A stretch of 64,000 bases of DNA from a phage: sequence record PX969468.1; one strand, 5' to 3'. Numbering within the stretch: the first letter of the stretch is position 1; the number at the start of each line of letters is the position of its first letter. Both the position numbers and the translations under genes were made by a program. A model generated the notes under the pieces. It was not told the DNA's origin, did no database searches, and saw only the letters and a program-made list of their open reading frames with translations. Shown here one piece after another: positions 1 to 64,000 of the stretch.

Positions 1-149
1 AGCTGTTGCAAAAGAAACCGTCCCTGGTTTCTTCTCTTTTGCAGATGAGCTTTGAGTTCGTAACACAACCTTATGAACAGGCTTTCCATCGTCCCATACA
101 ACGCAAGCTGTGTGTGTCAACGACTGGTCTATGGATAATAGACGCTCTC

Positions 150-485
150 TCATGCTTCCTCATCCTCCTCTCCTTCATCAGGAGCATAAGCCTTATCTTT
201 GAACAAGACGAGAGAGCAAAGCTTAACATCTGTTTCCACACTGGTGAACATGCATAACCGCTCGCCCTCAATCAGCTCACAATCCTCTTTTAAAACAGCA
301 GACCATACACGGTCATCTGCGTAATCATCCGTGTACAGGATGTATGAAATGGTGTCATCTTCATACAACCGCCACATACCTGTGGCAACAACGAATGTGT
401 TTTTTGTTTTAAGTGTCCCTGTTGTATGATCATCCTCAAAAACAGCTTCCATAATTGCGTTATCTACAGCATTTTTAGTCATCAA
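150..485 (-). CDS. hypothetical protein (acidic C-terminus)
   Basis: 111-codon ORF; its start overlaps the stop of the upstream exonuclease gene (operon-style ATGA overlap); no recognisable motif. Confidence 0.4.
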   Translation of the reverse strand: MMTKNAVDNAIMEAVFEDDHTTGTLKTKNTFVVATGMWRLYEDDTISYILYTDDYADDRVWSAVLKEDCELIEGERLCMFTSVETDVKLCSLVLFKDKAYAPDEGEEDEEA

Positions 486-1621
486 ATTGCTCCAACATTT
501 CTAAGAACATTAACAAGTTTTGTTTGATCATTGAATGTTCGCTTCATATACAAACAGTCAAAAATTATACTCATCCATTGACCTACGGAAATTCTGCGAT
601 CAATACCATTGAAGTCAGTATACTTAACAACACCTTTCGGGAACCACTTCTTGTACTGATCAATAATAGCCACCCACATCTCCTTTGGAGTGCTGCACTG
701 AGACAGTAGGTAGAATGCTGAGGCATCCCCGAACTTACCCTTACCGATAAGTCCTTGATACGGCTTGATATTGTCAGCAGAGTCACCACACAGCATTTGG
801 TATCCGAAGAACAGCATCCCGTAACCACCAACCTCTCCATTAGGCTTCATGAAGATGTTCCCCATACCGTTATCGATCAGCATAGGGGTTTCCCTTACAA
901 AATCTCCCTTATCGTTTCGCATGGGATCGAACACAAGCCCCGGTAGTGTTCTTTGGTCCTTATCAATAGAGATAATAAACTTGTTGAACTTACCTGTTTT
1001 TTGGTAGTGGTTCCAACCTTCAAATTGCTGGATAGCTAACCAGTCGTCAGCCTCGATACCGTTGATCACTTGAGCATTATACTGCTTTTGGAGATACTGT
1101 CTTGCATCTCCAAGCAGCAGTGGTCGAAGAGTATTGTTACGGTTGGCTTTATATCTTTCCGGCATGGGAAGATCTAGTCTGAAATTACCTGTGCCTCCAA
1201 GTACCCCTACGCACCGATCTTCCGGAATACCGAGATAATTAAGGACTGCATTAGCTTTACACTTAATTGTGTGCAAGCAGTTCTCTACAGGATCAGGGGT
1301 TTGGATATCCAAGACATCGAAATCTTCTCGTGTCCACGGAATAAACTCCTTGCCAGCCTTTTTACATGCAGCTTCACGGTTGGTATTCTCAGCTTTTAAC
1401 CAACCACCAACGGTGTTCTTCTGCCGCCCCCAGAACTCTGTTCGTGTTTTAAACATCTTCTTACGTCCGGAGGCTTTGTGTGTTACCTCAATTGTCCTTT
1501 TTTCACAACTTGCTGCAGCTTGATATGCAACCTGATCGAAGTCATAATAAACTATAGCGTCAGGTTCAAGAAGATCAGCCAGACAATCTATGGACTCAAT
1601 AAGTGGATATTCTCTACTCAA
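482..1621 (-). CDS. 5'-3' exonuclease / flap endonuclease-like nuclease
   Basis: 379 codons; G-I-E-A-D-D motif and acidic clusters typical of the 5'-3' exonuclease (FEN/RNase H-like) family. Confidence 0.55.
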   Translation of the reverse strand: MSREYPLIESIDCLADLLEPDAIVYYDFDQVAYQAAASCEKRTIEVTHKASGRKKMFKTRTEFWGRQKNTVGGWLKAENTNREAACKKAGKEFIPWTREDFDVLDIQTPDPVENCLHTIKCKANAVLNYLGIPEDRCVGVLGGTGNFRLDLPMPERYKANRNNTLRPLLLGDARQYLQKQYNAQVINGIEADDWLAIQQFEGWNHYQKTGKFNKFIISIDKDQRTLPGLVFDPMRNDKGDFVRETPMLIDNGMGNIFMKPNGEVGGYGMLFFGYQMLCGDSADNIKPYQGLIGKGKFGDASAFYLLSQCSTPKEMWVAIIDQYKKWFPKGVVKYTDFNGIDRRISVGQWMSIIFDCLYMKRTFNDQTKLVNVLRNVGAI

Positions 1622-1922
1622 AGACCCTCCTGTTAGTTATTCTGCAAGATGGTTGGATGCTGTAATGGAATGCATCATCACTCTCTGCAATAAGTGACTC
1701 AACATCCCAATACTTTTCAAAAAGGAACGGATTAGACCCCCAGTGGTGGGTTATTTTCATCAAGGAGTCTGGTATCATATAACCACAGATCTTAATTACA
1801 TCGCCAGGTTGAATTGTGTTTTCATGAAGGTTGCTTGCCTTCTTCAGAATCATACCTTTATGATTCTCGTTTGCATACAACTGGACAATATCTTTATCTT
1901 CAACAATAAAAATTTTAAGCAT
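1614..1922 (-). CDS. hypothetical protein
   Basis: 102-codon ORF co-oriented and tightly packed in the leftward operon; no motif recognised. Confidence 0.4.
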   Translation of the reverse strand: MLKIFIVEDKDIVQLYANENHKGMILKKASNLHENTIQPGDVIKICGYMIPDSLMKITHHWGSNPFLFEKYWDVESLIAESDDAFHYSIQPSCRITNRRVFE

Positions 1923-1981
1923 ATCTAGTTCTCCTAGTTTATAGATATCTGACCGATAATATCAGATTAATAACACTTTTG

Positions 1982-2275
1982 TCAAGACTTTTTAGTCTTT
2001 CTTGGAGAGCTTTTTGTTGATCTTTTCCTTTTGTGGTAGATTCCAAGTGCAGCGTTTTCTTGGGCGCACGTTTTAACAGTTCTCAGACAAGAACTTTCAG
2101 CTTTAGGCAGGTTTAACTCCCACCAACCAAGCCAGTAAAGTTCTGATTCAGACAACTGCTCAGATTCAGCCTTCCGATACAAGGCTTGCATACCTCTGAT
2201 GATATCGTCCAGAGGTGTATCGAATACAAAAGCTGTCTTATCGAATTTCTCTTTTACAGGTCTCTTAGCCATCAA
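1982..2275 (-). CDS. hypothetical protein with basic C-terminal tail
   Basis: 97 codons; C-terminus KRKRSTKSSPRKTKKS; overlaps next gene by 11 nt. Confidence 0.4.
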   Translation of the reverse strand: MMAKRPVKEKFDKTAFVFDTPLDDIIRGMQALYRKAESEQLSESELYWLGWWELNLPKAESSCLRTVKTCAQENAALGIYHKRKRSTKSSPRKTKKS

Positions 2276-2729
2276 GGTAACCCTCTATCCACGAAAAGTC
2301 AGTCTTCCATTCTGGAACTTTACTAAGCTCACGCCACTCTGCAAAGCAGTCTCTGTAATACGCCTCTGCCATACCTTTGGTGATCTTATTCACCTTAGCC
2401 AACTGATTAACTGCCTGAGCATACTTTCCACGGATATTTGCTAACCCAGGATGCACCGATGTGTGACAATCTGGGCACAACGCTATCAGTCCGACAAGCC
2501 GGATCACTCCATCTTCGAAAGTGTAAAGTTCATGACACTCCACTGGGTGTTTGCTGCCTTTACCGCCGCACACCTCACAGGTGTAGTTGGCTTCTCTATA
2601 GCACTTCTTGCGGATCTTATCCCACTCACTCTTCTTTACAGCGTTTCGGAGGTTATTATACCAAGCTGTTTCTGGGATCAGTTGCACAATAAGCCTGCGT
2701 TCAGACTTCATTAAACGTCCGTCTTCCAC
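2265..2729 (-). CDS. HNH-type zinc-finger nuclease-like protein
   Basis: 154 codons; CEVCGG...HPVECHE...CPDCH arrangement of Cys/His resembling HNH/Zn-ribbon nucleases. Confidence 0.45.
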   Translation of the reverse strand: MEDGRLMKSERRLIVQLIPETAWYNNLRNAVKKSEWDKIRKKCYREANYTCEVCGGKGSKHPVECHELYTFEDGVIRLVGLIALCPDCHTSVHPGLANIRGKYAQAVNQLAKVNKITKGMAEAYYRDCFAEWRELSKVPEWKTDFSWIEGYLDG

Positions 2730-2738
2730 GTATTCTCC

Positions 2739-2945
2739 TCATTCAAAGAAATGGGTGCGAGGACAAGATCCAGCCTCGCCTTGTTTCACAAGCTCGTAGA
2801 GCTCACCTTGACTTGTCTCATAAAGGCAAATACGTTTACCATTGTCCCGGTATACATCGACAAGATACGCTGTTTCACCTGCAAACACGACACCACAGGC
2901 CAGACATGCTGCCATGAACAAAATTGCCAACAGAAAATCTTTCAT
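2739..2945 (-). CDS. small exported protein, possible lipoprotein
   Basis: 68 codons; N-terminal hydrophobic signal-like segment LLAILFMAACLACG with Cys in lipobox-like context, short hydrophilic body with two further Cys. Confidence 0.4.
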   Translation of the reverse strand: MKDFLLAILFMAACLACGVVFAGETAYLVDVYRDNGKRICLYETSQGELYELVKQGEAGSCPRTHFFE

Positions 2946-3008
2946 GGTTAAACCCTCCTAAACATTTTATGAGGTAACAATACCACGTCCGTGTGGTTAT
3001 GTCAATGA

Positions 3009-3770
3009 TCAATCCTTAACACAAGGTCTTGGATAGCCTCTGGATAACTTCCACTCAGTTAGTGACATCTCTCCGTAGAGACAGTTTACTTCCCAAGACT
3101 TTCTTGCACAAACTGCCTCCCACCACGGATTTAGCCACTTCCTGTCGTTGAAGCACCTTAAGTTTCTTCCTTTGTTATCTCGTGCCCTCCAACAGGTATC
3201 TTTCTTAGACCAATCAATACCGGGCAGGATATTATTCTTGTGCGGGTTTGGAACTATCTTTAAAGCCTCTTCCGGGTTGGCTATCGACCATTCAATCCTA
3301 GATTTAGCCTCTTCGAAAGTGTCAAAATCTCCCAACCTAACATTTACCCTATTTATCCTTCTACTTGCCCTCCACTTACCCTCTCTTTTCAGCCATACCA
3401 CACCAGTCACTGTAGAGGTATTATTGCTTTGTACATTTTCCAAGGCTCTCTTACAGTAGTTATCCCATGGCTTCAACATTTGAAGGTTTTCTATCTTGTC
3501 TACAGGCACTCCGTTAGTAGAATTTTTCTTAGATACGATATGATCGATATGCCAAGTATCTGTGACACATCCGTAAAACATGTCAAAAATTTCCCTATGT
3601 CTGCCACGTTTAACATTTGTCAGCTTATTGTACACTTGGAAATATCCAGTCTTTTTGTTGTAGTGTCCAGCCCTATTTCCATTCCTACTGTAGCCAGGTT
3701 TCCAAAAGATTAGATCACCATCCTTGTACCAATAAGGGTAATGATCATTAAAAAAGAAATGTATCTTCAT
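3009..3770 (-). CDS. HNH homing endonuclease with AP2-like DNA-binding domain
   Basis: 253 codons; H-I-D-H...N HNH core followed by segment GVVWLKREGKWRASRRINRVNVRLGDFDTFEEA typical of AP2 domains fused to phage HNH endonucleases. Confidence 0.6.
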   Translation of the reverse strand: MKIHFFFNDHYPYWYKDGDLIFWKPGYSRNGNRAGHYNKKTGYFQVYNKLTNVKRGRHREIFDMFYGCVTDTWHIDHIVSKKNSTNGVPVDKIENLQMLKPWDNYCKRALENVQSNNTSTVTGVVWLKREGKWRASRRINRVNVRLGDFDTFEEAKSRIEWSIANPEEALKIVPNPHKNNILPGIDWSKKDTCWRARDNKGRNLRCFNDRKWLNPWWEAVCARKSWEVNCLYGEMSLTEWKLSRGYPRPCVKD

Positions 3771-3796
3771 ATCTCAACACACCTCTGGTGTAGAAA

Positions 3797-3820
3797 GGTA
3801 GGCGAGTGGCCTACCTTTTG
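3797..3820. terminator. hairpin GGTAGGC-loop-GCCTACC with flanking T/A runs downstream of endolysin gene
   Basis: 7-bp perfect stem read directly; T-run on one side. Confidence 0.35.
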
Positions 3821-3824
3821 ATCA

Positions 3825-4322
3825 TTAATCCAGAACAACACCTCCAAACTCTACAAATTTCTTAAGCAACTTGTCAATGGTTTTTGGATTTTGGTCGTAC
3901 TGGTTGTATGGGAACGAAGCCCAAATATTTGAGGTCTTACGTATAGCAGATTTAATATGACCGTTATCTATGTCTTCAAGTGCTTTACGTTCCCTGATCA
4001 ACTGGATTGCCCACTTATCCTGGCTATCTGGTCCAAAATCCGGCAACTTAAGCTGTTTTTTGTAGTGTTCCCAGTATTTGACAAGAAATTGATATTTACC
4101 GCAGGCTGTAGTTCTTTGCCCTTTTGAGTTAAACACTTTACCAGGGCGACCGTTTGCAAAAGGGTGTGTAGAAAAATCTGTAAAGATTTCAGGTTTTCCG
4201 TCCATCCCGTATGCTACAACATCGTATCCTCCACATTTGGTGGCAGGGTGGGTTGTTGTTCCCTCTGCCCAGCCAATAAGATCCAAGAAAGCTTTTCGTT
4301 GAATATTTTTATCAAGTTTCAT
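3825..4322 (-). CDS. endolysin, lambda R-type lytic transglycosylase
   Basis: 165 codons; N-terminal QRKAFLDLIGWAEGT and overall pattern recalled as resembling phage lambda R; no signal peptide. Confidence 0.6.
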   Translation of the reverse strand: MKLDKNIQRKAFLDLIGWAEGTTTHPATKCGGYDVVAYGMDGKPEIFTDFSTHPFANGRPGKVFNSKGQRTTACGKYQFLVKYWEHYKKQLKLPDFGPDSQDKWAIQLIRERKALEDIDNGHIKSAIRKTSNIWASFPYNQYDQNPKTIDKLLKKFVEFGGVVLD

Positions 4323-4464
4323 TTTTCATACTCTCCAGTTCACTCATAACGAGCCCCGATCAGCACCACTGTGTGGTGTGGCTAGGTTGCCCAGTTCATA
4401 CATCAGGGCATATGTAGGTGCAAATTGAAAACACTTATTCAATTGGCTACTAAACATACCTAAA

Positions 4465-5748
4465 TTATTCCAGCACCTCCCAAGTGTCTGGGTTAACATT
4501 TCGGACGCAGATACCGACAGGGAATTGGTAGTTATTGTCTTCTGTCCTTGCTTGATATTTGAAGGTGACAAACTTGCCGATCATTTCCTGCATTCTGTCA
4601 TAGCTACGCTCCTCGTGCGTACCTTTCATCTTCATTTTAACAACAATACCTTCCTTGTCAACACAGATAAGAACACCTTCATCATTCTTATCTTTCTCAA
4701 CGTCAATAACTTTCACCTCTGCGTCGTTGAACTTTTTCCATTTCAATGCTTCAGATGTTCGCTGACCGTACTCGTATTTACCGCAGAAATTACGCATGAT
4801 AGTACCTTCATATCCTTCGGACATGAATATACCAACAGATTCTTCGCAATGATCAACTGTGTACGCAAGCTCTGCGTCAACAACCTTGATATGGTCAAGC
4901 ATCAGAGTGGTAACGGTATCCTCTGCATCCATAAGATCCTTGCAGCGTCCAGACTCTGTTTCTGGATCCCACCACACCTTGTCGCTAGGAATATCAAAAA
5001 TGTGATACTCCAGATCGTAGCTACAGTACCCACCGTAACGCAAATCATCACGAACAGGCTCAACATCGACAGGAATATCTACCTTGTTGAAGTTTTTGTA
5101 TGTTGATAAGCCTGCCTTAATTGCGGCATGACGGCGTTTTTTATCTGCCTCATAGTCTTTATCGATCTCGGCCTGAATCTCTTCCTGTGTGCGCCACCGT
5201 TTAGCAAGAGACACTATTTTCTGCAAAGGAAGACCATGAATGTATAGTTCCCCATCAAGTTGTTTAATCCCAGTGGTAGAATGGAAAGAACGAAGTTGCT
5301 CTAAAAGCTTTCCTTGAATAGGGTAGGACTTATTACCACGGGAAATAAATTTAGGCTCACCGTTTTGGAAAACAACTAGTAGACGAAGGCCATCTAACTT
5401 ACGCAAGATCCAGCAAGGTAATTTAAGTGCCTTTCCACGCTTCAGGTAGTCATGCACCAGCATGGGTAAAAGGTCAACACCCTGCTCGCAATCTTCCATA
5501 TTTTCAACATACCCCAGACGGACTTGTTTTTCCCACTTACTGATCGCTTCCAGCTCAGCCTGTTGCTCAGCTGTAGTTTCATTGGCACGACCCACGTTCT
5601 TAGGTGTGCAGATCGTCTCTTTGTATTGCAGTTTACCATCAAGCTTGCCAAACTCTACGATAACCTTATCACCATCCGTGAATACTTTCCACTGTTGGTA
5701 GCTGCCATCTTTATTCAGTGCGTACAGTGTTGTTTTGATTTGATGCAT
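4465..5748 (-). CDS. ATP-dependent DNA ligase
   Basis: 427 codons; adenylation motif K-L-D-G (KxDG) in RKLDGLRLLVV plus downstream ligase-like motifs. Confidence 0.65.
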   Translation of the reverse strand: MHQIKTTLYALNKDGSYQQWKVFTDGDKVIVEFGKLDGKLQYKETICTPKNVGRANETTAEQQAELEAISKWEKQVRLGYVENMEDCEQGVDLLPMLVHDYLKRGKALKLPCWILRKLDGLRLLVVFQNGEPKFISRGNKSYPIQGKLLEQLRSFHSTTGIKQLDGELYIHGLPLQKIVSLAKRWRTQEEIQAEIDKDYEADKKRRHAAIKAGLSTYKNFNKVDIPVDVEPVRDDLRYGGYCSYDLEYHIFDIPSDKVWWDPETESGRCKDLMDAEDTVTTLMLDHIKVVDAELAYTVDHCEESVGIFMSEGYEGTIMRNFCGKYEYGQRTSEALKWKKFNDAEVKVIDVEKDKNDEGVLICVDKEGIVVKMKMKGTHEERSYDRMQEMIGKFVTFKYQARTEDNNYQFPVGICVRNVNPDTWEVLE

Positions 5749-6017
5749 TACTCGGCCTCTTCCTTAAAAATTTTAAACATCTCTTCTTTACTCATTACCA
5801 ACCAGTCTCCCATAAAGTCAACTAACCAATCTCCCTGGTACAAGACTAGGTTACCAAACGGCTCTACAAGCTCACACATGCGACGAAGATCTCTGGTCCG
5901 AACAGGTGACGATGTAAACACACCTGTATCAATCCACCGTTGCAGATCAGATACTGATGAAGAGCTTCCGTCAAACTGGTGTGCTTCTACAGGTTTAGCA
6001 AGATTAAATAACGGCAT
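5748..6017 (-). CDS. hypothetical protein
   Basis: 89-codon ORF tightly packed between neighbours. Confidence 0.35.
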   Translation of the reverse strand: MPLFNLAKPVEAHQFDGSSSSVSDLQRWIDTGVFTSSPVRTRDLRRMCELVEPFGNLVLYQGDWLVDFMGDWLVMSKEEMFKIFKEEAE

Positions 6018-6312
6018 TACAGTCCTCCTTATCTAATAGGTCTTTTATCGGGTAAACAAGCAGGTGTGGATCGTAATAATTTATAGTTTTATTCTGCCAC
6101 ACTATGAACTTAATTACAACTAAATTTACCACATCTTTATCTCCATGTAGTCCAACACACAGATTTGTCCATATTTTGTGGTTGAATACTTTGCTGTCGA
6201 TGTAGATCTTAGTGTCAAACTTATCCTCTATCCTGCCTATGAGTTTAACCAACTCTTTCATCTGATCCCCAAACACAGCATCGTTTTCAAGATCTCTAGA
6301 GTGCTTGTACAT
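6004..6312 (-). CDS. hypothetical protein
   Basis: 102-codon ORF; AGGTAG-type RBS upstream of start on minus strand. Confidence 0.4.
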   Translation of the reverse strand: MYKHSRDLENDAVFGDQMKELVKLIGRIEDKFDTKIYIDSKVFNHKIWTNLCVGLHGDKDVVNLVVIKFIVWQNKTINYYDPHLLVYPIKDLLDKEDCNAVI

Positions 6313-6339
6313 AACTTTCTACCTCACTTGCATACTTTC

Positions 6340-6370
6340 CTAAACAAGTAAAGCCGGGATCGCCCCGGCT
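6340..6370 (-). terminator. rho-independent terminator-like hairpin after the MazG-like gene
   Basis: stem GCCGGG/CCCGGC with 5-nt loop followed on the minus strand by T-rich tract. Confidence 0.4.
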
Positions 6371-6376
6371 ATGTTA

Positions 6377-7090
6377 TTAAATATATTCTGTTACATCCTT
6401 GAAGCTTGAAGGCTTCATAATCTTACCTTTACTGTCGAGGAATATGATAACTTTATTTCCGTTGTAGAATTCTTCTTTAGCAACAAAACCTTCATAGCGA
6501 CCATCAAAGCGTCGCTCAAGATCTTTAATCTCCAACTCGATGAGTTGTTCAACAGGCATATCTGCACTGGCACCGTGTGAATACCGCAGATGGTTGACGC
6601 GTGCAAACTTGCTGTCATTAGATTTTAGAACCTTCCGCATCATCCCGCACACATCACCGCGAAGCTGGAACAGCAAAGCTGTTGACAACTCTGCTAAGCG
6701 GTAAGCAGACGCTCTTTGCTTAGAGGTATTTTTCGCAGCGATCAGTGTATCATAAAATTCACCGATCTTAAACTTAAGACCTCGCGGATTATCAAACAGG
6801 TTTGACCACTTTTCATGGTTATCGTTAACAAGATAAGCGGCATAACTTGTGACAACATGAAGATCGCAGGCCTCTTTTAGGAGATGATCCCCACCATCAC
6901 CTTTCTCCAACTCTTCCAAAACCTCATTGAACTCTTCCTCAATGAAACTCAGCTGAAGTTCGAATGGTGTGTATGATTTTTTCACTTTAGCTGCTACACG
7001 GTTCCAGTTTTCCACCCAGTTGGCAGACCAAAGGTAGTTTTCAGGCTGGGACAGTTTTTCCAGGTTGTCGATCAGTTTAGTATTCAGCAT
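6377..7090 (-). CDS. MazG-like nucleotide pyrophosphohydrolase domain protein (tentative)
   Basis: 237 codons; segment EEEFNEVLEELEKGDGGDHLLKEACDLHVV matches the E-x2-E...E-x-x-D acidic helix pattern of MazG-type enzymes. Confidence 0.4.
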   Translation of the reverse strand: MLNTKLIDNLEKLSQPENYLWSANWVENWNRVAAKVKKSYTPFELQLSFIEEEFNEVLEELEKGDGGDHLLKEACDLHVVTSYAAYLVNDNHEKWSNLFDNPRGLKFKIGEFYDTLIAAKNTSKQRASAYRLAELSTALLFQLRGDVCGMMRKVLKSNDSKFARVNHLRYSHGASADMPVEQLIELEIKDLERRFDGRYEGFVAKEEFYNGNKVIIFLDSKGKIMKPSSFKDVTEYI

Positions 7091-7104
7091 TAAAAGGCCT
7101 CCGC

Positions 7105-7866
7105 TTACAGTTCCATAAAGTTTTCTACGATGTCAATAAATGTTTTATCAGAGAAAGCGTCAACCGCCCCGTTAAACCAAACTGGGATGCCGCGATCCTC
7201 ATATTGATAAAGGTCGCTACGTGAAATGCCGCTTCCATCTGCACTCTGCGAATCATACTTGTTTACAATCAGTAGTTTTGTGCCTTTACAAGTAGCAGGA
7301 AACAATTCCCAGTTAAAATTAATAACTGTGTTAGAACAACCCACCAGAATCACCATATCATTGCTGGTAAGAGATGTCAATAGGTCATACATGTCTGTAT
7401 ACTTAGGAGCAACCTCACCGAAGAACACCACATTGGGCTTAACCCAAGTATACTTGCCTGTATCTACCTCCGTGTATCCGATATTTTTAATTACATCATT
7501 ACCTTCAGCATCTTCGTAGGTGATTTCAGGCAAATACCCGTGGACATGTAAGATATCTTCATGTTTAACACCAGCACGCTCCAGCAAATCATCTATATTG
7601 GTTGTCAGGTTGATCACACGACCAGACCAACGTGAATACCACTCAGCGATCCGGAGATGTGCAAGGTTAGGATCAACACTGCCCAGAGCTACACGCCGTG
7701 CATTGTAAAAGTCATGCACCTTATAGTAGTTCTTGGCAAAGGTGTGGATGTTACACACCTCATCGATGCTGAAATTCTCCCACATTGCAGTTTGACCAGA
7801 ACGAAAAGTTGGGATCCCAGATTCTGCGCTCAAGCCAGCACCAGAAATAACAATAAGTCGTCGCAT
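7105..7866 (-). CDS. Sir2-family (sirtuin-like) NAD-dependent enzyme
   Basis: 253 codons; GAGLSAESGIPTFR, TTNIDDL, HVHG and VKPNVVFFGE motifs in canonical order; no Cys4 zinc ribbon evident. Confidence 0.65.
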   Translation of the reverse strand: MRRLIVISGAGLSAESGIPTFRSGQTAMWENFSIDEVCNIHTFAKNYYKVHDFYNARRVALGSVDPNLAHLRIAEWYSRWSGRVINLTTNIDDLLERAGVKHEDILHVHGYLPEITYEDAEGNDVIKNIGYTEVDTGKYTWVKPNVVFFGEVAPKYTDMYDLLTSLTSNDMVILVGCSNTVINFNWELFPATCKGTKLLIVNKYDSQSADGSGISRSDLYQYEDRGIPVWFNGAVDAFSDKTFIDIVENFMEL

Positions 7867-7874
7867 AAATGTCC

Positions 7875-8225
7875 TTAGTAGATGTTTTGGTTGATCTCTA
7901 TTCCAAACTTCTTGAATGAGTCAGCAGCAAGCATAAATTTACGAGCCGCTGATGGGTTAGAAGTATGCACGAAAATCTTCACGTTGTCAACTACAGGAGG
8001 CTTACCAAATACAAATTTTTCCTCCAACATAGATAGGCAATCGTACCCTTCAAATACCTCTCCAAGATCGTTGTCCATGTGCCACTCAGAAACGCGCCTG
8101 TAGAGCTTTCCCTTATCGTTAATAAAATCCATAAACTCAGAGGAATTCTTTAGCCAAATAGCATCGGGGATCCCATAATTTGACGGATCTCTCAAGTCAT
8201 CCAGCCACACGATCAACTTCTTCAT
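7875..8225 (-). CDS. hypothetical protein, possible receiver-like (flavodoxin-fold) domain
   Basis: 116 codons; alternating hydrophobic strand/acidic loop pattern (LIVWLDD...SEWHMDND...KIFVHTSNP); assignment is pattern-based only. Confidence 0.3.
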   Translation of the reverse strand: MKKLIVWLDDLRDPSNYGIPDAIWLKNSSEFMDFINDKGKLYRRVSEWHMDNDLGEVFEGYDCLSMLEEKFVFGKPPVVDNVKIFVHTSNPSAARKFMLAADSFKKFGIEINQNIY

Positions 8226-9157
8226 TGCATATAGTCCTCGTTGTGGAAATAGCAGTCAAGTATCTCACGGCGTTCCTGCTCTAGGAGGCAGTTCCACACA
8301 TCTTCTGTGTAATTGTTACGAATGAAGTTTACCATGCCGTAAAACTCTTCGTCAATACGTTTAAAGATATCATCATCCCAAATCTTCCAAGCTTTACCCC
8401 TCATTACGGCCTTCCGTGCCAAATAGTATGGAGACTTGATCTTCAGCTGCAGATCATAAGGGTAGTAAGGCTTACGAATCATATACCCTTCACCTCTTGT
8501 TTCTGCAGCTAATTCTTTTGCATAGCTGAACGGAATTTCACGCACAGTGTGAGGACGTTTTGCACCAAGGTATTTGGCAATCCCATCTAAAGCTGCTTCT
8601 GGTAGCATTATTCCAGAATCATTATATCTGCAACCTATCAAATATGCGCCATGATCTTCCTGAACAATATGCGGATCTGAAGGGTGACAAATTTCAAACA
8701 TGAATGTCATGTTTTCATGGCCCATAACCTTCTTGATAAGATCTAAATTACCACATTGCTCCTGGATGGTTTCCTTTGCAAGGTTACAATATGGAGAATC
8801 AAGAGACCCGGTTGTTGAAAACAATAGTTCACCTTTATGAGATGATACCACACCAAGGAATCCGTTCTTTTTCTCTACCGCCGTCACAAGTTTATTGTCA
8901 GGCAGGTTGGTGGAGTTTTCTCCCAAATTAAACACTTTTGTGAAGGGCCATGCCACAACATTTCCTTCATTACCGACAACAATGCCTCGGCACTCTAGTA
9001 AACGCGGAGACAAATGCCATAAATTGTTGTAGAATACTTTTCTGGCATATTTGTAGATCTTTAATCCAAGATCTGGGTAATATCTGCTGGTTACAAGACC
9101 TTTGTCAACCAGGTCGTCTGCATTAAAATACTTCATCATACATTCCTCATTTGTCAT
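8222..9157 (-). CDS. RNA ligase-type covalent nucleotidyltransferase
   Basis: 311 codons; motif I K-x-N-G (EKKNGF), motif IV-like GEGYMIRKP, motif V-like LKIKSPYY; distinct from the DNA ligase at 4465..5748. Confidence 0.55.
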   Translation of the reverse strand: MTNEECMMKYFNADDLVDKGLVTSRYYPDLGLKIYKYARKVFYNNLWHLSPRLLECRGIVVGNEGNVVAWPFTKVFNLGENSTNLPDNKLVTAVEKKNGFLGVVSSHKGELLFSTTGSLDSPYCNLAKETIQEQCGNLDLIKKVMGHENMTFMFEICHPSDPHIVQEDHGAYLIGCRYNDSGIMLPEAALDGIAKYLGAKRPHTVREIPFSYAKELAAETRGEGYMIRKPYYPYDLQLKIKSPYYLARKAVMRGKAWKIWDDDIFKRIDEEFYGMVNFIRNNYTEDVWNCLLEQERREILDCYFHNEDYMQ

Positions 9158-9200
9158 TTTGTCCCTTTATTCTGCCACACAAATAACCTGGTGTCAACAC

Positions 9201-9229
9201 TTGAAATTAACAAAACAGTTAGGTATACT
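9201..9229 (+). promoter_or_regulatory. sigma70-like promoter (TTGAAA-17-TATACT) for the kinase operon
   Basis: hexamers and 17-nt spacer read directly in the divergent intergenic region. Confidence 0.45.
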
Positions 9230-9257
9230 CTCATTAAAATTAAAACGGAGAGTTACT

Positions 9258-9668
9258 ATGTCTAAAATGCTATATATCGTGCGTGGTCTACCAGGGTCTG
9301 GCAAATCAACACTGGCAAATGCGCTATCTTTAGAAGGTCTGTATCCACATTTTGAGAACGATATGTTCTGGTACGACGATGACGGCAATTACAATTGGGA
9401 TGCAAGTAAAGTAACACTTGCAGCAAAATGGTGCAAAGATAACGTAGAAGATATGATGCGTATGGGCTACGACCGTATCGTGGTAAGTAATACGTTTACA
9501 AAAGAAAAATATGTGCAAGAATATATTGACATGGCGATCAGTCATGGATATAGTTATACCGTGATCGTGGTTGAAAACCGCCATGGTAATAAAAGCATTC
9601 ATGATGTTCCAGACAGGGTTGTGGATCGTATGGAACGCCAGCTTAAAAACTGCATTAAACTTAAATGA
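9258..9668 (+). CDS. P-loop kinase, polynucleotide kinase-like
   Basis: 136 codons; Walker A GLPGSGKST near N-terminus; GGAG RBS 7 nt upstream; the track ORF starts upstream but the Met at 9258 has the RBS. Confidence 0.55.
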   Translation: MSKMLYIVRGLPGSGKSTLANALSLEGLYPHFENDMFWYDDDGNYNWDASKVTLAAKWCKDNVEDMMRMGYDRIVVSNTFTKEKYVQEYIDMAISHGYSYTVIVVENRHGNKSIHDVPDRVVDRMERQLKNCIKLK

Positions 9669-9675
9669 GGAATGT

Positions 9676-10230
9676 ATGAAATACTTTGTAACAAGCGACA
9701 CACACTTTCTCCACCAGCGGGTAATGGAGTTCGACTCATGTCAAAAACACAGATCTCAGTATGATCACAATCTTGACAGTATGAATGCGGGAATCATCAC
9801 CAAGTGGAACTCTGTTGTGTCACCTGCAGACACTGTGTTTCACTTGGGGGATATTGCGTGCACTAATGATAAGAATATCAACAAATTGCTTCCAGATGTT
9901 CTAAATATGTTGAACGGACATATTATTCTTGTTCGTGGTAACCATGACACAAGGACGACTGTCAGAATTATGAAAGAGTTCGGTCATGAGGTTGTAGATT
10001 ATTACGAGCTTCGCCACAACAAGAATTTGATCTGTATGAGCCATTACCAGTTTGCAAAGTGGAACAGAAAGCCTCACGGATCAGTCCAACTGTTCGGTCA
10101 TGCTCACGGAACCACACAGCAGTTGTTTGGCAGGCAGTTTGATGTCGGTTGGGATGTGTGGGGGAGACTCTTACCATTAGAAGAGGCATACCGTATTGCA
10201 ATGAGTCTTGCTATTGACAGCGGGGAGTAA
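9676..10230 (+). CDS. calcineurin-like metallophosphoesterase
   Basis: 184 codons; SDTHF, GDI, GNHD and GHAH motifs in canonical order. Confidence 0.6.
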   Translation: MKYFVTSDTHFLHQRVMEFDSCQKHRSQYDHNLDSMNAGIITKWNSVVSPADTVFHLGDIACTNDKNINKLLPDVLNMLNGHIILVRGNHDTRTTVRIMKEFGHEVVDYYELRHNKNLICMSHYQFAKWNRKPHGSVQLFGHAHGTTQQLFGRQFDVGWDVWGRLLPLEEAYRIAMSLAIDSGE

Positions 10231-10277
10231 TCCCTGCTATTTTAAAGAAAATTGCCACACAAGGAGAATCAGGAGAT

Positions 10278-10628
10278 ATGAAAGATGAGGATAAGCTGCT
10301 ATATCTTAAAGTCCCCCTTGAAATACTGTCTATGTCAAAAGTTTTGAATGGCACAACTGGGGAGGTTGTTGTTCTTGACTTATATGACAAGATCGTATAC
10401 TGCTACCTGCACAACTGGTATAAGCTTGGAGAAAATTCACGCTTCACACCCAGCACCAGGAAAATTGCAGCAGATGTTGGGATAAAGAAAACAAAAGCAG
10501 CAGCGTGCGTTAAAACTTTAGAATGTGCAGGAGTGGTTGAAATATCCACACAAGGGAGAGGTAAAAGATGCACATTTTCCAAAGTTTTGCCACCAGAAGA
10601 AGTTATTCGAATGTCAACAACTGGTTAG
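10278..10628 (+). CDS. putative DNA-binding protein (winged-helix/HTH-like)
   Basis: 116 codons; segment TRKIAADVGIKKTKAAACVKTLECAGVVEI has helix-turn-helix character; GGAG RBS. Confidence 0.35.
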   Translation: MKDEDKLLYLKVPLEILSMSKVLNGTTGEVVVLDLYDKIVYCYLHNWYKLGENSRFTPSTRKIAADVGIKKTKAAACVKTLECAGVVEISTQGRGKRCTFSKVLPPEEVIRMSTTG

Positions 10629-10702
10629 ACCAGTAAAAACTTAAACATCTGTACTATAAGGATTTGTATGTTTTATGTTCACTCTGGAGCAGAAGTTAGT
10701 AA

Positions 10703-10783
10703 CTGTCCGTGATACGGACACTACTGTCCGTCACGCGGACACATCTGCCCGTAATACGGACACTAACTGTCCGTGATACGGAC
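10703..10783. repeat. four tandem 17-bp palindromic sites TGTCCGT-N3-ACGGACA spaced 21-22 bp apart
   Basis: copies at 10703, 10724, 10745, 10767; first and fourth are perfect palindromes, second and third have 1-2 substitutions. Confidence 0.85.
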
Positions 10784-10826
10784 ACATAAAGAATATAACT
10801 AAAATAACTAAATAATAAAAAATAAA

Positions 10827-10886
10827 AGATCTAGTACTTATGGTACTAAAGTACATATACTTAACTTATGTAGAATATACTAGATC
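10827..10886. repeat. AT-rich region with inverted repeat GATCTAGTA...TACTAGATC containing two GATC sites
   Basis: 9-bp arms about 40 bp apart read directly; internal GTAC-rich palindromic segments. Confidence 0.7.
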
Positions 10887-10919
10887 CTAAGTACCATGTT
10901 TTAAATTTATTACTTATTA

Positions 10920-11285
10920 TGGGTAGTGTCGGCCCTTCATTGGCACTCGCCTACGAGGGGCGAGATGCCGGGCCTCCATAGTGCACACAATAACAGAAGT
11001 GCATACATGCAGGACTGTTAACATGTGTGGGAACGAAGCGATAGCGCAGGCCAAAGGCCGAGCACTAATGTGGACCACCGACGAAAGCTTGCCAGCGCCG
11101 GAAGGAGTCGGTTGAGAGCCTCCCGCGCGAGTTCGGATAAAGTTTATGTGTGGAAACTGACAAGAAGGACCCTAAATCGCTCCACAGCTATATAAACTAT
11201 ACCAAGTAAGGCAATCGCACCAGTTTGATAGAAAAGCTCGTTACAAAGCGATACAGTGAGTTTTTCTATAACTTGAAGAGGAGGC
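10920..11285 (+). other. GC-rich structured noncoding segment (candidate ncRNA)
   Basis: no ORF of 60 codons or more on either strand across 10629..11289; nested complementary stems such as GGCCC...GGGCC, CGCC...GGCG, GGCC-AAA-GGCC, GGAG...CTCC. Confidence 0.3.
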
Positions 11286-11289
11286 TGCT

Positions 11290-11868
11290 ATGAGTTCACG
11301 CAAAGATGCCAGTGAAAAGATTGCAAAACGTTATCAGAATGAAGAACAGATGGAGAAAACTTTCAAGTGGAAGCCAGGTTTCCAGCGTAATCATTCTAAC
11401 GCTCGTGATCGTAAGCATCCTGATAAGTGGCTAACACCGCCAAATGATGGCATGCAGGTTGGTGATGAGAAGGAGCTATCACCTGGAAAAGATGGCAACT
11501 ACATTCGCACTAAGGACGCTAGTCCAAAGGATGACAGCTATCTTGTAGATAAGGTTCTTAATGGTATTGATGTAGATGTTGACACTACACGGAACTTTTT
11601 TCTTGGGTGGTATCGCACAGGTTTTTTCGACATCAAGGCCATTCGTCGTGTTTGTGATATTAAAAAGTCTGCATATGATGACGACTCGTTACATCGCACA
11701 CTGAGACAATATTCAGAAAGATATGGTCATCCGGTTATCACTCTTGACGATGTTAACGAAGTGATGTATCATGCAGAGGTTGTTGCAGGCAGATTTGGTG
11801 ATGCATATCTTGATATCCTTTCTGCAAACGATGAGGTAATGTTGAATAAGATTTACTACGAACGTTGA
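11290..11868 (+). CDS. hypothetical protein
   Basis: 192 codons; strong RBS GAGGAGG; N-terminal half charged/low complexity. Confidence 0.5.
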   Translation: MSSRKDASEKIAKRYQNEEQMEKTFKWKPGFQRNHSNARDRKHPDKWLTPPNDGMQVGDEKELSPGKDGNYIRTKDASPKDDSYLVDKVLNGIDVDVDTTRNFFLGWYRTGFFDIKAIRRVCDIKKSAYDDDSLHRTLRQYSERYGHPVITLDDVNEVMYHAEVVAGRFGDAYLDILSANDEVMLNKIYYER

Positions 11869-11878
11869 GGAGAGCTTA

Positions 11879-12067
11879 ATGAACAATCCGGTAGCAAAGA
11901 ATTGTAATAAGTTCAACAAGTCTGCAATTCACACTGACAGGAAAAAGAGCTGGTCACCGGACATTGACGAGGAGCTGGAGAATTACTTTGAAGATCTGGT
12001 TACCAATGCAGGCGAGGTTGCGATTAAAGAATACGCAGACAGGAGGGATAAGGCCGGAATCTGTTGA
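11879..12067 (+). CDS. hypothetical small protein
   Basis: 62 codons; RBS GAGGAG upstream. Confidence 0.4.
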   Translation: MNNPVAKNCNKFNKSAIHTDRKKSWSPDIDEELENYFEDLVTNAGEVAIKEYADRRDKAGIC

Positions 12068-12092
12068 CAAAAATAATGTTACCTGATAAGAT
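12064..12092 (+). promoter_or_regulatory. sigma70-like promoter TTGACA-17-TAAGAT with TG extension
   Basis: read directly; precedes 12144 gene. Confidence 0.5.
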
Positions 12093-12143
12093 CTGCAATA
12101 TGATGTGATACAATTTTAACTTACGAGGTCTACAGGTAATGCT

Positions 12144-12386
12144 ATGTTTAAGGTTAAGCTCGTTTTCCGTTCCATGAATGAGGATTATTTAGAAGATGAA
12201 GGTGAATTTCGTGCACTAGATGATGCAATAGATTTTGCCAACGACTTAGCTTGTATGAATACGGGTTATGGTTTATGTTGTTGGGATGGTGGTGTTCAGA
12301 TTGGTGATAGCAAGATCTTCTACTTCTACCCTGAGCCCGATAACAAACAAATTAAGTATGTTTTATTTATTTGTGCTTTACAATGA
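12144..12386 (+). CDS. hypothetical small protein
   Basis: 80 codons; weak RBS. Confidence 0.35.
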   Translation: MFKVKLVFRSMNEDYLEDEGEFRALDDAIDFANDLACMNTGYGLCCWDGGVQIGDSKIFYFYPEPDNKQIKYVLFICALQ

Positions 12387-12674
12387 GGTTGTTTTCGTGT
12401 ATCATGATGAATATCCAATTTAAAGATGAGTTTGATGGCTTTATCTCCGGATGCTTTGAAACAGGGTTCGGAGAAGGCTGAGTTACCCTTAGAGGGCTTG
12501 ATAGTGCACCACACTTAAAATGGTAGGGGCAGCCAGCACATGACGATGTGACCCCAGCCAACCTGTAATAAGGTCGAGCCAGAGCGCGGTAATGGGTATC
12601 TGGTAACCCACTCGTTGGGTCTTGTTGGTCCAGGACGCTGGGCAAGTCGCAGGGAACACCACCCTGCGGCGAAC
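12387..12674 (+). other. GC-rich noncoding segment with a 26-codon mini-ORF and stable stems (candidate leader or sRNA)
   Basis: overlapping ORFs on both strands indicate absence of stops rather than coding; lies between a gene end and a consensus promoter. Confidence 0.25.
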
Positions 12675-12703
12675 TTGACAATCAGTATTTGCCGTGATAA
12701 AAT
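12675..12703 (+). promoter_or_regulatory. sigma70-like promoter TTGACA-17-TAAAAT with TG extension
   Basis: perfect -35, 17-nt spacer, near-consensus -10; 29 nt upstream of GGAGG RBS and ATG at 12732. Confidence 0.6.
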
Positions 12704-12731
12704 CCACCTATCACGTGATAATGGAGGAAAC

Positions 12732-13070
12732 ATGGCGGATACAACTAAAAAGCGTCGCCGTAGAGGCAGACCTCTGAAAGAGGAGTCCAACGCCATTCAG
12801 CTAGAGAAGAACATTCTTGATATGAAGGAATCTTTTATAGCGATGGTTCCAGAAGCTCACAAAGTTTTAAGAGAGCTGATGTTGGATCCGAAAACCAAGC
12901 AAAATATTCGTCAAAGCATTGCAGAGTATGTCCTTGATAAGGCAGACCGAATGCAGGAAGAATATGATGAGATGTTTGGTGAAGAGGAAGAGGTGGTAGT
13001 AGAAGAGGCTGAAAAACCAGCACCTTTTATGCCATTTACCACAGAGATACAGCCTGTTGGCAATAGTTAA
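12732..13070 (+). CDS. small AT-hook-like DNA-binding protein with acidic C-terminal tail
   Basis: 112 codons from the Met with GGAGG RBS; KKRRRRGRPLKEE (RGRP core) near N-terminus; C-terminus EEYDEMFGEEEEVVVEEAEK. Confidence 0.5.
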   Translation: MADTTKKRRRRGRPLKEESNAIQLEKNILDMKESFIAMVPEAHKVLRELMLDPKTKQNIRQSIAEYVLDKADRMQEEYDEMFGEEEEVVVEEAEKPAPFMPFTTEIQPVGNS

Positions 13071-13079
13071 AATATTTTC

Positions 13080-13108
13080 TTGACAAACTTTGCTTAACAG
13101 TGTAATAT
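13080..13108 (+). promoter_or_regulatory. sigma70-like promoter TTGACA-17-TAATAT upstream of tRNA cluster
   Basis: read directly; first tRNA begins about 60 nt downstream. Confidence 0.55.
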
Positions 13109-13166
13109 TATAAACATGGTCTCCCACCTTTTCTGGCGGCTCAGGTGTAAAAGAAAGCCACCCAGT

Positions 13167-13241
13167 GCCCTGTTAGCTTAGTGGATAAAGCAGCGGCCTT
13201 CTAAGCCGTTGACACTGGTTCGAGTCCAGTACGGGGTGCCA
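13167..13241 (+). tRNA. tRNA-Arg (anticodon TCT)
   Basis: hand-folded cloverleaf: acceptor GCCCTGT/ACGGGGT (two G-U), D-arm GCTT/AAGC, anticodon loop CTTCTAA, T-arm ACTGG-TTCGAGT-CCAGT, encoded CCA. Confidence 0.6.
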
Positions 13242-13245
13242 AATT

Positions 13246-13332
13246 GGGGAGTTATCCCGTAGAGGTAGCGGTGTAGACTGTAAATCTATTGTCATTGCGA
13301 CTCGGGTGGTTCGACTCCACCACTCCCCACCA
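13246..13332 (+). tRNA. tRNA-Tyr (anticodon GTA), long variable arm
   Basis: acceptor GGGGAGT/ACTCCCC, anticodon stem GTAGA/TCTAT with loop CTGTAAA, T-arm GGTGG-TTCGACT-CCACC, encoded CCA. Confidence 0.6.
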
Positions 13333-13446
13333 AATTTATATTTTTAAATGCATAAATCATACAGATAATGACATTGATATTTATCGTCGTTTATACTAGT
13401 CACTAACTGCTCGAAAATCAGTGTCATTATCAGTGTAATTTATAAA

Positions 13447-13537
13447 GGAGGGTAGGGAGCAATGGTGCTCAAGCGGTCTTGAAAACCGTCCCGTTGAGGA
13501 TGACTCGATGATGGTTCGATTCCATTACTCTCCGCCA
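13447..13537 (+). tRNA. tRNA-Ser (anticodon TGA), long variable arm
   Basis: acceptor GGAGGGT/ACTCTCC, anticodon stem-loop GCGGT-CTTGAAA-ACCGT, T-loop TTCGATT, encoded CCA. Confidence 0.55.
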
Positions 13538-13635
13538 CATTGTTGACCTTGTAATTAAGCGAAAGCCGGAAGCAGAACCGGATTATCAAATGTTACAGTC
13601 GTCATCGCCGACTAGCCACATGGTCAACATATTGC

Positions 13636-13735
13636 GCTAGGTAAGCCCTTTGGCAAGGGCGAGGATTTTTAATCCTGAAAATAGACGAGGTAGTCGTTGA
13701 ATACATAGGTGGTTCGATTCCATCACCTAGCACCT
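13636..13735 (+). pseudogene. atypical tRNA-like element (Lys-TTT-like 5' half, ~30-nt insert, no encoded CCA)
   Basis: perfect 7-bp acceptor GCTAGGT/ACCTAGC, D-arm GCCC/GGGC, anticodon-like loop TTTTTAA, T-arm GGTGG-TTCGATT-CCATC, but about 30 nt between anticodon arm and T-arm and CCT instead of CCA. Confidence 0.3.
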
Positions 13736-13738
13736 TTT

Positions 13739-13814
13739 GCTGATGTAGCACAATTGGCAGTGCAATTGATTTGTAATCAATAGGTTGCAGGTTCAAGTCC
13801 TGCCATCAGCACCA
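13739..13814 (+). tRNA. tRNA-Thr (anticodon TGT)
   Basis: perfect acceptor GCTGATG/CATCAGC, D-arm GCAC/GTGC, anticodon stem ATTGA/TCAAT loop TTTGTAA, T-arm GCAGG-TTCAAGT-CCTGC, encoded CCA. Confidence 0.7.
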
Positions 13815-13815
13815 T

Positions 13816-13890
13816 GGCCCTGTAGCTGGAAGGTTCAAGCAAGCGACTCATAATCGCCAGACGGTGGTTCAATTCCACCCAGGGCCACCA
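13816..13890 (+). tRNA. tRNA-Met or Ile2 (anticodon CAT)
   Basis: perfect acceptor GGCCCTG/CAGGGCC, anticodon loop CTCATAA, T-arm GGTGG-TTCAATT-CCACC, encoded CCA. Confidence 0.6.
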
Positions 13891-13901
13891 AATAATAAAT
13901 A

Positions 13902-13978
13902 CTCCGCGTAGCTCAGCTTGGTAGAGCGCCTGATTTGGGATCAGGAGGTCGAGTGTTCGAATCACTCCGTGGAGACCA
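13902..13978 (+). tRNA. tRNA-Pro (anticodon TGG)
   Basis: acceptor CTCCGCG/CGTGGAG, canonical D-arm GCTC-AGCTTGGTA-GAGC, anticodon stem CCTGA/TCAGG loop TTTGGGA, T-arm GAGTG-TTCGAAT-CACTC, encoded CCA. Confidence 0.7.
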
Positions 13979-14024
13979 CCTTTAGTTATACTTTAAATAT
14001 ATACACACAAAAGGAACCTTTAAA

Positions 14025-14294
14025 ATGTATACACTTAAAATTGTAGAACGTGTAAATCCAACCCATACTTTAGATCTTCGTGACGATTTCAACCCTCTTG
14101 CTGTAAATCTTCGAGAGTCGTATCATGAACTAAGCTGCGATGCAGTTGTGGTCTTCTTTGAAGACAACTCTGAAGGGGCAGTAGCTTGTGTTGTTGATAG
14201 CGAGCAGAAGTTTTATATTTACAGAGATGTGGATGCTTACTTGATGAATGAGAATGCGGTTACTGTCAGAATCATCCACCGAGTGCCTCGATAA
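14025..14294 (+). CDS. hypothetical protein
   Basis: 89 codons; followed by terminator. Confidence 0.45.
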   Translation: MYTLKIVERVNPTHTLDLRDDFNPLAVNLRESYHELSCDAVVVFFEDNSEGAVACVVDSEQKFYIYRDVDAYLMNENAVTVRIIHRVPR

Positions 14295-14347
14295 GTATTA
14301 GTCTCCTTTTAGTTAGTTTCGATCTATTTAGGTTACTCAATTTTAAC

Positions 14348-14383
14348 CCGCCCCGTTAGCTGTATAGCTGCGGGGTTTTTTCG
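14348..14383 (+). terminator. rho-independent terminator
   Basis: stem CCCCG/CGGGG enclosing a palindromic loop, followed by TTTTTT. Confidence 0.55.
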
Positions 14384-14399
14384 TTTCTGGAGCCTTAAA

Positions 14400-14798
14400 A
14401 TGATTTCAGTCTTAACATTGATGAGTAAATACAGAGGGATCATAAAAGGTTTAGTTTTTGCAGCGGCTATAGGCATGGCTTATCTTGGGGCCGTGTATTG
14501 GTTTAACTCTAAGCTCAATGATGCTTATCAGGAAGGTGTGTCAGCAACAGAGTTAAAGTGGGAACGGATCCTTGACCAACAACAAAAGCAGGCCGACAAA
14601 ATTAAAATGGGCCACGCAGAGGAGGTTAAAAACCTTGAAAAATCTCTTTCTGATCTACAGGATAAATTAAATATGGCTGAGAAGGCAGGTAAAGAAAAGC
14701 AGATTATCTACCTCCAATCTCCTGAAGGTAAGAAGTCAACACTTCCTGATCAGCTAATAGATATTTATAATGAGAGTATCAATCAGGAGGTTCGATGA
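14400..14798 (+). CDS. i-spanin (Rz-like inner-membrane spanin)
   Basis: 132 codons; N-terminal TM segment GLVFAAAIGMAYLGAVYWF then coiled-coil-like periplasmic domain; stop overlaps start of next gene. Confidence 0.6.
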   Translation: MISVLTLMSKYRGIIKGLVFAAAIGMAYLGAVYWFNSKLNDAYQEGVSATELKWERILDQQQKQADKIKMGHAEEVKNLEKSLSDLQDKLNMAEKAGKEKQIIYLQSPEGKKSTLPDQLIDIYNESINQEVR

Positions 14799-15082
14799 GA
14801 GTTACTGCACTGGTTGTTTTGTGCTTGTTATTGTGTGGGTGTGCAACCAGCGTTGAGAGAGAATACAAGATTGACCCTCCGGATGTAGGAAGGTTGATTG
14901 TTAAACCTCCCGAGGGTGCTATGAAACCACCTGCTAAAGCTATCCCTTTGAAGAAAGGTGCGCCAGATGCGGTGAATTCTGGCATTATGAGGGATAATAA
15001 CCTGTCTTGTAGTAATGATAGAGCTAAATTGATCATTTTGCAAGACTATATAAGAACACTGTTTCCAAAGGAGAGAGGTTAA
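14795..15082 (+). CDS. o-spanin (Rz1-like outer-membrane lipoprotein)
   Basis: 95 codons; signal peptide with lipobox L-C-G-C, proline-rich mature part. Confidence 0.6.
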   Translation: MRVTALVVLCLLLCGCATSVEREYKIDPPDVGRLIVKPPEGAMKPPAKAIPLKKGAPDAVNSGIMRDNNLSCSNDRAKLIILQDYIRTLFPKERG

Positions 15083-15507
15083 TGTCTAAGATTTACGGAC
15101 CGTGTTCTGAAAAGCAGAAGATGATCCTAGAGAACGATGCAGATATTTTGGTGATCGGAGGTGCAGCTGGGTCTGGAAAGTCGTTCCTCTTGCAGCTAAT
15201 GCCACTTAAAATTATTGATGACCCACACAGCTCTGTGGTTATGTTCCGAAGAACAACTCCACAGTTGGAAGGTGAGGGTGGGCTATGGCCTAAAGCAGTA
15301 GCTATTTACAGTGATCTGCCTGAAAACATTAAACCAAAGTTCAGAGAGAAGGATCATAAGTTTATTTTTCCACGGTTTGATCCGAGCACTGGCAAGTGGG
15401 ACAGGAGCAAAAAAGGGGCCGTTGTAAAATACTGCCACATGGAGTATGTCCAAGATAAGCTTAACCATCAAGGCCTTGAGTACACCATGGTTTGCTTCGA
15501 TGAGGGT
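15082..15507 (+). CDS. terminase large subunit, exon 1 (ATPase domain)
   Basis: Walker A GGAAGSGKS and Walker B VCFDEG; reading frame stops at TAA immediately after DEG. Confidence 0.65.
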
Positions 15508-16390
15508 TAATTTGTAGCTCTCGTAAAACCTCCCTAATTGCGGGGAAATCTTTATTATTGACACCACCAACCTGTTATGGTAACATGATAGAGGCTTCGA
15601 AGAGAGATCGAAGGTATGGTAACAGTGTGTTGATTTAGATAATCCGCAGCGAAGCATCCGAGAGGATGAACGTTCAACGACTAGTCGAAAGACGTAGAAT
15701 CAAGCGATTCGAAACGGGAGGGTGAATGTGTAATACTAAAAAATGTATGGATTGCCAAAGAGTTCTACCTCTTGATGATTTCTTTTTATCATCTAAGAGC
15801 CAGGATGGATACTCAGGTACATGCAAGGAATGCTATATGTACTACAGGAAGAATGGATCTCGTAGAAACAAAAATATGGTTAAGAGAGATGATGCAGCAT
15901 CTTTTATTCAAGACTTACTGAAGAAAGGTGAGCTTTTTGAATGTAAATCTTGTCATGAAAGTATGCTTGCTGATAGTTTTTACACAAAACGCGACTATGG
16001 TAAAGTGTATCTAGTCACGAACAGGTGTAAGATGTGTGAAAAGTTTTATCAGATTGAGAAGAAATTTCACATAACAAAAGATGAATACTATCGTCTACTC
16101 TCAGATCAAGATCATAAGTGTGCAATCTGTAGAATATCTCTTGATGAGTATAAGACTCAAGGATATAGAGATTTCTTTTGTGTTGATCATGACCATAAAA
16201 CTGGTGCTGTAAGAGGGTTGCTTTGTGATAAATGCAACAGGGCTTTAGGTTTCTTCCAAGAGGATGAGGAAACCATTCTTAGAGCGGCAGAGTATTTACA
16301 CATTCATAAGATATAGTCTGGTCTGCATGGAGACATGCAGCTGCCTGAAAATGGCGGGGCAAGACTAGCGACCTTGCCCGAACATAAACG
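15508..16390 (+). mobile_element. group I-like intron carrying an HNH endonuclease gene, inserted in the terminase large-subunit gene
   Basis: P/Q/R-like core elements AATTGCGGGGA (15536..15546), AATCCGCAGC (15641..15650), GTTCAACGACTAG (15672..15684); possible guide GCTCTC (15517..15522) pairing with exon end GAGGGT; ends in G; 3' boundary could be 16387 or 16390. Confidence 0.55.
15726..16316 (+). CDS. HNH homing endonuclease (intron-encoded)
   Basis: 196 codons; GGGAGGG RBS; several CxxC pairs and HNH core CVDHDHKTGAVRGLLCDKCNRALG. Confidence 0.7.
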   Translation: MCNTKKCMDCQRVLPLDDFFLSSKSQDGYSGTCKECYMYYRKNGSRRNKNMVKRDDAASFIQDLLKKGELFECKSCHESMLADSFYTKRDYGKVYLVTNRCKMCEKFYQIEKKFHITKDEYYRLLSDQDHKCAICRISLDEYKTQGYRDFFCVDHDHKTGAVRGLLCDKCNRALGFFQEDEETILRAAEYLHIHKI

Positions 16391-17512
16391 ACGCAATTCG
16401 AATGGGAGCAGATAGACTATTTGATGTCTCGTCTGCGATCTCAGTCAAAGTATCCATCAAGAATGGTTATCAGCTGTAACCCCGACTCAGAACACATGCT
16501 TGCCAAACTGGTTAGGTGGTGGTTGGACGATGAAGGGTATCCAGATCCGGAGAAATGCGGTAAGAAAAGATATTTTATCCGACGCGACGGGGAATTTATC
16601 TGGGGAGATTCTAAAGAAGAGTTGATAGAGAAATACACCACGGTTAACGGACTTGGCGTAGAGATCAAGCCAAGACCGTTGTCATTCTCGTTCATAGGCG
16701 CAACAATATTCGATAATCCTGTCTGTTTGAGAGACAACCCAGAATACCTTGCTTTCCTCGAAGGTCTACCAGAGCTGGAAAAAGCTCAGCTTCTCCATGG
16801 TAACTGGTTTGCAAAGCCTGAGGGTGCAAACTATTTTCAAAGATCTTTCCTTCGTGATGCCGATAGAGTACCTCTTGGGTCAGTATCTTGCAGGGCATGG
16901 GATAAGGCAGGAACCGAGAGAACTTCCGGTAATAAATTTCCTGACTTTACTGCCAGTATTAAGGTAAGTAAAGATAGCGACGGATTTTATTACCTGTCCG
17001 GTGATTATTGTCCTGAGAACGTGGATGACGGGAGGTATTCCACAGGTCTGGAAGGCAAGTTCTGTAAAAAGGCTGGTGAACGAGATGTGATCATCAGGAA
17101 ACAGGCGCAGTTCGATGGTGATGATTGCATAATCGTCTTCTCTGTGGACCCAGGGCAGGCAGGTAAGAGTGAGTTCTTAACCTCCTCCAGATCCTTGCTT
17201 GCCGAAGGGTTCAGGGTTGAAGAAGACCCAATGCCTTCCAACAAGTCTAAACTGACAAGGTTCTCACCTTTTGCCAATCTTGCCCAACAAGGAATGGTGA
17301 GGATTGTAAAATCCAGTTTCCATCCTGATACTCTGGAAGCATTTCTGACTGAACTTGAAAAATTCAACGGGGAAAGATCAACATTTAACAGAAAAGACGA
17401 CTGGGCCGACTGCGTAGCTTCTGCGATTAATTTCCTGGAGAAAGAGGAGGTAGCACTTCCTTGTGTGATTCCATCAATCTCATCACCTTCTATGTTCAAG
17501 CGTTTTATCTAA
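16391..17512 (+). CDS. terminase large subunit, exon 2 (nuclease domain)
   Basis: in-frame continuation TQFEWEQIDYLMSRLRS without convincing start/RBS; joins exon 1 as ...VCFDEG|TQFEW... Confidence 0.55.
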   Translation, partial: TQFEWEQIDYLMSRLRSQSKYPSRMVISCNPDSEHMLAKLVRWWLDDEGYPDPEKCGKKRYFIRRDGEFIWGDSKEELIEKYTTVNGLGVEIKPRPLSFSFIGATIFDNPVCLRDNPEYLAFLEGLPELEKAQLLHGNWFAKPEGANYFQRSFLRDADRVPLGSVSCRAWDKAGTERTSGNKFPDFTASIKVSKDSDGFYYLSGDYCPENVDDGRYSTGLEGKFCKKAGERDVIIRKQAQFDGDDCIIVFSVDPGQAGKSEFLTSSRSLLAEGFRVEEDPMPSNKSKLTRFSPFANLAQQGMVRIVKSSFHPDTLEAFLTELEKFNGERSTFNRKDDWADCVASAINFLEKEEVALPCVIPSISSPSMFKRFI

Positions 17513-17523
17513 GTGTTGCCAAT

Positions 17524-17552
17524 CTTAATTAGATGTGGTACAATAAAGTAAT
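17524..17552 (+). promoter_or_regulatory. sigma70-like promoter TTGCCA-17-TACAAT with TG extension
   Basis: read directly upstream of portal gene. Confidence 0.45.
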
Positions 17553-17570
17553 TGGAGATACTAGCCCTCT

Positions 17571-17596
17571 GACGAGGGCTATTTTGTTATACTGTT
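17571..17596 (+). terminator. terminator-like hairpin AGCCCTC-TGAC-GAGGGCT + ATTTTGTT in portal leader
   Basis: perfect 7-bp stem and T-rich tail, located between the promoter-like site and the portal start. Confidence 0.45.
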
Positions 17597-17612
17597 TTGA
17601 GGGGTAAAGCTT

Positions 17613-19169
17613 GTGTCCAAAAAGAACCGCAGGAAACACAACGCCACAGCCAAAACTGTGAATAAATCTGGGAACGCAGGCGCACCAACTCATAATGTTC
17701 GTATGAGTGAGATCGGTTCTGGCGCACTTTCCCAAATTATGGCAGAATCGCAATCTATGATGGTTGAGGAATTGCGTTGGCCTCAGCTGATTGCCACAGT
17801 GGAGACTATGAAATGTGATTCCACAGTTGCTACTGCCTTAGATACAAAATATGTTTTCATCACGAAAGCATTCAATGATTTTAAGATCCTTTATAATGTT
17901 AAAAGTGAAGACTCTAAGAAAGCTGCCGAGCTTATAGAGTATTCTTTGCGTAATTTGGCAAACCAACAAACTCTTCGAGATATTGCAAGAAGCGCAGCTA
18001 CCTTTAACGAGTATGGTTTTTCACTGTTTGAGAAAGTATACCGCAGAGAGAAAGAAGGTAAATACGCCGGGATGCTTCTTATTGATAAAATTGCATTCCG
18101 ACCTCAGGCCAGTTTGTCCAGATCAGAGCCGTTTGTCTTTGACAAGAATAGTAGAACACTGACAGGTATTTATCAATCACCTAATGCATTTCTAAACACG
18201 CAGAATGCACGCTGGGCTGGTCCTCTTGCTGCAATGCCTTCAAAAGGCTTTAATGAGCCTGAAATTTTCATCCCTGCTAAAAAGCTTATGCTCATGACTC
18301 TGTCAGGAACAGAATCTAACCCTGCAGGTGTGTCACCAATGATAGGTTGCTACAGATCTTTCCGTGAGAAAGTCTTGATTGAAAACCTTGAGGTAGTTGG
18401 CTGCTCCAAAGACCTTGGTGGTGTGCTTGAGCTGAAAATTCCTTCCAATATTCTGAACAAGGCCAGCATTGACCCGAATTCAATGGAAGGGAGAATGGTT
18501 GCAGATCTTATGCTTGACGCAGCAAATGCCCATAGTGGGGAGCAAAGTTTCTTTATACTTCCGTCTGATAGAGATAAGTCTGGTAAAGAGCTTTACTCCA
18601 TGACCCTGAAGGGGGTTGATGGTATGGGCAAGCAGTATTCGACTAAAGATTTGATTGATGCCCGTAAGAAGGCGATTCTTGACCGTTTCGGTGCTGGCTT
18701 TATTAACCTCGGTAACGATAACGTTGGATCCTTCTCTCTGTCTGAGTCAAAACAGTCTATCCATGGTCATTTTGTTCAGCGTGATATAGATATTATCACT
18801 GAAGCCTTCAATAAGGATCTTATTCCACAGCTTCTGGCATTGAATGGTATCATCCTTGAAGATGATGATATGCCTAAACTGAAACCTGGTCTGATTGAAG
18901 AGGTGGACATGGAGAGCTTCTCCAAATTTGTCCAGAGGATCGGTGCTGTAGGTTACTTGCCAAAAACTCCTGCAGTAATTAATAAGATTCTTGAAGTAGG
19001 CGGGTTTGATGAAAGATTTGACGAGGACATGGATCAGGAAGAGCTGATGAAGCTCTTGGGCCAGGATATCAGTAGGGCTGGTGATGGAATGGCTGCAGGA
19101 TCCACTGGTAACGGCACTTCTAAGATGTCATCAACCAGAGATAATTCCATATCCAACATGGAAAATTAA
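17613..19169 (+). CDS. portal protein (probable)
   Basis: 518 codons, GTG start with GAGGGG RBS; position directly after terminase; size in portal range. Confidence 0.55.
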   Translation: MSKKNRRKHNATAKTVNKSGNAGAPTHNVRMSEIGSGALSQIMAESQSMMVEELRWPQLIATVETMKCDSTVATALDTKYVFITKAFNDFKILYNVKSEDSKKAAELIEYSLRNLANQQTLRDIARSAATFNEYGFSLFEKVYRREKEGKYAGMLLIDKIAFRPQASLSRSEPFVFDKNSRTLTGIYQSPNAFLNTQNARWAGPLAAMPSKGFNEPEIFIPAKKLMLMTLSGTESNPAGVSPMIGCYRSFREKVLIENLEVVGCSKDLGGVLELKIPSNILNKASIDPNSMEGRMVADLMLDAANAHSGEQSFFILPSDRDKSGKELYSMTLKGVDGMGKQYSTKDLIDARKKAILDRFGAGFINLGNDNVGSFSLSESKQSIHGHFVQRDIDIITEAFNKDLIPQLLALNGIILEDDDMPKLKPGLIEEVDMESFSKFVQRIGAVGYLPKTPAVINKILEVGGFDERFDEDMDQEELMKLLGQDISRAGDGMAAGSTGNGTSKMSSTRDNSISNMEN

Positions 19170-19188
19170 AAATTATCAACACAGGGGG

Positions 19189-19217
19189 TTGCAAAACCTC
19201 CTTTGGCGTGATAAAAT
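19189..19217 (+). promoter_or_regulatory. sigma70-like promoter TTGCAA-17-TAAAAT with TG extension
   Basis: read directly. Confidence 0.5.
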
Positions 19218-19236
19218 AATCCACATGGGGAATAAG

Positions 19237-19656
19237 ATGCCACAGGAAGAAATGATTTCCTACGAAATCATCTACGAGCCTGACACTAAAGATGCTCACG
19301 GTGAGTGGATGAGTAAAGACACCATCAAAAAGGCTAAAGATAACTGGGACGCAGCATACGCCGCAGGCCTAGTTTCTGAAAACCTTTTTCACTTGACCTC
19401 TACAGATGCTTTCACTATTGAAAAGACGTGGATTCAAGAAGAGTTTGATGTTGTAGTAATTGGCACTGAGCAGGTCATCAAGGCTGGCTCTTGGGTTGCT
19501 AAAGTTAAATACAATAATCCTGAACTATGGGAAGCTAAGAAGGCTGGCATTGTTGGTGGCCTAAGCATTCAGGCAACAGGTAATGTTGATGAAGAAACTG
19601 GTGAAATTACCAACGTAAACTTCGGGATCAGTGTTGTAGAAGAGGGCAATGAATAA
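19237..19656 (+). CDS. head morphogenesis protein, possible prohead protease-like
   Basis: 139 codons from Met with GGGGA RBS (track ORF begins inside portal); position between portal and scaffold; weak GLSIQ motif. Confidence 0.3.
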   Translation: MPQEEMISYEIIYEPDTKDAHGEWMSKDTIKKAKDNWDAAYAAGLVSENLFHLTSTDAFTIEKTWIQEEFDVVVIGTEQVIKAGSWVAKVKYNNPELWEAKKAGIVGGLSIQATGNVDEETGEITNVNFGISVVEEGNE

Positions 19657-20633
19657 TGTCTGAAAAAACGATTACTATTAAAGAGAAGGGGATTGCCCTG
19701 TGCCATAAGGCGCAAGGCTATAGCGCTAACAACAGACCTGTATCTCTTTTGATGAAGAGTGATCTTAAGCCTGAGCAGTTAACAGACGACATTGTTAAGG
19801 CACTTCGCCAAGTTACTGTGGAGCTTAGTTTTGAAGAATACCTGCGTCGTTTCTTCGATATGTGGTATGATGATGCTAAAGCACTTGCACACATGCTTGG
19901 TTTTGAGATTGAAGAGGAGGCTTGGGCTAAAGAGCATCCTGATTGGGAATGGGCGCAAGCTGACGCAGAGTCTTGTATTGCATGGCTGGAAGAGCGTTGT
20001 GATAACGTGACCATTCATAAAGCTGCAAAAGAAGGCAAACAGCTTAGTGTGGTAGATCAATACAGCCTGTTAAAAACACAACAGATTTTTGAACAAGTAA
20101 CCGCTGATCTCTTCGATAAAGAAGGGAACCTGATCAAGGCGGTACAGGAACCTGCTGAGGTGGATAAAACTACCGAGGTGGATGATGTTGCAAAATCCGC
20201 AAATACCGAGGAGAATCCGGTGGACGTAACCAAAACTAAAGAGTATCTGGATCTGCTGAAGCAAGTAGAAGAGCTGAAAGCAACCCAGAGTAAAGCTGAA
20301 GAAATCATCAAGGCCCAGGTTGAAGTTGAAAAAGCTAAAATGCTGACTAAGGCTCAAGCTTTAAGCTTTGTTGGTGAAGAAGATCACGCAACCCTGGTTG
20401 ACTTCATGCTGGAAAAAGCTAACGAACCTATCGTAGCTATGCTGGAGAAAGCTCAAGCAAAAATTGAAGAGCTGGAAGCAGAGGTGCATAAAACTAAAGA
20501 AGAGTTTGCCACCACTGAACATGGTAATGATGGCGAACCTGTTGTGGATGATATTGCAAAATCCGCAGAAGAAATTCTTGCTGAAAACGTTGCAAAAGCA
20601 CTTGCTCGTGCACGTGCAGAATCTGCCAAATAA
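19656..20633 (+). CDS. scaffolding protein (probable)
   Basis: 325 codons; highly charged, alanine/glutamate/lysine-rich, coiled-coil-like; immediately upstream of decoration and capsid genes. Confidence 0.5.
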   Translation: MSEKTITIKEKGIALCHKAQGYSANNRPVSLLMKSDLKPEQLTDDIVKALRQVTVELSFEEYLRRFFDMWYDDAKALAHMLGFEIEEEAWAKEHPDWEWAQADAESCIAWLEERCDNVTIHKAAKEGKQLSVVDQYSLLKTQQIFEQVTADLFDKEGNLIKAVQEPAEVDKTTEVDDVAKSANTEENPVDVTKTKEYLDLLKQVEELKATQSKAEEIIKAQVEVEKAKMLTKAQALSFVGEEDHATLVDFMLEKANEPIVAMLEKAQAKIEELEAEVHKTKEEFATTEHGNDGEPVVDDIAKSAEEILAENVAKALARARAESAK

Positions 20634-20653
20634 GACATTAACGGGGGAAATAA

Positions 20654-21043
20654 ATGATTACCGCTCAATATTCTGATATCGTGCTCGGCAAAGTTGATTC
20701 TAGCGATGCTGGCTACAATTTTAAAGAGATGGAAATTACACTGACAGAGCACCATCATGCTGGTACTGTTGTAACAAAAACTGGCACTATCGCTAACGAT
20801 GATGGCTCAGACGTTTATGGTGTTCTCGTAGACCGAGCTCTGGTAAAAGATGCAGGAAAAGTTCATCTCGCTGAGCCTCTGCAAACAGGTCAGAAATATA
20901 AACTGGTTGTTGCAGTTCACGGTGTTACCTTTGCAAAAGATAAGCTGCTGGGGTCTAACGGTGAAGCAGCTAAGCAGGCTGTTCTTGAAAAGCTGGAAGC
21001 TCTGGGTAACAAAGTTCACGTCCAGACTCTTGGTGAAGAGTAA
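20654..21043 (+). CDS. head decoration-like protein
   Basis: 129 codons; position immediately before the major capsid gene as in lambda D-E arrangement. Confidence 0.4.
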   Translation: MITAQYSDIVLGKVDSSDAGYNFKEMEITLTEHHHAGTVVTKTGTIANDDGSDVYGVLVDRALVKDAGKVHLAEPLQTGQKYKLVVAVHGVTFAKDKLLGSNGEAAKQAVLEKLEALGNKVHVQTLGEE

Positions 21044-21091
21044 GCCCTAAATTGTTCGGGAAAATATTTAAGTTTTACTTTGGAGAAATAA

Positions 21092-22102
21092 ATGATTACT
21101 CGTAAAGATGAATTTGGCATTGTCGATTTAGGTGCTACTCTGGACCTTGTTCCGCGTCAATTTCGCCTGATTACCGGTATGGATCTGTTCGAAACTCGTC
21201 TCGGCACCTCAACAATTGCTCAGATTGAACGTGTTGATGAAGTTGTAACCGACATTCCGGCACGCCGTCGTGGTGGTGAGCGTAACTACGTGGGTAGTGA
21301 ACGTGCTCAGGTTAAAAACCTGAACATCCCGTTCTTCCCTCTGGACAAAGGCATCACCGCAGCAGATGTTCAGAACTTCCGTCGTTACTTCACCCCTGAT
21401 GCTCCGAAAACTGTTCAGGACGTAGTAACCCGCGTTGTTCGCCGTATCCGTGTTTCTCATGAAGCACTGCGTGAGAAAGCACTGTTCCAGGCTATTCTGG
21501 GTAAATCCTATGCGCCTGGTGACACAACCTGTCAGTATGACTACTACACTCTGTGGGGTGTGTCTCAGAAGTCTGTTGAGATTGACCCTGCAAAAGCAGA
21601 TCAGGATCCGATGGAGGTTCTGGAAGAAGCTCGTCTGCACATCGCGCTGCAAGCTGGCGATAACGCAGCTGGCTATCGTATTGTAGCCCTGTGCTCACCA
21701 GAGTTCTTCAGTGCTATTACCCATCACCCTCTGGTAGAACTGGCATACACCTATTACGGCTCTGCTCAGGAACCTCTGCGTCGCCGTCTGGGTGCTGGCG
21801 GTCAAGACAGCGTATACCGTGTGTTTGAGCATAAAGGTATCACCTTTATCGAAGATATCTCTGGCAATATTCCTAAGAAAGAAGCTCGCATTCTGCCGAT
21901 GGGTATTGATCAGATGTTCCAGCTGCACTTTGCTCCGGCAGACGATGTTAACGAAGCAAACACCCCAGCACAGGAACTGTACATGTGGTATAAACACTCT
22001 GCATACCTGCGTGAAGAGAAGATTGAATCTGAAACTTCTATGCTGGCAGTTAACACCCGTCCAGAGCTGGTTGTTAAAGTAACTCTGAAAAACGGTGACT
22101 AA
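21092..22102 (+). CDS. major capsid protein (probable)
   Basis: 336 codons; follows scaffold and decoration genes; strong terminator follows. Confidence 0.6.
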   Translation: MITRKDEFGIVDLGATLDLVPRQFRLITGMDLFETRLGTSTIAQIERVDEVVTDIPARRRGGERNYVGSERAQVKNLNIPFFPLDKGITAADVQNFRRYFTPDAPKTVQDVVTRVVRRIRVSHEALREKALFQAILGKSYAPGDTTCQYDYYTLWGVSQKSVEIDPAKADQDPMEVLEEARLHIALQAGDNAAGYRIVALCSPEFFSAITHHPLVELAYTYYGSAQEPLRRRLGAGGQDSVYRVFEHKGITFIEDISGNIPKKEARILPMGIDQMFQLHFAPADDVNEANTPAQELYMWYKHSAYLREEKIESETSMLAVNTRPELVVKVTLKNGD

Positions 22103-22126
22103 TCACTAAGGTGATTCATCCCATAC

Positions 22127-22155
22127 GGGGAGGGGGTTCTCCCCTCCCCTTTTTA
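22127..22155 (+). terminator. strong rho-independent terminator after capsid gene
   Basis: stem GGGGAGGGGG/CCCCTCCCC with 4-nt loop then TTTTT. Confidence 0.7.
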
Positions 22156-22182
22156 TTTATTAGGGTTTAACAGGAGTGTCCC

Positions 22183-23010
22183 GTGAAGAGAGCCGTATAT
22201 CCAGTTGAGTATGATCCTCTATTAAGAGTTTTCAACAATCAGTTAAGTTTTTATCAATTTTTAGCACAATATAACCCAGAAATCAATGTTGGTTTATCAG
22301 CCCTGCTGCCACCAACAGAATTCGTTATTGGCAGTGTTCACTATCCATGCAGAACGATTGTAGACTTCTTCGAGAAGATTGCAAAACATACAGGCCTGCC
22401 AATTGATACTGGTATTTCAACTATCCGTATGGGTGTTATTCTTCTGTTCTTCACAGAAAACCTTGATGAAAGCACTTTAACACTGCAAAGCGGGGATGTC
22501 AATATCACACTCACTCCGTCAGTGTTTAAAGAGGTAGATGCTGCTTTCCAAGTTTCCGTGGCAGAGGGCCATTTATGGGACCCTGTAGGGATGCCTAAAA
22601 AAGTGACCATAAACGATGAGCAATGCAACATTGTTTATGAAGAAGATACCCAAACTTTCACCATTGAGTGGCCTAAGAAACGTTCTCAGGTTGTAAATCT
22701 TGGACTGGTCTCTACGATAGCTCCACCTCCTGAACCAGAGCCGGAGCCGCCTGTAGGTCCTACTGAACCTAGTGGTGACGGTGAAGTTACTGTAGCAGAT
22801 CCGCAAGATGTGACTGTATCATCTTCCTCATTTGTAGCCATTGAGAATAAGGATGAAATCCTTAAACAGGCCGCAGCTCTTAACAACGAAGATGACAAAA
22901 GTGGTTCAAAAGATGCACTCCAAACCTTCGCTAAAGAGTACGGTGTTACCTTAAGTAAGGCAAAAACTTTCCAAAATATGATGAAAGATTTTGAGGCTGC
23001 ACTGGCATAA
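22183..23010 (+). CDS. structural protein with Pro/Glu-rich linker
   Basis: 275 codons; GTG start with AGGAG RBS; PPPEPEPEPPVGPTEP linker. Confidence 0.45.
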   Translation: MKRAVYPVEYDPLLRVFNNQLSFYQFLAQYNPEINVGLSALLPPTEFVIGSVHYPCRTIVDFFEKIAKHTGLPIDTGISTIRMGVILLFFTENLDESTLTLQSGDVNITLTPSVFKEVDAAFQVSVAEGHLWDPVGMPKKVTINDEQCNIVYEEDTQTFTIEWPKKRSQVVNLGLVSTIAPPPEPEPEPPVGPTEPSGDGEVTVADPQDVTVSSSSFVAIENKDEILKQAAALNNEDDKSGSKDALQTFAKEYGVTLSKAKTFQNMMKDFEAALA

Positions 23011-23019
23011 TTTTGTTAA

Positions 23020-23056
23020 GGCCCCTTCCAAATCAGGAATGGGGCTTTATTTTTAC
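23020..23056 (+). terminator. terminator-like hairpin
   Basis: stem GCCCC/GGGGC with long loop followed by TTTATTTTT. Confidence 0.4.
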
Positions 23057-23069
23057 GAGGTATTTTCAA

Positions 23070-23690
23070 ATGGCATGGTATGAAGATGAAGAGATTATCC
23101 CGTCACCGCCTAACCATGATGGTGTAGTCGATACCCCAGAAGAGCCACCAAAAGAAGATCCTGTACCTCCAGAACCTGATCCAGACCAACCTCTTATTAA
23201 TATTATGAGGTTGTTGCTCGGCAATGTTGATGAGGAAACTCTCCCTGATGAGGTAATTAAAACATTCCTTGACATGGAGAAGTTGAAACTAAATTATCCG
23301 GCAGATCCTGATAAGCTACCTCTACTTAAATACAATGTGCTTGTGCAACTTGTGCGGTGGCTGATGATGCAGGAAGTGTCCAGCGGTAATGCAAGTATAA
23401 CTTCCCGTCTGGAAAAAATAGGTGATGAGACTATAGAGATTCGTGGTGGGTCTTCCTACGCTCAATGGAAAGATTTCCTTGATTGGCTGCTGGCACACCC
23501 CGACTATGTAGATTCTGAGCTAGATGCTTACAGCAGAATGATTATCATTGGTGGTGTTCGTGTAGATGAAGGAATTCGGGTTAAATTTAATGAAAACAGC
23601 AACGGGCCGTTCGATGTCCAGGGTATTACACCTATCAGTGGTCTAAATAACCAACCTCCTCGCCACCCAAGACGCAAACGCAGTTTTTAA
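23070..23690 (+). CDS. hypothetical structural protein
   Basis: 206 codons from Met after the terminator (track ORF extends upstream through it). Confidence 0.45.
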   Translation: MAWYEDEEIIPSPPNHDGVVDTPEEPPKEDPVPPEPDPDQPLINIMRLLLGNVDEETLPDEVIKTFLDMEKLKLNYPADPDKLPLLKYNVLVQLVRWLMMQEVSSGNASITSRLEKIGDETIEIRGGSSYAQWKDFLDWLLAHPDYVDSELDAYSRMIIIGGVRVDEGIRVKFNENSNGPFDVQGITPISGLNNQPPRHPRRKRSF

Positions 23691-23696
23691 AAATTG

Positions 23697-23725
23697 TTGC
23701 TTTTGATGTATCTTTGTGGTAAAAT
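23697..23725 (+). promoter_or_regulatory. sigma70-like promoter TTGCTT-17-TAAAAT with TGG extension
   Basis: read directly. Confidence 0.45.
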
Positions 23726-23743
23726 ACATTAGTGAGGGATATA

Positions 23744-24202
23744 ATGCTAAAGGTTAAATGTCAAACAAGGTTCAACCTAAAGCGTTTAGATCGCTTCTAC
23801 AAAGAACTTGTGAGACTTGAAAGTAAAACAATAACCTACGGCTTTTATGACGAACCTCACCCGTCAGGCTTAAATATGGCAACATTGGCAGCCATTCACA
23901 ACTTCGGTTGGAACGGGCTGCCTGTTCGCAATTTCATGGAGACAGCCTTTGCATTTCACAGCACTCAACTACAGACCTTGACAGAAAAATTGTTGAGAGC
24001 TATGGCTAGAGGATCAAGTGCAGAGGCTATTCTTAAGCAGATGGGGGACACAGGGGCCAAAGCTATCCAGTTTGTTATTGAGGCTGGTCAGTTTAGTAAC
24101 CCTACTGTTAGTGAGCAGTGGGCACAAGAAAAGGGCTTCAACGAGGCTATGCGGCATTACGATGTGCTGCTTGAATCTGCAACCTTTAAAATTGGACAGT
24201 AA
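23744..24202 (+). CDS. head-tail joining / neck protein (tentative)
   Basis: 152 codons from Met with GAGGG RBS; position between head and tail genes. Confidence 0.35.
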   Translation: MLKVKCQTRFNLKRLDRFYKELVRLESKTITYGFYDEPHPSGLNMATLAAIHNFGWNGLPVRNFMETAFAFHSTQLQTLTEKLLRAMARGSSAEAILKQMGDTGAKAIQFVIEAGQFSNPTVSEQWAQEKGFNEAMRHYDVLLESATFKIGQ

Positions 24203-24217
24203 AAATAAGGGGGTTGA

Positions 24218-24643
24218 GTGGCAGCAGGTTATAAGCTGATAGGAAAGAACAGGCTAATACCTCGTAAAACATTCAAAGGTCGCCACAGAGTGTATAACAA
24301 AACAGTTGGTGGTCCTTTTGCTAACGAGGGGTTAGAACTTAAGTATGAAGAGTTTGATGTCTTAGAGTGTGTTGTGCAGCCGTTGACAGGAAGGGCAGCC
24401 AAAGATTACTCCTCTCAAATAAACCCTGAAGGTGACAGACAGTACGAGGCTTTTACAGTTTACTCCTCAACCAAGTTGTATAGTCCGGATGAAGGAACAT
24501 ATGCAATGGCTGACCAAATTCAGCTGCCCGACATCCGTGGTGACTTGAAATGGTTTACTGTTTTAAAATGCGATGCATATGTTACCTCTGGTGGTGGGAG
24601 ATATAGATTTTTTGTGGTAGAAGAGCCTGAAGGAGAAAACTGA
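24218..24643 (+). CDS. hypothetical structural protein
   Basis: 141 codons; GTG start. Confidence 0.4.
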   Translation: MAAGYKLIGKNRLIPRKTFKGRHRVYNKTVGGPFANEGLELKYEEFDVLECVVQPLTGRAAKDYSSQINPEGDRQYEAFTVYSSTKLYSPDEGTYAMADQIQLPDIRGDLKWFTVLKCDAYVTSGGGRYRFFVVEEPEGEN

Positions 24644-25194
24644 TGGAAGCTTTCGAAAAAGTTTTTTCTGATCTTGAAACAACCATTGCTAAGCTCGTCA
24701 AGGTTGCCACAGGAAGAACTGTAGTTCTGGCAGAAAGCTCTACCATACCTAAGCCGGAAGGTGAGTTTGTACTTTTACAAACCTTGGCGATCAATCCAAC
24801 CACTTGGGAAGATAATGAGTTTCAAGACGCGGAGGGTAATGCCTACGTCACCCACAGTTACACTGTTACTTATCTGTTAACAGCTTATCGTGGCAGGGCA
24901 TATGCTGCACTTAGCAGAGTATTGCAAGCAATAAACCTTCCGATGTTTTATGACAAGTATTTCCCTCTGGGATCGTGCTTTGCCTACTCTAACAATTCAA
25001 CAATCTCACCTCAAAGAGTGCCGTTGAATAAGCAGACGTATGAAAATAGAGCCACTGTGATGCTGACATTTAACGTAAGGTTTGTTGAAACAGACATTGG
25101 GGCTTTTGAGGATCTTGAGGGAATTAAGGCTGAAATAACCACACACTTCCCTTCACCCAATTCTGGTAAAGCGGTTACAGACAGTGGTCAGTAA
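24643..25194 (+). CDS. hypothetical structural protein
   Basis: 183 codons; start overlaps upstream stop. Confidence 0.4.
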   Translation: MEAFEKVFSDLETTIAKLVKVATGRTVVLAESSTIPKPEGEFVLLQTLAINPTTWEDNEFQDAEGNAYVTHSYTVTYLLTAYRGRAYAALSRVLQAINLPMFYDKYFPLGSCFAYSNNSTISPQRVPLNKQTYENRATVMLTFNVRFVETDIGAFEDLEGIKAEITTHFPSPNSGKAVTDSGQ

Positions 25195-25266
25195 TCGTTA
25201 TAATTGTGTAGTGTAATGATTACACTGCGTGTTTGATATCCGTGCACAGATATTAAGAGGAAACAA

Positions 25267-26643
25267 ATGCCATATTTAGATAAAGTGGTAGATGTTACAG
25301 TTAACCTCGGAACCCAGCCTATTGACACTGTAGGTTTCGAAACTCCCCTGTTCATCGCTATCCACAACAACTTTACTGAGCGAGCTCGCGTATATGCAGA
25401 GCTGGATCAGATGGTGGAAGATGGTTTCGCACAAGGCTCTGCAGCGTATGAGTTTGCAGCAAAAGCTTTTGGTGGTGTATTCCCTCCACAATACGTTATG
25501 ATCGGTAGACAGGCCAAAGAAAAGACCACTGTAGATTTTAAAGGTATTGCTGCCGCAGCTGATACCGATGTCGTAATGACTATTGCAAAAGGTAGCTACA
25601 ATACCTCTTTGATAGTCCCTATCTCTGGTGGAACAGCTGCAACTCAGATTGCAGAATCAATGAAGACTAAAATCGAAGCAGATGATAACTTGGACGATAT
25701 CACTGTAGAGGCTGCTGATGGTGTTATCACCATCACTGGTGACTGTACTGTTGGTTACCATACTGGTAACTATACAATCAAAAATATCGCCAATGCTGAA
25801 AAACCTTCTACAGTAGTTGATAAGATCAATGCTGAGCGTGACAATTGGTACTTCCTGTGCCATGAAGACCACACCGACATTGAAGCATGTGCTAAGTGGG
25901 CTCAGGCTAACTACAAGCTGCATGTCTACTCTACGGCAGAAGATGTGACTGGTAAAGATAATAACATCGCCACCAAACTGAAAGCTGCACAATATGACAG
26001 TGTCGGCATGTACGATCCTCGCGCAGATAAGGACTTCCCAGAGGGTGGTATCGTAGGCGCTATGGCATCCAACGATCCGTCTTACGGTGACAGCTTGCAT
26101 TTAAAACAGATGCCGGGTGTGATTGCACCATCTATGACTTTAACTCAGCGTATGGCGATTTGGGAAAACCACGTTAACTTCTACAGAATGATTAACGGTG
26201 TTGGTGCTTTCTGGGAAGGCAAGTGTGCTTCAGGTCAGTATGCAGACGCTATTCGTTTTGCACACTGGATCAAGTTCAGATCTGAAGAATCTATGTTTGG
26301 GTACATGCATCGTCGCTCCAACATGGGTTTAAGCATGAAGATGTCTGATGATGATCTTCCGGTTATCAAGTCTGTCCTGATGAACAACCCAATCAACACT
26401 GGCATTAAGAATGGTGCGATCCTGACAGGTTTTGACGAAGACAACAATGTGTTCTACGACCCGATCATCACAGTTCCTAAACGTGCAGAGATTCCAACCA
26501 ATCAGTTGGCTGCTCGTGTTCTGGAAGGTGTGAAAGTAGAACTGGTGTATAACAACGCCCTGCACTTCGTTCGTATCCGGATCAACGTCCTTCTGGACAA
26601 AGTTGGTTCTAAATCCACCAATGCTGTTGCAATGACTGAATAA
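25267..26643 (+). CDS. major tail protein, sheath-like (tentative)
   Basis: 458 codons; first gene of the tail block, followed by a 157-codon tube-sized gene, chaperone pair and tape measure. Confidence 0.4.
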   Translation: MPYLDKVVDVTVNLGTQPIDTVGFETPLFIAIHNNFTERARVYAELDQMVEDGFAQGSAAYEFAAKAFGGVFPPQYVMIGRQAKEKTTVDFKGIAAAADTDVVMTIAKGSYNTSLIVPISGGTAATQIAESMKTKIEADDNLDDITVEAADGVITITGDCTVGYHTGNYTIKNIANAEKPSTVVDKINAERDNWYFLCHEDHTDIEACAKWAQANYKLHVYSTAEDVTGKDNNIATKLKAAQYDSVGMYDPRADKDFPEGGIVGAMASNDPSYGDSLHLKQMPGVIAPSMTLTQRMAIWENHVNFYRMINGVGAFWEGKCASGQYADAIRFAHWIKFRSEESMFGYMHRRSNMGLSMKMSDDDLPVIKSVLMNNPINTGIKNGAILTGFDEDNNVFYDPIITVPKRAEIPTNQLAARVLEGVKVELVYNNALHFVRIRINVLLDKVGSKSTNAVAMTE

Positions 26644-26653
26644 GGAAGACTAG

Positions 26654-27127
26654 ATGGAAACTCAAATTTTAACTCCTTATGCTTATGATCCTAAAAAGGT
26701 CAAACTGTATCTGATGCAGCAGCGTGTCACTGGCTTCGCTGCTGACACCAAGATCGTTGTTTCAAGAAACGAAGACAACATCTACCCTCACGTTGGTGTG
26801 GATGGCGAAATGTCTGCTGCCCTGTCTCGTAACCAATCTGGTGTTATGACTGTATCTTTGCAGAACACTTCTGTATGGAACGCTTACCTTTCTGACTGGC
26901 AGAAACAGGCATCGATTACTGGCCTGGTATTCTTCCCGGTTCTGCTGGAAGGTAGCCAGGGCCCTGGTATTTCCACAATTGGTTGGATCCAGAAACAGCC
27001 TGACCTGACTTACGGAACCGAAGTAGGTCAGCTGGACTGGGATATCGGTATTCTGGATGCATGGCTCAACCGTGATAACATCACTGGTGCTCTTACTGGC
27101 CTCGCAGGTCTTGCAGGTATTATCTAA
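26654..27127 (+). CDS. tail tube-like protein (tentative)
   Basis: 157 codons; position between putative sheath and chaperone genes. Confidence 0.4.
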   Translation: METQILTPYAYDPKKVKLYLMQQRVTGFAADTKIVVSRNEDNIYPHVGVDGEMSAALSRNQSGVMTVSLQNTSVWNAYLSDWQKQASITGLVFFPVLLEGSQGPGISTIGWIQKQPDLTYGTEVGQLDWDIGILDAWLNRDNITGALTGLAGLAGII

Positions 27128-27145
27128 GGGCACACTTTAGCATAA

Positions 27146-27175
27146 GCCTCACCTTCGGGTGGGGCTTTTTGCTTT
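27146..27175 (+). terminator. rho-independent terminator
   Basis: stem GCCTCACC/GGTGGGGC with TTCG loop and TTTTT. Confidence 0.6.
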
Positions 27176-27217
27176 TATGGTTTTGACACACGTTCTTGAA
27201 TTGCTTGAAAGGTTAAA

Positions 27218-27246
27218 TTGACAATGCACCATAATCATGGTAAAAT
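27218..27246 (+). promoter_or_regulatory. sigma70-like promoter TTGACA-17-TAAAAT with TGG extension
   Basis: read directly. Confidence 0.6.
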
Positions 27247-27289
27247 ACACAAATATGGTGCACAACATGACTAATAAGGATGCTATAAA

Positions 27290-27763
27290 ATGGCTATAAA
27301 CTTTAGACCTACAACAGAGATTGATTTAGCAGGGCACAACTTTGTGATCACCCACTGGGGACCGATGAAAGCAATGAAAAACATGCCTAAAATCGGTAAG
27401 ATTGTGGCTGTCCCGCTAGGTGCTATCGGTGGATCTATTATCTCAGGCGGTCAGAACATGGCAGAGGTCCTTCCTACAGCTCTGGCTTACCTGTTCCAAG
27501 AACTTGATGATAACTCTATTGAAGAGCTATTTAAAATCTTGTTCGAAGATATTACCGTAGATGGTGTGGATAAGCTTAACCCGGATGTTGTGTTTGCAGG
27601 GCATCTGCTGGAGATGATTAAGCTGGCAGGTAAGGTTCTGGAGGTTAACTACGGCTGTTTTTTCACACAAGACGGTTTAGGAAGCCTTCTGGAGATGTTA
27701 CAGCAGATGGGTATGATTCAGCAGGTGAACAACCTGGATCAGACTCCGGAAGAGCAGGAATAA
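27290..27763 (+). CDS. tail assembly chaperone (G-like)
   Basis: 157 codons directly upstream of tape measure gene. Confidence 0.5.
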   Translation: MAINFRPTTEIDLAGHNFVITHWGPMKAMKNMPKIGKIVAVPLGAIGGSIISGGQNMAEVLPTALAYLFQELDDNSIEELFKILFEDITVDGVDKLNPDVVFAGHLLEMIKLAGKVLEVNYGCFFTQDGLGSLLEMLQQMGMIQQVNNLDQTPEEQE

Positions 27764-27774
27764 GCAAGGTTGTT

Positions 27775-28023
27775 GTGAGGGCCAGTGAGTGGGCAGCCAA
27801 GAACAGTTCACTCAACTGGTTCGACTTTCTTTGGTGCAGGGTGCTCAAGAATTTCAAAGGGGAAAATTTTGAATCGCTAAATCTTGCAGATATGGCGTAT
27901 TTCCTGAAGCTCTGTGAGTATCTTGATATCGAAGAATTCCTAGATACCGTCCAAAACAGGGAAATGGAGCGGGAGCAGAAGGCTGCCGCAGCTGCTGCGA
28001 AAGCTAAGCGCAGGAGAGGATAA
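27775..28023 (+). CDS. possible chaperone frameshift extension (T-like) or small independent gene
   Basis: ORF in the -1 frame relative to 27290..27763 and open across that gene's stop; no slippery heptamer identified. Confidence 0.3.
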   Translation: MRASEWAAKNSSLNWFDFLWCRVLKNFKGENFESLNLADMAYFLKLCEYLDIEEFLDTVQNREMEREQKAAAAAAKAKRRRG

Positions 28024-28028
28024 TCTAA

Positions 28029-28064
28029 GGGCCGGATTCCTTTTCTGGGATCTGGCCCTTTTTA
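28029..28064 (+). terminator. terminator-like hairpin
   Basis: stem GGGCCGG/CTGGCCC followed by TTTTTATT. Confidence 0.45.
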
Positions 28065-28077
28065 TTATGAGGAAACC

Positions 28078-30411
28078 ATGGCTACAAACAAAATAGTTGC
28101 CACAACAGTCAACAAGATTGGCTTTGAGATAGAGAACTCCTCCTACAAAAAAGCTGTAGAGAAAATTCGCAGTATTGGGAGGGAGTTCAGGAAACTGGGC
28201 GAGGATTTTAACTCAGCCAACCCCATGAGTAGATGGCAGGCGGTAGCTGTTAAAACCCAGCAGACAATGCAGAGGGTTGCCAGACAGCAATCTCAGGCAA
28301 ATGCTAAACTGCACAGAGAGAGCGTAGCACAGGCCAAGAAAGAGGCTGCAGTAAGGGCTGCAATAGAACGTAGGGAGAATGCGAGACGTAAACAAGCTGT
28401 AGGTAATCTTACCGCTAAAAATCCAGAAATGGCTAGGATGCGTAAGTTCTACCAGCAGCAAGCTAAAGAGGCCAAAAAGGCTGCCAAATCTGCACCAGTG
28501 TCTTACGGCGGTTATAAGCCACCTAAGGCAAGAGTTCTGGCTAATGCTAAAGCTTTCAAATATATCCCCGGTAACCCTAATATGGGTGGTGTGGCTTCCG
28601 ACCCTAATCTTGTGAAAGCTCAGACAGCTGCTATGAATCGTTATCATAGACAGCTAAGAAGGGACGGTAAAGCTGGTATGGATAATAGGCTTATGTCGGA
28701 TCGTGAGGCAAGAAGAACCCACCTCTACAACTCCGCGATAAGACTTTCTGCCAAGTATGGTGCCGGATTCCGTGGAAGCTTGCCAGGATACTCAGAGTTA
28801 GAGTCCAGGTTTGCTCGCGGGGAGATGAAAAAGTCAACCTTTAACGCCCACCTGTCAGCGCTGCAGTCTGGATTTAAAAGTGCCACCAGCCAAACGCTTA
28901 CACTAGGCGATGCCATGAGAGACTTACGTAGATCTGTTATTAATGCAACAGCTGCGTATACAGCTTTTTCTGGATTTGCTGCGGTTAACAGATCCGGTCA
29001 CATGATGGAGGGGGCAAGTGCTGCTCTTACTGCTGTTACTGGAGATCCAAACAAAGCCAACAGTGAGGTTGCGTTTGTCCAGCAAGAGGCTATGCGTCTT
29101 GGTTTTGATCTCAAATCTGGTCTTCAAGGTTACGCCCAAATGTCGGTAAACGCCAAAAACCAGATGACAAACCAGGAAGTGCATGAGCTGTTTTCTGCAT
29201 ATTCCCAGTATGCTGCTGCTTATGGTGCTGATGAGGTAAAATACCAGCGCGGTATTATGGCAATCCAACAGATGCTCGGTAAGGGACAAGTAATGTCCGA
29301 AGAGCTGAAGCAACAACTCGCTGAAGCATTGCCTGGTGCATATGAACCTTTTATCAAGGCCACCAAAGAGGCTTTTGGTCTTTCTGAACTCTCCATGGAT
29401 CAGTTCATGGACATGATGAAGAAAGGTGAGGTTAAAACAGCCAAGATCATGAAGTATGTAGCTAAGTACATGAACGAGGCATCTGCAGCTGGTTATGAAA
29501 GAATGCAGAAGTCTAACGTGCTGGCAGAAAACAGACTGAAAACCTTCATCGAACTGACTCGTCAGAAACTGTTCACCCGTTGGTCTGACGAACTAACAGA
29601 GTTCTATTATACACTAATCCGCACTGGTGAGACTCTGCAATTTGTGTGGGATGCCTCTGGTGATTTTGTTAGCGGGTTTGTGAGAGGCCTTAACTGGGTA
29701 GTTGGTGAACTAAACAATACTATAGTTAAGATCCGCATGTTTTTCCTTGAATGGGGTATTAAATGGGGATTCATAACAGCTAAGACGAAGGAATATTCTG
29801 AAGAGCTTCATGACACCTTTAGCTATGCTAAATGGGCAGGGTTTGCTGCTGCCATCATGCTGGTCGTCAACGCCCTAACAAAAGGTTTTGTCATGGCATC
29901 TATGCTTGTAAAAACCTTTAAATTCCTTAATTCTCTAAGAGGTGCAGCTGGAGCAGCAGGTGCAGCTACTGCAGAAGGATCTGGTGGTGGCGCGGCAGGA
30001 AAAGGTGGAGGTGGCCTCAAGACACCTGGTGGTAAAGTTGGTCTGCTTGGCAAGCTGGGCATTATCGGTACAATATTAAGCGCCGGGGAATTATTTAATG
30101 ACCGTTTCAACCCGCTGAGTGAAAGAAATCAGCAACTGGATACTATCAGCGATATGATTCGCAAAGATATCATATCGGGAGGTAACGGGTTTGTTAATCC
30201 TTTGGACACCTTGCCGGGTGGGACTCTTCCGTTGCCAGGTGGTCCTGGTTTTGCTTCTCAATTAAGAACTATGGAAATGCTACCTTTAGAGATCAGTGAT
30301 GGGAAAATCACGCTTTCCATAGATGAGGGCGAGTTTAGCAAAATACTTGATGCAAAACTTGAGTGGGAGAACAGTAAAGATATCAACTTCATGTCTACCG
30401 ACCTTTGGTAG
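28078..30411 (+). CDS. tail tape measure protein
   Basis: 777 codons; long helical, A/K/Q-rich sequence with Gly-rich segment and hydrophobic stretch; position after chaperone pair. Confidence 0.7.
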   Translation: MATNKIVATTVNKIGFEIENSSYKKAVEKIRSIGREFRKLGEDFNSANPMSRWQAVAVKTQQTMQRVARQQSQANAKLHRESVAQAKKEAAVRAAIERRENARRKQAVGNLTAKNPEMARMRKFYQQQAKEAKKAAKSAPVSYGGYKPPKARVLANAKAFKYIPGNPNMGGVASDPNLVKAQTAAMNRYHRQLRRDGKAGMDNRLMSDREARRTHLYNSAIRLSAKYGAGFRGSLPGYSELESRFARGEMKKSTFNAHLSALQSGFKSATSQTLTLGDAMRDLRRSVINATAAYTAFSGFAAVNRSGHMMEGASAALTAVTGDPNKANSEVAFVQQEAMRLGFDLKSGLQGYAQMSVNAKNQMTNQEVHELFSAYSQYAAAYGADEVKYQRGIMAIQQMLGKGQVMSEELKQQLAEALPGAYEPFIKATKEAFGLSELSMDQFMDMMKKGEVKTAKIMKYVAKYMNEASAAGYERMQKSNVLAENRLKTFIELTRQKLFTRWSDELTEFYYTLIRTGETLQFVWDASGDFVSGFVRGLNWVVGELNNTIVKIRMFFLEWGIKWGFITAKTKEYSEELHDTFSYAKWAGFAAAIMLVVNALTKGFVMASMLVKTFKFLNSLRGAAGAAGAATAEGSGGGAAGKGGGGLKTPGGKVGLLGKLGIIGTILSAGELFNDRFNPLSERNQQLDTISDMIRKDIISGGNGFVNPLDTLPGGTLPLPGGPGFASQLRTMEMLPLEISDGKITLSIDEGEFSKILDAKLEWENSKDINFMSTDLW

Positions 30412-30422
30412 TAAACTGTGTA

Positions 30423-30446
30423 GGGGGCTCTGGCCCCCTTTATTTT
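30423..30446 (+). terminator. rho-independent terminator
   Basis: stem GGGGGC/GCCCCC, 4-nt loop, TTTATTTT. Confidence 0.6.
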
Positions 30447-30453
30447 ATCAGTG

Positions 30454-30482
30454 TTGTAAAAACGGCTATTTTATGATACAAT
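30454..30482 (+). promoter_or_regulatory. sigma70-like promoter TTGTAA-17-TACAAT with TG extension
   Basis: read directly. Confidence 0.45.
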
Positions 30483-30515
30483 ATTTAGATGGTATCGGAG
30501 TGTCCTGGAGAGGTT

Positions 30516-31400
30516 ATGCAAAGTAATATAGTTGATGAAAAAGACCTGTACAAGCCTCAAGAGGTTAAATCTCCAAAGGCTGAAAAGGCAGAGCAGCAAA
30601 CCGAAAGCGATGTAAAGTACACTATGTTTGTCAGCGGTCTTAACTATGGCGGTCGCAACATAGAAATGAAGGGTAAAAACTTTACTAACGATCTTGCCAT
30701 TATCTTCGATCAGGTTGAGAATTACTCTTTCAAACATTCTGTTGATAAGACGGGGTTTGCGGTGGAAGATAAATCTACCCTGTCAGACCACGCTGTAATT
30801 AAAGATGGTGTATTTTCTTTTACCGGTAGGGTAAATACATCTCCACATATAATCTATGAGCAAAACTACATCGATAGGAATACTGACTCTAAAAACCCTG
30901 CAGCATCTATGCGACCAAGTGCTGCACTGGAGGCTTTGACTGAGATCATTAACAAGCGACAGTTGGTTTCTTTGGTTACCGAGGAGAGACTTCTTGAGAA
31001 CTACATCATAACCAGCCTTTCTGCCAGCAAGTCTGTTGGTGAAGGTGCTGCAATGGTTTTTGATGTAGAACTTACAGAGTTCCGCACATTCTACTTGAAC
31101 AAAGTTGTTAATGCAACTGTATACAGCAATCCTAAGAAAGTAGGCAAGACCCAACAAAAAGGTGCTGTCAACGACTGTAAGAATGGTAGTAACGTAGGTA
31201 ACAAGAGGGACACAGGAGCATTCGCAGACACCGCATCCACAAATGCTGCAGAGGAGTGGCAGCCATATAAATCTATGATGTGGACAGATGAAAACGGTGT
31301 TACCCAATCGGCTGCGGATTGGTATTACCAGGAATATGGAAGACCTTCTACCATAGTCCCATCTGAGCAGGGAAACTACGACAAAGTTAACGGGAAATAA
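30516..31400 (+). CDS. hypothetical tail/baseplate protein
   Basis: 294 codons from Met with GGAGAGG RBS; track ORF starts within the promoter. Confidence 0.4.
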   Translation: MQSNIVDEKDLYKPQEVKSPKAEKAEQQTESDVKYTMFVSGLNYGGRNIEMKGKNFTNDLAIIFDQVENYSFKHSVDKTGFAVEDKSTLSDHAVIKDGVFSFTGRVNTSPHIIYEQNYIDRNTDSKNPAASMRPSAALEALTEIINKRQLVSLVTEERLLENYIITSLSASKSVGEGAAMVFDVELTEFRTFYLNKVVNATVYSNPKKVGKTQQKGAVNDCKNGSNVGNKRDTGAFADTASTNAAEEWQPYKSMMWTDENGVTQSAADWYYQEYGRPSTIVPSEQGNYDKVNGK

Positions 31401-31412
31401 GGGGAGCGTATA

Positions 31413-31793
31413 ATGGAGCTTAAAGATTGGTGCATAATCACCTTTGTGTGGGACATTGACGGCTTTCCTGATCAAACCATGCGTGTTGTTTTAGACAATG
31501 AAACGTATGAAATGCGTATGCAATGGAATGAGAGGGATGAGTCCTGGTGGTTATCTCTTGGTCCAGTAGGTGACAGCCCTTTAGTAACCAGAAAAGTAAC
31601 AGCTTGTCAAGATATTTTAGACGGACTGCATTACAGAGATGATTTACCAAAAGGTAGACTGATGGCGCTGTCGTTTAAAGACGATCAATATTGGGGTAGG
31701 GTTGGAAGATATAACCTTGGGGCGAGATCTGAGCTACAGCTTGTATACGGCACCCCGGTTGATCTTTACAAGGAACAGCAAGGGTTAGAATAA
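31413..31793 (+). CDS. hypothetical baseplate protein
   Basis: 126 codons. Confidence 0.4.
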   Translation: MELKDWCIITFVWDIDGFPDQTMRVVLDNETYEMRMQWNERDESWWLSLGPVGDSPLVTRKVTACQDILDGLHYRDDLPKGRLMALSFKDDQYWGRVGRYNLGARSELQLVYGTPVDLYKEQQGLE

Positions 31794-32797
31794 TGGCAGA
31801 GTACAGACGTAGAACATGGCGATTATTGTTTGGTCGTCCGGTAGAGCATGGGGGTAAATCAAAAACCAATATCCCAAAATCTGTTGAAAAGAAAGGGGAT
31901 AGTGATTCCGGAGTTTATGAAGTTAGCTCAGACACTGGTGCTGCCAATATAGAGTTTGACATACAAAAGGACAATACCAAAGAGCCGAACAAAGGTTATG
32001 TGACAGTTTACAACCTGTCTGACGATACAGTTAACTATCTGGATATGCATCAGGCTGATGCCCTTGCAGTTATGTTTGAAGCTGGCTATGATAATGAGAA
32101 CCAGTTGATATTCTCCGGAACTGTGGAGTTTGTTGAAGACAGGTGGGAAGGTCCGACCAGAAAAACTAAGTTCATCTTTGGGGATGGTACTGAGAACATC
32201 ATTAAGTGCCAAAGCACAAGATCTTATCAGAAAGGCACACCTCTGAACTCTGTGCTTAATGACCTACTGAAGGATATGAACTTGCCAAAAGGTAGGGTTG
32301 TGGGTTTTGGAAACCAGACCCTGCAATACTCTATGGCTTTCTCTGGAAACACTGCAGAGAACCTCCGCAGGTTTGCAAGACTGACCAATTCAACATTTAG
32401 CGTTCAGGATGGAGCTTTGTATTGGACCAAGGTTGGAAAAAGGTTCAAAGACTCTGTGTTTGAAATAAGTGCAGAGTCTGGGATGCACGGATCGCCTACC
32501 CCTAAAAACCCAGAACCTGCTAAAAAACGAAAAGCTAAAGCTGCTGCCAAAGGTGGTTCGACATCTAAAAAGAAAAAGAAAAACCCGAGAGAGGATGTTG
32601 GTCTTACTGTAACCACATGCCTTAACGGAGCTATCCTCCCAGAGTCCACTATTTATCTTAAAAGCAAGCAATATACAGGCTTCTATAAGGTGATCACGGT
32701 GCATCATAAGGGCACCATAGAAGGCGGTGATTACACTACAGAGCTTGGCCTTGGGGAAACAGTGGGTGGAGTTGTTGACAAAACTGAGGAGGTATAA
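31793..32797 (+). CDS. baseplate hub-like protein (tentative)
   Basis: 334 codons; located immediately upstream of spike-like and gp25-like genes; Lys-rich internal segment. Confidence 0.3.
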   Translation: MAEYRRRTWRLLFGRPVEHGGKSKTNIPKSVEKKGDSDSGVYEVSSDTGAANIEFDIQKDNTKEPNKGYVTVYNLSDDTVNYLDMHQADALAVMFEAGYDNENQLIFSGTVEFVEDRWEGPTRKTKFIFGDGTENIIKCQSTRSYQKGTPLNSVLNDLLKDMNLPKGRVVGFGNQTLQYSMAFSGNTAENLRRFARLTNSTFSVQDGALYWTKVGKRFKDSVFEISAESGMHGSPTPKNPEPAKKRKAKAAAKGGSTSKKKKKNPREDVGLTVTTCLNGAILPESTIYLKSKQYTGFYKVITVHHKGTIEGGDYTTELGLGETVGGVVDKTEEV

Positions 32798-33474
32798 TGG
32801 CAATAAATAGGAAAGATGCTGCTGTAAGATCCTTTATAGAAAAAATAATGAGGGACTACCACACCAGCATCAGGGCCAGAGTTGTCAGTGTTGACTACAG
32901 TATTCCTTCTGCAGCCGTGCAGCCAATAGCTGAAACCACGTTTGATGACGGAGATGTGGAGAGATACCCTCTTATCTATGACGTTCCAATTCAGGTGATG
33001 TCTGCAAACAGCGGAAAGGCAAGGTTAACACTTCCTATTAAGGCTGGAGATGTTGTAGGATTGCAGTTTTCAGAGAGAAATGAAAACAATAACGACGATC
33101 AACAAACTCACGGCCTGTTTCCAGGGTGGGCAATCACCTCTGTTCATTCAGACTCAAACGCCTTACAGATCGATCCTGATAATGTAGAGTTATGGAATGA
33201 TAGGGTTTATTTTAAACTGACACCTTCTGGCGATTTTGAGCTTCAAACACCTGGTGGGACATTACGGTGCGACAGCAGCGGGGAGTTTTCTTTCACTAAC
33301 GGGGCTGCCAATTTGCGAGCTGCTGTGGATGGGAATATCAGAATGAATGGTGCTACAATAGACCCATCTGGTAGAATTATAACTGCTGCTGGCGTGGATT
33401 TGGATTCATTCTATGCAGAATATAAAGGTCATACCCACTCTTGCCCTGATGGCGAGACAAGTGGACCGCACTAA
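32797..33474 (+). CDS. baseplate central spike protein (gpV/gp45-like)
   Basis: 225 codons; C-terminal tip YKGHTHSCPDGETSGPH (His-x-His ... Pro-x-Gly) reminiscent of metal-binding spike apex of P2 V-type proteins. Confidence 0.45.
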   Translation: MAINRKDAAVRSFIEKIMRDYHTSIRARVVSVDYSIPSAAVQPIAETTFDDGDVERYPLIYDVPIQVMSANSGKARLTLPIKAGDVVGLQFSERNENNNDDQQTHGLFPGWAITSVHSDSNALQIDPDNVELWNDRVYFKLTPSGDFELQTPGGTLRCDSSGEFSFTNGAANLRAAVDGNIRMNGATIDPSGRIITAAGVDLDSFYAEYKGHTHSCPDGETSGPH

Positions 33475-33486
33475 TAGAGGGCTTTC

Positions 33487-34203
33487 ATGGCTACGCTTTA
33501 TAGTGATATATTGATGGACCCACAGACAGGCGATTTGGCGATAGACAAAGGTCTTGAGTTGATAGATTCAAACCAGGTAAGTCTGCGCCAGCGCTTGTGG
33601 ATGAGGTTTAATACGTGGAAGGGGAGCTGGTACTTTGACGAACTGTTTGGCTTCCCTTATATGGACTTTCTCAGTAAGAAGGTCATGAAGACTGTTCTTG
33701 ATAACAAGATTATGGAAGTGGCAAGACAAGAGCCGGATGTGCTAAACATCATAAACTTCCAGTCTACCATGGACCGAAGATCGAGAACATACCAAGCGTT
33801 CTTTGAGGTTGTTACCAAAGAGAACGAGATTGTAAGGCTGGCTTTCGTAGGTCTTGATCAGTTCACCTACCCACAACCTGATTCTGGGACAACCTCTCTC
33901 TGTGATGATGAGGGTTGGATTAAGTGGGCTAATAAACTGTACTACCTGATCAACTTCAGATTACCTAGAACCGGAGATGCTACATGGTGGAACCAGTATG
34001 CTGGTCCTGAGATGGAAAACCCGATCCCTGTAGGCTCTCTGTTGACTCAGGATAAAGATCTGCTGATGACTGAGGCAGAACAAACCATTAACCGCAATAC
34101 CTGGACACTTGCTCCAGATGAGCGCGAATACTCTGGTGTTATTGCTACCTCCAATGATGAGGCTATTGCCAACCAGTCTGGTCGTGCTATTGATGTTAAC
34201 TAA
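33487..34203 (+). CDS. baseplate wedge protein with gp25/GpW-like N-terminal domain
   Basis: 238 codons; N-terminal LYSDILMDPQTGDL...LRQRLWMRFNTWKGSWYFDELFGFPY resembles the gp25/W family pattern. Confidence 0.45.
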   Translation: MATLYSDILMDPQTGDLAIDKGLELIDSNQVSLRQRLWMRFNTWKGSWYFDELFGFPYMDFLSKKVMKTVLDNKIMEVARQEPDVLNIINFQSTMDRRSRTYQAFFEVVTKENEIVRLAFVGLDQFTYPQPDSGTTSLCDDEGWIKWANKLYYLINFRLPRTGDATWWNQYAGPEMENPIPVGSLLTQDKDLLMTEAEQTINRNTWTLAPDEREYSGVIATSNDEAIANQSGRAIDVN

Positions 34204-34212
34204 GGAGAAATC

Positions 34213-34881
34213 ATGGCTGTAGCTTATCCTACAATACCAATTCCAGATCTTGAAGATGCAGAAACAGTCCTGAGTGATGACTTCTTGGTTGTCAACCAGA
34301 CTGATGGGACAAGAAAGGCTAAGATTGACGATGTTGTCAACGATCTTAGCATTACTAAGATAGTCTATTTCACAGATGGTGGCTATCTTAAGAGCAAGAA
34401 GGACTTTGCTTATGACCCAGAGACTAAGCGCTACTACACGTGGAACGGGGATTATCCTAAAATAATCCTCCCAGACTCCACTGTAGAGGGTGCTGGGGGT
34501 GTGTCTGCAAATGCATGGTCTGTTTTTGGTGAGCTTGCTGCAACTTCTTATGGCAGAATAGTTGATTACGGATCTATCGGCGGTCAGCTTGATATGGATC
34601 TTGAAGTTGCGGATACCTTTAAGGTTCGACTAACTTCAAATACCACAATCTCTTTTGAAAATCAAACAGAAGGTCTTGAAGGTGTGGCGAGAACTATAAC
34701 CGTATGCATTACTCAGACCTCTGGCGGCAACAAAGTCTACTGGCCTGATAATGTTAAATGGGCCTACGGAAGAGATCCTATCCTAACATTTACAGCTGGT
34801 GCAACAGATATTTTCAAGTTGGAAACCTACGACAACGGGTTAACTTGGTACGGGGCACTGATCATCGCAGGAGCTATCTAA
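34213..34881 (+). CDS. tail fibre/spike-like protein with conserved N-terminal anchor domain
   Basis: 222 codons; N-terminal ~100 residues align with the N-terminus of the 37516..41316 protein. Confidence 0.45.
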   Translation: MAVAYPTIPIPDLEDAETVLSDDFLVVNQTDGTRKAKIDDVVNDLSITKIVYFTDGGYLKSKKDFAYDPETKRYYTWNGDYPKIILPDSTVEGAGGVSANAWSVFGELAATSYGRIVDYGSIGGQLDMDLEVADTFKVRLTSNTTISFENQTEGLEGVARTITVCITQTSGGNKVYWPDNVKWAYGRDPILTFTAGATDIFKLETYDNGLTWYGALIIAGAI

Positions 34882-34882
34882 G

Positions 34883-37480
34883 ATGCGTATTCAACACAAC
34901 ATTGATAACGTATTTCAGATGATTGAGGGGCACAGGAAGTGCCTCGATAACAACACAGGTATTACCAACACCTCTACACAAAATAGGCTAGTAAACCCTG
35001 ATGGTCTTATAGCTGCAGGGTGGGCAGGTAATAAGATAAATAATGATTGGGCAATGCATGAGTCCCAAGCTGTGTTGATTCTGGGATACATTGAAGCATA
35101 CAGGGCATCGAAAAGCGATTTCTATCTGGATAGGGCAAAAGATGCTTGGGAAGCTTACAATAGTCATCTTCTGGGTGCATATGCTGTAGAAAGTAAAATG
35201 CAAAGATTGTCCCACTACCCTCTATCCACAGACGGGGTTCCATCACATGGTGGGTTTAAAGATGTGGTGGTGTCTTTTACCAATGGTAGAGGAAAAATCC
35301 CAACTGGATCTCCGACATGGGGGGAATACCTGGACAAGGCATTCCAAGCGTATAACGGTGTGTTAGGAAGAAACACTGTAGACTCTGATGTTTACGGTGG
35401 CACAGATGCTAACCCAGATTGGACAACATCCGGATTAAGTTGGTGGGTTGAGTGGTACATAGCATGGGATGGTAACCGCTATTGGGCTAACGGTAGCATA
35501 GCCGACAGTGGTCATACGTCTGTAGAGTTCGGCACAATCCAATTACAAGATAAGGGTGTTACAGGCAGCCACAAGGTGACCTATTGTGTAAGATTACCTC
35601 AAGAGCAGGGTGGATCGGTGATACCTGCAGGATCCCCTGTAATTGTAAATCCTATAAACGTGGTTGCAGATAATCAGGCCCCAGAGCTGGACGGGGAAGA
35701 AATGTGGTGTGACGCTTGTTATCAACTCTACACCTTGACAGGTGAGGAAAAGTATTACACCGCGTTTAAACAGTCTTACAACAAGTTGCTTAATTTCAGT
35801 GATATAAACGCCTACGACAAGCTGTTTAGAAAGACCACGTTGATTAAGGCACCGTTCACGGATGGTACTTGTCTTGTTGCAGGAACAGTTCCTGTCATGA
35901 GCAGGGACAGTGACGGGTATATCAATTTTAGAATGAACGCACGCCAGCCTTGCGAAATAATTCAAAAAGGGACTACATACAAAATAGGCAGAGATGCTGA
36001 AATTGTTATGAATTTCGGAGGAGAAGGGGTTCTGTTCCAGCCGCATTTCATCCTTAACGATGGCAACAATAACAAAAAACAGTACAGGATAGGGGTTCCT
36101 TTTGGAGGGGCAGAGGTAACAGAAGTAGTTGCCAAGGTCACTGATTTCGTAGAGGTAGTTGGTAAAGACGGTAATCCGTATCTCTTACCTAAAGAGGAAA
36201 ACATTGCCGTAAGCGGTGGTGCTAGTGTCAGTATGCAGTATGATACCGACATTTACAACCACTCTGACAACTTCACCCGTTGTAATATAGCAAGAGGCAA
36301 AGTAACTTTCAATTTTGGAAGAGAGATTTCTTTAAACTCAGTAACTTATCGATCAGATGATGAGATGGTAAGGGTCAAATTTCTTGACAAAGACAGGTGG
36401 TTATGGTATGCTGATCTATATGCCACTAATGGACAATGGATAACAGAAACTCTTACTCTAGGAGATTTCAAACTAGATCCGACACAACCTCATCACACCG
36501 AAGAAGAGATTAAACCTTTCTTTGCTAATCCTAAGGGGCTCACCTCTGTAGATTTCAGCCTAAGCGACAGACAGATAGGTAATGGCTTGTTTGATCTGTA
36601 TTGCGTCAACACACTGCCGCAATTTTATATTGCAGATAGAGATGCTTATCTAATCTGGTTTAGCGTATGGATGGCAAGCAAGACAGAATCAACCGCTAAG
36701 GTTGGCGATTGCTATGTCAGAAACTACAAGCAAGGTGCATACAGGCACACACCGGGTGTGTTCCCTGCCGGAAAGGTGATAGATAAGGAAAACTATCTCT
36801 TAGAGGAAAGGCCAAATTGGCCCTACCCTGGCATGCAATACCCAGCAGTCTACTGCATGGGTGCAGAAAACATAGATCGCCATAGATTGTCAAATACAAT
36901 AGGCTTTCTGTATGACGCTCAAGTCTGGTATAATAATACATTTAAGACAGAGGGTCCAGTTGCCTCACGTTATGTATGGCAAAGAGGTAATGAAGGGTTG
37001 ACTGGTTGGTGGGAGATGGTAGATAACTCTAAGCTCCAGTCAAGATCTTTTGTTGCTGCGTGCCGCACAATATATGAGCTCAAGAAACATAAAGAACCTG
37101 TTGATGAAAGACTATTCCTGTTCTGCCAGAAATGGGCATGGTTCCTCAACAGATTCCAGTCATCTCATTCAGGAAATCTGCCTACAGACTTTAACACCTC
37201 TGGGGGATATTCTTATCAGGACAGAGGAGACAGGATGTGGGTGGTAGGTGAATGGCTTGCAGGTTGCTGCTGGCTAGGTCTGTGCGGGTATTCAGAGACA
37301 ATACCTCAAATAGATATTGTTGTGGAAGCCTGTGTGAAGCTACTGCAAAAGCACCACTTCATTAATGGGGATAATATTTTAAACGGCTGCTGGGCAGTTT
37401 CTGACCCGGTTGGCTATCACTCTGGCGAAATCCTTCGCGGTCTAGGTCTTTATGCTCAATACCGTGGATTGTACCTTTAA
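34883..37480 (+). CDS. large tail-associated protein, possible glycan-degrading enzyme
   Basis: 865 codons; co-located with fibre genes; Trp/Tyr/Asp/Asn-rich composition typical of carbohydrate-active structural proteins; no catalytic motif confirmed. Confidence 0.3.
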   Translation: MRIQHNIDNVFQMIEGHRKCLDNNTGITNTSTQNRLVNPDGLIAAGWAGNKINNDWAMHESQAVLILGYIEAYRASKSDFYLDRAKDAWEAYNSHLLGAYAVESKMQRLSHYPLSTDGVPSHGGFKDVVVSFTNGRGKIPTGSPTWGEYLDKAFQAYNGVLGRNTVDSDVYGGTDANPDWTTSGLSWWVEWYIAWDGNRYWANGSIADSGHTSVEFGTIQLQDKGVTGSHKVTYCVRLPQEQGGSVIPAGSPVIVNPINVVADNQAPELDGEEMWCDACYQLYTLTGEEKYYTAFKQSYNKLLNFSDINAYDKLFRKTTLIKAPFTDGTCLVAGTVPVMSRDSDGYINFRMNARQPCEIIQKGTTYKIGRDAEIVMNFGGEGVLFQPHFILNDGNNNKKQYRIGVPFGGAEVTEVVAKVTDFVEVVGKDGNPYLLPKEENIAVSGGASVSMQYDTDIYNHSDNFTRCNIARGKVTFNFGREISLNSVTYRSDDEMVRVKFLDKDRWLWYADLYATNGQWITETLTLGDFKLDPTQPHHTEEEIKPFFANPKGLTSVDFSLSDRQIGNGLFDLYCVNTLPQFYIADRDAYLIWFSVWMASKTESTAKVGDCYVRNYKQGAYRHTPGVFPAGKVIDKENYLLEERPNWPYPGMQYPAVYCMGAENIDRHRLSNTIGFLYDAQVWYNNTFKTEGPVASRYVWQRGNEGLTGWWEMVDNSKLQSRSFVAACRTIYELKKHKEPVDERLFLFCQKWAWFLNRFQSSHSGNLPTDFNTSGGYSYQDRGDRMWVVGEWLAGCCWLGLCGYSETIPQIDIVVEACVKLLQKHHFINGDNILNGCWAVSDPVGYHSGEILRGLGLYAQYRGLYL

Positions 37481-37515
37481 CATAGGGGGCTGTTTGCCCC
37501 CTTTCAGGAGAAAGA

Positions 37516-40500
37516 ATGGCTGATATTAAAGTTGTCAGAATTGAATCTCTTCCTGCCACTACCGCAGTGACAGAGGATGATTACCTGGTTGTTCAACAAC
37601 CAGACCTGACTCGTCGTGTAAAAATTGGCGATGTTGTCCATGTTGATGGGACTGTTTCTCATGTAATCTCCTTTAAGGAAGGTGGTAAGTTAAACGGCCC
37701 AATGGATTTTGCCTACTTCGAAGAGGAAGACCTCTACCTGCGTTGGAAAGGCGAATTTCCACACACTGTTCCTGCACTGTCTTCACCGTACTCCGATGGT
37801 GGGATTACTGACGCTGCATGGATGGTATATACAGATCCGTCCTTAAGGGAGGAGCTGGAATCTACCATTGGCGCATCTATGATCATGACAGCCGAAGGGC
37901 AGTCTGTCCAGGATGTAATGGATGTTACTGTTCAGACAGCTAACGATGCTAAAGCCCTTGCACAGCGTGTAGATTTTGGTACAGTGCACACTGTAGGCGA
38001 TGTTATTCACCTTGATAACTTTGTTGGCCCTGCAGTTATTGAAGAGGGAAGAACTACCAACTACCCTTCTGTAGCAGCTGGTGAAAAATTTCTGAATGGT
38101 GTGGTATCTCGTCGTGATACTACAACTGTTGATGGTATTTTCCGTGGCGCTACTTCAGGAGCCATGTATACCATTGCAGTAACCAACGGTGTGGCAACAA
38201 CAAAAAGAATAGCACTTCGTGATGAATTTAAACGCCTAGAGGCAAATACCCCAACAAGAACAGTTATCCGTGCTGGAGATGACTTAAACACGGCAGGGTA
38301 CTTGCAGCTTGACGCAACAGGCCGTTGGGGCATGTGGAACCAACAAACAGCCTCGTGGCAACCTCTTGCTATAGAGCAAGGCGGTACAGGTGCCAGGGAT
38401 GCCGCAGGTGCACGCATTAACTTGGGGGCTTTCTATAAGCAACGTGCAGCCCTTGAGCCAAATTTCAATATCAATAACTTGACTGGTAATCAGGATGGTG
38501 TATACTACCAACCGATGACTGCTTATGCAACCGAGGCAAATGGTTACCCTGCAGGTTCTGGTGCTGGTCACTTGATTGTTTGGCAGAACAATGCTAACGG
38601 CGGTACAGGTTGTCGTCAGGAATACTATCCATTCTCTAACGTAGATGTTTGGTATTTGAGAACCTATCAGGCCAACACAAACCAGTGGACTGCATGGCAG
38701 CCGATGGTCAGACCTCGTAACGATGATACCTTTAGATCGCACATCGGTCTTGGGCCTAGAAATACCCCTACCTTCGGGCACCTTTACCTGTCTCAAAGTT
38801 CTGCTGATGTTAAGTCGGCATCAGGTATTGTTAACGGGGACAAATACAGTGCTGACGGTGTCCTTGAGCACGGGTATAGGATCTACTCTGAAGTAAGAAA
38901 CGACAATAAGGCTTGGTTGACAATCCACCTACACAAAGGTGCAAAAGGATCTGAAACTCATAGATATTTGGGTTTCCGCGAAGACGGTGTATTAGACTGC
39001 CCTAAATACATGCAGGTTGGGGATCTTACTGGTCAGCTGACAAACTGGGGACTTGGAGAGTGGATCCGTAGTTCAGGGGCAGAAAGAGGCTTCTGGGGGT
39101 CTAAGAAAGCCGCCAAGATGGTTGTCTGGGATGGTGGGATGGACGAATCCGGTAACGGCACTCTGGAATGGGGTGTTTATAACAACCGGAAGGCCAAGTG
39201 GGAACCTTTACCTCAAGCCGCAGGCGGCACTGGGGCTACAACTTTAGCAGATGCTCAGAATCTGTTCAAAGTTCCTATAGCAGCAGGTGTAAAAGACTTC
39301 TTGACACTGCCAAGAACCGCAGGGATGGAAGATGGGAAATACTACCCAATTATCGTTAGAACAGATCCGTATTACGCCCCTTCGACAGGTACAGATATTA
39401 CCATAGTCACCAGGTCTTCATCTGGAAATGACCCTATGAACTGTGCCACCCTGCAGTGTCACTATAGAACTGGTGGCTGGACGGACAGGGGAGACTCTTT
39501 CTACGGGGTAGTAAATTTCTACCAGAATGAAAAAGCACTTCTTGGGATGGTTGCTCCAACAAGGGGTAAACAAGAGTATGTTGCTTTCTATGTAGAGGCT
39601 CGTGCTTTCCCTGTCAGCATATACGCAAGTAGAAATGTTGTCGAAGTGTTTACCAGAGAGCAAGATTACCAGGTCGGGGCTGTAACAGACAATCAGGATG
39701 GGGTTAAGTTCGTTGCACCTCTTCAGTCAGCAGATTTGAATCTTGCTATTCTTGGAGATAACAACACCAATACCAGACCTATTGTTGACTTCAAAGGTAC
39801 TTCAGGGTTCTACACTGGTGGCGGCACACAGTGGCACTATATAGGCACTGCTGAGCGCTATGCTGTGATGAGCAAAATGAATATGCCAAAAGTCGAGCTA
39901 TGGGCAGACGGCCTTGACTATTTGTGCTACGGCAGTCCTAGAAAGGCGTTATTCTCTAATGCAGGATTCCAGTGTGCATCCGATGGGACAGAGGATCTGA
40001 CTAACGGTACGTTTACCTCTAAATGCGGTAATGGTGCTGGTCTCAAAGGTCAGGCAGAGTTCAGATCTACTCCAGAGGCTGGTCAAGTTATTGTTCGTGA
40101 TGTTGTAGGTTCTGCTCACAGATTCTACAACTTCAACAAAGATGGCACTTTCTCAGCTCCTGGTGGTTTTGTATGCCACACAGGTGCAGACTGGAACAAC
40201 CAGTTCGGGAATAACAACCCTTCTAAAATAATGGCTGGTAACGTCAACGGACCTGAAGGTTCCATGGTTGTAGCAGGGTTGTCGGTTGGTTTTTCTGGAA
40301 ACTACGCTTTCCAGATGGCAGGTCGTTTAGACCAGCTGTACACTCGTTCCATAGAGCAGGGAAACCACAGAGCGTGGAACAAAGTTATTCAGCACCGTGG
40401 TCAAGGGTTGGGAACTAATGACCTTAACGACTACAAAGGAGATAGAGAGGGTTTTTATCATCAGGAGGCCAATGCTCAAGCCGCACTTGATAGAAACTAC

Positions 40501-41316
40501 CCATGCTCTCAGGCAGGTACTCTCCTTGTCTATAGAAACTATGTCAACGTTCCAGAGAGTTGCGTACAGGAATATACAACATATCTTGGAGAAAAATTCC
40601 TGCGTTATGGAACAACGATAGGTGGTGTTTTCACATGGGGCCATTGGCAGCAGCTTGGCGGTAAGGGTATCACTTTAAAAACTCAAGGGTCCAATCTTGA
40701 ACCTGAGTTCACAATACACACAGGTGGTGGTACTGATGTTACCAACACTTCGAACATGCCTTCTAATACAGGCAGGTTGTACTATTGGGGTGATGGCGCT
40801 GATAGGAAGAATGTGTTTGAGTTTCAGATAAGTGATAACTCAACAGCCGCCAGCTGGGTATTCCACTGCGGAGCTAAGGCAGATGAGGCTAAATCAAGAT
40901 ATTTTGCTGTCAACGGCACGGTAGAATGTACCACTGTTAGCCAAAGTTCCGATAGAGACCTGAAGGATAATATAGAGGTCATACCTAACGCTCTGGAAGC
41001 AATTAGAAAGATGAAAGGCTATACCTACACCTTGAAAGAGAATGGTATGCCTTATGCAGGCGTGATTGCTCAAGAGGTTATGGAAGCATTGCCAGAGGCA
41101 GTAGGATCTTTCGTGAAAAGGAAGGAAATAGAAGGTCCTACTCAAGACGGTATTCCTCTGATGACCGAGGAAAGGTTCTATAACGTTGACTACGCAGCTG
41201 TAACAGGCTTGCTTGTCCAGGTTTGCAGGGAACAGGACGATAAAATAACCGCCCTTGAGGAGCAGGTTAAAAAATTGACAGAGGTTGTTACTGGATTGCA
41301 AGAGAAACTGAAGTAA
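37516..41316 (+). CDS. long tail fibre with C-terminal intramolecular chaperone (peptidase S74-like) domain
   Basis: 1266 codons; C-terminal ...SQSSDRDLKDNIEVIPNALEAIRKMKGYTYTLKENG... followed by coiled coil, matching self-cleaving chaperone domains of phage fibres. Confidence 0.6.
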   Translation: MADIKVVRIESLPATTAVTEDDYLVVQQPDLTRRVKIGDVVHVDGTVSHVISFKEGGKLNGPMDFAYFEEEDLYLRWKGEFPHTVPALSSPYSDGGITDAAWMVYTDPSLREELESTIGASMIMTAEGQSVQDVMDVTVQTANDAKALAQRVDFGTVHTVGDVIHLDNFVGPAVIEEGRTTNYPSVAAGEKFLNGVVSRRDTTTVDGIFRGATSGAMYTIAVTNGVATTKRIALRDEFKRLEANTPTRTVIRAGDDLNTAGYLQLDATGRWGMWNQQTASWQPLAIEQGGTGARDAAGARINLGAFYKQRAALEPNFNINNLTGNQDGVYYQPMTAYATEANGYPAGSGAGHLIVWQNNANGGTGCRQEYYPFSNVDVWYLRTYQANTNQWTAWQPMVRPRNDDTFRSHIGLGPRNTPTFGHLYLSQSSADVKSASGIVNGDKYSADGVLEHGYRIYSEVRNDNKAWLTIHLHKGAKGSETHRYLGFREDGVLDCPKYMQVGDLTGQLTNWGLGEWIRSSGAERGFWGSKKAAKMVVWDGGMDESGNGTLEWGVYNNRKAKWEPLPQAAGGTGATTLADAQNLFKVPIAAGVKDFLTLPRTAGMEDGKYYPIIVRTDPYYAPSTGTDITIVTRSSSGNDPMNCATLQCHYRTGGWTDRGDSFYGVVNFYQNEKALLGMVAPTRGKQEYVAFYVEARAFPVSIYASRNVVEVFTREQDYQVGAVTDNQDGVKFVAPLQSADLNLAILGDNNTNTRPIVDFKGTSGFYTGGGTQWHYIGTAERYAVMSKMNMPKVELWADGLDYLCYGSPRKALFSNAGFQCASDGTEDLTNGTFTSKCGNGAGLKGQAEFRSTPEAGQVIVRDVVGSAHRFYNFNKDGTFSAPGGFVCHTGADWNNQFGNNNPSKIMAGNVNGPEGSMVVAGLSVGFSGNYAFQMAGRLDQLYTRSIEQGNHRAWNKVIQHRGQGLGTNDLNDYKGDREGFYHQEANAQAALDRNYPCSQAGTLLVYRNYVNVPESCVQEYTTYLGEKFLRYGTTIGGVFTWGHWQQLGGKGITLKTQGSNLEPEFTIHTGGGTDVTNTSNMPSNTGRLYYWGDGADRKNVFEFQISDNSTAASWVFHCGAKADEAKSRYFAVNGTVECTTVSQSSDRDLKDNIEVIPNALEAIRKMKGYTYTLKENGMPYAGVIAQEVMEALPEAVGSFVKRKEIEGPTQDGIPLMTEERFYNVDYAAVTGLLVQVCREQDDKITALEEQVKKLTEVVTGLQEKLK

Positions 41317-41323
41317 CTGTTCT

Positions 41324-41350
41324 GCCCTCGCTTCGGCGGGGGCTTTTTGT
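41324..41350 (+). terminator. rho-independent terminator
   Basis: stem GCCCTCGC/GCGGGGGC with TTCG loop and TTTTT. Confidence 0.6.
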
Positions 41351-41355
41351 TTGTA

Positions 41356-41384
41356 TTGCGTATTAACTCAAAATCTGGTAAAAT
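41356..41384 (+). promoter_or_regulatory. sigma70-like promoter TTGCGT-17-TAAAAT with TGG extension
   Basis: read directly. Confidence 0.5.
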
Positions 41385-41415
41385 AGCTATCATGATTGTT
41401 TAACCTGGAGGCACA

Positions 41416-42006
41416 ATGTTTTTATGGGAAAGGCCTAGATACCTTCCAGATATTAGATTGGAGCTGCTGGCAGATATTGTTACGTTTAAAAGTCCGTTTA
41501 CAGGTAAAACGCAAAAAGTGACCTATGCCACACCTAACTGGAAAGGCACTTTGACGGTTTCCAATATCAGCGAGTCACAGCTGCTAGAGCTTAAGAGCTT
41601 TGTTGATCAGGTGTATAAAGATGGGAACATTTTTCTTATTAAAACGTACGGTCACTCAGTAACAGCTAATGAGCCAATCGCCCTTGGGCCTACTGGTAAC
41701 GACGATTTTTTGAAGACGGTCGGATGGGAGCCAAACAGAGACATAGCCAGAGCTGGGGATAAAATATCTGTCAATGATGAATTGAAAGTGGTAACAGCTC
41801 CAGTGCGCAGCGATGGTGTTGGGTCTGCTGTCATAAGCATATCCCCAAGACTTAGAAAACCTATTGCCGCAGGGGACACTATGAAGATAATAACTCAATC
41901 CCCAAAGGGTAGGTTTCATATCAGAGATATTTATAAAATTAAGCAAAAAGTCGATGCTATGCAAAAAGGTGATAATATAGTTATCAACTTCTTTGAGGAT
42001 TTCTAA
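41416..42006 (+). CDS. tail tip/baseplate assembly protein (tentative)
   Basis: 196 codons; GGAGG RBS; first of three small genes preceding the J-like gene. Confidence 0.35.
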   Translation: MFLWERPRYLPDIRLELLADIVTFKSPFTGKTQKVTYATPNWKGTLTVSNISESQLLELKSFVDQVYKDGNIFLIKTYGHSVTANEPIALGPTGNDDFLKTVGWEPNRDIARAGDKISVNDELKVVTAPVRSDGVGSAVISISPRLRKPIAAGDTMKIITQSPKGRFHIRDIYKIKQKVDAMQKGDNIVINFFEDF

Positions 42007-42007
42007 G

Positions 42008-42559
42008 ATGATTAGAGCGCCATTAGATAATTTATTTCTTGAAAAGCTGGAGCTTGATAGTGTTGAGATCTTAATTGCTGCAAAGCTAGAGCTACCAACA
42101 GGTACTGTCAGGGTGTGCTCAGGAACTGGTGTTGTGGTGATTGAGGGGCAACATTTTATAGGGATAGGTGGATCAGCAACATTGACCGCTGTGTCTGAGA
42201 AAGATGCCACCAACTTCGGGTCTGTGGTAGCAACATTGAACGGGTTTGATCCAAAGTATGTAGGTGATCTGCTGAAGACGGAGTATTCGGGTTGTCGTGC
42301 CACGTTGTATATCACAGCTATGGAGAATGGTTTACCTGTTACAACCAATGGCTTGTTTGACGGCCTTATAACAGACATGGCTATTCAGACAGGGGAGAAT
42401 AGTGCTTTGTCCATATCCATATCTTCCATCTTCAACAGCTGGTTAAGAGGTTTTCCTTATCGGTACACAGAGGAGAGCCATAGCTCAAGAAACGATAATG
42501 ACAGATTTTTTAAATATGTGGATCAGGTGGCAAGCCGCCCGATCATTTGGGAGGTTTAA
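42008..42559 (+). CDS. tail tip/baseplate assembly protein (tentative)
   Basis: 183 codons from ATG just after upstream stop. Confidence 0.35.
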   Translation: MIRAPLDNLFLEKLELDSVEILIAAKLELPTGTVRVCSGTGVVVIEGQHFIGIGGSATLTAVSEKDATNFGSVVATLNGFDPKYVGDLLKTEYSGCRATLYITAMENGLPVTTNGLFDGLITDMAIQTGENSALSISISSIFNSWLRGFPYRYTEESHSSRNDNDRFFKYVDQVASRPIIWEV

Positions 42560-42984
42560 TGAGCACACACCCTCGTTTAGTGGACTGGCAAGAAAGATTG
42601 TGGAAAGTGTTTGACGAAGAAGCCACCGTCCCGTTTGAATGGGGATTCCACGATTGCTGCACTTTTGCGGCTAAGTGTGTTGATGCCCAATACGGAACAG
42701 ATTTTCTTTCTAACTTTGAAGGAACGTATAAAACAGAGTTGGAAAGCAAGAGATGGTGCATGCTTCGTTTCAAAACCACACATCTGCCTACTATTTTTGA
42801 TCTCTTTTTGACTCGATTGGATACTCCTAAACAGGTTCAGCGTGGTGATATTGTTATTTTCGAAGGTCTGAACGGGCTCACCGCTGGTGTGTTCTGGAAC
42901 AACCAGATTTGGGCGAAAGGTGATAAAGGGATCTTTATGTTCGACATGAAAGATTCTATCGTTGTTGATGTCTGGAGGTATTAA
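42559..42984 (+). CDS. tail assembly protein with Cys-containing FHDCCTF motif (tentative)
   Basis: 141 codons from Met with GGAGG RBS; motif WGFHDCCTFAAKC; position immediately before J-like gene. Confidence 0.35.
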   Translation: MSTHPRLVDWQERLWKVFDEEATVPFEWGFHDCCTFAAKCVDAQYGTDFLSNFEGTYKTELESKRWCMLRFKTTHLPTIFDLFLTRLDTPKQVQRGDIVIFEGLNGLTAGVFWNNQIWAKGDKGIFMFDMKDSIVVDVWRY

Positions 42985-45900
42985 TGCCAATTGCAATGAT
43001 TGATAACATCGTTGCTTCTGCAAGATCTTCGAGCTATGACTGGAACGCATCCAAGGCAGCTCTGGCTGACAGCCTGAACACTGTTACCACCAGAACCCTT
43101 GATAAGATTTTCGAAGGCAACAAATCTTACAGAAGTCAACAAGATAGACAAAAACTTCTCAGATCTTCTGCTGCACCTTGCTCTGTAGTATATGGGAAGA
43201 CACGTACATCTGGATTGCTTGCGTTTTTAGAGCAGGACAGGGACAGAACCCTTCATTGTGCTATTGTTCTTGCCAATCATCCCTTGGAAGGTATAGAAGA
43301 TATACTTATCGACGGTAATCCTATTTCCTCGTATGGGGATTTGGTATCGTGGGAGTTGCATAACGACAGGAAAACCTCTGATCCTTTCATGGGCACACAC
43401 TGCCCTTCGTGGTCACCAGACATGATAGGTAGAGGGATCAGTTGGCTACGTGCCAGCTTTAAGTTTGACCCTAACAAGTTTCCTTTTGGGTTGCCAAACG
43501 TTACACTTGTCAAGGTTGGTAAAAAATGTTATGATCCTCGTATCAGTAAAGAGGTGTATACCAACAACGCTGCCTTGGTGATTCTGGACTATCTAAGAAC
43601 GTACCTTAAATGTCCTGACGAAACCATCAACTGGGAGTCCTTCAAGGAAGCTGCCAACATATGCGACGAGGCTGTAAAAAACGCGGACGGAACCAGTGAG
43701 CGCCGTTACACCATTAATGGTGAGTTCGACATGGACGAAGCACCAGCAAGTATTATGGCAGAAATGCTGAAGGCTTGTGGTGCAGATCTTAGCTATGTAG
43801 CTGGCAAATACGGTCTGCTGGTAGGTGCATACTATGGCCCGGCAACAATGACACTGAGTGAGGACTGTGTTTGCGGTGAGGTTAAGATCTATCCTGAAGC
43901 CTCCTTCGACAAAAGATCAAACACAATAACTGGGAGATTCACCAGTCCAACCAAAGGGTATTCTGAAACAGACTTCCCATCGGTGTTCGTACCTGAATGG
44001 GTAGAGAAGGACGGAGAAAGAAAGATAATTGATATAGATTATCGTTTTGTTACCAGTCCTTATCAGGCTCAGCGTGTTTCCGCAATATTCTTAAGACGTG
44101 CCAGAGCTGGCAGGATTATTGAAGTAACCTGCAATATGCGGGGTTTTAAATTTAAGCCTGGGCGTTACGTTACGATGGACCTCCCAAGTATTGGTATAGT
44201 GGGCCAAGAAATGAGGGTTCTTGAATGGGAGTTCACCAAAAAGGGCGGTGTCAAGGTAAAACTCCGTCAAGATGCTAAAGAGTGGAATGATGCCACAGGG
44301 CAACTTCCGGATTCTGGAGATGTGGATATTCCGATATCCCCGTCCGGTGTAGCTCAACCGCAAAACTTCAGATACTCTGTTCTTCAAGCTGGGGAAGTAA
44401 CTCATGGTGTTTTGGCTTGGGACAACGTTGGAACTTATGCTCAAAATATTGTGCAGGTAAGAAAGAACGGAGAGATTATTTGGACAGCGCAAACAGTCGA
44501 GCAGTTTGTCCGCGTAGAAGGATTGACCAAAGGGTCATATACAGCAACCGTGGTTGCAACATCTTATAAGGGTGGTGTATCTCCAGAAGCCTACTGCGAG
44601 TTCAACATTCAAGCACCTGAAGCTCCTGTTTCTGTAGAAGTTAAGCAGGGATACTTTGCTATCACCTTGATTCCGCACAGCAGGGACTTAGCAAGTGTAA
44701 GCACCCAGTATGATTTTTGGACATCTGGTATGACAAGGTTGCCTGACACAAGTGATGCAACCGTTACTTCAAAAGCCACCCGTATGGGTGTTGGTTCAAC
44801 TTGGACATCTGAAGGTCTGCAGAACGATAAGATTTATTATTGGTATATTCGAACCACAAACGCTTTTGGTAGTTCTCAGTTTGTAGAATGCGCTGCACGC
44901 TGCTACACCTCTATTGAAGATTTGATGCCTCAGATAGATGCTGAATTTAAAAAGACAGAAACTTATAAAGAGTTGATGAGCACTTTAGATTCCTCTATCG
45001 AGGAGGTTGAAAATCGTGTCATAGAGCTTAACAAGTACATGGACGGAAGGGTAGATGAGGCATTCCAACAACTTGGAGATAGGATAGGTGCGGTAGTTAC
45101 AGAGACAACTCAGAAGTTTGAGGATGTCAATGGAAATATCACAGCTCTGGATAGGAAACTTGTTGCTGCACAGAACAAGTTCACCAACGATCTGAACACT
45201 GAAAGTGGAAGACTGGCATCCCTGATCGAGACAACCAATAAAGCAACCACTGATCTTCTGAACAAAAAGACAGAGGCTTTAGACGAGAAATTGGTTGCAG
45301 CCAAAGGGGAGTTGGTAGAACAAATAAGTGGTGTGGAGAGCGGATACCTTGCCGGAGATAAAACTCTAGATGGCAAGATCAATACCCAGAGAACGGAACT
45401 TGATGCAAGCATCTTAAGCACCAACCAGGCGACAGTGGATCTTCTCAACAGGACATCTGAAACTCTGGATCAAAAGATCAGTCAGACAAACGCGACGGTA
45501 TCTAAGAACTATACCACCCTTGATGGTAAGATAACTACCGCAAAAACTGATCTCAATACCTTGATTGCCAATACCAACAAGGCCACCACAGATTTGTTGA
45601 ATCAGAAAACCTCTGCACTGTCGGAGCAGATAACTTCTGCACGTGGGGAAATTTCTACCAACAAACAGGCGATTAAGGATTTAGATGGGAAGCTGACCTC
45701 CACAAAAACAGCACTGGACGCTACAATCTCCGATACCAACAAAGCAACCGTGGATCTTATTAACGGCACAGCGTCAGCTATTCGTCAAGAACTTGCTGTT
45801 GCTAAGCAGGAGATCATTGATGATGTCGGTGATGTGTCAGAGCTTAGAGCTGCAGTAGCTACAACATCTAAGGCTGTGACAGACTTAGAGGGCAAAGTAA

Positions 45901-46823
45901 ATGCTCAATGGGGCACAAAAATACAGGTAGACTCCGCAGGGAATAAGTATGTGGCAGGTATCCAGTTAGGCATGGAAGGCTCTGGAGGCCAAGTTCAGTC
46001 ATATTTCATGGTTAGCGCAAACAACTTTGCGGTATACAACCCAGGCAATGGAACAGCAACCCTTGCTTTCGCAATCAAGAACAACCAAGCGTTCTTGAAA
46101 GACGCTTTTATAGAGAACGGCACGATCTCTTCTGCCAAGATCGCGCAAGAAATTTCGTCAAACAACTACGATGGCAATGGGTACCACAAATACGGTTGGT
46201 ATATTAACAAGAACGGGCACGCCCAGTTTATGGATGTGTGGGTGAAAGGTAACATCAACGCTAGTGCAGGTAACTTCACAGGGGCAGTTAACGCTACCAG
46301 TGGCACCTTCCGTGGAGATGTTTATGCCAACAATGGTAGCTTTAGAGGAACCATAGATGCAACAGGAGGTACATTCCGTGGACGTGTAGAAGCTTCCGTT
46401 ATCCGTGCTAACCAGTTCGAAGGTGCGATTGTTGCACACAGGACTTACGGAGATTGTGCTCCAGTATACAACTCCCAGCAAAGGGTTTGCCGTTGGAGGT
46501 GGAGATATGTAGATAACGTTTCAGGTCAGGGTAAGAACGTAACATTCTTCTTTAAACTGAATGGTACTCTTGCCAGCTCCCAGCTTAACGTTTGGATAGC
46601 CGGACATCAAATCCTTGCAGGCAAGAAGTACGGAAACGACAACAACGGCATGTGTGCGGTAGGGATAACAGGTCTTGGTGAACAAACTATAGACATTATC
46701 GTCGAGATTTACACACCATGGTCAACGTCAAGTGTGACAGGGGTTACAATATCTTGTCCAACCGTAATAGTTAGTCGTTCAAACTCTAGCCTCCAGGGAC
46801 CTTGGAACGAGTCTCATGACTAA
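42984..46823 (+). CDS. lambda J-like tail tip / host-specificity protein with internal tandem repeat region
   Basis: 1279 codons; segments QAPEAPVSVEVKQGYFAITLIPH and YVAGIQLGMEGSGGQVQSYFMVSANNFAVYNPGNG resemble conserved blocks of lambda J as recalled; central ~240-residue region of imperfect repeats (TNKATTDLLN...). Confidence 0.6.
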   Translation: MPIAMIDNIVASARSSSYDWNASKAALADSLNTVTTRTLDKIFEGNKSYRSQQDRQKLLRSSAAPCSVVYGKTRTSGLLAFLEQDRDRTLHCAIVLANHPLEGIEDILIDGNPISSYGDLVSWELHNDRKTSDPFMGTHCPSWSPDMIGRGISWLRASFKFDPNKFPFGLPNVTLVKVGKKCYDPRISKEVYTNNAALVILDYLRTYLKCPDETINWESFKEAANICDEAVKNADGTSERRYTINGEFDMDEAPASIMAEMLKACGADLSYVAGKYGLLVGAYYGPATMTLSEDCVCGEVKIYPEASFDKRSNTITGRFTSPTKGYSETDFPSVFVPEWVEKDGERKIIDIDYRFVTSPYQAQRVSAIFLRRARAGRIIEVTCNMRGFKFKPGRYVTMDLPSIGIVGQEMRVLEWEFTKKGGVKVKLRQDAKEWNDATGQLPDSGDVDIPISPSGVAQPQNFRYSVLQAGEVTHGVLAWDNVGTYAQNIVQVRKNGEIIWTAQTVEQFVRVEGLTKGSYTATVVATSYKGGVSPEAYCEFNIQAPEAPVSVEVKQGYFAITLIPHSRDLASVSTQYDFWTSGMTRLPDTSDATVTSKATRMGVGSTWTSEGLQNDKIYYWYIRTTNAFGSSQFVECAARCYTSIEDLMPQIDAEFKKTETYKELMSTLDSSIEEVENRVIELNKYMDGRVDEAFQQLGDRIGAVVTETTQKFEDVNGNITALDRKLVAAQNKFTNDLNTESGRLASLIETTNKATTDLLNKKTEALDEKLVAAKGELVEQISGVESGYLAGDKTLDGKINTQRTELDASILSTNQATVDLLNRTSETLDQKISQTNATVSKNYTTLDGKITTAKTDLNTLIANTNKATTDLLNQKTSALSEQITSARGEISTNKQAIKDLDGKLTSTKTALDATISDTNKATVDLINGTASAIRQELAVAKQEIIDDVGDVSELRAAVATTSKAVTDLEGKVNAQWGTKIQVDSAGNKYVAGIQLGMEGSGGQVQSYFMVSANNFAVYNPGNGTATLAFAIKNNQAFLKDAFIENGTISSAKIAQEISSNNYDGNGYHKYGWYINKNGHAQFMDVWVKGNINASAGNFTGAVNATSGTFRGDVYANNGSFRGTIDATGGTFRGRVEASVIRANQFEGAIVAHRTYGDCAPVYNSQQRVCRWRWRYVDNVSGQGKNVTFFFKLNGTLASSQLNVWIAGHQILAGKKYGNDNNGMCAVGITGLGEQTIDIIVEIYTPWSTSSVTGVTISCPTVIVSRSNSSLQGPWNESHD

Positions 46824-46830
46824 CAGTAAA

Positions 46831-46858
46831 GCCCCGCTTCGGCGGGGTTTATTTTTAT
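46831..46858 (+). terminator. rho-independent terminator
   Basis: stem CCCCGC/GCGGGG with TTCG loop then TTTATTTTTAT. Confidence 0.65.
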
Positions 46859-46865
46859 GCTCGGA

Positions 46866-46894
46866 TTGACTATTGTTACAAAATTTGGTAAAAT
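46866..46894 (+). promoter_or_regulatory. sigma70-like promoter TTGACT-17-TAAAAT with TGG extension
   Basis: read directly. Confidence 0.55.
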
Positions 46895-46927
46895 ACCTTG
46901 TAGAGATTTTCATACCGGAGGAGTGAC

Positions 46928-48418
46928 GTGGCTAAGTATGGATTGACAGAGGCTGGTTTCGTTATACCAACCCTAAATGACCTAATCGTTGAAACTAAGC
47001 AAAGCCTGATCCGTGCTTTTGGCGAAAACTTCAACGTACAGAGTAACTCCGTTGCAGATAAGCTGACCACTATCTTCAACGAGCGAGAGTATCAACTTAT
47101 TCTTATGGCAGCATCTGTATACGCATCGCAGACGCTGTATGGGGCAGAAGGTATTTACCTGGATGAGCTTCTTGGAAGACAGGGTATTTACCGAAGAGGC
47201 CGTTCTAAATCATCAGGTACCTGCCAGTTGACAATCAACACAACTGTGCCGTACAATATGATTTATGATTCCAAAACTTATACGCTGGACAGTGGCAACT
47301 TTGTTCTTAGCAACGATGTGCAGGTGGCGGGAAATCTTATTGCTCACAGAATAAACGCTCCAGACCTAAGAATTGGGAAATACAACTTTCAAATTACCAA
47401 CCAGACAGACGGAAGTATCAAAACAAAAAGTTTGGTTTTAACAGATAAGGCTCTGGACTCTTCTGATTTGCCAAGCTTTTACGGCGAGATTAAGCAATTC
47501 ATTGTCGATAATACAACCCTGCTGAATGATGATTTAATTCAGATAGATATGTTGACAGGGACGTTGTGGATAGGGTACAATTCGAATCTTGATCAGGTTG
47601 GACTTAATAGCAGGGTAGATTTCAGAGTATCCCCGATTGTAGGGGAAAGAACTATCACCCTAGATGTTATCGCTAACGAGGCTGGTGAGCTGTCAAGAGA
47701 GGCAGAAACCGTGACAACAATGTCACCTACTCCCAGCGGATTTATCAAGCTTACCAACCGAGAAAGATTCAATGAGGGTAGGGATGTTGAGAAAGACTCT
47801 GAGTATCGCTTAAGAGCTTCCAGCACTAAACAGCTGACATCTAAAGCTACCCGTCCTGCAATCCTTAGCGCTGTAAGCGAGGTGAAAGGTGTTGAAAAAG
47901 TAAGAGTGTTCTCTAACAACACCGATAAAACGGATGTGAAAGGTATACCACCTTATAAGTTTCAAGTGGTGGTGTTTGGTGGTGCAACAGAGGATATCTG
48001 TCAGGCGCTGTATCAAACCATAGCTTGCACAAACAGAACTTATGGGAATATCTTCTACGATATTACCACATCAGACGGTCAGACTGAAAGGATTTATTAC
48101 TCCAAGGCAAATACCTACCGCCTAGATGTAAGAATTACCTACTCAGGTGCTGCGCTTTCCACAACCGAAAAAGATGCCATTGTAGAGGCTCTTTTGCAGG
48201 TTGTTAACGGACTGGATGTTGCAGATACGTTGTACAATATCCAATTGGTTGGTGCTGCATCGGCTGCTGTGTCAATAGGCAGATTTAACAGACTTGTAAT
48301 TCAAGTCAAACCTGTGGGGGCCTCTGATGAAGCTTACACTACAAACGATATTGTTGCAAACATGACTGAGGTGTTTGACCTAGACGAAAGTAATATAACT
48401 TTCCAACAAACTATTTAA
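46928..48418 (+). CDS. baseplate/tail structural protein
   Basis: 496 codons; GTG start with GGAGG RBS. Confidence 0.4.
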   Translation: MAKYGLTEAGFVIPTLNDLIVETKQSLIRAFGENFNVQSNSVADKLTTIFNEREYQLILMAASVYASQTLYGAEGIYLDELLGRQGIYRRGRSKSSGTCQLTINTTVPYNMIYDSKTYTLDSGNFVLSNDVQVAGNLIAHRINAPDLRIGKYNFQITNQTDGSIKTKSLVLTDKALDSSDLPSFYGEIKQFIVDNTTLLNDDLIQIDMLTGTLWIGYNSNLDQVGLNSRVDFRVSPIVGERTITLDVIANEAGELSREAETVTTMSPTPSGFIKLTNRERFNEGRDVEKDSEYRLRASSTKQLTSKATRPAILSAVSEVKGVEKVRVFSNNTDKTDVKGIPPYKFQVVVFGGATEDICQALYQTIACTNRTYGNIFYDITTSDGQTERIYYSKANTYRLDVRITYSGAALSTTEKDAIVEALLQVVNGLDVADTLYNIQLVGAASAAVSIGRFNRLVIQVKPVGASDEAYTTNDIVANMTEVFDLDESNITFQQTI

Positions 48419-48429
48419 GGCGGTGAGAT

Positions 48430-49116
48430 ATGGCAGAGATTAAGTCGGATGTCAACCACATCCACACTCTGCCAGATTTTGTTCAGGGAGGTCTTGATTA
48501 CCTGCCTGGGGATTTTCTGGCTGAGAAGGTTAATTTAGTCACATTCTTAACCGTGTACCTTAAAAGGTTGGAGAATGTTGATAAAATACTGGTAGGCTTG
48601 GCTGAAGGAAGATTGCTTAACAATGCCAGCGGGAGATACCTTGACGAAGTTGGTAATCAACTTGGTATCCTTAGGAATGGTCTTTCAGACGCGGATTTTC
48701 GTGCTACGCTGATTATTCAGCAGGCAGCATCATCAAGAGGTGGTACTCGCGAAGATGTCATCTCCACCTTACGACAGTTGTTCGGAAGAGATAATTTCGA
48801 TACGTGGAAAGGTGACAATTTCAGGTTTGACATAAACATTAGAAAAACTTGCTTTGACATATTGCAGTCTATCGACCAGATCTTAGATATGCTGCCATTG
48901 CCTTGTCATTTGCGTCTTACGGAATCGCAAGGGCAAGCTTTTGGTTTTGAAGGGGACTCTGCAGCTCTCGGCTTCGGATCAGTGTGGGAAGAAAACCAGT
49001 TCGGGGTTGGTGGGTTGGCTACTTTGTTATATGTTCCTGACGTAAGACCTGATTGGGACACCACAACTATTTATTGTGAAAGTATTACAGTAAACGCAAC
49101 TAGACAGGAGGGTTAA
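48430..49116 (+). CDS. baseplate/tail structural protein
   Basis: 228 codons. Confidence 0.4.
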   Translation: MAEIKSDVNHIHTLPDFVQGGLDYLPGDFLAEKVNLVTFLTVYLKRLENVDKILVGLAEGRLLNNASGRYLDEVGNQLGILRNGLSDADFRATLIIQQAASSRGGTREDVISTLRQLFGRDNFDTWKGDNFRFDINIRKTCFDILQSIDQILDMLPLPCHLRLTESQGQAFGFEGDSAALGFGSVWEENQFGVGGLATLLYVPDVRPDWDTTTIYCESITVNATRQEG

Positions 49117-51188
49117 TGGCAATAGCTGTTTTTAAACCTTACCGTGATTACTCTACAATGGCTGCACGGTTTCATTACCGCACAGTTCAAGATACTGCAG
49201 TTCCAGGTAGGGATTATGATCATGTTGAGGGTGATATAACTATTCCGGTTGGGGCAACCAGTATTGAGATTCCTGTAGAAATTGTTGACAAATTGCCAAA
49301 CAGGTTGCCAAGAAGCTTCTTTATGGAGTTTTCATCAAACTCCCAAGGGGTTATGATTGGAACACAAAGAGCGAAATGTACAATAGTTTCAGATGAGAAT
49401 CTTGACAGAATATCTTGGGATACCGTTGAGGAGAGAATGTTTCACCCAAGATACTGGGTTACAACCACACAGCAGACTGAAAGCACCTGTATTGTTGCGG
49501 ATAATAACTGCTGTATTAACCGTTTAGTGTCAAGAACATATGGAGGCATGGCTGGGTGCATTTGGGAAACAGTTGACAAGTATGACCATTTCGGTATTGG
49601 ATTTGATGATCACTACGAGATGAGAAACACCAAGCTTTGGTTCAGAATGTCAATAACCAATGCCAGCAACTTTTCCACCCCTGAAAAGATGATTATGACT
49701 GTAGACCTTGTTGATGGTACAATCATCTATGTTCCTTTAGCTCAATATGCTGTCAGCATCTCAGAGGATAAGAATGTTGCAGAAATTCATATTGATTTCG
49801 AGGACTGCGTCGGGATGGACCAGAACAACAACATGATGGGTGTTGATCCTCGGCAGGTGAGAAGGATTCTAATACCACTTATGCCTAAAGATTGGGTAGG
49901 TAATAGCACAGACCCGAGAACGGAAAATGTAGAGTGTGAGCTGCGTCTAGATCTGCTTCAGCCGGACACAGGCTGGAAAATGATGCAACTTAACAATATC
50001 CAGGTGAAAGAGCACGACGTCGGGATCTGCACAGCATATGACGATATGTGGAACGTATCCCCTTTAAGGGTGTTGAGCAATATCAAGCGCCTTGGCTATA
50101 CCGGAACCATAAATCATTATGTTGGTATGAGTCATTATTATGACTACACATGGTCAGGAACCCAATGGTCTATAAACAAAACAGGGGCTCTAAACGCTGC
50201 AGCTTATAAATGGCATGATGATTTTATGTACAATGCCAAACGACATGACTTCGACGTTATGCAGTCTGTAAGCTTTGAGCTTTATAGCGATGCCTGCCCG
50301 TTGGAATGGACCCAGAGAGACTGGAACGATAACTATGCTAAAACAGGCTATACGCCTTGTAGTTACCTCCTGTCTCCAACCATTGAAGAGGGTATGAATT
50401 TCCTTACTGCGGTATTTAAGAATTTTGCATCAGCCGCTATGAGAAACAACCTGCCAGTGATTATGCAGATTGGTGAACCGTGGTGGTGGTTCAATACCGA
50501 TACTCGTAAGCCTTGTATTTATGACTACCCTACAAAGCAGGCGTTTTATGATGAGACTGGTGAATATGCACTAGACATTGGGACTATTGACGATCCTAAA
50601 ACTGGCGGTGTTTATGACAAGTATGTAGCATTTTGTCGTGGTAAGCTTGGCGCTCGTATTGCAGCCATTTCAAAGGCAATAAAAGCACACGCTGCATCGG
50701 CTCAGATGACAGCTTTACTGTTTTTCCCCACTATTATGGAAACCGAGCTTACGCAAAAACTGAACCTTGCTGACCAATATAAAAAGGAAGCAGGTGCTCT
50801 TGATTTCTTCTGCACTGAGTGCTACGATTGGGTGATGCAGGGAGGTATTGAAAAGGCAAAAGAGTCTGTAAACATACCTATCGTTAAGTTAGGTTGGAAA
50901 CCGTCTGAAATACAATACCTTGCAGGGTTCGTTCCTAGCAAAGAGCTTGCTCCGGTATATGGCTACGACCCAACCAGGAATTACCAAGAATTTTTATGGA
51001 GATGTATTTGCGGAAACATGGCAACCATAGAGTATAGATACCCTGAGGTAAAACAGTATGTGTGGGCATACCCGCAAGTAATGTCTGACAGCATCACTGT
51101 TACCGCTAGAGATTCTACCGTGCTTCATATGGGGCAGGTTGCTCTGAAAGGGTATGTAGAAGATGTTGTCCCGCCAGACTTCTCATAA
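49116..51188 (+). CDS. tail-associated protein, N-terminal Calx-beta-like segment (tentative)
   Basis: 690 codons; N-terminal DYDHVEGDITIPVGATSIEIPVEIVD pattern; Trp-rich C-terminal region. Confidence 0.3.
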   Translation: MAIAVFKPYRDYSTMAARFHYRTVQDTAVPGRDYDHVEGDITIPVGATSIEIPVEIVDKLPNRLPRSFFMEFSSNSQGVMIGTQRAKCTIVSDENLDRISWDTVEERMFHPRYWVTTTQQTESTCIVADNNCCINRLVSRTYGGMAGCIWETVDKYDHFGIGFDDHYEMRNTKLWFRMSITNASNFSTPEKMIMTVDLVDGTIIYVPLAQYAVSISEDKNVAEIHIDFEDCVGMDQNNNMMGVDPRQVRRILIPLMPKDWVGNSTDPRTENVECELRLDLLQPDTGWKMMQLNNIQVKEHDVGICTAYDDMWNVSPLRVLSNIKRLGYTGTINHYVGMSHYYDYTWSGTQWSINKTGALNAAAYKWHDDFMYNAKRHDFDVMQSVSFELYSDACPLEWTQRDWNDNYAKTGYTPCSYLLSPTIEEGMNFLTAVFKNFASAAMRNNLPVIMQIGEPWWWFNTDTRKPCIYDYPTKQAFYDETGEYALDIGTIDDPKTGGVYDKYVAFCRGKLGARIAAISKAIKAHAASAQMTALLFFPTIMETELTQKLNLADQYKKEAGALDFFCTECYDWVMQGGIEKAKESVNIPIVKLGWKPSEIQYLAGFVPSKELAPVYGYDPTRNYQEFLWRCICGNMATIEYRYPEVKQYVWAYPQVMSDSITVTARDSTVLHMGQVALKGYVEDVVPPDFS

Positions 51189-51200
51189 TCAGGAGATAAA

Positions 51201-52241
51201 ATGTCAAAACCTAGTTTTCCATTAGAGATTTGGGCAGAGGAGGATCAGGTTCTGCCTAACACCCACAGACAGAACAGGCTACGCCCGATTGATGATTTGT
51301 GGAGAAAAGGTTGGGATCTTGGTCAAAAGCCCTCATGTGAAGAACTTAACTATATTTTCAATATGCTCGGAACTTGGGCAAAATACATTGCTGACGAGCA
51401 GATCCCCGCTCAAGAAGGCCGTTATCTGGTACGCGATAATAACTTGAGTGATCTTTTGAACATCCCTGTTGCCCGTAGAAACCTTGGGATTATTACTAAG
51501 GAAGAGGCAGACGCCAGGTATGTAAAAGTTACAGGTGATACAATGACAGGCCCATTGGGTTTGCAACGTATCAACTTTAAAGCTGCCGAGACAGACAGGG
51601 CTTGGATAGAGACAACTATTGGCCCAGATAAGACAACTCTCGACTTTGGGTTAAGTGATAATATTGGGTCGTTTGATGATGGTGGTACATCTACAGTAGA
51701 TGCGTTTCGTTGGAGATTTCAGCCAACTCAGCCGGATATCAATCCGGAGTTCACTTTGATGTACCTTAACGCGATCACGGCTAACCGTGCGCTGTTGAAA
51801 GTGGTAGGCAATGTTGAAGTTGTCGATAACATGAGGTGCAATAACCTTACTATTAGCAATACAGCAACATTCACCAACTGTAATGTGGCTAGTCAGTTGA
51901 CGGCTGGGTCAGTGTATGTTAATGGTGGTACAAGTTGTGACAGTATGGTTGTAAGAAGTCAGCACTGTGTTGTCGGTAACAGAAATGTGGTGCGCTCTGT
52001 AAATGGAGTGACGGCTAACGGTAACGGTGATGTAACAATCACTATCCCGCAGACAGGTGTGCAAGACATCAGAATCGGTGCAAGACTTGTTGACGGCGTT
52101 TCCGAATCTCCAATTCGCAACGGCTACGTTGTCACAGGCTGGCATTTCGGTGACAAAAAAGAGATGCGTGGTTCAACCTACTGGGCAGGACCTTTACAAA
52201 AACTTGTAAATGGTCAATGGATCACTGTTAATTATGCATAG
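51201..52241 (+). CDS. tail fibre protein (paralogue A)
   Basis: 346 codons; paralogous to 53256..54299 (shared PL-IWA N-terminus, FRWRFQP core, C-terminal VNGQWITVNYA). Confidence 0.55.
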   Translation: MSKPSFPLEIWAEEDQVLPNTHRQNRLRPIDDLWRKGWDLGQKPSCEELNYIFNMLGTWAKYIADEQIPAQEGRYLVRDNNLSDLLNIPVARRNLGIITKEEADARYVKVTGDTMTGPLGLQRINFKAAETDRAWIETTIGPDKTTLDFGLSDNIGSFDDGGTSTVDAFRWRFQPTQPDINPEFTLMYLNAITANRALLKVVGNVEVVDNMRCNNLTISNTATFTNCNVASQLTAGSVYVNGGTSCDSMVVRSQHCVVGNRNVVRSVNGVTANGNGDVTITIPQTGVQDIRIGARLVDGVSESPIRNGYVVTGWHFGDKKEMRGSTYWAGPLQKLVNGQWITVNYA

Positions 52242-52255
52242 ATCGGAGGACTAGC

Positions 52256-52840
52256 ATGAAAATACTTCAAGAGTTTAAACTTTACCAACCGGGATCTGGC
52301 GAATACCACGCCAACAAGGAAACCAAAGAGCTGACCCCTCAAGAGGTTGAGGATTACACCGCATACACTGGGTATTTTTTACGTAATGATGATGGCGATT
52401 GGTATGTGCAGTCACGAACATTACGACAAGAAAATCCGGGTTGTATCTTCCTACTTGTTGACGAGAAGGGAATTCTTAAGACATCTACAGAAGAGCCTGA
52501 TGCCTTATGGCCTGCTCCAGGTCTTCGTGTGGTTATCGCCAAAAAAGAAGAGGTACCAGAAAACATTATGCTTCACCACGACGCTTTGCGTTTAGTTGGT
52601 GATGAATTTGTCACAGATAATGAATTCTTTGTTCAACAGGCAGAGGGTGTCATAGAGACAGAACTTGCTTGGGCTACTGCTAGAATTGGTGCCTATCAAG
52701 ACATGATTGACCTTGAATATGATCTTACTGATGACCAGAAACGTAACATCAGAGATTTGAAAATGTACAGGGTAAAACTTCTTGAAATAGATACATCTAA
52801 AGCCCCTGACATTTTCTTCCCGGAGCGACCTACCCTCTAA
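52256..52840 (+). CDS. tail fibre assembly chaperone (Tfa-like)
   Basis: 194 codons immediately downstream of fibre gene; C-terminal LTDDQKRNIRDLKMYRVKLLEID pattern. Confidence 0.45.
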   Translation: MKILQEFKLYQPGSGEYHANKETKELTPQEVEDYTAYTGYFLRNDDGDWYVQSRTLRQENPGCIFLLVDEKGILKTSTEEPDALWPAPGLRVVIAKKEEVPENIMLHHDALRLVGDEFVTDNEFFVQQAEGVIETELAWATARIGAYQDMIDLEYDLTDDQKRNIRDLKMYRVKLLEIDTSKAPDIFFPERPTL

Positions 52841-52851
52841 GAGGAGGTGTT

Positions 52852-53166
52852 GTGGAGTTGGATTTGGCGGCATTGTACGGTATCTGCATGGGTACCGTTG
52901 TCCCGATCTGTGTATGGGCTTTCAACCAGTGGCACACCAAATGGAAAGGCATTTCCAAGAGGTTGGATGAACTGGAGAAAGACCTCATCTTAGTGAAAAA
53001 CAGTATGGTTACAAAAGATAAACTTGATTCCGTTATCGAGACCCGGTTAAGCAAGCTAGAGGCCGATATTAACGACCTTAAGCAGGATGTCAGGACAGAT
53101 GTCTCCGGCATCCGAGCTGATGTACAAAAGATTTTGCACATGCTTGTAGAGCATAGTAAAAGGTAA
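52852..53166 (+). CDS. small membrane protein, TM helix + coiled coil (holin-like candidate)
   Basis: 104 codons; GTG start 4 nt after GAGGAGG; N-terminal hydrophobic helix LAALYGICMGTVVPICVWAF then charged helical tail. Confidence 0.35.
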   Translation: MELDLAALYGICMGTVVPICVWAFNQWHTKWKGISKRLDELEKDLILVKNSMVTKDKLDSVIETRLSKLEADINDLKQDVRTDVSGIRADVQKILHMLVEHSKR

Positions 53167-53196
53167 ACAAAGGTCAGGACGGAAAGGACTCCGTTC

Positions 53197-53225
53197 TTGC
53201 ATTTTGTTTCCTAAAGTGTTAAAAT
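53197..53225 (+). promoter_or_regulatory. sigma70-like promoter TTGCAT-17-TAAAAT with TG extension
   Basis: read directly; preceded by a short hairpin. Confidence 0.45.
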
Positions 53226-53255
53226 AGTCCTAAGGAATTTTCTCAGGAGAACGTG

Positions 53256-54299
53256 ATGACTAAACCAGTTATCCCTCTTGATATTTGGGCCAATCAGGAT
53301 GTTGTGCTTGAAAATACGGGAGAATTGAATAAGTCTCAACCAAAAAAAGAAGAGAGATTGAAAGGTTGGGATATGACACAAAGAGTGGCATGTGAAGTTG
53401 TTAACTTTGAACTTCACATGCTTTCTGCGTGGTTAAAGCATTTAACAGAAGATGTTGTCCCAGGATGGGATAATAGATTCTTAAGGGTCACTAATAATCT
53501 AGCAGACGTTCCAGACAAAGCTGCTGCACGTCAAGTTCTCAATGTATACTCGCCTGAAGAAATGGACGATCTGTATGTTGACAAGTCTGGAGACATAATG
53601 ACTCAGACTCAAACTTTAGGCCTTCAAAGAATCGAGTTTGCATCTGCGTCAACAGACAATGCGGCAATATATACCACCATAACCTCAGACAAGACGATGA
53701 TGGATTTCTGGATTATGGACAACATCGGTGGTGCTGACGGCACAGATCTTGATGATCCTTCTCACCAAATAGACGGGTTCCGTTGGAGATTTCAGCCTTC
53801 TGGTGGGCAGCCTGTGTTTTCGGCTATGAAGCTCAATGCTATAACTGCCAACCGTGCAAGACTGGCTATTCAAGGAAATCTTGAATGCAACGATGCAAAA
53901 AGTTCCTCTGCAAATGCCAATGCAGTTACTATACCAAGAGCCACTGTTAATGGTCAACAATCCTGTGGAAGCGCTCAAATAGGTGGAAGAGTTGATTGTA
54001 ACGATGAAACCGTCAGGGGCCAATATGCAACAGTTGGTGGAAGAAACGTGGTCCGTAGGGTAAATGGTAACAGCGCAGACGGTAGTGGTAACCTTACTAT
54101 TCCTATGCCTAGTAGGGGTGTTGAAGATGTAAGGATAGCAAACCGTTTCAGAACCACCTACAGAGAATCAAGAGTATACCCTGGGCATGTAATGTGCTCC
54201 GGCAATTACGCCTATAAACACCCGTATCAGGGCGACTATTGGACTGGAGCCATTCAAAAATTTGTAAATGGTCAATGGATCACTATATCTTATGCTTAA
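53256..54299 (+). CDS. tail fibre protein (paralogue B)
   Basis: 347 codons from ATG with CAGGAGA RBS; paralogous to 51201..52241. Confidence 0.55.
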   Translation: MTKPVIPLDIWANQDVVLENTGELNKSQPKKEERLKGWDMTQRVACEVVNFELHMLSAWLKHLTEDVVPGWDNRFLRVTNNLADVPDKAAARQVLNVYSPEEMDDLYVDKSGDIMTQTQTLGLQRIEFASASTDNAAIYTTITSDKTMMDFWIMDNIGGADGTDLDDPSHQIDGFRWRFQPSGGQPVFSAMKLNAITANRARLAIQGNLECNDAKSSSANANAVTIPRATVNGQQSCGSAQIGGRVDCNDETVRGQYATVGGRNVVRRVNGNSADGSGNLTIPMPSRGVEDVRIANRFRTTYRESRVYPGHVMCSGNYAYKHPYQGDYWTGAIQKFVNGQWITISYA

Positions 54300-54310
54300 A
54301 AAGAGGGTAA

Positions 54311-54577
54311 ATGAAATTAACTCAGTTTTTATGGGGGTTGGTTGCAGCATCTGATGACCCTACGAAAGTGTCCCAATCTAAGCTATGGTCAAACATAGGC
54401 ATGGCAGTGATGACTGGGGTGTTTATTCATATGGGGTACAATGATACGCTTCCTGAATGGTATGCGTGGATATATGCACCTTCAGTAGCCTGCCCCCAGC
54501 TTATTAGCAAATTCATCTCGCTCCGGTGGGGTTGCCAGCACCCTGACCACGTTAAAAACGAAGAGCAAAAAGCTTAA
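54311..54577 (+). CDS. small hydrophobic protein (membrane protein or fibre accessory)
   Basis: 88 codons; hydrophobic segments FLWGLVAA and IGMAVMTGVFIHMGY. Confidence 0.35.
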   Translation: MKLTQFLWGLVAASDDPTKVSQSKLWSNIGMAVMTGVFIHMGYNDTLPEWYAWIYAPSVACPQLISKFISLRWGCQHPDHVKNEEQKA

Positions 54578-54586
54578 GGAGAAATC

Positions 54587-56332
54587 ATGGCGCAAGACAT
54601 GACAAGCTTCGAGCAGGCGGTAGATCAAGTAATTGTTGATTCTGAACGTTTGCACTTGATTGTCAACGGTAACGCTGTGGATGAAGTTGTCGTAGAGGAT
54701 GGGACCACCATCCCTACGGTACGAAAAGCCATGCTTGACACCCTTTATTTTAAAACGCCACCAATCCCTTGGGCGTATGGTGCATCCACAACAGTTTTTA
54801 ACCAGTTGTATGAGTTTAAAGGGGATACAGGCACTCAGTGGTGGTATGCCCCAGCAGCATCAAAATCTAACCCGGTTAGGATGCCAGCAGATCCTTCACA
54901 ATCTCCGAACTGGAGATTATATACCGATTCTGCAGTAATGGCAAAATACTACGCAAAACTTAACAGTCCAAGGTTCGAAGGTGACCCGAGAGCACCTACA
55001 CCTCCAATGGACGATAAGTCCGAGTCTATAGCAAACACAGAGTTTGTTGTTGACTATGTGGATAGTATATTCAAAGCCATGGAGGGGATGAAAGTAACTG
55101 TAGGGTCTTTGGTAGTAAAAGGTCTTACAGAACTGGCTAACACCATAGTTGGTGGCACCCTTACCATACACGGGCCTGTTAATGGAGCGGATTCTACTGC
55201 ACGCTTCAGGAACCTAATCCTTACTGCAAATACTTCTACACTAACTTTTGCGTGGAGCGATCCTAAGCATGCCGACTGGAGAAGCACAGAGCTGCAACCT
55301 CATGAAGTATCCACCCACAGAGTTATAGCCGACACTATAACCTCTGGGAAACCAGTGGCTAATAACAACGATGTGCATTTTGACGGTCTAGGTAATAACT
55401 TTTTTGACTACGTGTACATTCGTGGTAATGCCATGAAGGCAGCAACCGAACCGACATTGCAGGTCGATGGGACCACTAGGGTTAAGAACCTTGAGGTGAC
55501 AGGTACCGTTACAGGGATAACCTACTCTGTCGATGGCACCATGATCTACCCTAGCTATATTGAAAGCACGGGTGACGCATTAATAAATGGTGATTTGGAG
55601 GTTGGCGGGTCTGTAGTTATTCGAGGTACGGCCTCTATCCAAAACATAGCTCTGAATACTCTCAGAGTCAATGAGCGTGCAACTTTTGAAGGAGAAGGGC
55701 TTACAGCCAACAAAGGTGTAATTACCGAGCTGACAACCACCACTTTAACTGCAACAACTGCAAACTCTGAAAACTGCAACGTTACCAGAAACTTGCAGGT
55801 AAATGGGGATGTTAGTTTAAACGCAGCAGGTACGGGCACCACCTACCTTCACAACCTTGAAATATCCGGCACAGTGACTGGTTGGCTGCCAGACTTCTCT
55901 AATGTCAACTTTGTCTGTAATGGTATTAACTCTAGTGGTAAGATAACCACCTCTCAAGAAATTGAGGCTGGTAAAACCATCACTGCCCCTACTTTCCACG
56001 CAGGGAAGGTAGATTTCGATTTAGAGGAGGTTGACGCGTCCAGTGGGACATGGACACCTAACGGGCAGGCCAGTATGTATGTTGTCCACGCTAAAGGGGA
56101 TTTTACAATAGGCCAATGGCCTGGAACATCGGCTGAAGATAAACCTTACCCGTTTACTGCAATCATCTATGTCATTCAAGATGCCGTAGGCCACAACGTG
56201 ACTTTGCACGATAAATATGCCATACTGTCGGCTACCCCTGTTATTAACAACAAAGCCAACAGCGTCACCTTGCTACAATTGACATATTGTGGTGTTGGTG
56301 ATATCGTAGATGTGGTTATTGCACAACGTTAA
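54587..56332 (+). CDS. tail fibre protein
   Basis: 581 codons; motif KLNSPRFEGDPRAPTPP resembling the conserved tail-fibre motif; Gly/Thr/Asn-rich repeats. Confidence 0.55.
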   Translation: MAQDMTSFEQAVDQVIVDSERLHLIVNGNAVDEVVVEDGTTIPTVRKAMLDTLYFKTPPIPWAYGASTTVFNQLYEFKGDTGTQWWYAPAASKSNPVRMPADPSQSPNWRLYTDSAVMAKYYAKLNSPRFEGDPRAPTPPMDDKSESIANTEFVVDYVDSIFKAMEGMKVTVGSLVVKGLTELANTIVGGTLTIHGPVNGADSTARFRNLILTANTSTLTFAWSDPKHADWRSTELQPHEVSTHRVIADTITSGKPVANNNDVHFDGLGNNFFDYVYIRGNAMKAATEPTLQVDGTTRVKNLEVTGTVTGITYSVDGTMIYPSYIESTGDALINGDLEVGGSVVIRGTASIQNIALNTLRVNERATFEGEGLTANKGVITELTTTTLTATTANSENCNVTRNLQVNGDVSLNAAGTGTTYLHNLEISGTVTGWLPDFSNVNFVCNGINSSGKITTSQEIEAGKTITAPTFHAGKVDFDLEEVDASSGTWTPNGQASMYVVHAKGDFTIGQWPGTSAEDKPYPFTAIIYVIQDAVGHNVTLHDKYAILSATPVINNKANSVTLLQLTYCGVGDIVDVVIAQR

Positions 56333-56340
56333 TATATCTG

Positions 56341-56367
56341 ACCGCTCCTGACGGGGCGGTTTTCTTA
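56341..56367 (+). terminator. terminator-like hairpin
   Basis: stem CCGCTCC/GGGGCGG, loop TGAC, then TTTTCTT. Confidence 0.45.
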
Positions 56368-56380
56368 TCTGGAGAACACA

Positions 56381-59300
56381 ATGCTTCCAATCCCTTTGCT
56401 AAAACTTGGTCGTCATTTCCTCGATAAGAGGGGTGGAGTTAAGGAACTTGCTGTTCTGTCATACCCAATAGACAACAGTGACGGTACAAGCACTACAGTG
56501 CCATATGTAAATAGCTTAGCCATACTTTTTGACGACGGTCAACTCAATATTACAGGTTACAACAGGTTCGGGGAGTGCAGGACTGGAGATCTTGACACGA
56601 TAAACTACCCAAATGAGGCTGCCTGGAACGTTGATCATGTGTGGAGAGCAGACCGTGCGTTTGTGATCCGAACTTTTGATAATCAGTTTTTCTACATCGG
56701 CTGCACTGCAGGGCTTATTGGATCTGATGCTGCAGGTGGTAATGATGTTTGTGTAAGGGAGTGGACACCTCTTCCTGAACAGATTGTTAAAGGGTTGCAC
56801 CTTGACACCCACCCGGAGCGCCTTGTTGAGGTGATGGGTGGTATTAACAACACTGTCTGGGTTATTGCAGAGGCAGAAGGCACAGGCATACTGAATCTGT
56901 ATGGGTCTGGTAACAACACCTACGGATCTTTGCATGTAGATAAAAATCAGCATGCAACCCCTGTAAAGATCGGTGAGACATCGGAAAATCCTGAAACAGG
57001 CCCTTGGAAAAACCCAAGCATTAACTGCGAGGTGCATGACAACTCTGTTATTTTCGGTGGTCCTAGAGGTTTCTGGATTGCTGGATACGACTTTCTGAGA
57101 AATAACAGTAGAAACGACCTTGTTTGGCCTCCTGTGCAGATTACTCGTAACGATTTGAGAGGCATTCCTGCAGATGAGGAGTGGAAAGGGTTTATGTGTG
57201 GTCCTAACGGGGCAATAATTGCCACACAGAGGATGCACAAACCTAATGACCAGCAGCTTGTTAACGTATTCTACGGGCAAGACGTCTGGGGAGATGACAC
57301 ATGGCGTTCCTTAAATATCACCTACACCCATGAGGTGATAATGGCTCGTGGATACGGCACAAGTGGCATTTTCTTCAATAATGGCACTAAGCAGTATCGT
57401 GGGTTCTCTCGCAACTTGTGTAATGATATTGGTGCACAATCTGCAAACAATAGCCCTAGGGCCAATTTTATCCACTATCAAGCTCTTGCTACAGCTAAAT
57501 ATGTTGAGCAACGCCTGCCAGTTAGCTGGACAGAGAGTGTTTATTTCCAAGGCATCCACAGAGAAGGTTTCTTAGGGACCTTTACTGTTGTTAATGGTAA
57601 ACTTTGGTGGTCAGGCATCCCGAGGGGAAGTTTTGCAGGATCTAACAACCTGTTTGGCGGCAGACTTAATAGTCAGGGGTTCACAGAGGTTCCTGAGAAT
57701 TGGTATAAAAATGTCCCAGTAGACAGTTGGGGTGTTGATGATATTTTCGATGTTAACGGTGTTAGCAGCGTTAGCAATATCTACATTGGTGACACGGTCA
57801 AGATGAAACTGAAGCCTCAGCCAGAGGGGGCTACGTTCATTATTGACAAAATTGAACTGGTAAATGCTGCAGGCACGGTTGTTACAGATGCAAATTACCA
57901 ATTCTCCACCAACTGGAACCACGGTGGGGCCAACGAAGTTGTTGTTACCCAATATAACAGAAATGTTAACAGACGTGGACTGTACTCTGTAAAAATAACC
58001 TATCATGACAAACATGGCACAGGCAGAACCCACACAACAAGGACTTTGAACTGGAACACTATCGTCCCAGCGTACCCGTCTGATGGTAAATGGCATACTG
58101 TCGGTAGAAACAAACAGTTCCATGTCAACGATACTGTATACTTTGGGTTGAATGCCGCCCAGCCTGCAGTAGAAGGGGATACATCGTATATGGTCAGACT
58201 CCATAGAATGGATGCTGGATCAGTAACTTATGATGTTACTCAAGAGATTTATAATCAGCGACGAAATACCTATGATAACTTGGTGCAGACACAGGCCTTA
58301 TGGGAGTTCAACCCAAACGGCAGAGGTGGTAAAATGTTGCAGGTCAATGAACAAAACTGGACATCGTTGACTGTTCACGAACACCAAAACCCTTGGCCTG
58401 ATCCTGGAAAACCTAACTCTGGTGCTCGTACACTGAAAATTGTCAGCCATGATGTAGGGTATTTCGGAATACGCTGGGAAGCTACAGTAAGATATGCTGA
58501 TGGGACAACAAACAACATAGGGATCACTCTTGGTGGCACTAGTGAGGATAACTCACTGAAAATTGCCTACACCCCTAGAGGCATCTCTATTGACAATATG
58601 GATGTTGTTCGCAACGGTTACGGCGATGTGAATGTCAAAGTTACTCTTGGCGAACATCTTGGTGGGGAAAGGATCATCATGTATGCCTTTGATCATGACC
58701 CTCGCACCAATGGAACCTATGCAGACCAAGCATGGAGTTACCTGATAAGCGCACCTGAGCCAAATACTAAAGAATTCTACTATGGTATGAAGCGAGATGT
58801 GTGCAAGAAAACAGGAACACATGACTGGATTGCTATCTGCGTTAAAGATGAGCGCACAGCTTGGGATGAGCCTGTTAACAGATGGTTCATAGGTATTCCT
58901 ACCAGAAGTGATAAGTATGTCGCAGAGTATATTGTATGCATGGGCGGTACCAACCTGAACATGTGTTGGAACGAAGATGTAAACAAATACTCTGATTATG
59001 ACTATATGAGGGATTACTCTTGCAATCTGTGGTTTAACCAAACTACAGGTTACCCTCCGCGTCAGGCAAGGGTAAATCCTGCAATCTTTACAGATACTCA
59101 GGTTTTCTTGACAAAACAGGCCAACGAGGTTCAGACCTTCAAGAATAAATACGATCCTAACAAGTGGTTCTACAACTGTTACGGCGCATTTTTCTGGGGC
59201 CCTGGTGAGTTACCTGGTGGAGGATCTTGCTTGAATGAGGCAACTTACGCCAGTGACTACATCATGGGGCAGGTCAAGAAGTATAAGATAATTCCCGGTC

Positions 59301-62008
59301 CTGAAACTCTGGGTAATGCCGTTGACCCTTATATCATCATGACTGCACTGAGATCCAACATGGACGGGACATCCATGTCTATGCAAATTCCGGTAACAAA
59401 CGGGTACAAACGTGTTGTGATGATCATTAAGTGCGACTTAATAGGTAAACAAGTTCTTGCAGAAAACGGGACATCCACACATCCTTTTGAGGTTGCTCTG
59501 CACTATCAGTTTGCTGACTCACCTTTTGCAGGCGATAAGAGAATATCTGATACAGATGCACAGCGTTGTAAGAAAGTATTGTTGGGTGCAGGTTGGTGGT
59601 GGTATGAGTTTGATTTAACAGACAAATTCACCGACACGTCTAAAGTTGTAACAGGACTTCGTCTAGACCTTGGTGAGAACATGCACAAAGCTGTTTGTGA
59701 TGGCACCTATGGTGACCCTACAATATACCTAAAATATATTTCTTTTGAGCATCCGGAAGATGTTGTCTACGGTCCAAAACTGAGATTGTTTGGCAGTTGG
59801 ATTGCAAAAGATAGGGTAGGGATGGGTAAGAAGGTGAGAGGGTTCTTGGTTGATGCAGGAACAGAAGACATGCTGGTTAATGCAGTATGGCCTGAATTAC
59901 CCGGGACTCAGTGGAACAACTCAGCCAAATCTATAAACTGGTTTAACATTCATAGAGCCATGTGGACCACCAACTGCTACTTGTGGAGAGAGCTTAACGA
60001 TCAGGCCTTTGGCTTCAGCGATGGTAGAAGGATGGCGATCATTTGCTGGACAACACTGCAAAGATGTTATGACCATGACTACGAGATTGGGGGCAGGGCA
60101 TGGAAAAATATCAGGGACAGAATCATAACCAATTTTGCAGACGACAACGGTGGTGGAGCACATAACTTTGGCACAAGCCGACTCATCCATTTGAACGGAT
60201 CCTCAGCCTACAAGAAAGAAGGTTACTCTGGGTCTATGATCGAGTGGGGTCTGGTGAAAGATGCTCGCGTATTGATGGGCCAGCAACTTGCTGCCGCAAT
60301 AGGTCCCAGCGCAGTGCAGTCGGTTAAACCAGCGTGGTTCGATATTCCAATATGGTCATCTGGAACACCAGGAACTGCTGCAATCAATCCTACTACCGGG
60401 GATCTGGAAATCTCTTGGGAGGACTTGAAGCAGGTTGGGGGCTGGGATAAGACAGGGTACCAGGTGCAATGGTGGAGGTCTGACGGATCGTTAGCTGCTG
60501 ATGAGTTTGTTAAGGACAACTTCTACACCATGCCCTCTGCAAAAGCACAACAACTGTTCGGTCAGTCTACCCCGTCAACGATCACCATGTCCATGTGCTG
60601 TAAAGACAACAGGACTGGAGCTTTGGGCCCAAGGGTTGCTAAAGTTTTCTCAGGTATCAAATGGAATCTTCCTGTTCAAAGTGTTGCATGGAAGCAAATA
60701 GGCGATAACAAGCTGCTAGTTACCCCAGCTTGTCAGTTCAACGCAACTCTTAACGTTGATCCTGCTGTTGCGGCAAACTCAGCTAAAGCTTCTGACTTCT
60801 CTGTGTCTAACACTGCCATGGCAGATGTGAGGAAGATTGACACGCTGAACGCCAGAATTACCTGTAAAAACACTTATGGCACATTTCAGATCATCAACAA
60901 CTTCACAGACGCGGATTCTAAGGTAGTGAGGACAGCAAGCCAGACTCTGAGTTTAGGAACTCTGGCCTATGCGGCCCTGATCACTGAACAGTCAGCAACA
61001 CTCCAAGGGGGTGGTGTAGGCAAGTCCATTACAACACCTGTGTGGAAGCCAAATGAGTGGGTTGTGTTTGATTTGACCGTGGACTTCTCCAGCGATAATA
61101 ACTGGACATGGGTAAGGAATTGCTTGTCACAACTGATGGGTGGTCCAAGCTCCGTTAGTGATAGCCACTACTCCACTGACCCGAGTGTGTTTCAGGTGGG
61201 TAAAACTCACCCGGAGACTGGAGCAACGTTGCCTGACAGGAAGTATGCTTTGGTTTGCATCTCTTACGGGAAGGCAGATGTCACCTTCTCAGGGACACAC
61301 ACTTATAACGGAACCTACAACTTCTCAAGGAAGTATAGTCTCAAAGCAGGGAACATTATAGACGAGGTTGGTGTGCTGTATAATCCTGGCAACGGCATAG
61401 GGATTGTGGGCGGTAAACTGCAGATGCAGGAACCTTCTATTACCCCTTCCAACGTATCCGGGATTAGAAAGACTTGGGAAAGTAGTAATACCAACATTGC
61501 AACAGTGGATGCCACCACAGGGCTGGTAACATTTAAAGCTACTGGGAATGTCACCATAAAGTTTGTAGTTACAGATGATGCAGGCCGCAAAACGTCTTCA
61601 ACATCGTTTACTGTCAGACAGATGGCACCTCAGTGGTTTATTTGGGAAGGAAATCCTCTTGACGGGGCTTACCCTAGACCTGCAGGAACGTCCAATATGA
61701 GGGTCTTTACCGGTCCGGTCATGAACAATCCGACCACAACCACCAACCCTACATTTTTTGGTGCTTACATACCTGAAATTATTGGCCTACCAAGGAACCA
61801 GATACAACTGCTTTTCGGAGCAGGTGTTGATGGTCTAGCCACTTTTGGGTACAGTGACAACATTGATGCAGCCAGAAGCTCGGGTTGGATTGGATTTAAG
61901 TTTCAGTGGAACCCTGGTGGTAGAACATTAGGTGTTGCAAGCATAGGTGTTATGCTACCTGGTGACCAGCAATACCATCTCGAAGCTTATACAAACTTCC
62001 CTAGTTAA
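56381..62008 (+). CDS. very large virion-associated protein (putative receptor-binding/tail protein) with Ig-like domain
   Basis: 1875 codons, uninterrupted; N-terminal repeats with YGSGNNTYGSLHVD-type motifs (propeller-like, tentative); C-terminal segment SITPSNVSGIRKTWESSNTNIATVDATTGLVTFKATGNVTIKFVVTDDAGRKTSSTSFTV typical of bacterial Ig-like domains. Confidence 0.5.
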   Translation: MLPIPLLKLGRHFLDKRGGVKELAVLSYPIDNSDGTSTTVPYVNSLAILFDDGQLNITGYNRFGECRTGDLDTINYPNEAAWNVDHVWRADRAFVIRTFDNQFFYIGCTAGLIGSDAAGGNDVCVREWTPLPEQIVKGLHLDTHPERLVEVMGGINNTVWVIAEAEGTGILNLYGSGNNTYGSLHVDKNQHATPVKIGETSENPETGPWKNPSINCEVHDNSVIFGGPRGFWIAGYDFLRNNSRNDLVWPPVQITRNDLRGIPADEEWKGFMCGPNGAIIATQRMHKPNDQQLVNVFYGQDVWGDDTWRSLNITYTHEVIMARGYGTSGIFFNNGTKQYRGFSRNLCNDIGAQSANNSPRANFIHYQALATAKYVEQRLPVSWTESVYFQGIHREGFLGTFTVVNGKLWWSGIPRGSFAGSNNLFGGRLNSQGFTEVPENWYKNVPVDSWGVDDIFDVNGVSSVSNIYIGDTVKMKLKPQPEGATFIIDKIELVNAAGTVVTDANYQFSTNWNHGGANEVVVTQYNRNVNRRGLYSVKITYHDKHGTGRTHTTRTLNWNTIVPAYPSDGKWHTVGRNKQFHVNDTVYFGLNAAQPAVEGDTSYMVRLHRMDAGSVTYDVTQEIYNQRRNTYDNLVQTQALWEFNPNGRGGKMLQVNEQNWTSLTVHEHQNPWPDPGKPNSGARTLKIVSHDVGYFGIRWEATVRYADGTTNNIGITLGGTSEDNSLKIAYTPRGISIDNMDVVRNGYGDVNVKVTLGEHLGGERIIMYAFDHDPRTNGTYADQAWSYLISAPEPNTKEFYYGMKRDVCKKTGTHDWIAICVKDERTAWDEPVNRWFIGIPTRSDKYVAEYIVCMGGTNLNMCWNEDVNKYSDYDYMRDYSCNLWFNQTTGYPPRQARVNPAIFTDTQVFLTKQANEVQTFKNKYDPNKWFYNCYGAFFWGPGELPGGGSCLNEATYASDYIMGQVKKYKIIPGPETLGNAVDPYIIMTALRSNMDGTSMSMQIPVTNGYKRVVMIIKCDLIGKQVLAENGTSTHPFEVALHYQFADSPFAGDKRISDTDAQRCKKVLLGAGWWWYEFDLTDKFTDTSKVVTGLRLDLGENMHKAVCDGTYGDPTIYLKYISFEHPEDVVYGPKLRLFGSWIAKDRVGMGKKVRGFLVDAGTEDMLVNAVWPELPGTQWNNSAKSINWFNIHRAMWTTNCYLWRELNDQAFGFSDGRRMAIICWTTLQRCYDHDYEIGGRAWKNIRDRIITNFADDNGGGAHNFGTSRLIHLNGSSAYKKEGYSGSMIEWGLVKDARVLMGQQLAAAIGPSAVQSVKPAWFDIPIWSSGTPGTAAINPTTGDLEISWEDLKQVGGWDKTGYQVQWWRSDGSLAADEFVKDNFYTMPSAKAQQLFGQSTPSTITMSMCCKDNRTGALGPRVAKVFSGIKWNLPVQSVAWKQIGDNKLLVTPACQFNATLNVDPAVAANSAKASDFSVSNTAMADVRKIDTLNARITCKNTYGTFQIINNFTDADSKVVRTASQTLSLGTLAYAALITEQSATLQGGGVGKSITTPVWKPNEWVVFDLTVDFSSDNNWTWVRNCLSQLMGGPSSVSDSHYSTDPSVFQVGKTHPETGATLPDRKYALVCISYGKADVTFSGTHTYNGTYNFSRKYSLKAGNIIDEVGVLYNPGNGIGIVGGKLQMQEPSITPSNVSGIRKTWESSNTNIATVDATTGLVTFKATGNVTIKFVVTDDAGRKTSSTSFTVRQMAPQWFIWEGNPLDGAYPRPAGTSNMRVFTGPVMNNPTTTTNPTFFGAYIPEIIGLPRNQIQLLFGAGVDGLATFGYSDNIDAARSSGWIGFKFQWNPGGRTLGVASIGVMLPGDQQYHLEAYTNFPS

Positions 62009-62018
62009 CAGGAGGCAA

Positions 62019-62050
62019 ATAAAAAGGGGGCCAGACGGCCCCTTTCTTTT
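62019..62050. terminator. bidirectional rho-independent terminator between convergent genes
   Basis: stem GGGGCC/GGCCCC, loop AGAC, A-run upstream and T-run downstream. Confidence 0.65.
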
Positions 62051-62055
62051 TATAA

Positions 62056-62256
62056 TTAGTAATATTCCCAACACGACCCATCTTCAGACGGCTGGACACG
62101 CTTACCTTCATGATCGACATAGGTGTAACCACAGCCTTCACAGATAACAGGGGCCGCATAACCTTCCTTCCACTGGTCCTCTGTGATCAGTCCTTTCAGA
62201 TCTCCGCAGTCACGACCAAACAACTCTTCAGAACAATCTTTGCAAAAATCAGCCAT
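62056..62256 (-). CDS. small Cys-rich zinc-ribbon-like protein
   Basis: 66 codons; CKDC...CEGCG pairs. Confidence 0.4.
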   Translation of the reverse strand: MADFCKDCSEELFGRDCGDLKGLITEDQWKEGYAAPVICEGCGYTYVDHEGKRVQPSEDGSCWEYY

Positions 62257-62259
62257 TTC

Positions 62260-62706
62260 TCAGTCCTCGCATTTAACAAATTTTTCTACAGATCCACCAA
62301 GCACAGCTTGTTGTTTAATGGCACTTTCTTCATCATAGTGGGTAGATTTATGTTCCGTACCTCCAAACTTACCTGTGTGGAAGGTGTGCACCCAAATCTC
62401 TTTAGGAAGGGATTTATTCTCTTCCTCCACCAACTCCCACATACCCCACAAGTGATCTGTGATATCTCTGATGAAATATCCCTCACCGAGGTTTGTATTC
62501 ACACTATAAGCTGATTCGTGATCTCCGCAAATATAACGGAAGGCAGTGTACTCTTTACCTGGTGTGAAGTGAGTGTCCATTAGTATAGCTGTTAAAGAAT
62601 AAGGGTCTCGAAAGCCTAAGAACTTTAGTTTAACAATTTCGACATTTACATCCGCAAGATTATCCATGACGATCTCCTCTGTTCGGTTGGTGAGATAATC
62701 ATACAT
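62260..62706 (-). CDS. hypothetical protein
   Basis: 148 codons; His-rich motifs GDHES and HTFHTG; function not assignable. Confidence 0.4.
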   Translation of the reverse strand: MYDYLTNRTEEIVMDNLADVNVEIVKLKFLGFRDPYSLTAILMDTHFTPGKEYTAFRYICGDHESAYSVNTNLGEGYFIRDITDHLWGMWELVEEENKSLPKEIWVHTFHTGKFGGTEHKSTHYDEESAIKQQAVLGGSVEKFVKCED

Positions 62707-62831
62707 AGATCTGGTGTTGGTGTCAAGTTTAATTTTAAGCGATTCTGGGGAGGTATTTTGTTCAGGAGGGTAATCACACAGGGTAGGGCAATTTATGAAG
62801 GCACAGGCCTCGTTTGAGGCCTTAAAATAGG

Positions 62832-63212
62832 TTATGACGCTTTGACGTAGCGCTCTGACAAAGCTGGGAAGCCAAAAGCAGTACCTATACTACCGTATGC
62901 TACCCACCAGTGAAGTTCATCGTGACACCATTTTCCGATCAGGAAGGTGCTGGGGTAGCGGGTCAGTATTTTGGCATAAGCTTTAGGGTCTGCATCCTCT
63001 GGGATAATGATACTTGGAACATCTTTGTTATGACCACAGCAGCAGTTTAGAGTTTTCAATCCTGCCGCCCATAGACTCATGATAGGCTTAGCCATGCACT
63101 TATCAAGGCACACACGTTTTTTGCCGTCACGGAGCTTTTTAGGCACATCAACGATAACATTTTGATGCTTGGCACCTTTCACTTTCCAATTATAGGATTT
63201 ACACTTGCACAT
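62832..63212 (-). CDS. hypothetical Cys-rich protein
   Basis: 126 codons; CKCK, CLDKC and NCCCGHN clusters suggest metal binding. Confidence 0.4.
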   Translation of the reverse strand: MCKCKSYNWKVKGAKHQNVIVDVPKKLRDGKKRVCLDKCMAKPIMSLWAAGLKTLNCCCGHNKDVPSIIIPEDADPKAYAKILTRYPSTFLIGKWCHDELHWWVAYGSIGTAFGFPALSERYVKAS

Positions 63213-63409
63213 TTAATCAGTCTCCATCTAGAAAGCAATACTTTACTTAAAATCTTTGTCACCTATTACGATTGCACGAATCCACTCATTGTGATGTTCA
63301 ATGGCGGTAAGATGTAACATAATGCAGTGATTGTCATTACCAAACACGGTGCGGTAAGCTTTAGCAGCACCATGATATAACTTCCACATCAGGTAATGAT
63401 ATCTTCGCC

Positions 63410-63889
63410 TCATGGCTCTTTCTCCGGTTCAGGATCTGGGTAATCTTCAATAATAAAGGGCCATCCGTTCCGCTTAGCCTCAGACTTGTACTCAATCTCC
63501 TTCATTGCAAACTCTAACTGATTTTTAGCCGGAATACATGCCGGAGAATCATCCACCCAGATGTCAGGGTAGATATCGAACTGCGCCAGGTAGGCTGCCT
63601 TCTGCACACCGCCTGTATAGAACACACCTACGTCCAACTCTTTGCGCCAATACTCAATGTCCACGTTGTCTTGAGTGATGAATCGGAAAGTCACAAGGTA
63701 TACTGTCCACCCTTCCTTTTTCAAGTCCCTAATCAGACGGGAGAAGATGAAAGGACTCGCATTAAATGTTCCATCAAAGTCAATGGCAATGATGTGTGTG
63801 CCGTGGCGAGTCTCGTATGGATTGCTTGTGGTAAGATTACTGTAGTTAAAAGGAACTTCTTCCCCGCAGTAGCTGTAGTCCATATTCAC
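63410..63889 (-). CDS. HAD-superfamily phosphatase-like protein (possible nucleotidase)
   Basis: 159 codons; motif I IAIDFDGTF (DxDGT). Confidence 0.45.
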   Translation of the reverse strand: MNMDYSYCGEEVPFNYSNLTTSNPYETRHGTHIIAIDFDGTFNASPFIFSRLIRDLKKEGWTVYLVTFRFITQDNVDIEYWRKELDVGVFYTGGVQKAAYLAQFDIYPDIWVDDSPACIPAKNQLEFAMKEIEYKSEAKRNGWPFIIEDYPDPEPEKEP

Positions 63890-64000
63890 ACCTTCTCGTT
63901 GATAAATTTACGGGCGGTTTGGTGAGTTGTTTCTGCTGTCTTCAGAATGATATTAATTTTATTGTCAAGATCATTCATCTCTGCAGTTAATTCAGGAATC

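Follow-up and report, generated by a model that had tools for sequence, protein, structure and literature searches.

The tail and baseplate operon

By nucleotide comparison with GenBank, the window (the whole 64-kb stretch of DNA that was analysed) was assigned to an rV5-like E. coli myophage of the genus Vequintavirus. All of its 21.6-kb structural region is 94–97% identical to rV5 derivatives, slur16, FV3 and BASEL phages, and 113 GenBank records cover at least 80% of this 21.6-kb query. The region is the Vequintavirus tail and baseplate operon, whose features are listed in Table 1.

Table 1. Features of the tail and baseplate operon, in window coordinates.
Feature	Position	Strand	Basis
Tail sheath protein, 458 aa	25267..26643	+	phrog_205 'tail sheath', E 3e-117; homologue in phage WalterGehring annotated tail sheath
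Tail tube protein, 157 aa	26654..27127	+	phrog_280, E 2.4e-41; PF11681; GenBank relatives annotated tail tube
Tail assembly chaperone	27290-27763	+	PF21822 Phage_TAC_15; phrog_3840
82-aa ORF 3' of the chaperone	27775-28023	+	Matches to families of unknown function only
Tape measure protein, 777 aa	28078..30411	+	phrog_5255 (E 0); PF20155 TMP_3
Contractile-tail tube initiator, 303 aa, Dit_like domain	30489..31400	+	PF21821 Dit_like, E 4e-22
Baseplate plug, 126 aa	31413..31793	+	PF22479 Pam3_gp18 plug; 40% identical to phi92 gp136
Central baseplate hub, gp27-like, 334 aa	31793..32797	+	phrog_196 'baseplate hub', E 2.5e-83; 38.6% identical to phi92 gp137
Central spike with C-terminal HxH tip, 225 aa	32797..33474	+	PF18352; C-terminal end GHTHSCPDGETSGPH
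Sheath initiator, gp25/W-like, 238 aa	33487..34203	+	phrog_120; phrog_4233
Three fibre/adaptor genes, variable slot	34213..41316	+	222 aa (Tail_spike_N); 865 aa (phi92 gp141 homologue); 1266 aa (Tail_spike_N and Peptidase_S74 chaperone)
Upstream border of the cassette	41324..41385	+	Terminator-like hairpin 41324-41343; promoter-like motif CAAAATCTGGTAAAATA 41369-41385
Cassette gene 1, putative distal tail protein (Dit-like), 196 aa, rV5 gp40	41416..42006	+	phrog_1302 'distal tail protein', E 2e-50
Cassette gene 2, predicted gpL-like N-terminal piece of the hub, rV5 gp39	41993..42559	+	ORF of 188 aa from TTG 41993; relatives called from ATG 42008, 183 aa
Cassette gene 3, DUF6950 protein, rV5 gp38	42547..42984	+	ORF of 145 aa from TTG 42547; relatives called from ATG 42559, 141 aa; PF22262, E 6e-34
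Cassette gene 4, J-like protein, 1279 aa, rV5 gp37	42984..46823	+	Lambda J over the whole protein, E 4.6e-28 (PDB 8iyk_J)
Downstream border of the cassette	46829..46895	+	Terminator-like hairpin 46829-46850; promoter-like TTGACT-17-TAAAAT with CAAAATTTGGTAAAATA 46879-46895
Two baseplate wedge proteins, 496 aa (Baseplate_J) and 228 aa	46928..49116	+	PF04865; phrog_6

Ten parts of a contractile tail and baseplate of the phi92 or simple myovirus type (sheath, tube, tape measure, the initiators, plug, hub, spike and the gp6/gp7-like wedge pair) were all identified by PHROG or Pfam and, with the exception of sheath, tube and tape measure, they also show pairwise homology to the parts modelled by cryo-EM in phage phi92 (PMC13450770). 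In that structure gp135 is the tube initiator, gp139 the sheath initiator and gp145 and gp146 the wedge heterotrimer; the corresponding proteins of the window are 31%, 25%, 32% and 30% identical, respectively. The spike shares 27% identity with the phi92 spike PHI92_gene_138 (E 3e-25), with the HxH motif aligned, and a protein 100% identical to the sheath initiator, from locus L015, is matched by PF10934 (Sheath_initiator). The sheath- and tube-sized genes, the tape measure, the spike with its characteristic tip and the gp25/W-like protein, all proposed by an initial annotation made from the sequence, are borne out by these matches. Of the chaperone pair proposed with them, the first ORF is retained; the second has matches only to families of unknown function, so that position alone makes the two a pair. 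Homologues of phi92 gp140, gp141, gp142 and gp147 are all present in the window (gp140 and gp141 were located by tblastn), which has the core baseplate proteins in common with the phi92 'Swiss army knife' baseplate (PMC13450770). A complete phi92-type contractile baseplate is thus encoded, in which the gp27-like protein is the first hub of the phage and the tube initiator its first Dit-type protein.

Four cassette genes and their siphovirus relatives

A cassette of four genes (nt 41416-46823), coding in this order for a putative Dit-like, a gpL-like, a DUF6950 and a J-like protein, occupies the variable 'fibre slot' between the sheath-initiator and the wedge genes. The last of them is the ORF of 1279 codons, about 9 kb downstream of the baseplate block, for which sequence blocks had been noted as resembling lambda J. 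These blocks align indeed with lambda J (PDB 8iyk_J), GYFAITLIPH with GYFQITATPH, YVAGIQLGMEG with YVAGIGLSMED and FMVSANNFAVYNPGNG with FLVAANRIAFIDPANG. The J-like protein is collinear with lambda J over residues ~147–990, hub domains included, and nothing aligns with it before ~147 or beyond ~990 of lambda J. PF09327 (131.5 bits) and PF24489 (105.8 bits) are each matched above the gathering cut-off and PF24421 below it (24.1 bits, cut-off 29); PF13550 reaches E 0.097 on this protein and is recorded on many homologues 40–50% identical to it. A profile of the N-terminal 500 aa, built with homologues, finds residues 266–852 of T5 pb3 (E 7e-37) and 147–481 of lambda J. Approximately, a hub region (aa ~48–480) is followed by Ig/FN3 domains (493–652), a coiled coil (~660–956) containing four degenerate repeats of 51–62 aa, a tail-tip domain (957–1097) and a C-terminal region extending to aa 1279.

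The likeness to lambda J is far beyond chance, and the protein is a true relative within the lambda J/T5 pb3 lineage. It is nevertheless a member of the J family rather than the equivalent of a full-length J with its receptor-binding C-terminus, and NCBIfam lambda_TipJ scores 148.5 bits on it against a cut-off of 1950. The J-type annotation is not new, and in this respect the initial annotation overstated its novelty: already in 2013, rV5 gp37, of the same 1279 aa, was described as a 'tail fibre protein (host-specificity)' carrying COG4733 and PF13550 (PMC3606486), and 'central tail fiber J' and 'tip attachment protein J' are names found in GenBank relatives.

The protein encoded by gene 1 did not match any Pfam or NCBIfam family; its AlphaFold model is unusable (pLDDT 45.7), and a profile search of solved structures reached an E of only 0.37 to a T5-like Dit. 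For gene 2, the family profile finds residues 14–179 of T5 pb3 (E 1.2e-7), and a Foldseek search with the AlphaFold model (pLDDT 88.9) retrieved T5 pb3 (7zqp_b, TM 0.61, E 1e-6) and lambda gpL (8iyk_L, TM 0.58, E 1e-4). The chains 6tba_7A and 9l9p_J are among the matches, and the structures of GTA, T1, Chi and JBD30 contributed tip or baseplate chains. A gpL-like N-terminal hub fold is therefore what the model predicts for this protein. Together the L-like and J-like proteins span the single T5 hub protein pb3, as lambda gpL and gpJ do. The DUF6950 protein encoded by gene 3 sits at the position of lambda K; no match to solved structures and no similarity to lambda K (MPN and NlpC/P60) was detected. 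In an alignment of eight DUF6950 sequences, D-C-C and R-G-D are invariant and no histidine is. Some records label this protein a putative 'cell wall hydrolase'.

Seven siphovirus loci (L004, JenK1, PY54, Tlacuache, PSTCR4, Vibrio K45 and psageB2) have this set of four genes, in unchanged order, immediately after the tape measure gene. In the three that were compared with the cassette (L004, JenK1 and PY54) the homologues are 29–58% identical: 31–37% for the Dit-like protein, whose counterpart is the first gene after the tape measure, 29–40% for the L-like, 45–46% for the DUF6950 protein (third gene of the module) and 44–58% for the J N-terminus. Order and tight spacing are shared with Queuovirinae (gp17–gp20 of Nonagvirus JenK1; Seuratvirus) and with Yersinia phage PY54 (ORF17, 18, 20 and 22), and JenK1 J is collinear with the J-like protein almost to the C-terminus (residues 48–787 and 889–1270). 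The four-gene unit appears to be the tail-tip module of Queuovirinae- and PY54-type siphoviruses. In these phages, however, the module is the sole tail tip of a tail without sheath, whereas in the window it lies within a contractile-baseplate operon having its own hub, 11 kb 3' of the tape measure gene and after three fibre genes, and is distinguished by a longer coiled coil and an unusually divergent Dit-like protein.

With respect to the lambda tip (gpM, gpL, gpK, gpI and gpJ; PDB 8iyk), the regions of gpJ that align are the hub (~147–481), Ig/FN3 (614–845) and the central fibre (844–990). Both phages divide the hub between a small protein and a large one, and the L-like model superposes on gpL, although it is shorter (188 vs 232 aa) and has only two cysteines; for gpL, iron-sulfur ligands are reported. 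On the contrary, counterparts of J residues 1–146, of the LamB-binding C-terminal domain and of the gpI gene are missing in the window, the J-like protein has ~280 more coiled-coil residues than gpJ, and the third gene codes for a DUF6950 protein instead of an MPN and NlpC/P60 protein. In T5 (PDB 7zhj, 7zqp, 8hqz), pb3 lies on the axis of a non-contractile tail as one chain, with pb4 and pb5 following as separate proteins, whereas the window encodes a split hub that is continuous with its own fibre.

Distribution, borders and conservation of the cassette

When the L-like protein and the J N-terminus were used as tblastn queries, identities of at least 95% were found only in Vequintavirus; after a gap, all other matches were at most 58% identical, and the weaker records, listed from a spread sample, all have genomes of 30–85 kb. 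In the collection searched, the cassette was not found in contractile phages outside Vequintavirus. It is absent from the same slot in members of three related myovirus genera, namely KpS8, whose wedge protein is 60% identical to that of the window, phi92 and Septuagintavirus W70. Both phi92 and phages with the Vequintavirinae fibre locus are myoviruses with several fibre sets (PMC8594841); none of the four cassette genes has a homologue in phi92, whose fibre II cannot be explained by the cassette.

Each border of the cassette carries a terminator-like hairpin, the upstream one being the top-ranked terminator-like site in the scan, and a promoter-like motif. The hairpin core and the 17-nt motif occur only twice each in the 64 kb, namely at these two borders, which align with each other and with a single unit located before the KpS8 wedge gene. 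Within the cassette, gene boundaries abut or overlap by one base. It is thus probably a transcription unit of its own, bounded by terminator and promoter.

More than 110 genomes carry all four ORFs intact. In a relative with DNA only ~75% identical (L014), the cassette is found at the same place, with protein identities of 85% (Dit-like), 87% (L-like) and 80% (J-like), as compared with 81–93% for baseplate genes; the DUF6950 protein evolves far faster than the other three (57%, dN/dS 0.2). Values of dN/dS for the cassette range from 0.03 to 0.2 where synonymous divergence is measurable, and synonymous divergence is saturated in the L014 lineage. Such values show purifying selection on functional genes.

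Possible place of the cassette proteins in the virion

That modules of different evolutionary origin are combined in this phage, as initially proposed, agrees with the different relatives of the baseplate set and of the J/pb3-lineage set. The accompanying suggestion, that the J-like protein may have been recruited as a fibre, did not go far enough: the foreign part comprises a tail-tip cassette of four genes, not J alone, and J keeps hub domains besides its fibre domains. Since a complete contractile baseplate and four adjacent tip genes are encoded together, the 'lambda J-like fibre' probably belongs to a tip complex that was borrowed. We favour the reading, with a probability of about 60%, that the cassette encodes a tip complex captured from a siphovirus and now used as an accessory fibre. 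An ancestor of Vequintavirus would have captured the module whole and placed it behind a late promoter of the kind that the phage itself uses; assembly of the siphovirus style would have been retained, with a J trimer, a hub completed by the L-like protein, help from the DUF6950 protein and a Dit-like ring on top. Neither tube nor DNA would pass through the borrowed assembly, which would act at the baseplate periphery as the socket of an extra fibre, for which domain lengths give a rough figure of ~70 nm. With its distal part, the J-like protein would attach to a structure on the host surface and add to the host range. In E. coli K-12 genetic screens, infection was explained by the ECA/NGR glycan and the LPS core, and no receptor for the J-like fibre emerged (PMC8594841, PMC7229145, 10.64898/2026.04.02.716166).

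Having no tail tube to face, the Dit-like protein may have been refitted as an attachment face. This is suggested by a comparison of four genomes, in which it is 50–52% identical among siphoviruses whose J N-termini are 47–52% identical, and only 31–37% between Vequintavirus and siphoviruses, while the J N-termini are 44–58% identical. A more tentative proposal, to which we would give somewhat less than even odds, is that Vequintavirus virions carry complete siphovirus tip complexes, with Dit-like ring, split hub and J fibre, as accessory organelles on the contractile baseplate, so that one phage would have two different hub and Dit assemblies. The borrowed tip might keep a receptor-triggered conformational change and signal to the wedge rather than open a DNA channel, and it might be the unassigned density attached to the C-terminal head of a TC8-class fibre of Vequintavirus (PMC12143355).

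If correct, reading the four 'fibre locus' genes as one siphovirus tip module would provide a concrete model for fitting Vequintavirus cryo-EM density, and it predicts that gp39 and gp40 are parts of the virion. It would also be an unusually clear case of a whole multi-protein tail organelle, beyond a fibre tip, moved between non-contractile and contractile phages, and it raises the question of the role of a hub and Dit ring with neither tube nor DNA passing through. Vequintaviruses are coliphages very often isolated and used in therapy, and the cassette would be a natural unit for host-range engineering.

Mass spectrometry of the rV5 virion detects gp37 (PMC3606486), with 4 peptides and 5 spectra, one tryptic peptide being clearly good; gp38–40 are not among the 19 proteins detected. 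The J-like protein could therefore be alone in the particle, as an ordinary trimeric side fibre held by its N-terminus, the three small proteins being assembly factors that are discarded. Lambda gpK is an assembly factor of this kind. A tip-like complex would then be missing from the particle, which would have just a fibre descended from J. Some GenBank records indeed name the small cassette genes 'tail assembly protein' or 'tail tip assembly protein', and the fast evolution of the DUF6950 protein fits a chaperone and not a structural part. However, the chains matched by the L-like model (lambda gpL, the N-terminal part of pb3 and the GTA, T1 and Chi chains) are kept in the siphovirus tips solved so far, conservation of the Dit-like and L-like proteins is on a par with that of baseplate proteins, and a dataset of this depth, with 15 spectra for the sheath, is too shallow for small, low-copy proteins. 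We consider a lone side fibre unlikely, but to be taken seriously.

Capture of the tip complex could also have resulted in a single central tail fibre of siphovirus style. Placed axially, the Dit-like ring would adjoin the wedge ring from below and the J cone would surround the spike, and contraction would shed or open the fibre. In every solved tail the Dit hexamers and J trimers lie on the axis (PDB 8iyk, 7zqp), the pipeline name 'central tail fiber J' is in accordance with this position, and gp37 has few spectra, about half as many as the similar-sized gp41, although the spectra are too few for inferring copy number. The axis, however, is already filled by the complete set of tube initiator, hub and spike, and a separate hub and spike at this place make it less likely that the J-like protein is axial too. 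The tip of a phi92-type spike is moreover exposed and iron-binding, suggesting direct contact with the membrane. In the available text of the cryo-EM study of two Vequintaviruses (PMC12143355), 3 of the 9 annotated fibres are resolved, none being assigned to the J-like protein, and three fibres are placed in the proximal baseplate region with no mention of a central one. A central fibre is accordingly regarded as improbable.

Finally, the cassette could be a passenger, decaying or selfish, that contributes nothing to the particle, as its moron-like terminators at the borders and the lack of any phenotype linked to it would allow. This is hardly credible given four ORFs intact in so many genomes, a site kept under low dN/dS even in a lineage where synonymous divergence is saturated, the phage's own type of promoter-like motif, closely abutting genes and gp37 peptides present in virions.

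The contractile baseplate and its setting

The 21.6-kb region showed 94–97% DNA identity with over 100 phages of the genus Vequintavirus in GenBank, including rV5 derivatives, slur16, FV3 and several BASEL phages, with 113 records covering at least 80% of the query. Members of this genus are coliphages with a contractile tail and a genome of about 136 kb. The genes discussed here are tightly packed and all lie on the + strand. Eighteen of the matching records (MG0656xx), several of them without annotation, are titled "Campylobacter phage" with Campylobacter jejuni as host, at approximately 96% identity to the region; these host labels look doubtful.

The sheath, tube and tape measure genes proposed in the initial annotation were each retrieved at their site by PHROG searches, the latter two also by Pfam. 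As for the proposed chaperone pair, the first ORF was supported by its Pfam match, while its 82-aa partner had no functional match and is paired by position only. The predicted spike, ending in GHTHSCPDGETSGPH, is 27% identical to the spike of the related myovirus phi92, and the HxH motifs of the two proteins align. Likewise, the protein described as gp25/W-like at its N-terminus is a sheath initiator with 25% identity to phi92 gp139, and PF10934 was found on a protein identical to it. Since tube initiator, plug, hub and wedge pair all have homologues in the phi92 cryo-EM model dated 2026 (PMC13450770), the contractile baseplate is complete on its own.

Tail, baseplate and cassette genes in PX969468.1
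Feature	Position	Strand	Size and assignment
Sheath	25267-26643	+	phrog_205, E 3e-117
Tube	26654-27127	+	PHROG and Pfam
Tail assembly chaperone	27290-27763	+	PF21822
ORF 3' of chaperone	27775-28023	+	82 aa; position only
Tape measure	28078-30411	+	PHROG and Pfam
Tube initiator	30489-31400	+	Dit_like; phi92 model part
Plug	31413-31793	+	phi92 model part
Hub	31793-32797	+	gp27-like; phi92 model part
Spike	32797-33474	+	phi92 spike
Sheath initiator	33487-34203	+	phi92 gp139
Cassette gene 1	41416-42006	+	196 aa; phrog_1302 "distal tail protein"
Cassette gene 2	41993/42008-42559	+	188/183 aa; phrog_2048 "tail protein"
Cassette gene 3	42547/42559-42984	+	145/141 aa; Pfam DUF6950
Cassette gene 4	42984-46823	+	1279 aa; lambda J family
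Wedge pair	46928-48418 and 48430-49116	+	phi92 model parts

A four-gene cassette of siphovirus tail-tip type

Between sheath initiator and wedge pair lies a cassette of four genes whose boundaries abut or overlap by 1 base, taking start codons as in relatives. The resemblance of the 1279-aa product to lambda J, noticed in the initial annotation, was confirmed by an alignment (E 4.6e-28) falling precisely on the blocks it quoted, and the protein clears the Pfam cut-offs of PF24489 and PF09327. A profile combining its N-terminal 500 residues with 25 homologues matched residues 266–852 of the T5 hub protein pb3 (E 7e-37) and residues 147–481 of lambda J; with the further matches in the Ig/FN3 region, these make the protein collinear with lambda J over residues ~147–990. 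It is a nearly full-length J, hub included. Its J-like nature has been recognised before, both in print and in GenBank records: the rV5 counterpart gp37 carried COG4733 and PF13550 in 2013, and current records name it "central tail fiber J".

Compared with lambda J, about 280 additional coiled-coil residues separate the Ig domains from the tail-tip domain, the C-termini differ, and the score of 148 bits is far below the NCBI cut-off of 1950 for equivalence. Among the full-length relatives compared, the central fibre J of the siphovirus Nonagvirus JenK1 comes closest (48% identity over residues 48–787 and 37% over 889–1270). The coiled coil (residues ~660–956, nt 44961–45851) holds four degenerate repeats of 51–62 aa, with the motif TN[KQ]AT[TV]DL[LI]N at residues 751, 813, 864 and 918; the repeat is seen at the protein level only, as Tandem Repeats Finder detected no DNA repeat in this region. 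Across Vequintavirus genomes the gene measures about 3600, 3840 or 4146 nt and the coiled-coil segment fails to align between lineages; fibre length appears polymorphic.

A 771-aa J-related protein, ~50% identical to residues 138–499 of the J-like protein, was also observed in two Salmonella enterica chromosomal loci (L002/L003, 10001–12316), adjoining genes for an integrase, DUF6453, a tail-fibre C-terminal domain and a Tox-PLDMTX toxin domain. No tape measure or other tail gene was found nearby, and the locus looks like a prophage remnant.

For the small cassette proteins, a word-indexed homologue search retrieved near-identical Vequintavirus copies only, so that the 188-aa protein was searched in an exhaustive HMMER library and the other two in phage loci. 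The HMMER search collected 638 representative relatives of the 188-aa protein, mostly of 180–200 aa, and the family profile matched T5 pb3 residues 14–179 (E 1.2e-7), the part left uncovered by the J-like protein. An AlphaFold model from 64 sequences was confident (pLDDT 88.9), and Foldseek placed it on T5 pb3 (TM 0.61) and lambda gpL (TM 0.58), in addition to tip or baseplate chains of GTA, T1, Chi and JBD30 structures. On the basis of the profile match and of this placement, the hub is split between the 188-aa L-like protein and the J-like protein, as it is in lambda between gpL and gpJ. In five cases (P0163, P0172, P0174, P0247, P0268) the gpL-like domain is located C-terminally in a longer protein of 320–490 aa, and the PHROG profile for this family has 390 positions, near the summed length of the products of cassette genes 1 and 2 (196 and 188 aa); some phages may therefore carry these two genes as a fusion.

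The 196-aa product is labelled a putative distal tail protein from its PHROG family name and the position of the gene after the tape measure gene; its AlphaFold model, from a shallow alignment, was unusable (pLDDT 45.7). Searched as single sequences, none of the three small proteins had a significant match among solved structures, nor did the Dit-like and DUF6950 family profiles, and for two of the small proteins no family was found in Pfam (E up to 10) or NCBIfam. The DUF6950 protein holds the position of lambda K, although neither K nor any solved structure shows detectable similarity to it. It is putatively labelled "cell wall hydrolase" in some records; in eight homologues D-C-C and R-G-D are invariant, and no histidine is. 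Automatic annotation scatters "distal tail protein" and "tail tip assembly protein" across neighbouring cassette genes. Our full-text literature searches yielded no account in which these four genes are treated as a single siphovirus tip module acquired by capture, nor any discussion of its consequence, namely that hub and Dit are each encoded twice in the phage.

Distribution and borders of the cassette

The same gene arrangement was found in siphovirus-type tails. A metagenomic contig with a J homologue 58% identical at the N-terminus has the order tail terminator, Ig-domain tube protein, chaperone, tape measure, 196-aa, 194-aa and 138-aa DUF6950 proteins, and J, with no sheath gene between terminator and tube; its three small proteins share 31%, 39% and 46% identity with the products of cassette genes 1, 2 and 3, respectively. 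The four-gene order directly follows the tape measure gene in six more phages, i.e., JenK1, Yersinia phage PY54, Serratia phage Tlacuache, Providencia phage PSTCR4, Vibrio phage K45 and Pseudomonas phage psageB2. When 50,697 phage genomes were scanned by tblastn with the 188-aa protein and the J N-terminus, both queries returned ~117 Vequintavirus records at 95% identity or more, followed by a gap and then by records at 58% or less. The latter were genomes of 30–85 kb in every case listed from a spread sample, and those inspected had a siphovirus-type tail gene order or belonged to the siphovirus subfamily Queuovirinae. vB_VibM_83AMN, considered as a second myovirus with the cassette, was ruled out, being a 58-kb Queuovirinae member.

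By contrast, related myoviruses have no cassette at this place. Mydovirus KpS8, whose wedge protein is 60% identical, carries other genes between sheath initiator and wedge, as does phi92, none of whose proteins in the tested part of the tail, baseplate and fibre region matched 41416–46823; the Septuagintavirus W70 genes for sheath initiator and wedge bear consecutive numbers. The slot is consequently a variable fibre locus and the cassette its genus-specific occupant. The mosaic origin suggested in the initial annotation is borne out and extended, the foreign part being a whole siphovirus-type module.

In a scan of 16.5 kb, the two terminator-like hairpins that ranked strongest flank the cassette, and a promoter-like site lies 3' of each (41324–41385 and 46829–46895). 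Both the hairpin core CGCTTCGGCGGGG and the 17-nt motif CAAAATNTGGTAAAATA occur exactly twice in the 64 kb, once per border. The shorter TGGTAAAATA occurs four times (0.13 expected), always intergenic and on the + strand; outside the cassette borders, a site of this type lies 3' of the tube gene (27147–27247), and one at 23717–23726. The late operon is punctuated by units that each consist of a terminator hairpin and then a promoter-like element with TGGTAAAATA at its end; in KpS8 only one such unit is present, before the wedge gene. Given the tube-gene site and the KpS8 unit, this is also normal late-operon punctuation, and the flanking repeat was downgraded as an insertion scar. The TGGTAAAATA-type element could represent the consensus of the phage's late promoters or, in part, a junction that was duplicated on entry of the cassette. 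Judging from sequence, the cassette is therefore a separate expression unit, driven by a promoter-like motif of the phage's own kind.

Assembly, exchange and the surrounding fibre locus

These results show a complete myovirus baseplate together with a conserved, apparently separately transcribed siphovirus tip module whose hub is split between L-like and J-like proteins. We propose that the four cassette proteins would assemble as in a siphovirus and that the resulting tip complex would be mounted at the baseplate periphery as an extra fibre, ~70 nm long by a rough estimate from domain lengths, the distal part of which would contact the host. In a four-genome comparison, Dit-like identity among siphoviruses (50–52%) is on par with that of J (47–52%), whereas between Vequintavirus and siphoviruses it is 31–37%, far below J (44–58%); with four genomes compared, this only hints at a change of partner for the Dit-like protein.

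In rV5 virions, gp37 peptides were present but sparse (4 peptides, 5 spectra) and gp38-40, the counterparts of the small cassette proteins, were absent from the 19 proteins detected; the data set is too shallow for copy number to be read from spectral counts. That only J enters the particle, the small proteins being discarded assembly factors, is possible but rather unlikely. Cryo-EM of two Vequintaviruses resolved 3 of 9 annotated fibres and left density without assignment on the head of one fibre class, the J-like protein being noted only for an N-terminus resembling central tail fibres (PMC12143355). A single central fibre formed by the cassette complex around the spike seems improbable to us. 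Genetic screens in K-12 identified the ECA/NGR glycan and the LPS core as sole requirements (PMC8594841, PMC7229145, 10.64898/2026.04.02.716166), so any receptor bound by the peripheral fibre we favour would be dispensable or redundant on that host.

The cassette occupies the same place in L014, a contig with ~75% DNA identity throughout. Protein identity is 85% for the Dit-like, 87% for the L-like and 80% for the J-like protein, and 81–93% for neighbouring baseplate and fibre proteins; the DUF6950 protein evolves fastest (57%). Synonymous sites are saturated, and dN/dS is 0.03–0.2 where measurable. Such conservation counts strongly against the cassette being a functionless passenger, which is hardly credible.

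A closer rV5-like contig, L015 (GCA_034689965.1), is 93% identical outside a ~74%-identical tract (40502–45745) that begins at the end of the fibre gene preceding the cassette, spans the three small genes and stops at about J residue 920. The tract matches the more distant L014 lineage, while the distal J domains remain of the backbone type. The identity pattern indicates recombination within the fibre locus; exchange of the cassette as a unit between strains was rejected in favour of ordinary recombination with an L014-like lineage.

In the same locus, a 690-aa fibre protein (49116–51188), 42% identical to phi92 gp142, carries PF23844 and PF23845, the N-terminal and TIM-barrel domains of a "non-contractile tail sheath protein". 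Two papers tie its family to the N4 receptor-binding protein gp65 as well as the ECA/NGR glycan receptor. This fibre protein represents a second adsorption component of borrowed origin, common to a podovirus. The fibre locus is closed by an ORF of 1875 aa (56381–62008), the counterpart of rV5 gp27 (1878 aa). Switches of coding strand and GC skew were seen near 62 kb and around 9–10 kb.

Follow-up and report, generated by a model that had tools for sequence, protein, structure and literature searches.

What tail appendages are encoded by three consecutive genes, the first and last of which begin alike, is the question raised by positions 34213-41316 of the window, that is, of the whole 64,000-nucleotide stretch of phage DNA that was analysed (PX969468.1). 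The three open reading frames, all on the + strand, lie at 34213-34881 (222 aa), 34883-37480 (865 aa), and 37516-41316 (1266 aa), where a first-pass annotation of the sequence had placed them. The features of the locus, together with a baseplate gene further downstream, are as follows.

34213-34881, + strand: 222-aa protein (rV5 gp43 homologue), a proposed trimeric adaptor; open reading frame with 98-99% identical Vequintavirus proteins
34213-34347, + strand: anchor peptide, residues 1-45 of the 222-aa protein, with the pattern IPDL....V..DDFLVV.Q.DGTRK
34348-34527, + strand: Tail_spike_N domain (PF18668), residues 46-105 of the 222-aa protein; Pfam E=2.8e-10 over residues 51-105
34537-34878, + strand: conserved C-terminal domain, residues 109-222 of the 222-aa protein, defined by BLASTP; proposed dock for the 865-aa protein
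34883-37480, + strand: 865-aa protein (rV5 gp42 homologue), a glycosidase-like virion protein modelled as an (α/α)6 toroid
37516-41316, + strand: 1266-aa long tail fibre (rV5 gp41 homologue); open reading frame, phrog_6578, mosaic in tblastn
37516-37650, + strand: anchor peptide, residues 1-45 of the fibre, paralogous to that of the 222-aa protein
37651-37830, + strand: Tail_spike_N domain, residues 46-105 of the fibre; Pfam E=1.8e-10 over residues 46-103
40948-41316, + strand: Peptidase_S74 chaperone (PF13884) with the SDRDLK motif, residues 1145-1266 of the fibre plus the stop codon
41233-41313, + strand: C-terminal heptad-repeat (coiled-coil) helix, residues ~1240-1266 of the fibre, with the a/d pattern I-L-V-L-V-L-L
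46928-48418, + strand: 496-aa Baseplate_J-like wedge protein (rV5 gp36); Pfam Baseplate_J E=9.5e-10

The region is 99.0% identical in DNA to Escherichia phage rV5_ev147 over all 7,104 bases, other Vequintavirus records show 91-98% identity, and 116 records align to 80% or more of the 7,104-base query. The three genes are rV5 gp43 (222 aa), gp42 (865 aa), and gp41 (1266 aa), and the locus is the previously described side-fibre gene cluster of an rV5-like E. coli myovirus (Vequintavirus). Its arrangement is ordinary within the rV5-like group, and the gene pair for the putative adaptor and the putative enzyme is common to very different phages. The finding is already known, because its features have been published for rV5 in 2013, in the phi92 GenBank record, and in the BASEL Vequintavirus cryo-EM work of 2025. 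In rV5, the N-terminus of gp43 was found to resemble that of the P22 tailspike, and the C-terminus of gp41 to resemble the K1F endosialidase chaperone (3GW6), plus a coiled coil; gp41, gp42, and gp43 are all virion components, with gp43 detected by mass spectrometry (Kropinski et al. 2013, PMC3606486). In the BASEL collection, gp41 is one of three lateral fibre genes with allelic variation (Maffei et al. 2021, PMC8594841). A role of gp43 as an adaptor for gp42 is not described in the rV5 and BASEL Vequintavirus papers. The BASEL label "sialidase domain protein" for the 222-aa protein has no Pfam support.

Taken as a whole, we consider it probable that the locus encodes two different baseplate appendages with paralogous anchors, each consisting of a ~45-residue peptide followed by a Tail_spike_N domain. 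In the first appendage, the 1266-aa fibre, whose tip differs between alleles, would trimerise assisted by the S74 chaperone at its C-terminus, which would then cut itself off through a Ser1145/Lys1150 dyad and leave a mature fibre of 1144 residues. In the second, the 222-aa adaptor would be anchored to the virion by its N-terminus, while its C-terminal ~100-residue domain would present the 865-aa protein, whose putative six-hairpin glycoside hydrolase fold would engage surface polysaccharide. The first-pass annotation is confirmed in its observation of the locus as a whole; of its interpretation, the shared anchor module, the S74 chaperone, and the modularity are supported, and the 222-aa protein as a second fibre is not.

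The likeness of the two N-termini, claimed earlier from the sequence alone, is highly significant in a pairwise BLASTP alignment, where residues 8-105 of the 222-aa protein match residues 7-105 of the fibre with 37% identity and 55% positives over 99 aa and one gap (E=1e-17), and all of the residues listed at that time (DD.LVV.Q.D.TR.KI.DVV, DFAY, W.G..P, GG, AW) fall within this alignment. When the 115-aa N-termini were searched with phmmer against all window open reading frames of at least 60 aa in six frames, they matched only themselves and each other (E=8e-17 and 4e-18). The likeness is therefore far beyond chance and specific to these two proteins. Both carry Tail_spike_N above the Pfam cut-off of 25 bits (40.6 bits in the 222-aa protein and 41.2 bits in the fibre), and the family was found in no further window open reading frame. 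PDB sequence matches of the domain in the 222-aa protein include Sf11 gp13 (9occ), CBA120 TSP3 and TSP4, and G7C gp63.1, and those of the domain in the fibre comprise 9occ_G (E=1.1e-10), 9lna, 9d84, 4qnl, 5w6h, and 4oj5.

The peptide preceding this domain has matches of its own. That of the 222-aa protein is 47% identical to fibre residues 7-42 over 36 aa (E=7e-7), and it also aligns with the N-termini of PVP-SE1 gp51 and gp49, of a phi92-like small protein, and of phi92 gp140 (E=0.007). An N-terminal peptide is likewise common to phi92 gp140 and gp143, as well as to PVP-SE1 genes 51 and 49, and in phi92-like alleles DNA conservation stops ~43 codons into the gene at the gp143 position. Phi92 gp140 has the anchor peptide and lacks Tail_spike_N, and in Sf11 it is helices of residues 4-59, N-terminal of the Tail_spike_N-type domain, that touch the virion. 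These comparisons suggest that contact with the virion is probably made by the first ~45 residues and not by the Tail_spike_N domain. Attachment of both proteins to the same virion site, as originally proposed, goes beyond the evidence, which supports the same kind of anchor. By analogy with phi92, the 496-aa wedge protein is a candidate docking platform for both anchors: the annotations relate phi92 gp145 by similarity to PVP-SE1 gp048 and the latter to rV5 gp036, and cryo-EM of phi92 shows that the C-terminal domain of gp145 holds fibres I and III (PMC13450770). No gp10-like branching domain was detected among the tail proteins scanned with Pfam.

In tblastn, the 1266-aa fibre appears as a mosaic composed of an anchor, a shaft, a tip, and a chaperone. 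Residues 1-1046 are conserved at 93-95% in the Mangalyan and LL12 alleles, which end in a different tip without S74, and the shaft recurs in fibres of T5-like and Queuovirinae siphoviruses; both findings support the suggested modular system with exchangeable distal parts. At the C-terminus, Peptidase_S74 matches residues 1145-1196 with 55.6 bits (cut-off 22). The SDRDLK motif begins at residue 1145 and places Ser, the first residue of the domain, and Lys at the S-x4-K spacing (S1145-D-R-D-L-K1150). The domain forms the last 122 of 1266 residues, with a heptad helix trailing: direct reading of the last ~27 residues, ITALEEQVKKLTEVVTGLQEKLK, gives a clean a/d pattern of I/L/V, and a coiled coil was also predicted by PCOILS for rV5 gp41 (PMC3606486). 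On the strength of the family score, the motif, and the helix, the S74-type chaperone with its coiled coil recognised in the first reading stands, with the correction that the piece from Ser1145 to the end has 122 residues rather than ~135. Among the tail proteins covered by the Pfam scan, no second S74 protein was found.

The catalytic role of the Ser/Lys dyad is established for K1F endoNF and T5 pb1. The S74 region here aligns with S16 gp37 (SSDRRIK; E=9e-5) and with the human MYRF chaperone domain, and its motif SQS/SDRDLK has the same S-D-x-x-L-K form as T/SDGTLK at the annotated mat_peptide boundary of phi92 (FR775895, endoN92; slashes mark the predicted and annotated cuts). Autocleavage is accordingly predicted from the motif to occur N-terminal of Ser1145, with Lys1150 as the partner residue, and would be expected in this phage. 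That the domain instead remains part of the virion, as a chaperone that is degenerate or does not cleave, is very improbable, given the canonical spacing of Ser and Lys, the motif shared with the phi92 cleavage site, the strong Pfam score, and the cryo-EM map of the Vequintavirus Bas54, in which the fibre that bears an S74 domain lacks density for it (PMC12143355). Mass spectrometry carries no weight against such retention: none of the eight rV5 gp41 peptides falls in the last 122 residues, which is uninformative and proves nothing because coverage was only 8.1% (P=0.44 by chance).

The 222-aa protein belongs to phrog_7760, "tail fiber protein" (E=2.6e-118), and was initially taken for an independent fibre or spike. 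Its C-terminal domain, which has no Pfam match and no PDB sequence match, is related to small upstream proteins of nine other phage lineages (BLASTP E=1e-15 to 2e-30) and matches 3,985 representative proteins at E<=1e-3, thousands of them metagenomic, so that genomic context refers to the inspected lineages only. Across phages of E. coli, Salmonella, Vibrio, Aeromonas, Pseudomonas, Erwinia, and Stenotrophomonas it is 24-59% identical. Upstream of it, the small proteins begin with Tail_spike_N (rV5, PVP-SE1), Phage_T7_tail (T7-like Atoyac1), phage_tail_N (siphovirus KLB28), or unrelated sequences elsewhere; set against virion type, the recognisable N-termini are of the Tail_spike_N, T7 tail-fibre, and lambda Stf kinds, and the N-terminus of the window protein recurs in only 2 of 150 diverse C-domain proteins. 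A single C-domain is thus combined with three different Pfam anchors and with other, unrelated N-termini, as in an adaptor.

The gene for the small protein is also linked to a partner. In 14 of the 15 lineages inspected, a large-gene homologue comes directly after it (spacing of -11 to +8 nt; E of 0 to 1e-218 for the large proteins); the exception is Roseobacter phage CRP-603, where an unrelated DUF7483 protein follows. The C-domain and the large protein occur in nearly the same set of phage records (539 and 525, respectively), with matching genus counts, and the two diverge in a correlated manner (Mantel r=0.35, p=0.002). Mass spectrometry places both partners in the virions of rV5 (PMC3606486) and of phage S144 (ORF16 and ORF17).

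Alternatively, the 222-aa protein could be an independent short fibre or spike with the C-domain as its receptor-binding tip, the 865-aa protein then being an unconnected enzyme with another attachment site on the tail. PHROG families containing the C-domain are labelled "tail fiber protein", the domain lies at the extreme C-terminus (134 of the 150 best matches), the usual place of receptor-binding tips, it is present in tandem copies in 31 of the 150 best proteins, CRP-603 has it without a toroid protein, and phi92 gp140 was treated as an independent fibre candidate (PMC13450770). However, the polarity of conservation is the reverse of that expected for a receptor tip, since the distal domain is kept across hosts and the N-terminus tracks virion type; the large gene is tightly adjacent in nearly all lineages, its product is a virion component that lacks a recognisable anchor, and an AlphaFold 3 model of phi92 gp140 alone misfits the unassigned fibre density (PMC13450770). 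We therefore regard this alternative as unlikely and the 222-aa protein as probably an adaptor, whose C-domain, judging from co-occurrence and conservation, may hold the 865-aa protein. A single-chain AF2 model of the 222-aa protein was of low confidence (pLDDT 34). The 865-aa gene, earlier seen as lying between two fibre genes, does occupy that position, but it is better viewed as the partner of the 222-aa protein than as merely a gene in between, because the latter looks like an adaptor whose C-domain goes with it.

As for the function of the 865-aa protein, the glycan-degrading character suggested at first holds at the level of fold and not beyond it. Its model, built from six sequences and moderately confident (mean pLDDT 64, pTM 0.46), shows the (α/α)6 toroid of six-hairpin glycoside hydrolases (GH105, GH88, GH76, GH8, and similar), with an inserted β-rich domain at about residues 330-615. 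No Pfam family, and hence no GH family, was matched at E<=0.01, nor was any anchor domain recognisable with Pfam; the single protein has no match among PDB sequences, and its profile gave a one-hairpin match only (E=0.003). Five acidic residues are invariant (E60, D270, D277, D502, and D609), and no catalytic residues were identified. With a modelled toroid and no anchor of its own, the 865-aa protein probably binds or cuts surface polysaccharide and may well be an enzyme. That the scaffold is instead re-used in a non-catalytic structural or lectin-like module or in an assembly factor, with no glycan degradation, we consider rather unlikely, though less so than an independent 222-aa fibre.

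Compared with known systems, the orthologues in rV5 and the BASEL Vequintavirus phages are the same genes, with no material difference (PMC3606486, PMC8594841, RBPseg PMC12143355). Phi92 gp140-gp143 (FR775895; Chen et al. 2026, PMC13450770) have the same gene order, with gp140 (157 aa) as the small C-domain protein and gp141 (958 aa) as the toroid protein, followed by a spike, gp143. Like the 1266-aa fibre, gp143 joins the shared N-terminal peptide to an S74 chaperone, and in gp143 the cleavage site is annotated. Unlike the 222-aa protein, gp140 is without Tail_spike_N; furthermore, gp141 and gp143 are separated by the gene of a deacetylase fibre (gp142), and gp143 has an endosialidase as its distal part rather than a long fibre shaft, with a chaperone piece of 162 aa compared to 122 aa here. 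The tailspikes CBA120 TSP1, TSP3, and TSP4, G7C gp63.1, and Sf11 gp13 share a homologous N-proximal domain just after the attachment segment, whereas the preceding ~45 residues here are a different, family-specific peptide. The S74 domains of K1F endoNF, T5 pb1, S16 gp37, and human MYRF are alike in Pfam membership, S-x4-K spacing, C-terminal position, and trailing helix, although sequence identity to the solved examples is low and cleavage here is a prediction. T4 gp36/gp37 is another two-component system of adaptor and receptor-binding protein. The gp37 adaptor of SP6 and K1-5 with its tailspikes (summarised in PMC9145550) follows the same logic: a small protein anchored to the virion displays a distal protein that is the product of another gene. 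Neither system is related in sequence to the present pair, in which the adaptor would present an (α/α)6 toroid rather than a β-helix spike.

The three genes considered here lie in a 7.1-kb region that matches Escherichia phage rV5_ev147 from end to end at 99.0% identity and is matched by 124 phage records, of which 116 cover at least 80% of the query and nearly all belong to Vequintavirus. Their reading frames agree exactly with those of the first-pass annotation and correspond, in rV5 numbering, to the following:

34213-34881, gp43, 222 aa
34883-37480, gp42, 865 aa
37516-41316, gp41, a fibre of 1266 aa in the window and 1272 aa in rV5

In phage WalterGehring, according to its curated BASEL record, the homologues of all three genes belong to the baseplate/fibre cluster, in the order tape measure, tube initiator, hub, central spike, 'baseplate protein', the three genes, and further wedge/fibre genes. 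Directly 3′ of the long fibre, siphovirus-style tail-tip genes are found within this myovirus baseplate cluster, and other tail genes lie beyond them:

41416-46823 (+), genes for a distal-tail-like protein (phrog_1302), a tail protein of 188 aa, DUF6950, and a lambda-J-like protein of 1279 aa that contains Phage_Tail_Tip and Ig_J
46928-48418, a Baseplate_J-like wedge gene, by annotation chain the homologue of phi92 gp145
49116-51188 (+), a 690-aa protein with Calx-beta, NCTSP_N and a TIM barrel of the N4 gp65-like 'non-contractile tail sheath' kind (E=7e-80), a deacetylase-type fibre (gp142 in phi92) for which the literature reports a link with the NGR glycan receptor, in Vequintavirus as well as in phi92
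51201-54299 (+), a pair of paralogous genes for short tail fibres of 346 and 348 aa, Mu gpS/gpU-like according to the literature, the first followed by a gene of the lambda-gpK type for tail-fibre assembly (Caudo_TAP, 194 aa)

Across the window, GC skew and AT skew switch sign at about 9-10 kb and at about 62 kb, and the skew change coincides with a switch from minus- to plus-strand ORFs, i.e. divergent transcription units. Among database records, some 18-25 GenBank entries named 'Campylobacter phage' with C. jejuni as host (MG065646, MG065647, MG065639, and others) are 96-98% identical to fibre loci of E. coli rV5-like or phi92-like phages, and their host labels look doubtful.

The N-terminal likeness previously noticed between the 222-aa and 1266-aa proteins is borne out, with 37% identity over 99 residues (E=1e-17). 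In a search of the six-frame ORFs of the window, neither N-terminus has a match beyond itself and its counterpart (E about 1e-17), and both proteins exceed the Pfam threshold for Tail_spike_N. This likeness and the Peptidase_S74 (S74) end of the long fibre are real and far beyond chance. The shared N-terminus comprises two layers, a peptide at residues 1-45 and the Tail_spike_N domain at residues ~46-105, the latter also being present in the CBA120 tailspikes, G7C gp63.1, and Sf11 gp13. The peptide, with the pattern x-I/V-x-x-L-P...D-D-Y/F-L-V-V-x-Q...T-R/K-K, is common to both window proteins, PVP-SE1 genes 51 and 49, and phi92 gp140 and gp143. A looser form ('LP...D..LV') starts each of three consecutive fibre genes in the Felix-O1-like Erwinia phage vEam_S_24 (gp039, gp040, and gp041; locus 1890-5304), which suggests that the shared-anchor principle reaches into Felix-O1-like phages. 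Because phi92 gp140 carries the anchor peptide but lacks a Tail_spike_N domain, DNA conservation among phi92-like genomes ends about 43 codons into the gene at the gp143 position, and the virion contact in the Sf11 cryo-EM structure consists of the ~59 residues ahead of the Tail_spike_N-like part, we think that the actual anchor is the first ~45 residues. Attachment of both proteins to the same virion site, as originally proposed, is supported in the sense of the same kind of docking site, not of one identical site.

The S74-type chaperone end ascribed to the 1266-aa fibre is confirmed by a Peptidase_S74 match (residues 1145-1196; 55.6 bits, cut-off 22), and the accompanying coiled coil by a clean heptad repeat in the last ~27 residues. 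The length of the released piece, put at ~135 residues, requires correction: SDRDLK starts at residue 1145, so the predicted piece is 122 residues. This motif has its serine and lysine at the S-x4-K spacing typical of the S74 family, and it can be aligned with the chaperone domain of human MYRF and with SSDRRIK in the solved tip of S16 gp37. In K1F endoNF and T5 pb1, the Ser/Lys dyad is established as catalytic. The predicted cleavage motif (slash marking the cut) reads ...VSQS/SDRDLK in the window fibre, as against ...TINT/SDGTLK annotated in the phi92 GenBank record as the boundary between mature endosialidase and chaperone domain. Gp41 is the sole S74 carrier among the scanned tail proteins of the window and is therefore the counterpart of the Vequintavirus Bas54 'TC12' fibre, which bears an S74 domain without density in the cryo-EM map (PMC12143355). 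The peptide table from mass spectrometry of rV5 virions holds eight gp41 peptides (8.1% coverage), seven of which map clearly, all upstream of residue 834. None of the eight falls in the last 122 residues, an outcome expected by chance 44% of the time at such coverage, and the missing C-terminal peptides were accordingly rejected as evidence of processing. S74 cleavage is a prediction well supported by homology and weakly by data.

Exchangeable distal parts, likewise anticipated, are evident in the long fibre, whose gene is one of three lateral fibre genes that vary by allele in the BASEL collection (PMC8594841). Phages Mangalyan and LL12 share its residues 1-1046 (93-95% identity) and have different tips. 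The Mangalyan allele (1479 aa) has the same Tail_spike_N, lacks S74, and ends in a region with a weak match to ConA-like lectins, which fits the lectin-headed fibre allele seen by cryo-EM in Bas49 (PMC12143355). Searches with tblastn, by which the fibre is a mosaic, also found resemblance to Ackermannviridae tailspikes (residues ~18-141), a T5-like siphovirus fibre (residues 237-1261, 37% identity), a Queuovirinae lateral fibre (residues 409-1264), and the ends of T4-like and cyanophage fibres (residues 1127-1254).

As first described, the shared anchor and the S74 end are textbook-level features of rV5- and phi92-like phages, whose adsorption apparatus is the 'nanosized Swiss army knife'. The shared anchor and S74 end are already known in the form first described, since Kropinski et al. 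2013 (PMC3606486) reported a gp41 C-terminus that resembles the chaperone of K1F endosialidase and includes a coiled coil, as well as a gp43 N-terminus that resembles that of the P22 tailspike, listed Peptidase_S74 for gp41 in their annotation table, and detected gp41, gp42, and gp43 in virions by mass spectrometry; the PVP-SE1 GenBank record notes an N-terminus that gene 49 has in common with rV5 gp43, and the phi92 record annotates a processed spike. In that form the finding brings no new biology, and its practical value lies in annotation and in phage engineering, for which the anchor peptide (about 45 aa), Tail_spike_N, the tip-exchange point (about residue 1046), and Ser1145 offer module-swap points.

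A departure from the first-pass annotation concerns the 222-aa protein, which probably acts as an adaptor that carries the 865-aa protein. By tblastn, the whole 222-aa protein is matched by Vequintavirinae only, and residues ~109-222 alone (the C-domain) by hundreds of other phages. The record sets matched by the C-domain and by the 865-aa protein coincide almost entirely (539 vs 525 records), with nearly identical genus counts. The neighbourhood of the C-domain gene was inspected in 15 lineages: the rV5-like window, PVP-SE1, phi92-like phage alia, jumbo phage PBECO4, Rosemountvirus SE13, Grimontviridae A24 and SE131, T7-like phage Atoyac1, Felix-O1-like vEam_S_24, siphoviruses PSA28 and KLB28, Vibrio phage K386, Schitoviridae phage Philippe, an Ackermannviridae Vibrio phage, and Roseobacter phage CRP-603. 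In all 15, the gene next to the small C-domain gene starts within -11 to +8 nt of its end and has 865-1157 codons (902 in CRP-603); in 14 of them it is a clear homologue of the 865-aa protein. The exception is CRP-603 (locus 3876-8005), where a 471-aa C-domain protein precedes a 902-aa DUF7483 protein. The latter was considered as a diverged form of the large protein and rejected (hhalign probability 0.3%; Pfam DUF7483), and, judging from this case, the C-domain may pair with other partners too. The N-terminus of the small protein tracks virion type: rV5 and PVP-SE1 have Tail_spike_N, T7-like Atoyac1 has the N domain of T7 tail fibres, siphovirus KLB28 has that of the lambda side tail fibre, and the remaining lineages have unrelated N-termini.

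An exhaustive HMMER search recovered 3,985 representative proteins carrying the C-domain. Among the best 150, it forms the extreme C-terminus in 134, and the N-terminus of the window protein recurs in only two; tandem C-domains (2-5 copies) occur in 31, in proteins of up to 2,036 aa. Divergence of the C-domain correlates with that of the large protein (Mantel r=0.35, p=0.002), virions of rV5 (PMC3606486) and of phage S144 (PMC7432712) contain both proteins, and the large protein has no anchor domain recognisable by Pfam. A fusion of the C-domain with the large protein, suggested by the 1,456-position phrog_2871 profile, was dropped, as none occurs among the best 150 representatives. A variable N-terminus with a C-terminus conserved from host to host is the opposite polarity to that of a receptor-binding tip and is what a binding surface for a conserved partner within the phage should show, and we infer that the 222-aa protein physically binds the 865-aa protein. 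Rosemountvirus/Loughboroughvirus-type myoviruses have the pair outside the baseplate cluster, with head-tail connector genes on one side and the sheath gene on the other, as in Salmonella phage SE13 (locus 4336-7916) and phage S144 (ORF16/ORF17; PMC7432712), which hints at attachment in the neck region of such phages.

The 865-aa protein gave no Pfam match and no PDB sequence match, and its 14-sequence profile matched cellobiose 2-epimerases and GH76 over one hairpin only (E about 0.003). An AlphaFold2 model from six sequences (mean pLDDT 64) combines a confident β-rich middle (residues ~330-615) with about twelve long helices from both chain ends. The glycan-degrading character earlier suggested for this protein is supported at the level of the modelled fold, an (α/α)6 toroid like that of six-hairpin glycoside hydrolases, and not at that of glycosidase family membership or catalysis. 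Five acidic residues of the protein are invariant (E60, D270, D277, D502, and D609). For the C-domain, no fold was assignable from a model of the 222-aa protein built on four near-identical sequences (mean pLDDT 34), and its profile had no match among PDB sequences. Word-indexed protein search, even with a 14-sequence profile, returned four small-protein and five large-protein relatives, which made the alignments for structure prediction shallow.

BASEL records label the 222-aa protein 'sialidase domain protein' (e.g. MZ501111.1 bas51_0025, 19832-20500); Pfam finds Tail_spike_N only and no sialidase domain, and the label was probably carried over from endosialidase spikes sharing the N-terminal module. 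The adaptor result corrects this and the equally misleading 'tail fiber protein' label. An 'adaptator protein' label in phage ESCO32 belongs to the deacetylase fibre gene, not the small protein.

The more useful side result is that a small adaptor and a glycosidase-like protein travel together in at least 14 phage lineages, a cassette with no description in the literature searched, which did not cover Schwarzer et al. 2012. Tentatively, and with the balance somewhat against it, the C-domain (~100 residues) might be a portable docking module, with a swap of N-terminal anchor putting one conserved glycosidase-like protein on almost any tail; the same (α/α)6 protein would then be carried by a myovirus, siphovirus or podovirus, at the baseplate, tail tip or neck. 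A 2026 cryo-EM paper on phi92 (PMC13450770) makes no mention of gp141, and fibre II stays unassigned in it. If this docking-module reading is true, the cassette would be a concrete candidate for unassigned fibre densities in published maps, namely the gp140-gp141 pair for fibre II of phi92 and its Vequintavirus counterparts for the unfitted density of Bas49 and Bas54.

Follow-up and report, generated by a model that had tools for sequence, protein, structure and literature searches.

The imperfect repeats in the J-like gene of this phage most probably lie at the centre of a long stalk, alpha-helical in nature, in an rV5-type J-like fibre, and their copy number appears to distinguish old, stable alleles of this stalk, a reading to which we assign a probability of roughly three in four. 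The window, a stretch of 64,000 nucleotides from the phage sequence record PX969468.1, derives from an rV5-like Vequintavirus, i.e., an E. coli myophage, and the J-like gene with its parts described below lies on its plus strand. In the proposed scheme, both conserved ends of a short helical shaft resembling that of lambda J have been retained, and a 44-residue module of four hendecads, each copy of which carries the invariant polar node T-N-x-x-T-x-D-L-x-N, would have been multiplied between them. The changes in copy number would be ancient and would have arisen by duplication and deletion in register, and three alleles would pass between Vequintavirus genomes as whole cassettes through homologous recombination in the near-identical flanks of the gene. 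The stalk would set the distance from the hub/FNIII part of the protein to the distal tip domain, with one module adding about 6.5 nm, and its length, if helical, would be about 38, 50, and 65 nm for 3, 4, and 6 copies, respectively. Stalk rigidity and any effect on host recognition are likewise presumed.

The gene (42984..46823), identified from its open reading frame and its Pfam and PHROG matches, encodes a J-like fibre or tip attachment protein of 1279 aa and is the orthologue of rV5 gp37, with DNA identities of 92.8% to rV5 ORF 37 and 98.2% to phage B9-1. From aa 143 onward, the protein matches phrog_31, annotated as 'central tail fiber J' (E = 6e-163), and this match, together with the two strong Pfam domain hits given below, supports the J-like assignment made in the preliminary description. 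Two Ig/FNIII-like domains precede the stalk (aa 493-652; 44460..44939) and align to lambda J 666-845. The first, a putative Ig_J (PF24421; aa 493-545), scored 24.1 bits, under the cut-off of 29, with profile positions 52-104 alone being matched, and the second, Ig_J_second (FNIII-2, PF24489; aa 547-652), scored 105.8 bits against a cut-off of 27. The Phage_Tail_Tip domain (PF09327; aa 957-1097; 45852..46274), located after the shaft, marks the start of the beta-rich distal fibre and scored 131.5 bits against a cut-off of 22; this region aligns to lambda J 844-990, to residues 987-1147 of the F2 pyocin fibre, and to J of phage T1. No hub domain was detected in the Pfam search of the 1279-aa protein. 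In the rV5 study, an HHpred match of the rV5 protein to the Mu-type hub 3CDD was reported, gp37 was part of the virion proteome, and the phage was described as a myovirus (PMC3606486). Genes upstream of the J-like gene encode a Dit-like protein (phrog_1302), a tail protein (phrog_2048), and a DUF6950 protein, and the phage also encodes a separate baseplate hub (phrog_196) and a Baseplate_J wedge. The setting of lambda J itself, at a non-contractile tail tip and after Dit- and L/K/I-type genes, was not found, and the gp37 homologue differs from lambda J in belonging to a myovirus that has a baseplate hub of its own. Partly owing to this separate hub, the 'reach' of the fibre is without a defined reference point. 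The structure paper on phi92, consulted to place a homologue in the virion, reports a hub and spike of the ordinary type and does not describe a J-like protein.

The stalk (aa 644-976; 44913..45911) is the positional equivalent of the alpha-helical shaft of lambda J, a three-helix bundle comprising residues 809-861 (PDB 8iyk, 8xcg; PMC11101478). Both follow the second FNIII/Ig domain and precede the beta-prism tip domain, and both ends of the shaft align with the stalk, lambda J 809-845 to aa 643-679 and lambda J 830-861 to aa 943-975; about 277 residues are therefore extra, as an insertion located inside the alpha-helical shaft of lambda J. However, the lambda shaft comprises about 53 residues compared with about 330 in the stalk, and the 44-aa module has no lambda counterpart. 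AlphaFold2 predicted helices at aa 644-657, 659-784, and 792-976 with a pLDDT of 55-80, in a monomer model built without an alignment (mean pLDDT 57, pTM 0.27, tip domain below pLDDT 50). The hydrophobic period of the stalk is 3.62 residues over 331 residues (power 6.1, with shuffles reaching at most 2.0), which indicates that heptads and 11-residue hendecads are mixed, and this period and the long predicted helix agree with the coiled-coil stalk suggested earlier. The 331 residues include one proline and are biased in composition (T 45, L 35, A 33). By analogy with the lambda J and F7 pyocin structures and with the RBPseg multimer models, the stalk is most likely a parallel trimeric coiled coil. 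Between FNIII-2 and the tip prism, the predicted helix is interrupted by one 7-residue break (aa 785-791), which coincides with the Gly-rich segment GVESGYLAGDK (aa 783-793; 45330..45362). This segment falls in an 18-aa gap of the FFH2-type allele described below and might be a hinge in the model, albeit with low confidence because the 4/7 hydrophobic spacing runs on through it. Apolipoprotein-like amphipathic helices were also considered for this region (Pfam E = 0.018, far below the cut-off) and were rejected, as the stalk has no proline punctuations and is bracketed by the ends of the lambda shaft.

In a broader reading, which we regard as unlikely, the multiplied module would be more than a passive spacer, its invariant polar node marking either repeated docking sites for accessory fibres or segments of a metastable helix that refolds upon contact with the receptor. 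If so, a siphovirus-type tail-tip module, consisting of the Dit-like, tail, DUF6950, and J-like proteins, would have been recruited by a contractile-tailed phage as a length-tunable sensing fibre, and each of the three stalk alleles would suit a different surface layer of the host. That the stalk is a metastable coiled coil converting to a beta-prism on receptor contact, with the repeats adding stored energy or extension, is unlikely when considered by itself. The stalk occupies the place of the lambda J shaft, which flips and partly becomes beta-sheet upon LamB binding (PMC11101478), and in the F7 pyocin central fibre a 163-residue coiled coil containing a motif with an 11-residue period is converted to a beta-prism (PMC12874032). 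This F7 coiled coil (residues 921-1083; F2 fibre PDB 25vf; PMC12874032) is likewise a J-like helical stalk directly before a Phage_Tail_Tip-type prism, and the likeness to F-type pyocin fibres includes sequence similarity over aa 873-1039, which align to residues 987-1147 of the F2 fibre (E = 3.7e-9), as well as the 11-residue periodicity that the stalk shares with the F7 motif. In a scan for SxSxxMxxLxS with our own loose implementation, the last 100 stalk residues (aa 873-975) gave a borderline signal (z = 2.2, with 20 of 500 shuffles reaching the count). However, neither the stalk as a whole (z = 0.8) nor aa 794-975 (z = 1.0) showed enrichment of the motif, and only two matches were located in repeat units before aa 921, compared with z = 2.8 in the F2 fragment and z = 3-6 in many other J-like stalks. 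In addition, the hydrophobic spacing is 4/7 instead of the 3/8 implied by the motif, the contractile tail makes such an energy source superfluous, and the extensive switch is, according to the authors, absent in lambda and T5. The region studied here differs from the F-type pyocin fibre in having repeats without SxSxxMxxLxS enrichment, a stalk twice as long, and a contractile tail.

The repeated element is a module of 44 aa, corresponding to four hendecads, of which the stalk harbors four diverged copies. Unit A (aa 720-793; 45141..45362) contains the core TNKATTDLLN at 45234-45263 and ends in the Gly-rich tail, unit B (aa 794-844; 45363..45515) contains TNQATVDLLN at 45420-45449, unit C (aa 845-898; 45516..45677) contains TNKATTDLLN at 45573-45602, and unit D (aa 899-966; 45678..45881), with TNKATVDLIN at 45735-45764, merges into the conserved stalk end. 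The cores, in every copy matching TNxxTxDLxN, start at aa 751, 813, 864, and 918, giving core-to-core spacings of 62, 51, and 54 aa. The preliminary description had quoted three repeat peptides, located at aa 748-770, 861-883, and 915-937, and its span of 45120-45850 (aa 713-956) covers the repeats well, the units now being placed at 45141-45881; a fourth copy, ILSTNQATVDLLNRTSETLDQKI at aa 810-832 in unit B, was absent from its list. Its unit of about 20 residues has to be replaced by the 44-aa module, as the quoted 23-mers represent the best-conserved core of each copy. The 44-aa consensus and the hendecad register were built from 13 units in three alleles, and the T, N, T, D, L, and N of the core were invariant in all 13. 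Hydrophobic residues occupy hendecad positions a and e, and the four copies in the window carry extensions of 7, 10, and 18 residues that keep the helical phase. Pairwise Smith-Waterman alignments of the four units yielded z = 9.4-14.9, with none of 300 shuffles matching the observed score, and BLOSUM autocorrelation peaked at lags of 51, 54, 62, and 105 and, among short lags, at 7, 11, 18, 22, 29, 33, 40, and 44; the periodicity on self-alignment is significant, and the imperfect repeats are real. A blastp search of the 1279-aa protein against itself returned the diagonal only and was replaced by the Smith-Waterman comparison against shuffles. Two observations count against a rigid, passive stalk: the only two strongly hydrophobic core positions per hendecad make a weak core for a rigid rod, and the invariant N, D, and N, which face the surface in each module, are conserved beyond what a passive spacer needs.

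Comparison of 116 Vequintavirus genomes revealed three length classes, namely FFH2-type proteins with 3 copies and 1199 aa (43 genomes), rV5-type proteins, including that of the window, with 4 copies and 1279 aa (about 60 genomes), and ECP32-type proteins with 6 copies and 1381 aa (13 genomes). The repeat number thus varies among relatives as 3, 4, or 6, while the N- and C-terminal parts are near-identical across the 1199-, 1279-, and 1381-aa proteins. Within classes, no length variants were found (0 in 43/43 FFH2-type, about 60/60 rV5-type, and 13/13 ECP32-type genomes), and the best 120 protein clusters listed were all of 1279 aa. Clear orthologues of the units, with 77-93% aa identity, are present in the other alleles. 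The excess of 88 aa in ECP32 equals exactly two 44-aa modules; the extra units are all nearest to unit A (66-77% aa identity), and the duplicated units share 62-64% DNA identity among themselves. The two extra ECP32 modules, both apparently derived from unit A, match the expectation of in-register unequal exchange. The IMG/VR scan yielded 3 loci, and the metagenome scan yielded at least one Vequintavirus contig and at least seven siphovirus contigs, the latter serving as the outgroup. Among the matches listed, the closest relatives outside Vequintavirus were J-like proteins on Nonagvirus/Queuovirinae-like siphovirus contigs of about 60 kb (L012-L018; phage SE1, ESCO3), with FNIII and tip domains 63-72% identical to those of the gp37 homologue. 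These relatives share the stalk start DLMPQIDxEFKKTETYKEL and the stalk end TSKAVxDLEGNVNAQWG, and in the matches listed their stalk measures 78 or 114 aa and does not contain the TNxxTxDLxN module.

Copy number could also determine how many accessory fibres are carried, if the invariant polar node bound another fibre or an adaptor, a possibility that we consider decidedly remote. Side-fibre docking is a feature of the F-type pyocin coiled coil, and in F7 pyocin the central coiled coil has a short acidic stretch to which trimeric side fibres are attached in three sets (PMC12874032). The T, N, T, D, and N of the node are invariant in 13/13 units despite otherwise saturated alleles, and about nine fibre proteins are annotated in Vequintavirinae (PMC12143355), both of which would fit docking. 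However, the neighbouring structural proteins form the same set, 97-100% identical, whether a genome carries 3, 4, or 6 copies. In addition, the neighbouring fibre genes did not covary with the stalk allele, which the gp41-like fibre, the one strongly variable neighbour, does not follow, and phi92, the solved relative, has its fibres on wedge proteins.

The alleles of the length-variable stalk differ as cassettes with sharp edges. Against the 6-copy allele, the divergent cassette covers aa 680-929 (45021..45770), where nucleotide identity to ECP32 falls from 95-100% to 62-79%, and against the 3-copy allele it covers about aa 665-978, with identity to FFH2 falling to 49-69%. Synonymous saturation between classes is confined to the cassette, with the remaining gene being 90-100% identical, and between alleles the stalk pS is about 0.75 compared with a flank dS of 0.07-0.47. 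Within one allele, the stalk dN/dS is 0.02-0.04, and judged by these substitution patterns the stalk alleles are under strong purifying selection and stable. The flanks in the window are nearer to ECP32 (dS 0.07-0.16) than to rV5 (dS 0.35-0.36); nonetheless, the stalk is of the rV5 type. The preliminary description had proposed that the stalk changes length through recombination between repeats, altering fibre reach. An active contingency repeat of this kind, in which present-day recombination or slippage between copies often alters stalk length and reach, is very improbable and is largely refuted here, even though copy number varies among the alleles and the ECP32 insertions comprise whole periods (88 aa as exactly two modules and 14 aa as two heptads). 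Divergence between the DNA copies is too great for Tandem Repeats Finder, which reported no repeat in 44000-47000; compared over 44 codons, the units of this genome are 47-58% identical, and their longest exact shared run is 10 nt. The nucleotide repeats said to mirror the peptides are weak, with the 30-nt cores 70-80% identical among units. Moreover, none of the 116 genomes deviates from its class length, even the duplicated ECP32 units have diverged as described above, and synonymous sites of the stalk are saturated between classes. The lack of within-class variants and the saturation indicate that the stalk acts as an old, recombination-moved cassette and not as a slipping repeat, and these two features together with the ten-base limit suggest that length shifts rarely and that old cassettes are swapped whole via conserved flanks. 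Finally, a compositional artefact, i.e., a low-complexity Thr/Leu/Ala/Asp/Lys-rich region merely resembling repeats, can practically be dismissed despite the biased composition and Pfam matches that are weak and limited to generic coiled-coil or apolipoprotein families, as the shuffles that failed to reach the alignment scores preserved composition, the ten-residue core recurs in register, and the units have orthologues in other alleles.

Fibres of related architecture have been described previously. From independent modelling, the RBPseg atlas presents a fibre of Vequintavirinae that has an N-terminus of the central-fibre type and also contains large coiled-coil domains, and its classes TC5 (a Vequintavirinae/Tempevirinae pair) and TC9 combine, as here, a central-fibre-type N-terminus, a variable-length coiled coil, and a beta-helical C-terminus (PMC12143355). 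The Vequintavirinae member of TC5 may be the gp37 homologue, and the portion of the atlas text covered here does not describe the 44-aa module, copy-number alleles, or cassette exchange (PMC12143355). The atlas phages Bas49 and Bas54 (Vequintavirinae) encode proteins 99% identical to the gp37 homologue studied here. In the BASEL collection, three large fibre genes alone are reported to vary between Vequintavirus genomes (PMC8594841, S5C Fig legend), and these are the same three that vary here; by position, one of the variable stretches probably corresponds to the J-like gene. However, the paper takes this gene to be a lateral fibre, and it neither localises the variation to the stalk nor ties it to copy number (PMC8594841).

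The stalk provides a concrete picture of how fibre length changes, in which a phase-preserving 44-residue module is added or removed between fixed stalk ends, and E. coli phages that are otherwise near-identical share its 3-, 4-, and 6-module alleles among them. Vequintaviruses serve as broad-host-range therapeutic and model phages. The natural allele series constitutes a ready experiment on stalk length versus adsorption through O-antigen/capsule layers, and the defined cassette junctions could be used for fibre-length engineering. J-like fibres were already known to contain coiled coils of variable length, and the understanding of the protein family is unchanged. In 63 diverse J-like proteins, the linker equivalent to the stalk is as short as 46 aa and as long as about 2,500 aa, and linkers of about 84-620 aa mostly display a clear period of 3.5-3.66 residues.

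The J-like gene (42984-46823, forward strand; an ORF of 1279 aa) shares 98.2% DNA identity with Escherichia phage B9-1 and 92.8% with rV5 ORF 37, and all 117 megablast matches fell in Vequintavirus-type genomes of ~135-140 kb. On the same strand it encodes the Pfam domains Ig_J_second (aa 547-652, 105.8 bits) and Phage_Tail_Tip (aa 957-1097, 131.5 bits), with a sub-threshold match to Ig_J (aa 493-545), and PHROGs places its product in phrog_31, 'central tail fiber J' (E = 6e-163), so that the J-like label used in the preliminary description is correct. rV5 is a myovirus, and its gp37 (1279 aa) was found in the virion proteome (PMC3606486). Public records name the orthologous gene 'omp-alpha outer membrane protein alpha precursor', 'lateral tail fiber protein with fibronectin type III domain', 'tip attachment protein J', 'putative baseplate component' or 'hypothetical protein'; the first of these names was probably prompted by nothing more than a coiled-coil composition. 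In addition, ~18 GenBank records (MG0656xx) named 'Campylobacter phage', with C. jejuni as the listed host, contain the gene (92-99% identity) in genomes of Vequintavirus size; these host labels look unreliable.

Structural relatives were sought by phmmer against PDB sequences, which matched lambda J in two blocks (residues 666-845 with aa 497-679, residues 844-990 with aa 957-1115); a second PDB-sequence search aligned lambda J 830-925 to aa 943-1038. The alpha-helical shaft of lambda J (residues 809-861) consists of three bundled helices lying between FNIII-2 and the beta-prism (PMC11101478), and the flanking alignments therefore equate it with the stalk of the window protein, a predicted helical region at aa 644-976, which occupies the same position but is longer by ~277 residues inserted mid-shaft. 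The feature belongs with the alpha-helical shaft already known from J-like fibre proteins, in an expanded and modular version. Further matches among PDB sequences were the F2 pyocin fibre, of which residues 987-1147 align with aa 873-1039 (E = 3.7e-9), phage T1 J (9l9p, identified via PMC11945409) and, weakly, the P22 gp26 needle.

The proposal that the repeats form part of a coiled-coil stalk is well supported. The LIVMF pattern of aa 645-975 gives a single sharp spectral peak at 3.62 residues, with a power of 6.1 (highest value among 500 shuffles, 2.0); the stalk holds one proline in 331 residues, and AlphaFold2 without an alignment predicts helix at aa 644-657, 659-784 and 792-976 (pLDDT 55-80). 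Autocorrelation peaks at lags 7, 11, 18, 22, 29, 33, 40 and 44 indicate a mixture of heptads and hendecads. The sole break in the predicted helix is the Gly-rich GVESGYLAGDK (aa 783-793, 45330-45362), which falls inside an 18-aa gap of the 3-copy FFH2 allele; a hinge role is possible but uncertain, because the 4/7 hydrophobic spacing runs uninterrupted across it.

The core motif T-N-(K/Q)-A-T-(T/V)-D-L-(L/I)-N starts four times, at aa 751, 813, 864 and 918 (nt 45234, 45420, 45573 and 45735, forward strand), with spacings of 62, 51 and 54 aa. The preliminary description had quoted three peptides, all present in the ORF, as copies of a ~20-residue unit; a fourth copy exists, and these 23-mers are the conserved cores of longer repeats. 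The four units A-D (aa 720-966) align pairwise with z = 9.4-14.9, the observed score being matched in none of 300 composition-preserving shuffles, and neither the stretch before aa 720 nor that after aa 966 aligned to them. Together with the core spacings, these alignments set the repeat length at ~44-62 aa, so the imperfect repetition stands and the shorter unit does not. The mirroring nucleotide repeats are faint: the 30-nt cores are mutually 70-80% identical, whereas the 44-codon frame shows 47-58% DNA identity with no exact common run above 10 nt, and Tandem Repeats Finder reported no DNA repeat for the region. A consensus built from 13 aligned units of three alleles, L..kl......L..lI..TNkaTtDLlN.kteAl...l..a.ge, describes a basic module of 44 aa (4 x 11) in which all four hendecads carry hydrophobic residues at positions a and e, and six residues are invariant in 13/13 units: T(h), N(i), T(a), D(c), L(d) and N(f). 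The 44-aa spacing is unmodified in the ECP32 and FFH2 alleles, and the window spacings of 51, 54 and 62 aa come close to whole turns of a helix with 3.62 residues per turn. Among the sequences examined, the TNxxTxDLxN module is restricted to Vequintavirus proteins.

All of the best 120 protein clusters matching the J-like protein are 1279 aa long and 98-100% identical, and tblastn against phage genomes revealed two additional alleles inside Vequintavirus. Repeat number, whose comparison among relatives had been proposed as a check, does differ: the FFH2 allele (1199 aa) has 3 core motifs, the allele of rV5 and the window (1279 aa) has 4, and that of ECP32 and VB-EcoM-WM (1381 aa) has 6. The three are nearly invariant to ~aa 665 and again from ~aa 978, and their length differences are all confined to the stalk (relative to the window, +14 and +88 aa in ECP32; -4, -18, -11 and -47 aa in FFH2). 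The three N-terminal ECP32 units, 44 aa apart, are each nearest window unit A (66-77% aa identity), and the remaining three are orthologous to B, C and D (93, 77 and 82%); unit A has therefore been triplicated in register in the 6-copy allele.

Sliding-window DNA identity delimits a divergent block with sharp edges. In the comparison with ECP32, identity drops from 95-100% in the flanks to 62-79% at aa 680-929, and against FFH2 from 90-95% to 49-69% at aa 665-978. By Nei-Gojobori estimates within the allele (window versus rV5 or L006, another locus with the window's allele), stalk dN/dS is 0.02-0.04, and the stalk is as constrained as the flanks (~0.013). Between alleles, stalk pS is saturated (~0.75) and flank dS is 0.07-0.47. 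The window flanks are nearer ECP32 (dS 0.16, 0.07) than rV5 (0.36, 0.35), yet its stalk is of the rV5 type, an incongruence showing that recombination between flanking sequences exchanged the cassette. Taken together, these estimates mark the stalk alleles as old, conserved and mobile as whole units. In the phage collection, 43 genomes are of FFH2 type, 13 of ECP32 type and ~60 of rV5 type, with the span constant within each class, bar a few slightly truncated alignments and 1-nt differences resembling sequencing errors. Length change by recombination between repeats, suggested in the preliminary description, was not borne out as an ongoing process: the window, allele comparisons and census gave no sign that recombination between internal copies is presently reshaping these three ancient, stable cassettes.

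The modules could alternatively be binding sites for partners, with copy number tied to the partner set. However, whether a genome carries 3, 4 or 6 copies, its set of neighbouring proteins is the same (97-100% identity), and the allele of the variable gp41-like fibre shows no correspondence with that of the stalk, so copy number matches no change in the encoded partner set. The N, D and N of the module, which are invariant and face the surface, exceed the conservation that a passive spacer requires. He et al. showed that a coiled coil of 163 residues in the F7 pyocin central fibre refolds to a beta-prism and bears docked side fibres (PMC12874032); as such a refolding element the repeat region is a poor candidate, because hydrophobic spacing is 4/7 rather than 3/8 and a loose implementation of the SxSxxMxxLxS scan found no enrichment over the whole window stalk (z = 0.8), against z = 2.8 in the F2 pyocin fragment and 3-6 in many other stalks, with a borderline z = 2.2 in the last 100 stalk residues. 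The conserved C-terminal stalk end might behave like the lambda shaft.

Across 63 diverse J-like representatives with both flanking domains, FNIII-to-tip linkers come in many lengths, among them 46-49 aa (lambda type), 77, 103, 135, 329 (window protein) and 618 aa, with some longer still. In most linkers of ~84-620 aa a 3.5-3.66-residue period is clear, and several have internal repeats of their own. Three representatives (P0167, P0157 and P0213) have internally repeated coiled-coil segments with no module-level kinship to the window protein, and the F2 pyocin stalk fragment aligns at 2-4 sites in each; lengthening of stalks through internal duplication may therefore be widespread in this family. 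Among the matches listed, the nearest non-Vequintavirus relatives are ~60-kb siphovirus contigs with flanking domains 63-72% identical and stalks of 78 or 114 aa, which share both stalk ends with the window but lack the TNxxTxDLxN module. The RBPseg study reports a Vequintavirinae fibre whose N-terminus is of the central-fibre type and which contains large coiled coils (PMC12143355).

A second, milder variable patch lies at the extreme C-terminus of the J-like protein (aa 1161-1279, 46464-46823), presumed to be the receptor-binding end; against ECP32 it shows 83-86% DNA identity and a dS of 0.87 versus 0.07 in the adjoining segment, and its dN/dS (0.05-0.075) is the maximum within the gene. 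The surrounding fibre/baseplate cluster of this contractile-tailed phage (41416-46823, with 31793-32797 and 46928-48418) contains a siphovirus-style tail-tip set, comprising a distal-tail-protein-like gene (phrog_1302), a tail protein (phrog_2048), a DUF6950 protein and the J-like gene; a separate baseplate hub (phrog_196) and a Baseplate_J wedge gene are also encoded. The related phage phi92 has been described with an ordinary hub and spike. At 42981-42984, the DUF6950 ORF (42547-42984) and the J-like ORF share base 42984 as end and start, which suggests translational coupling; the two genes upstream overlap too (41993-42006 and 42547-42559). The other strongly variable gene encodes the 1266-aa gp41 homologue (37516-41316), a fibre protein with Tail_spike_N and a Peptidase_S74 chaperone domain, which is 87-95% identical among the compared phages, FFH2 covering only 83%. 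The third variable structural gene (56381-62008) encodes a 1875-aa Ig-like-domain homologue of rV5 gp27, 92-94% identical across the compared phages, with neighbours at 97-100%. The BASEL paper describes allelic variation in three large Vequintavirus fibre genes (PMC8594841), and these are the three that vary in the present comparison.
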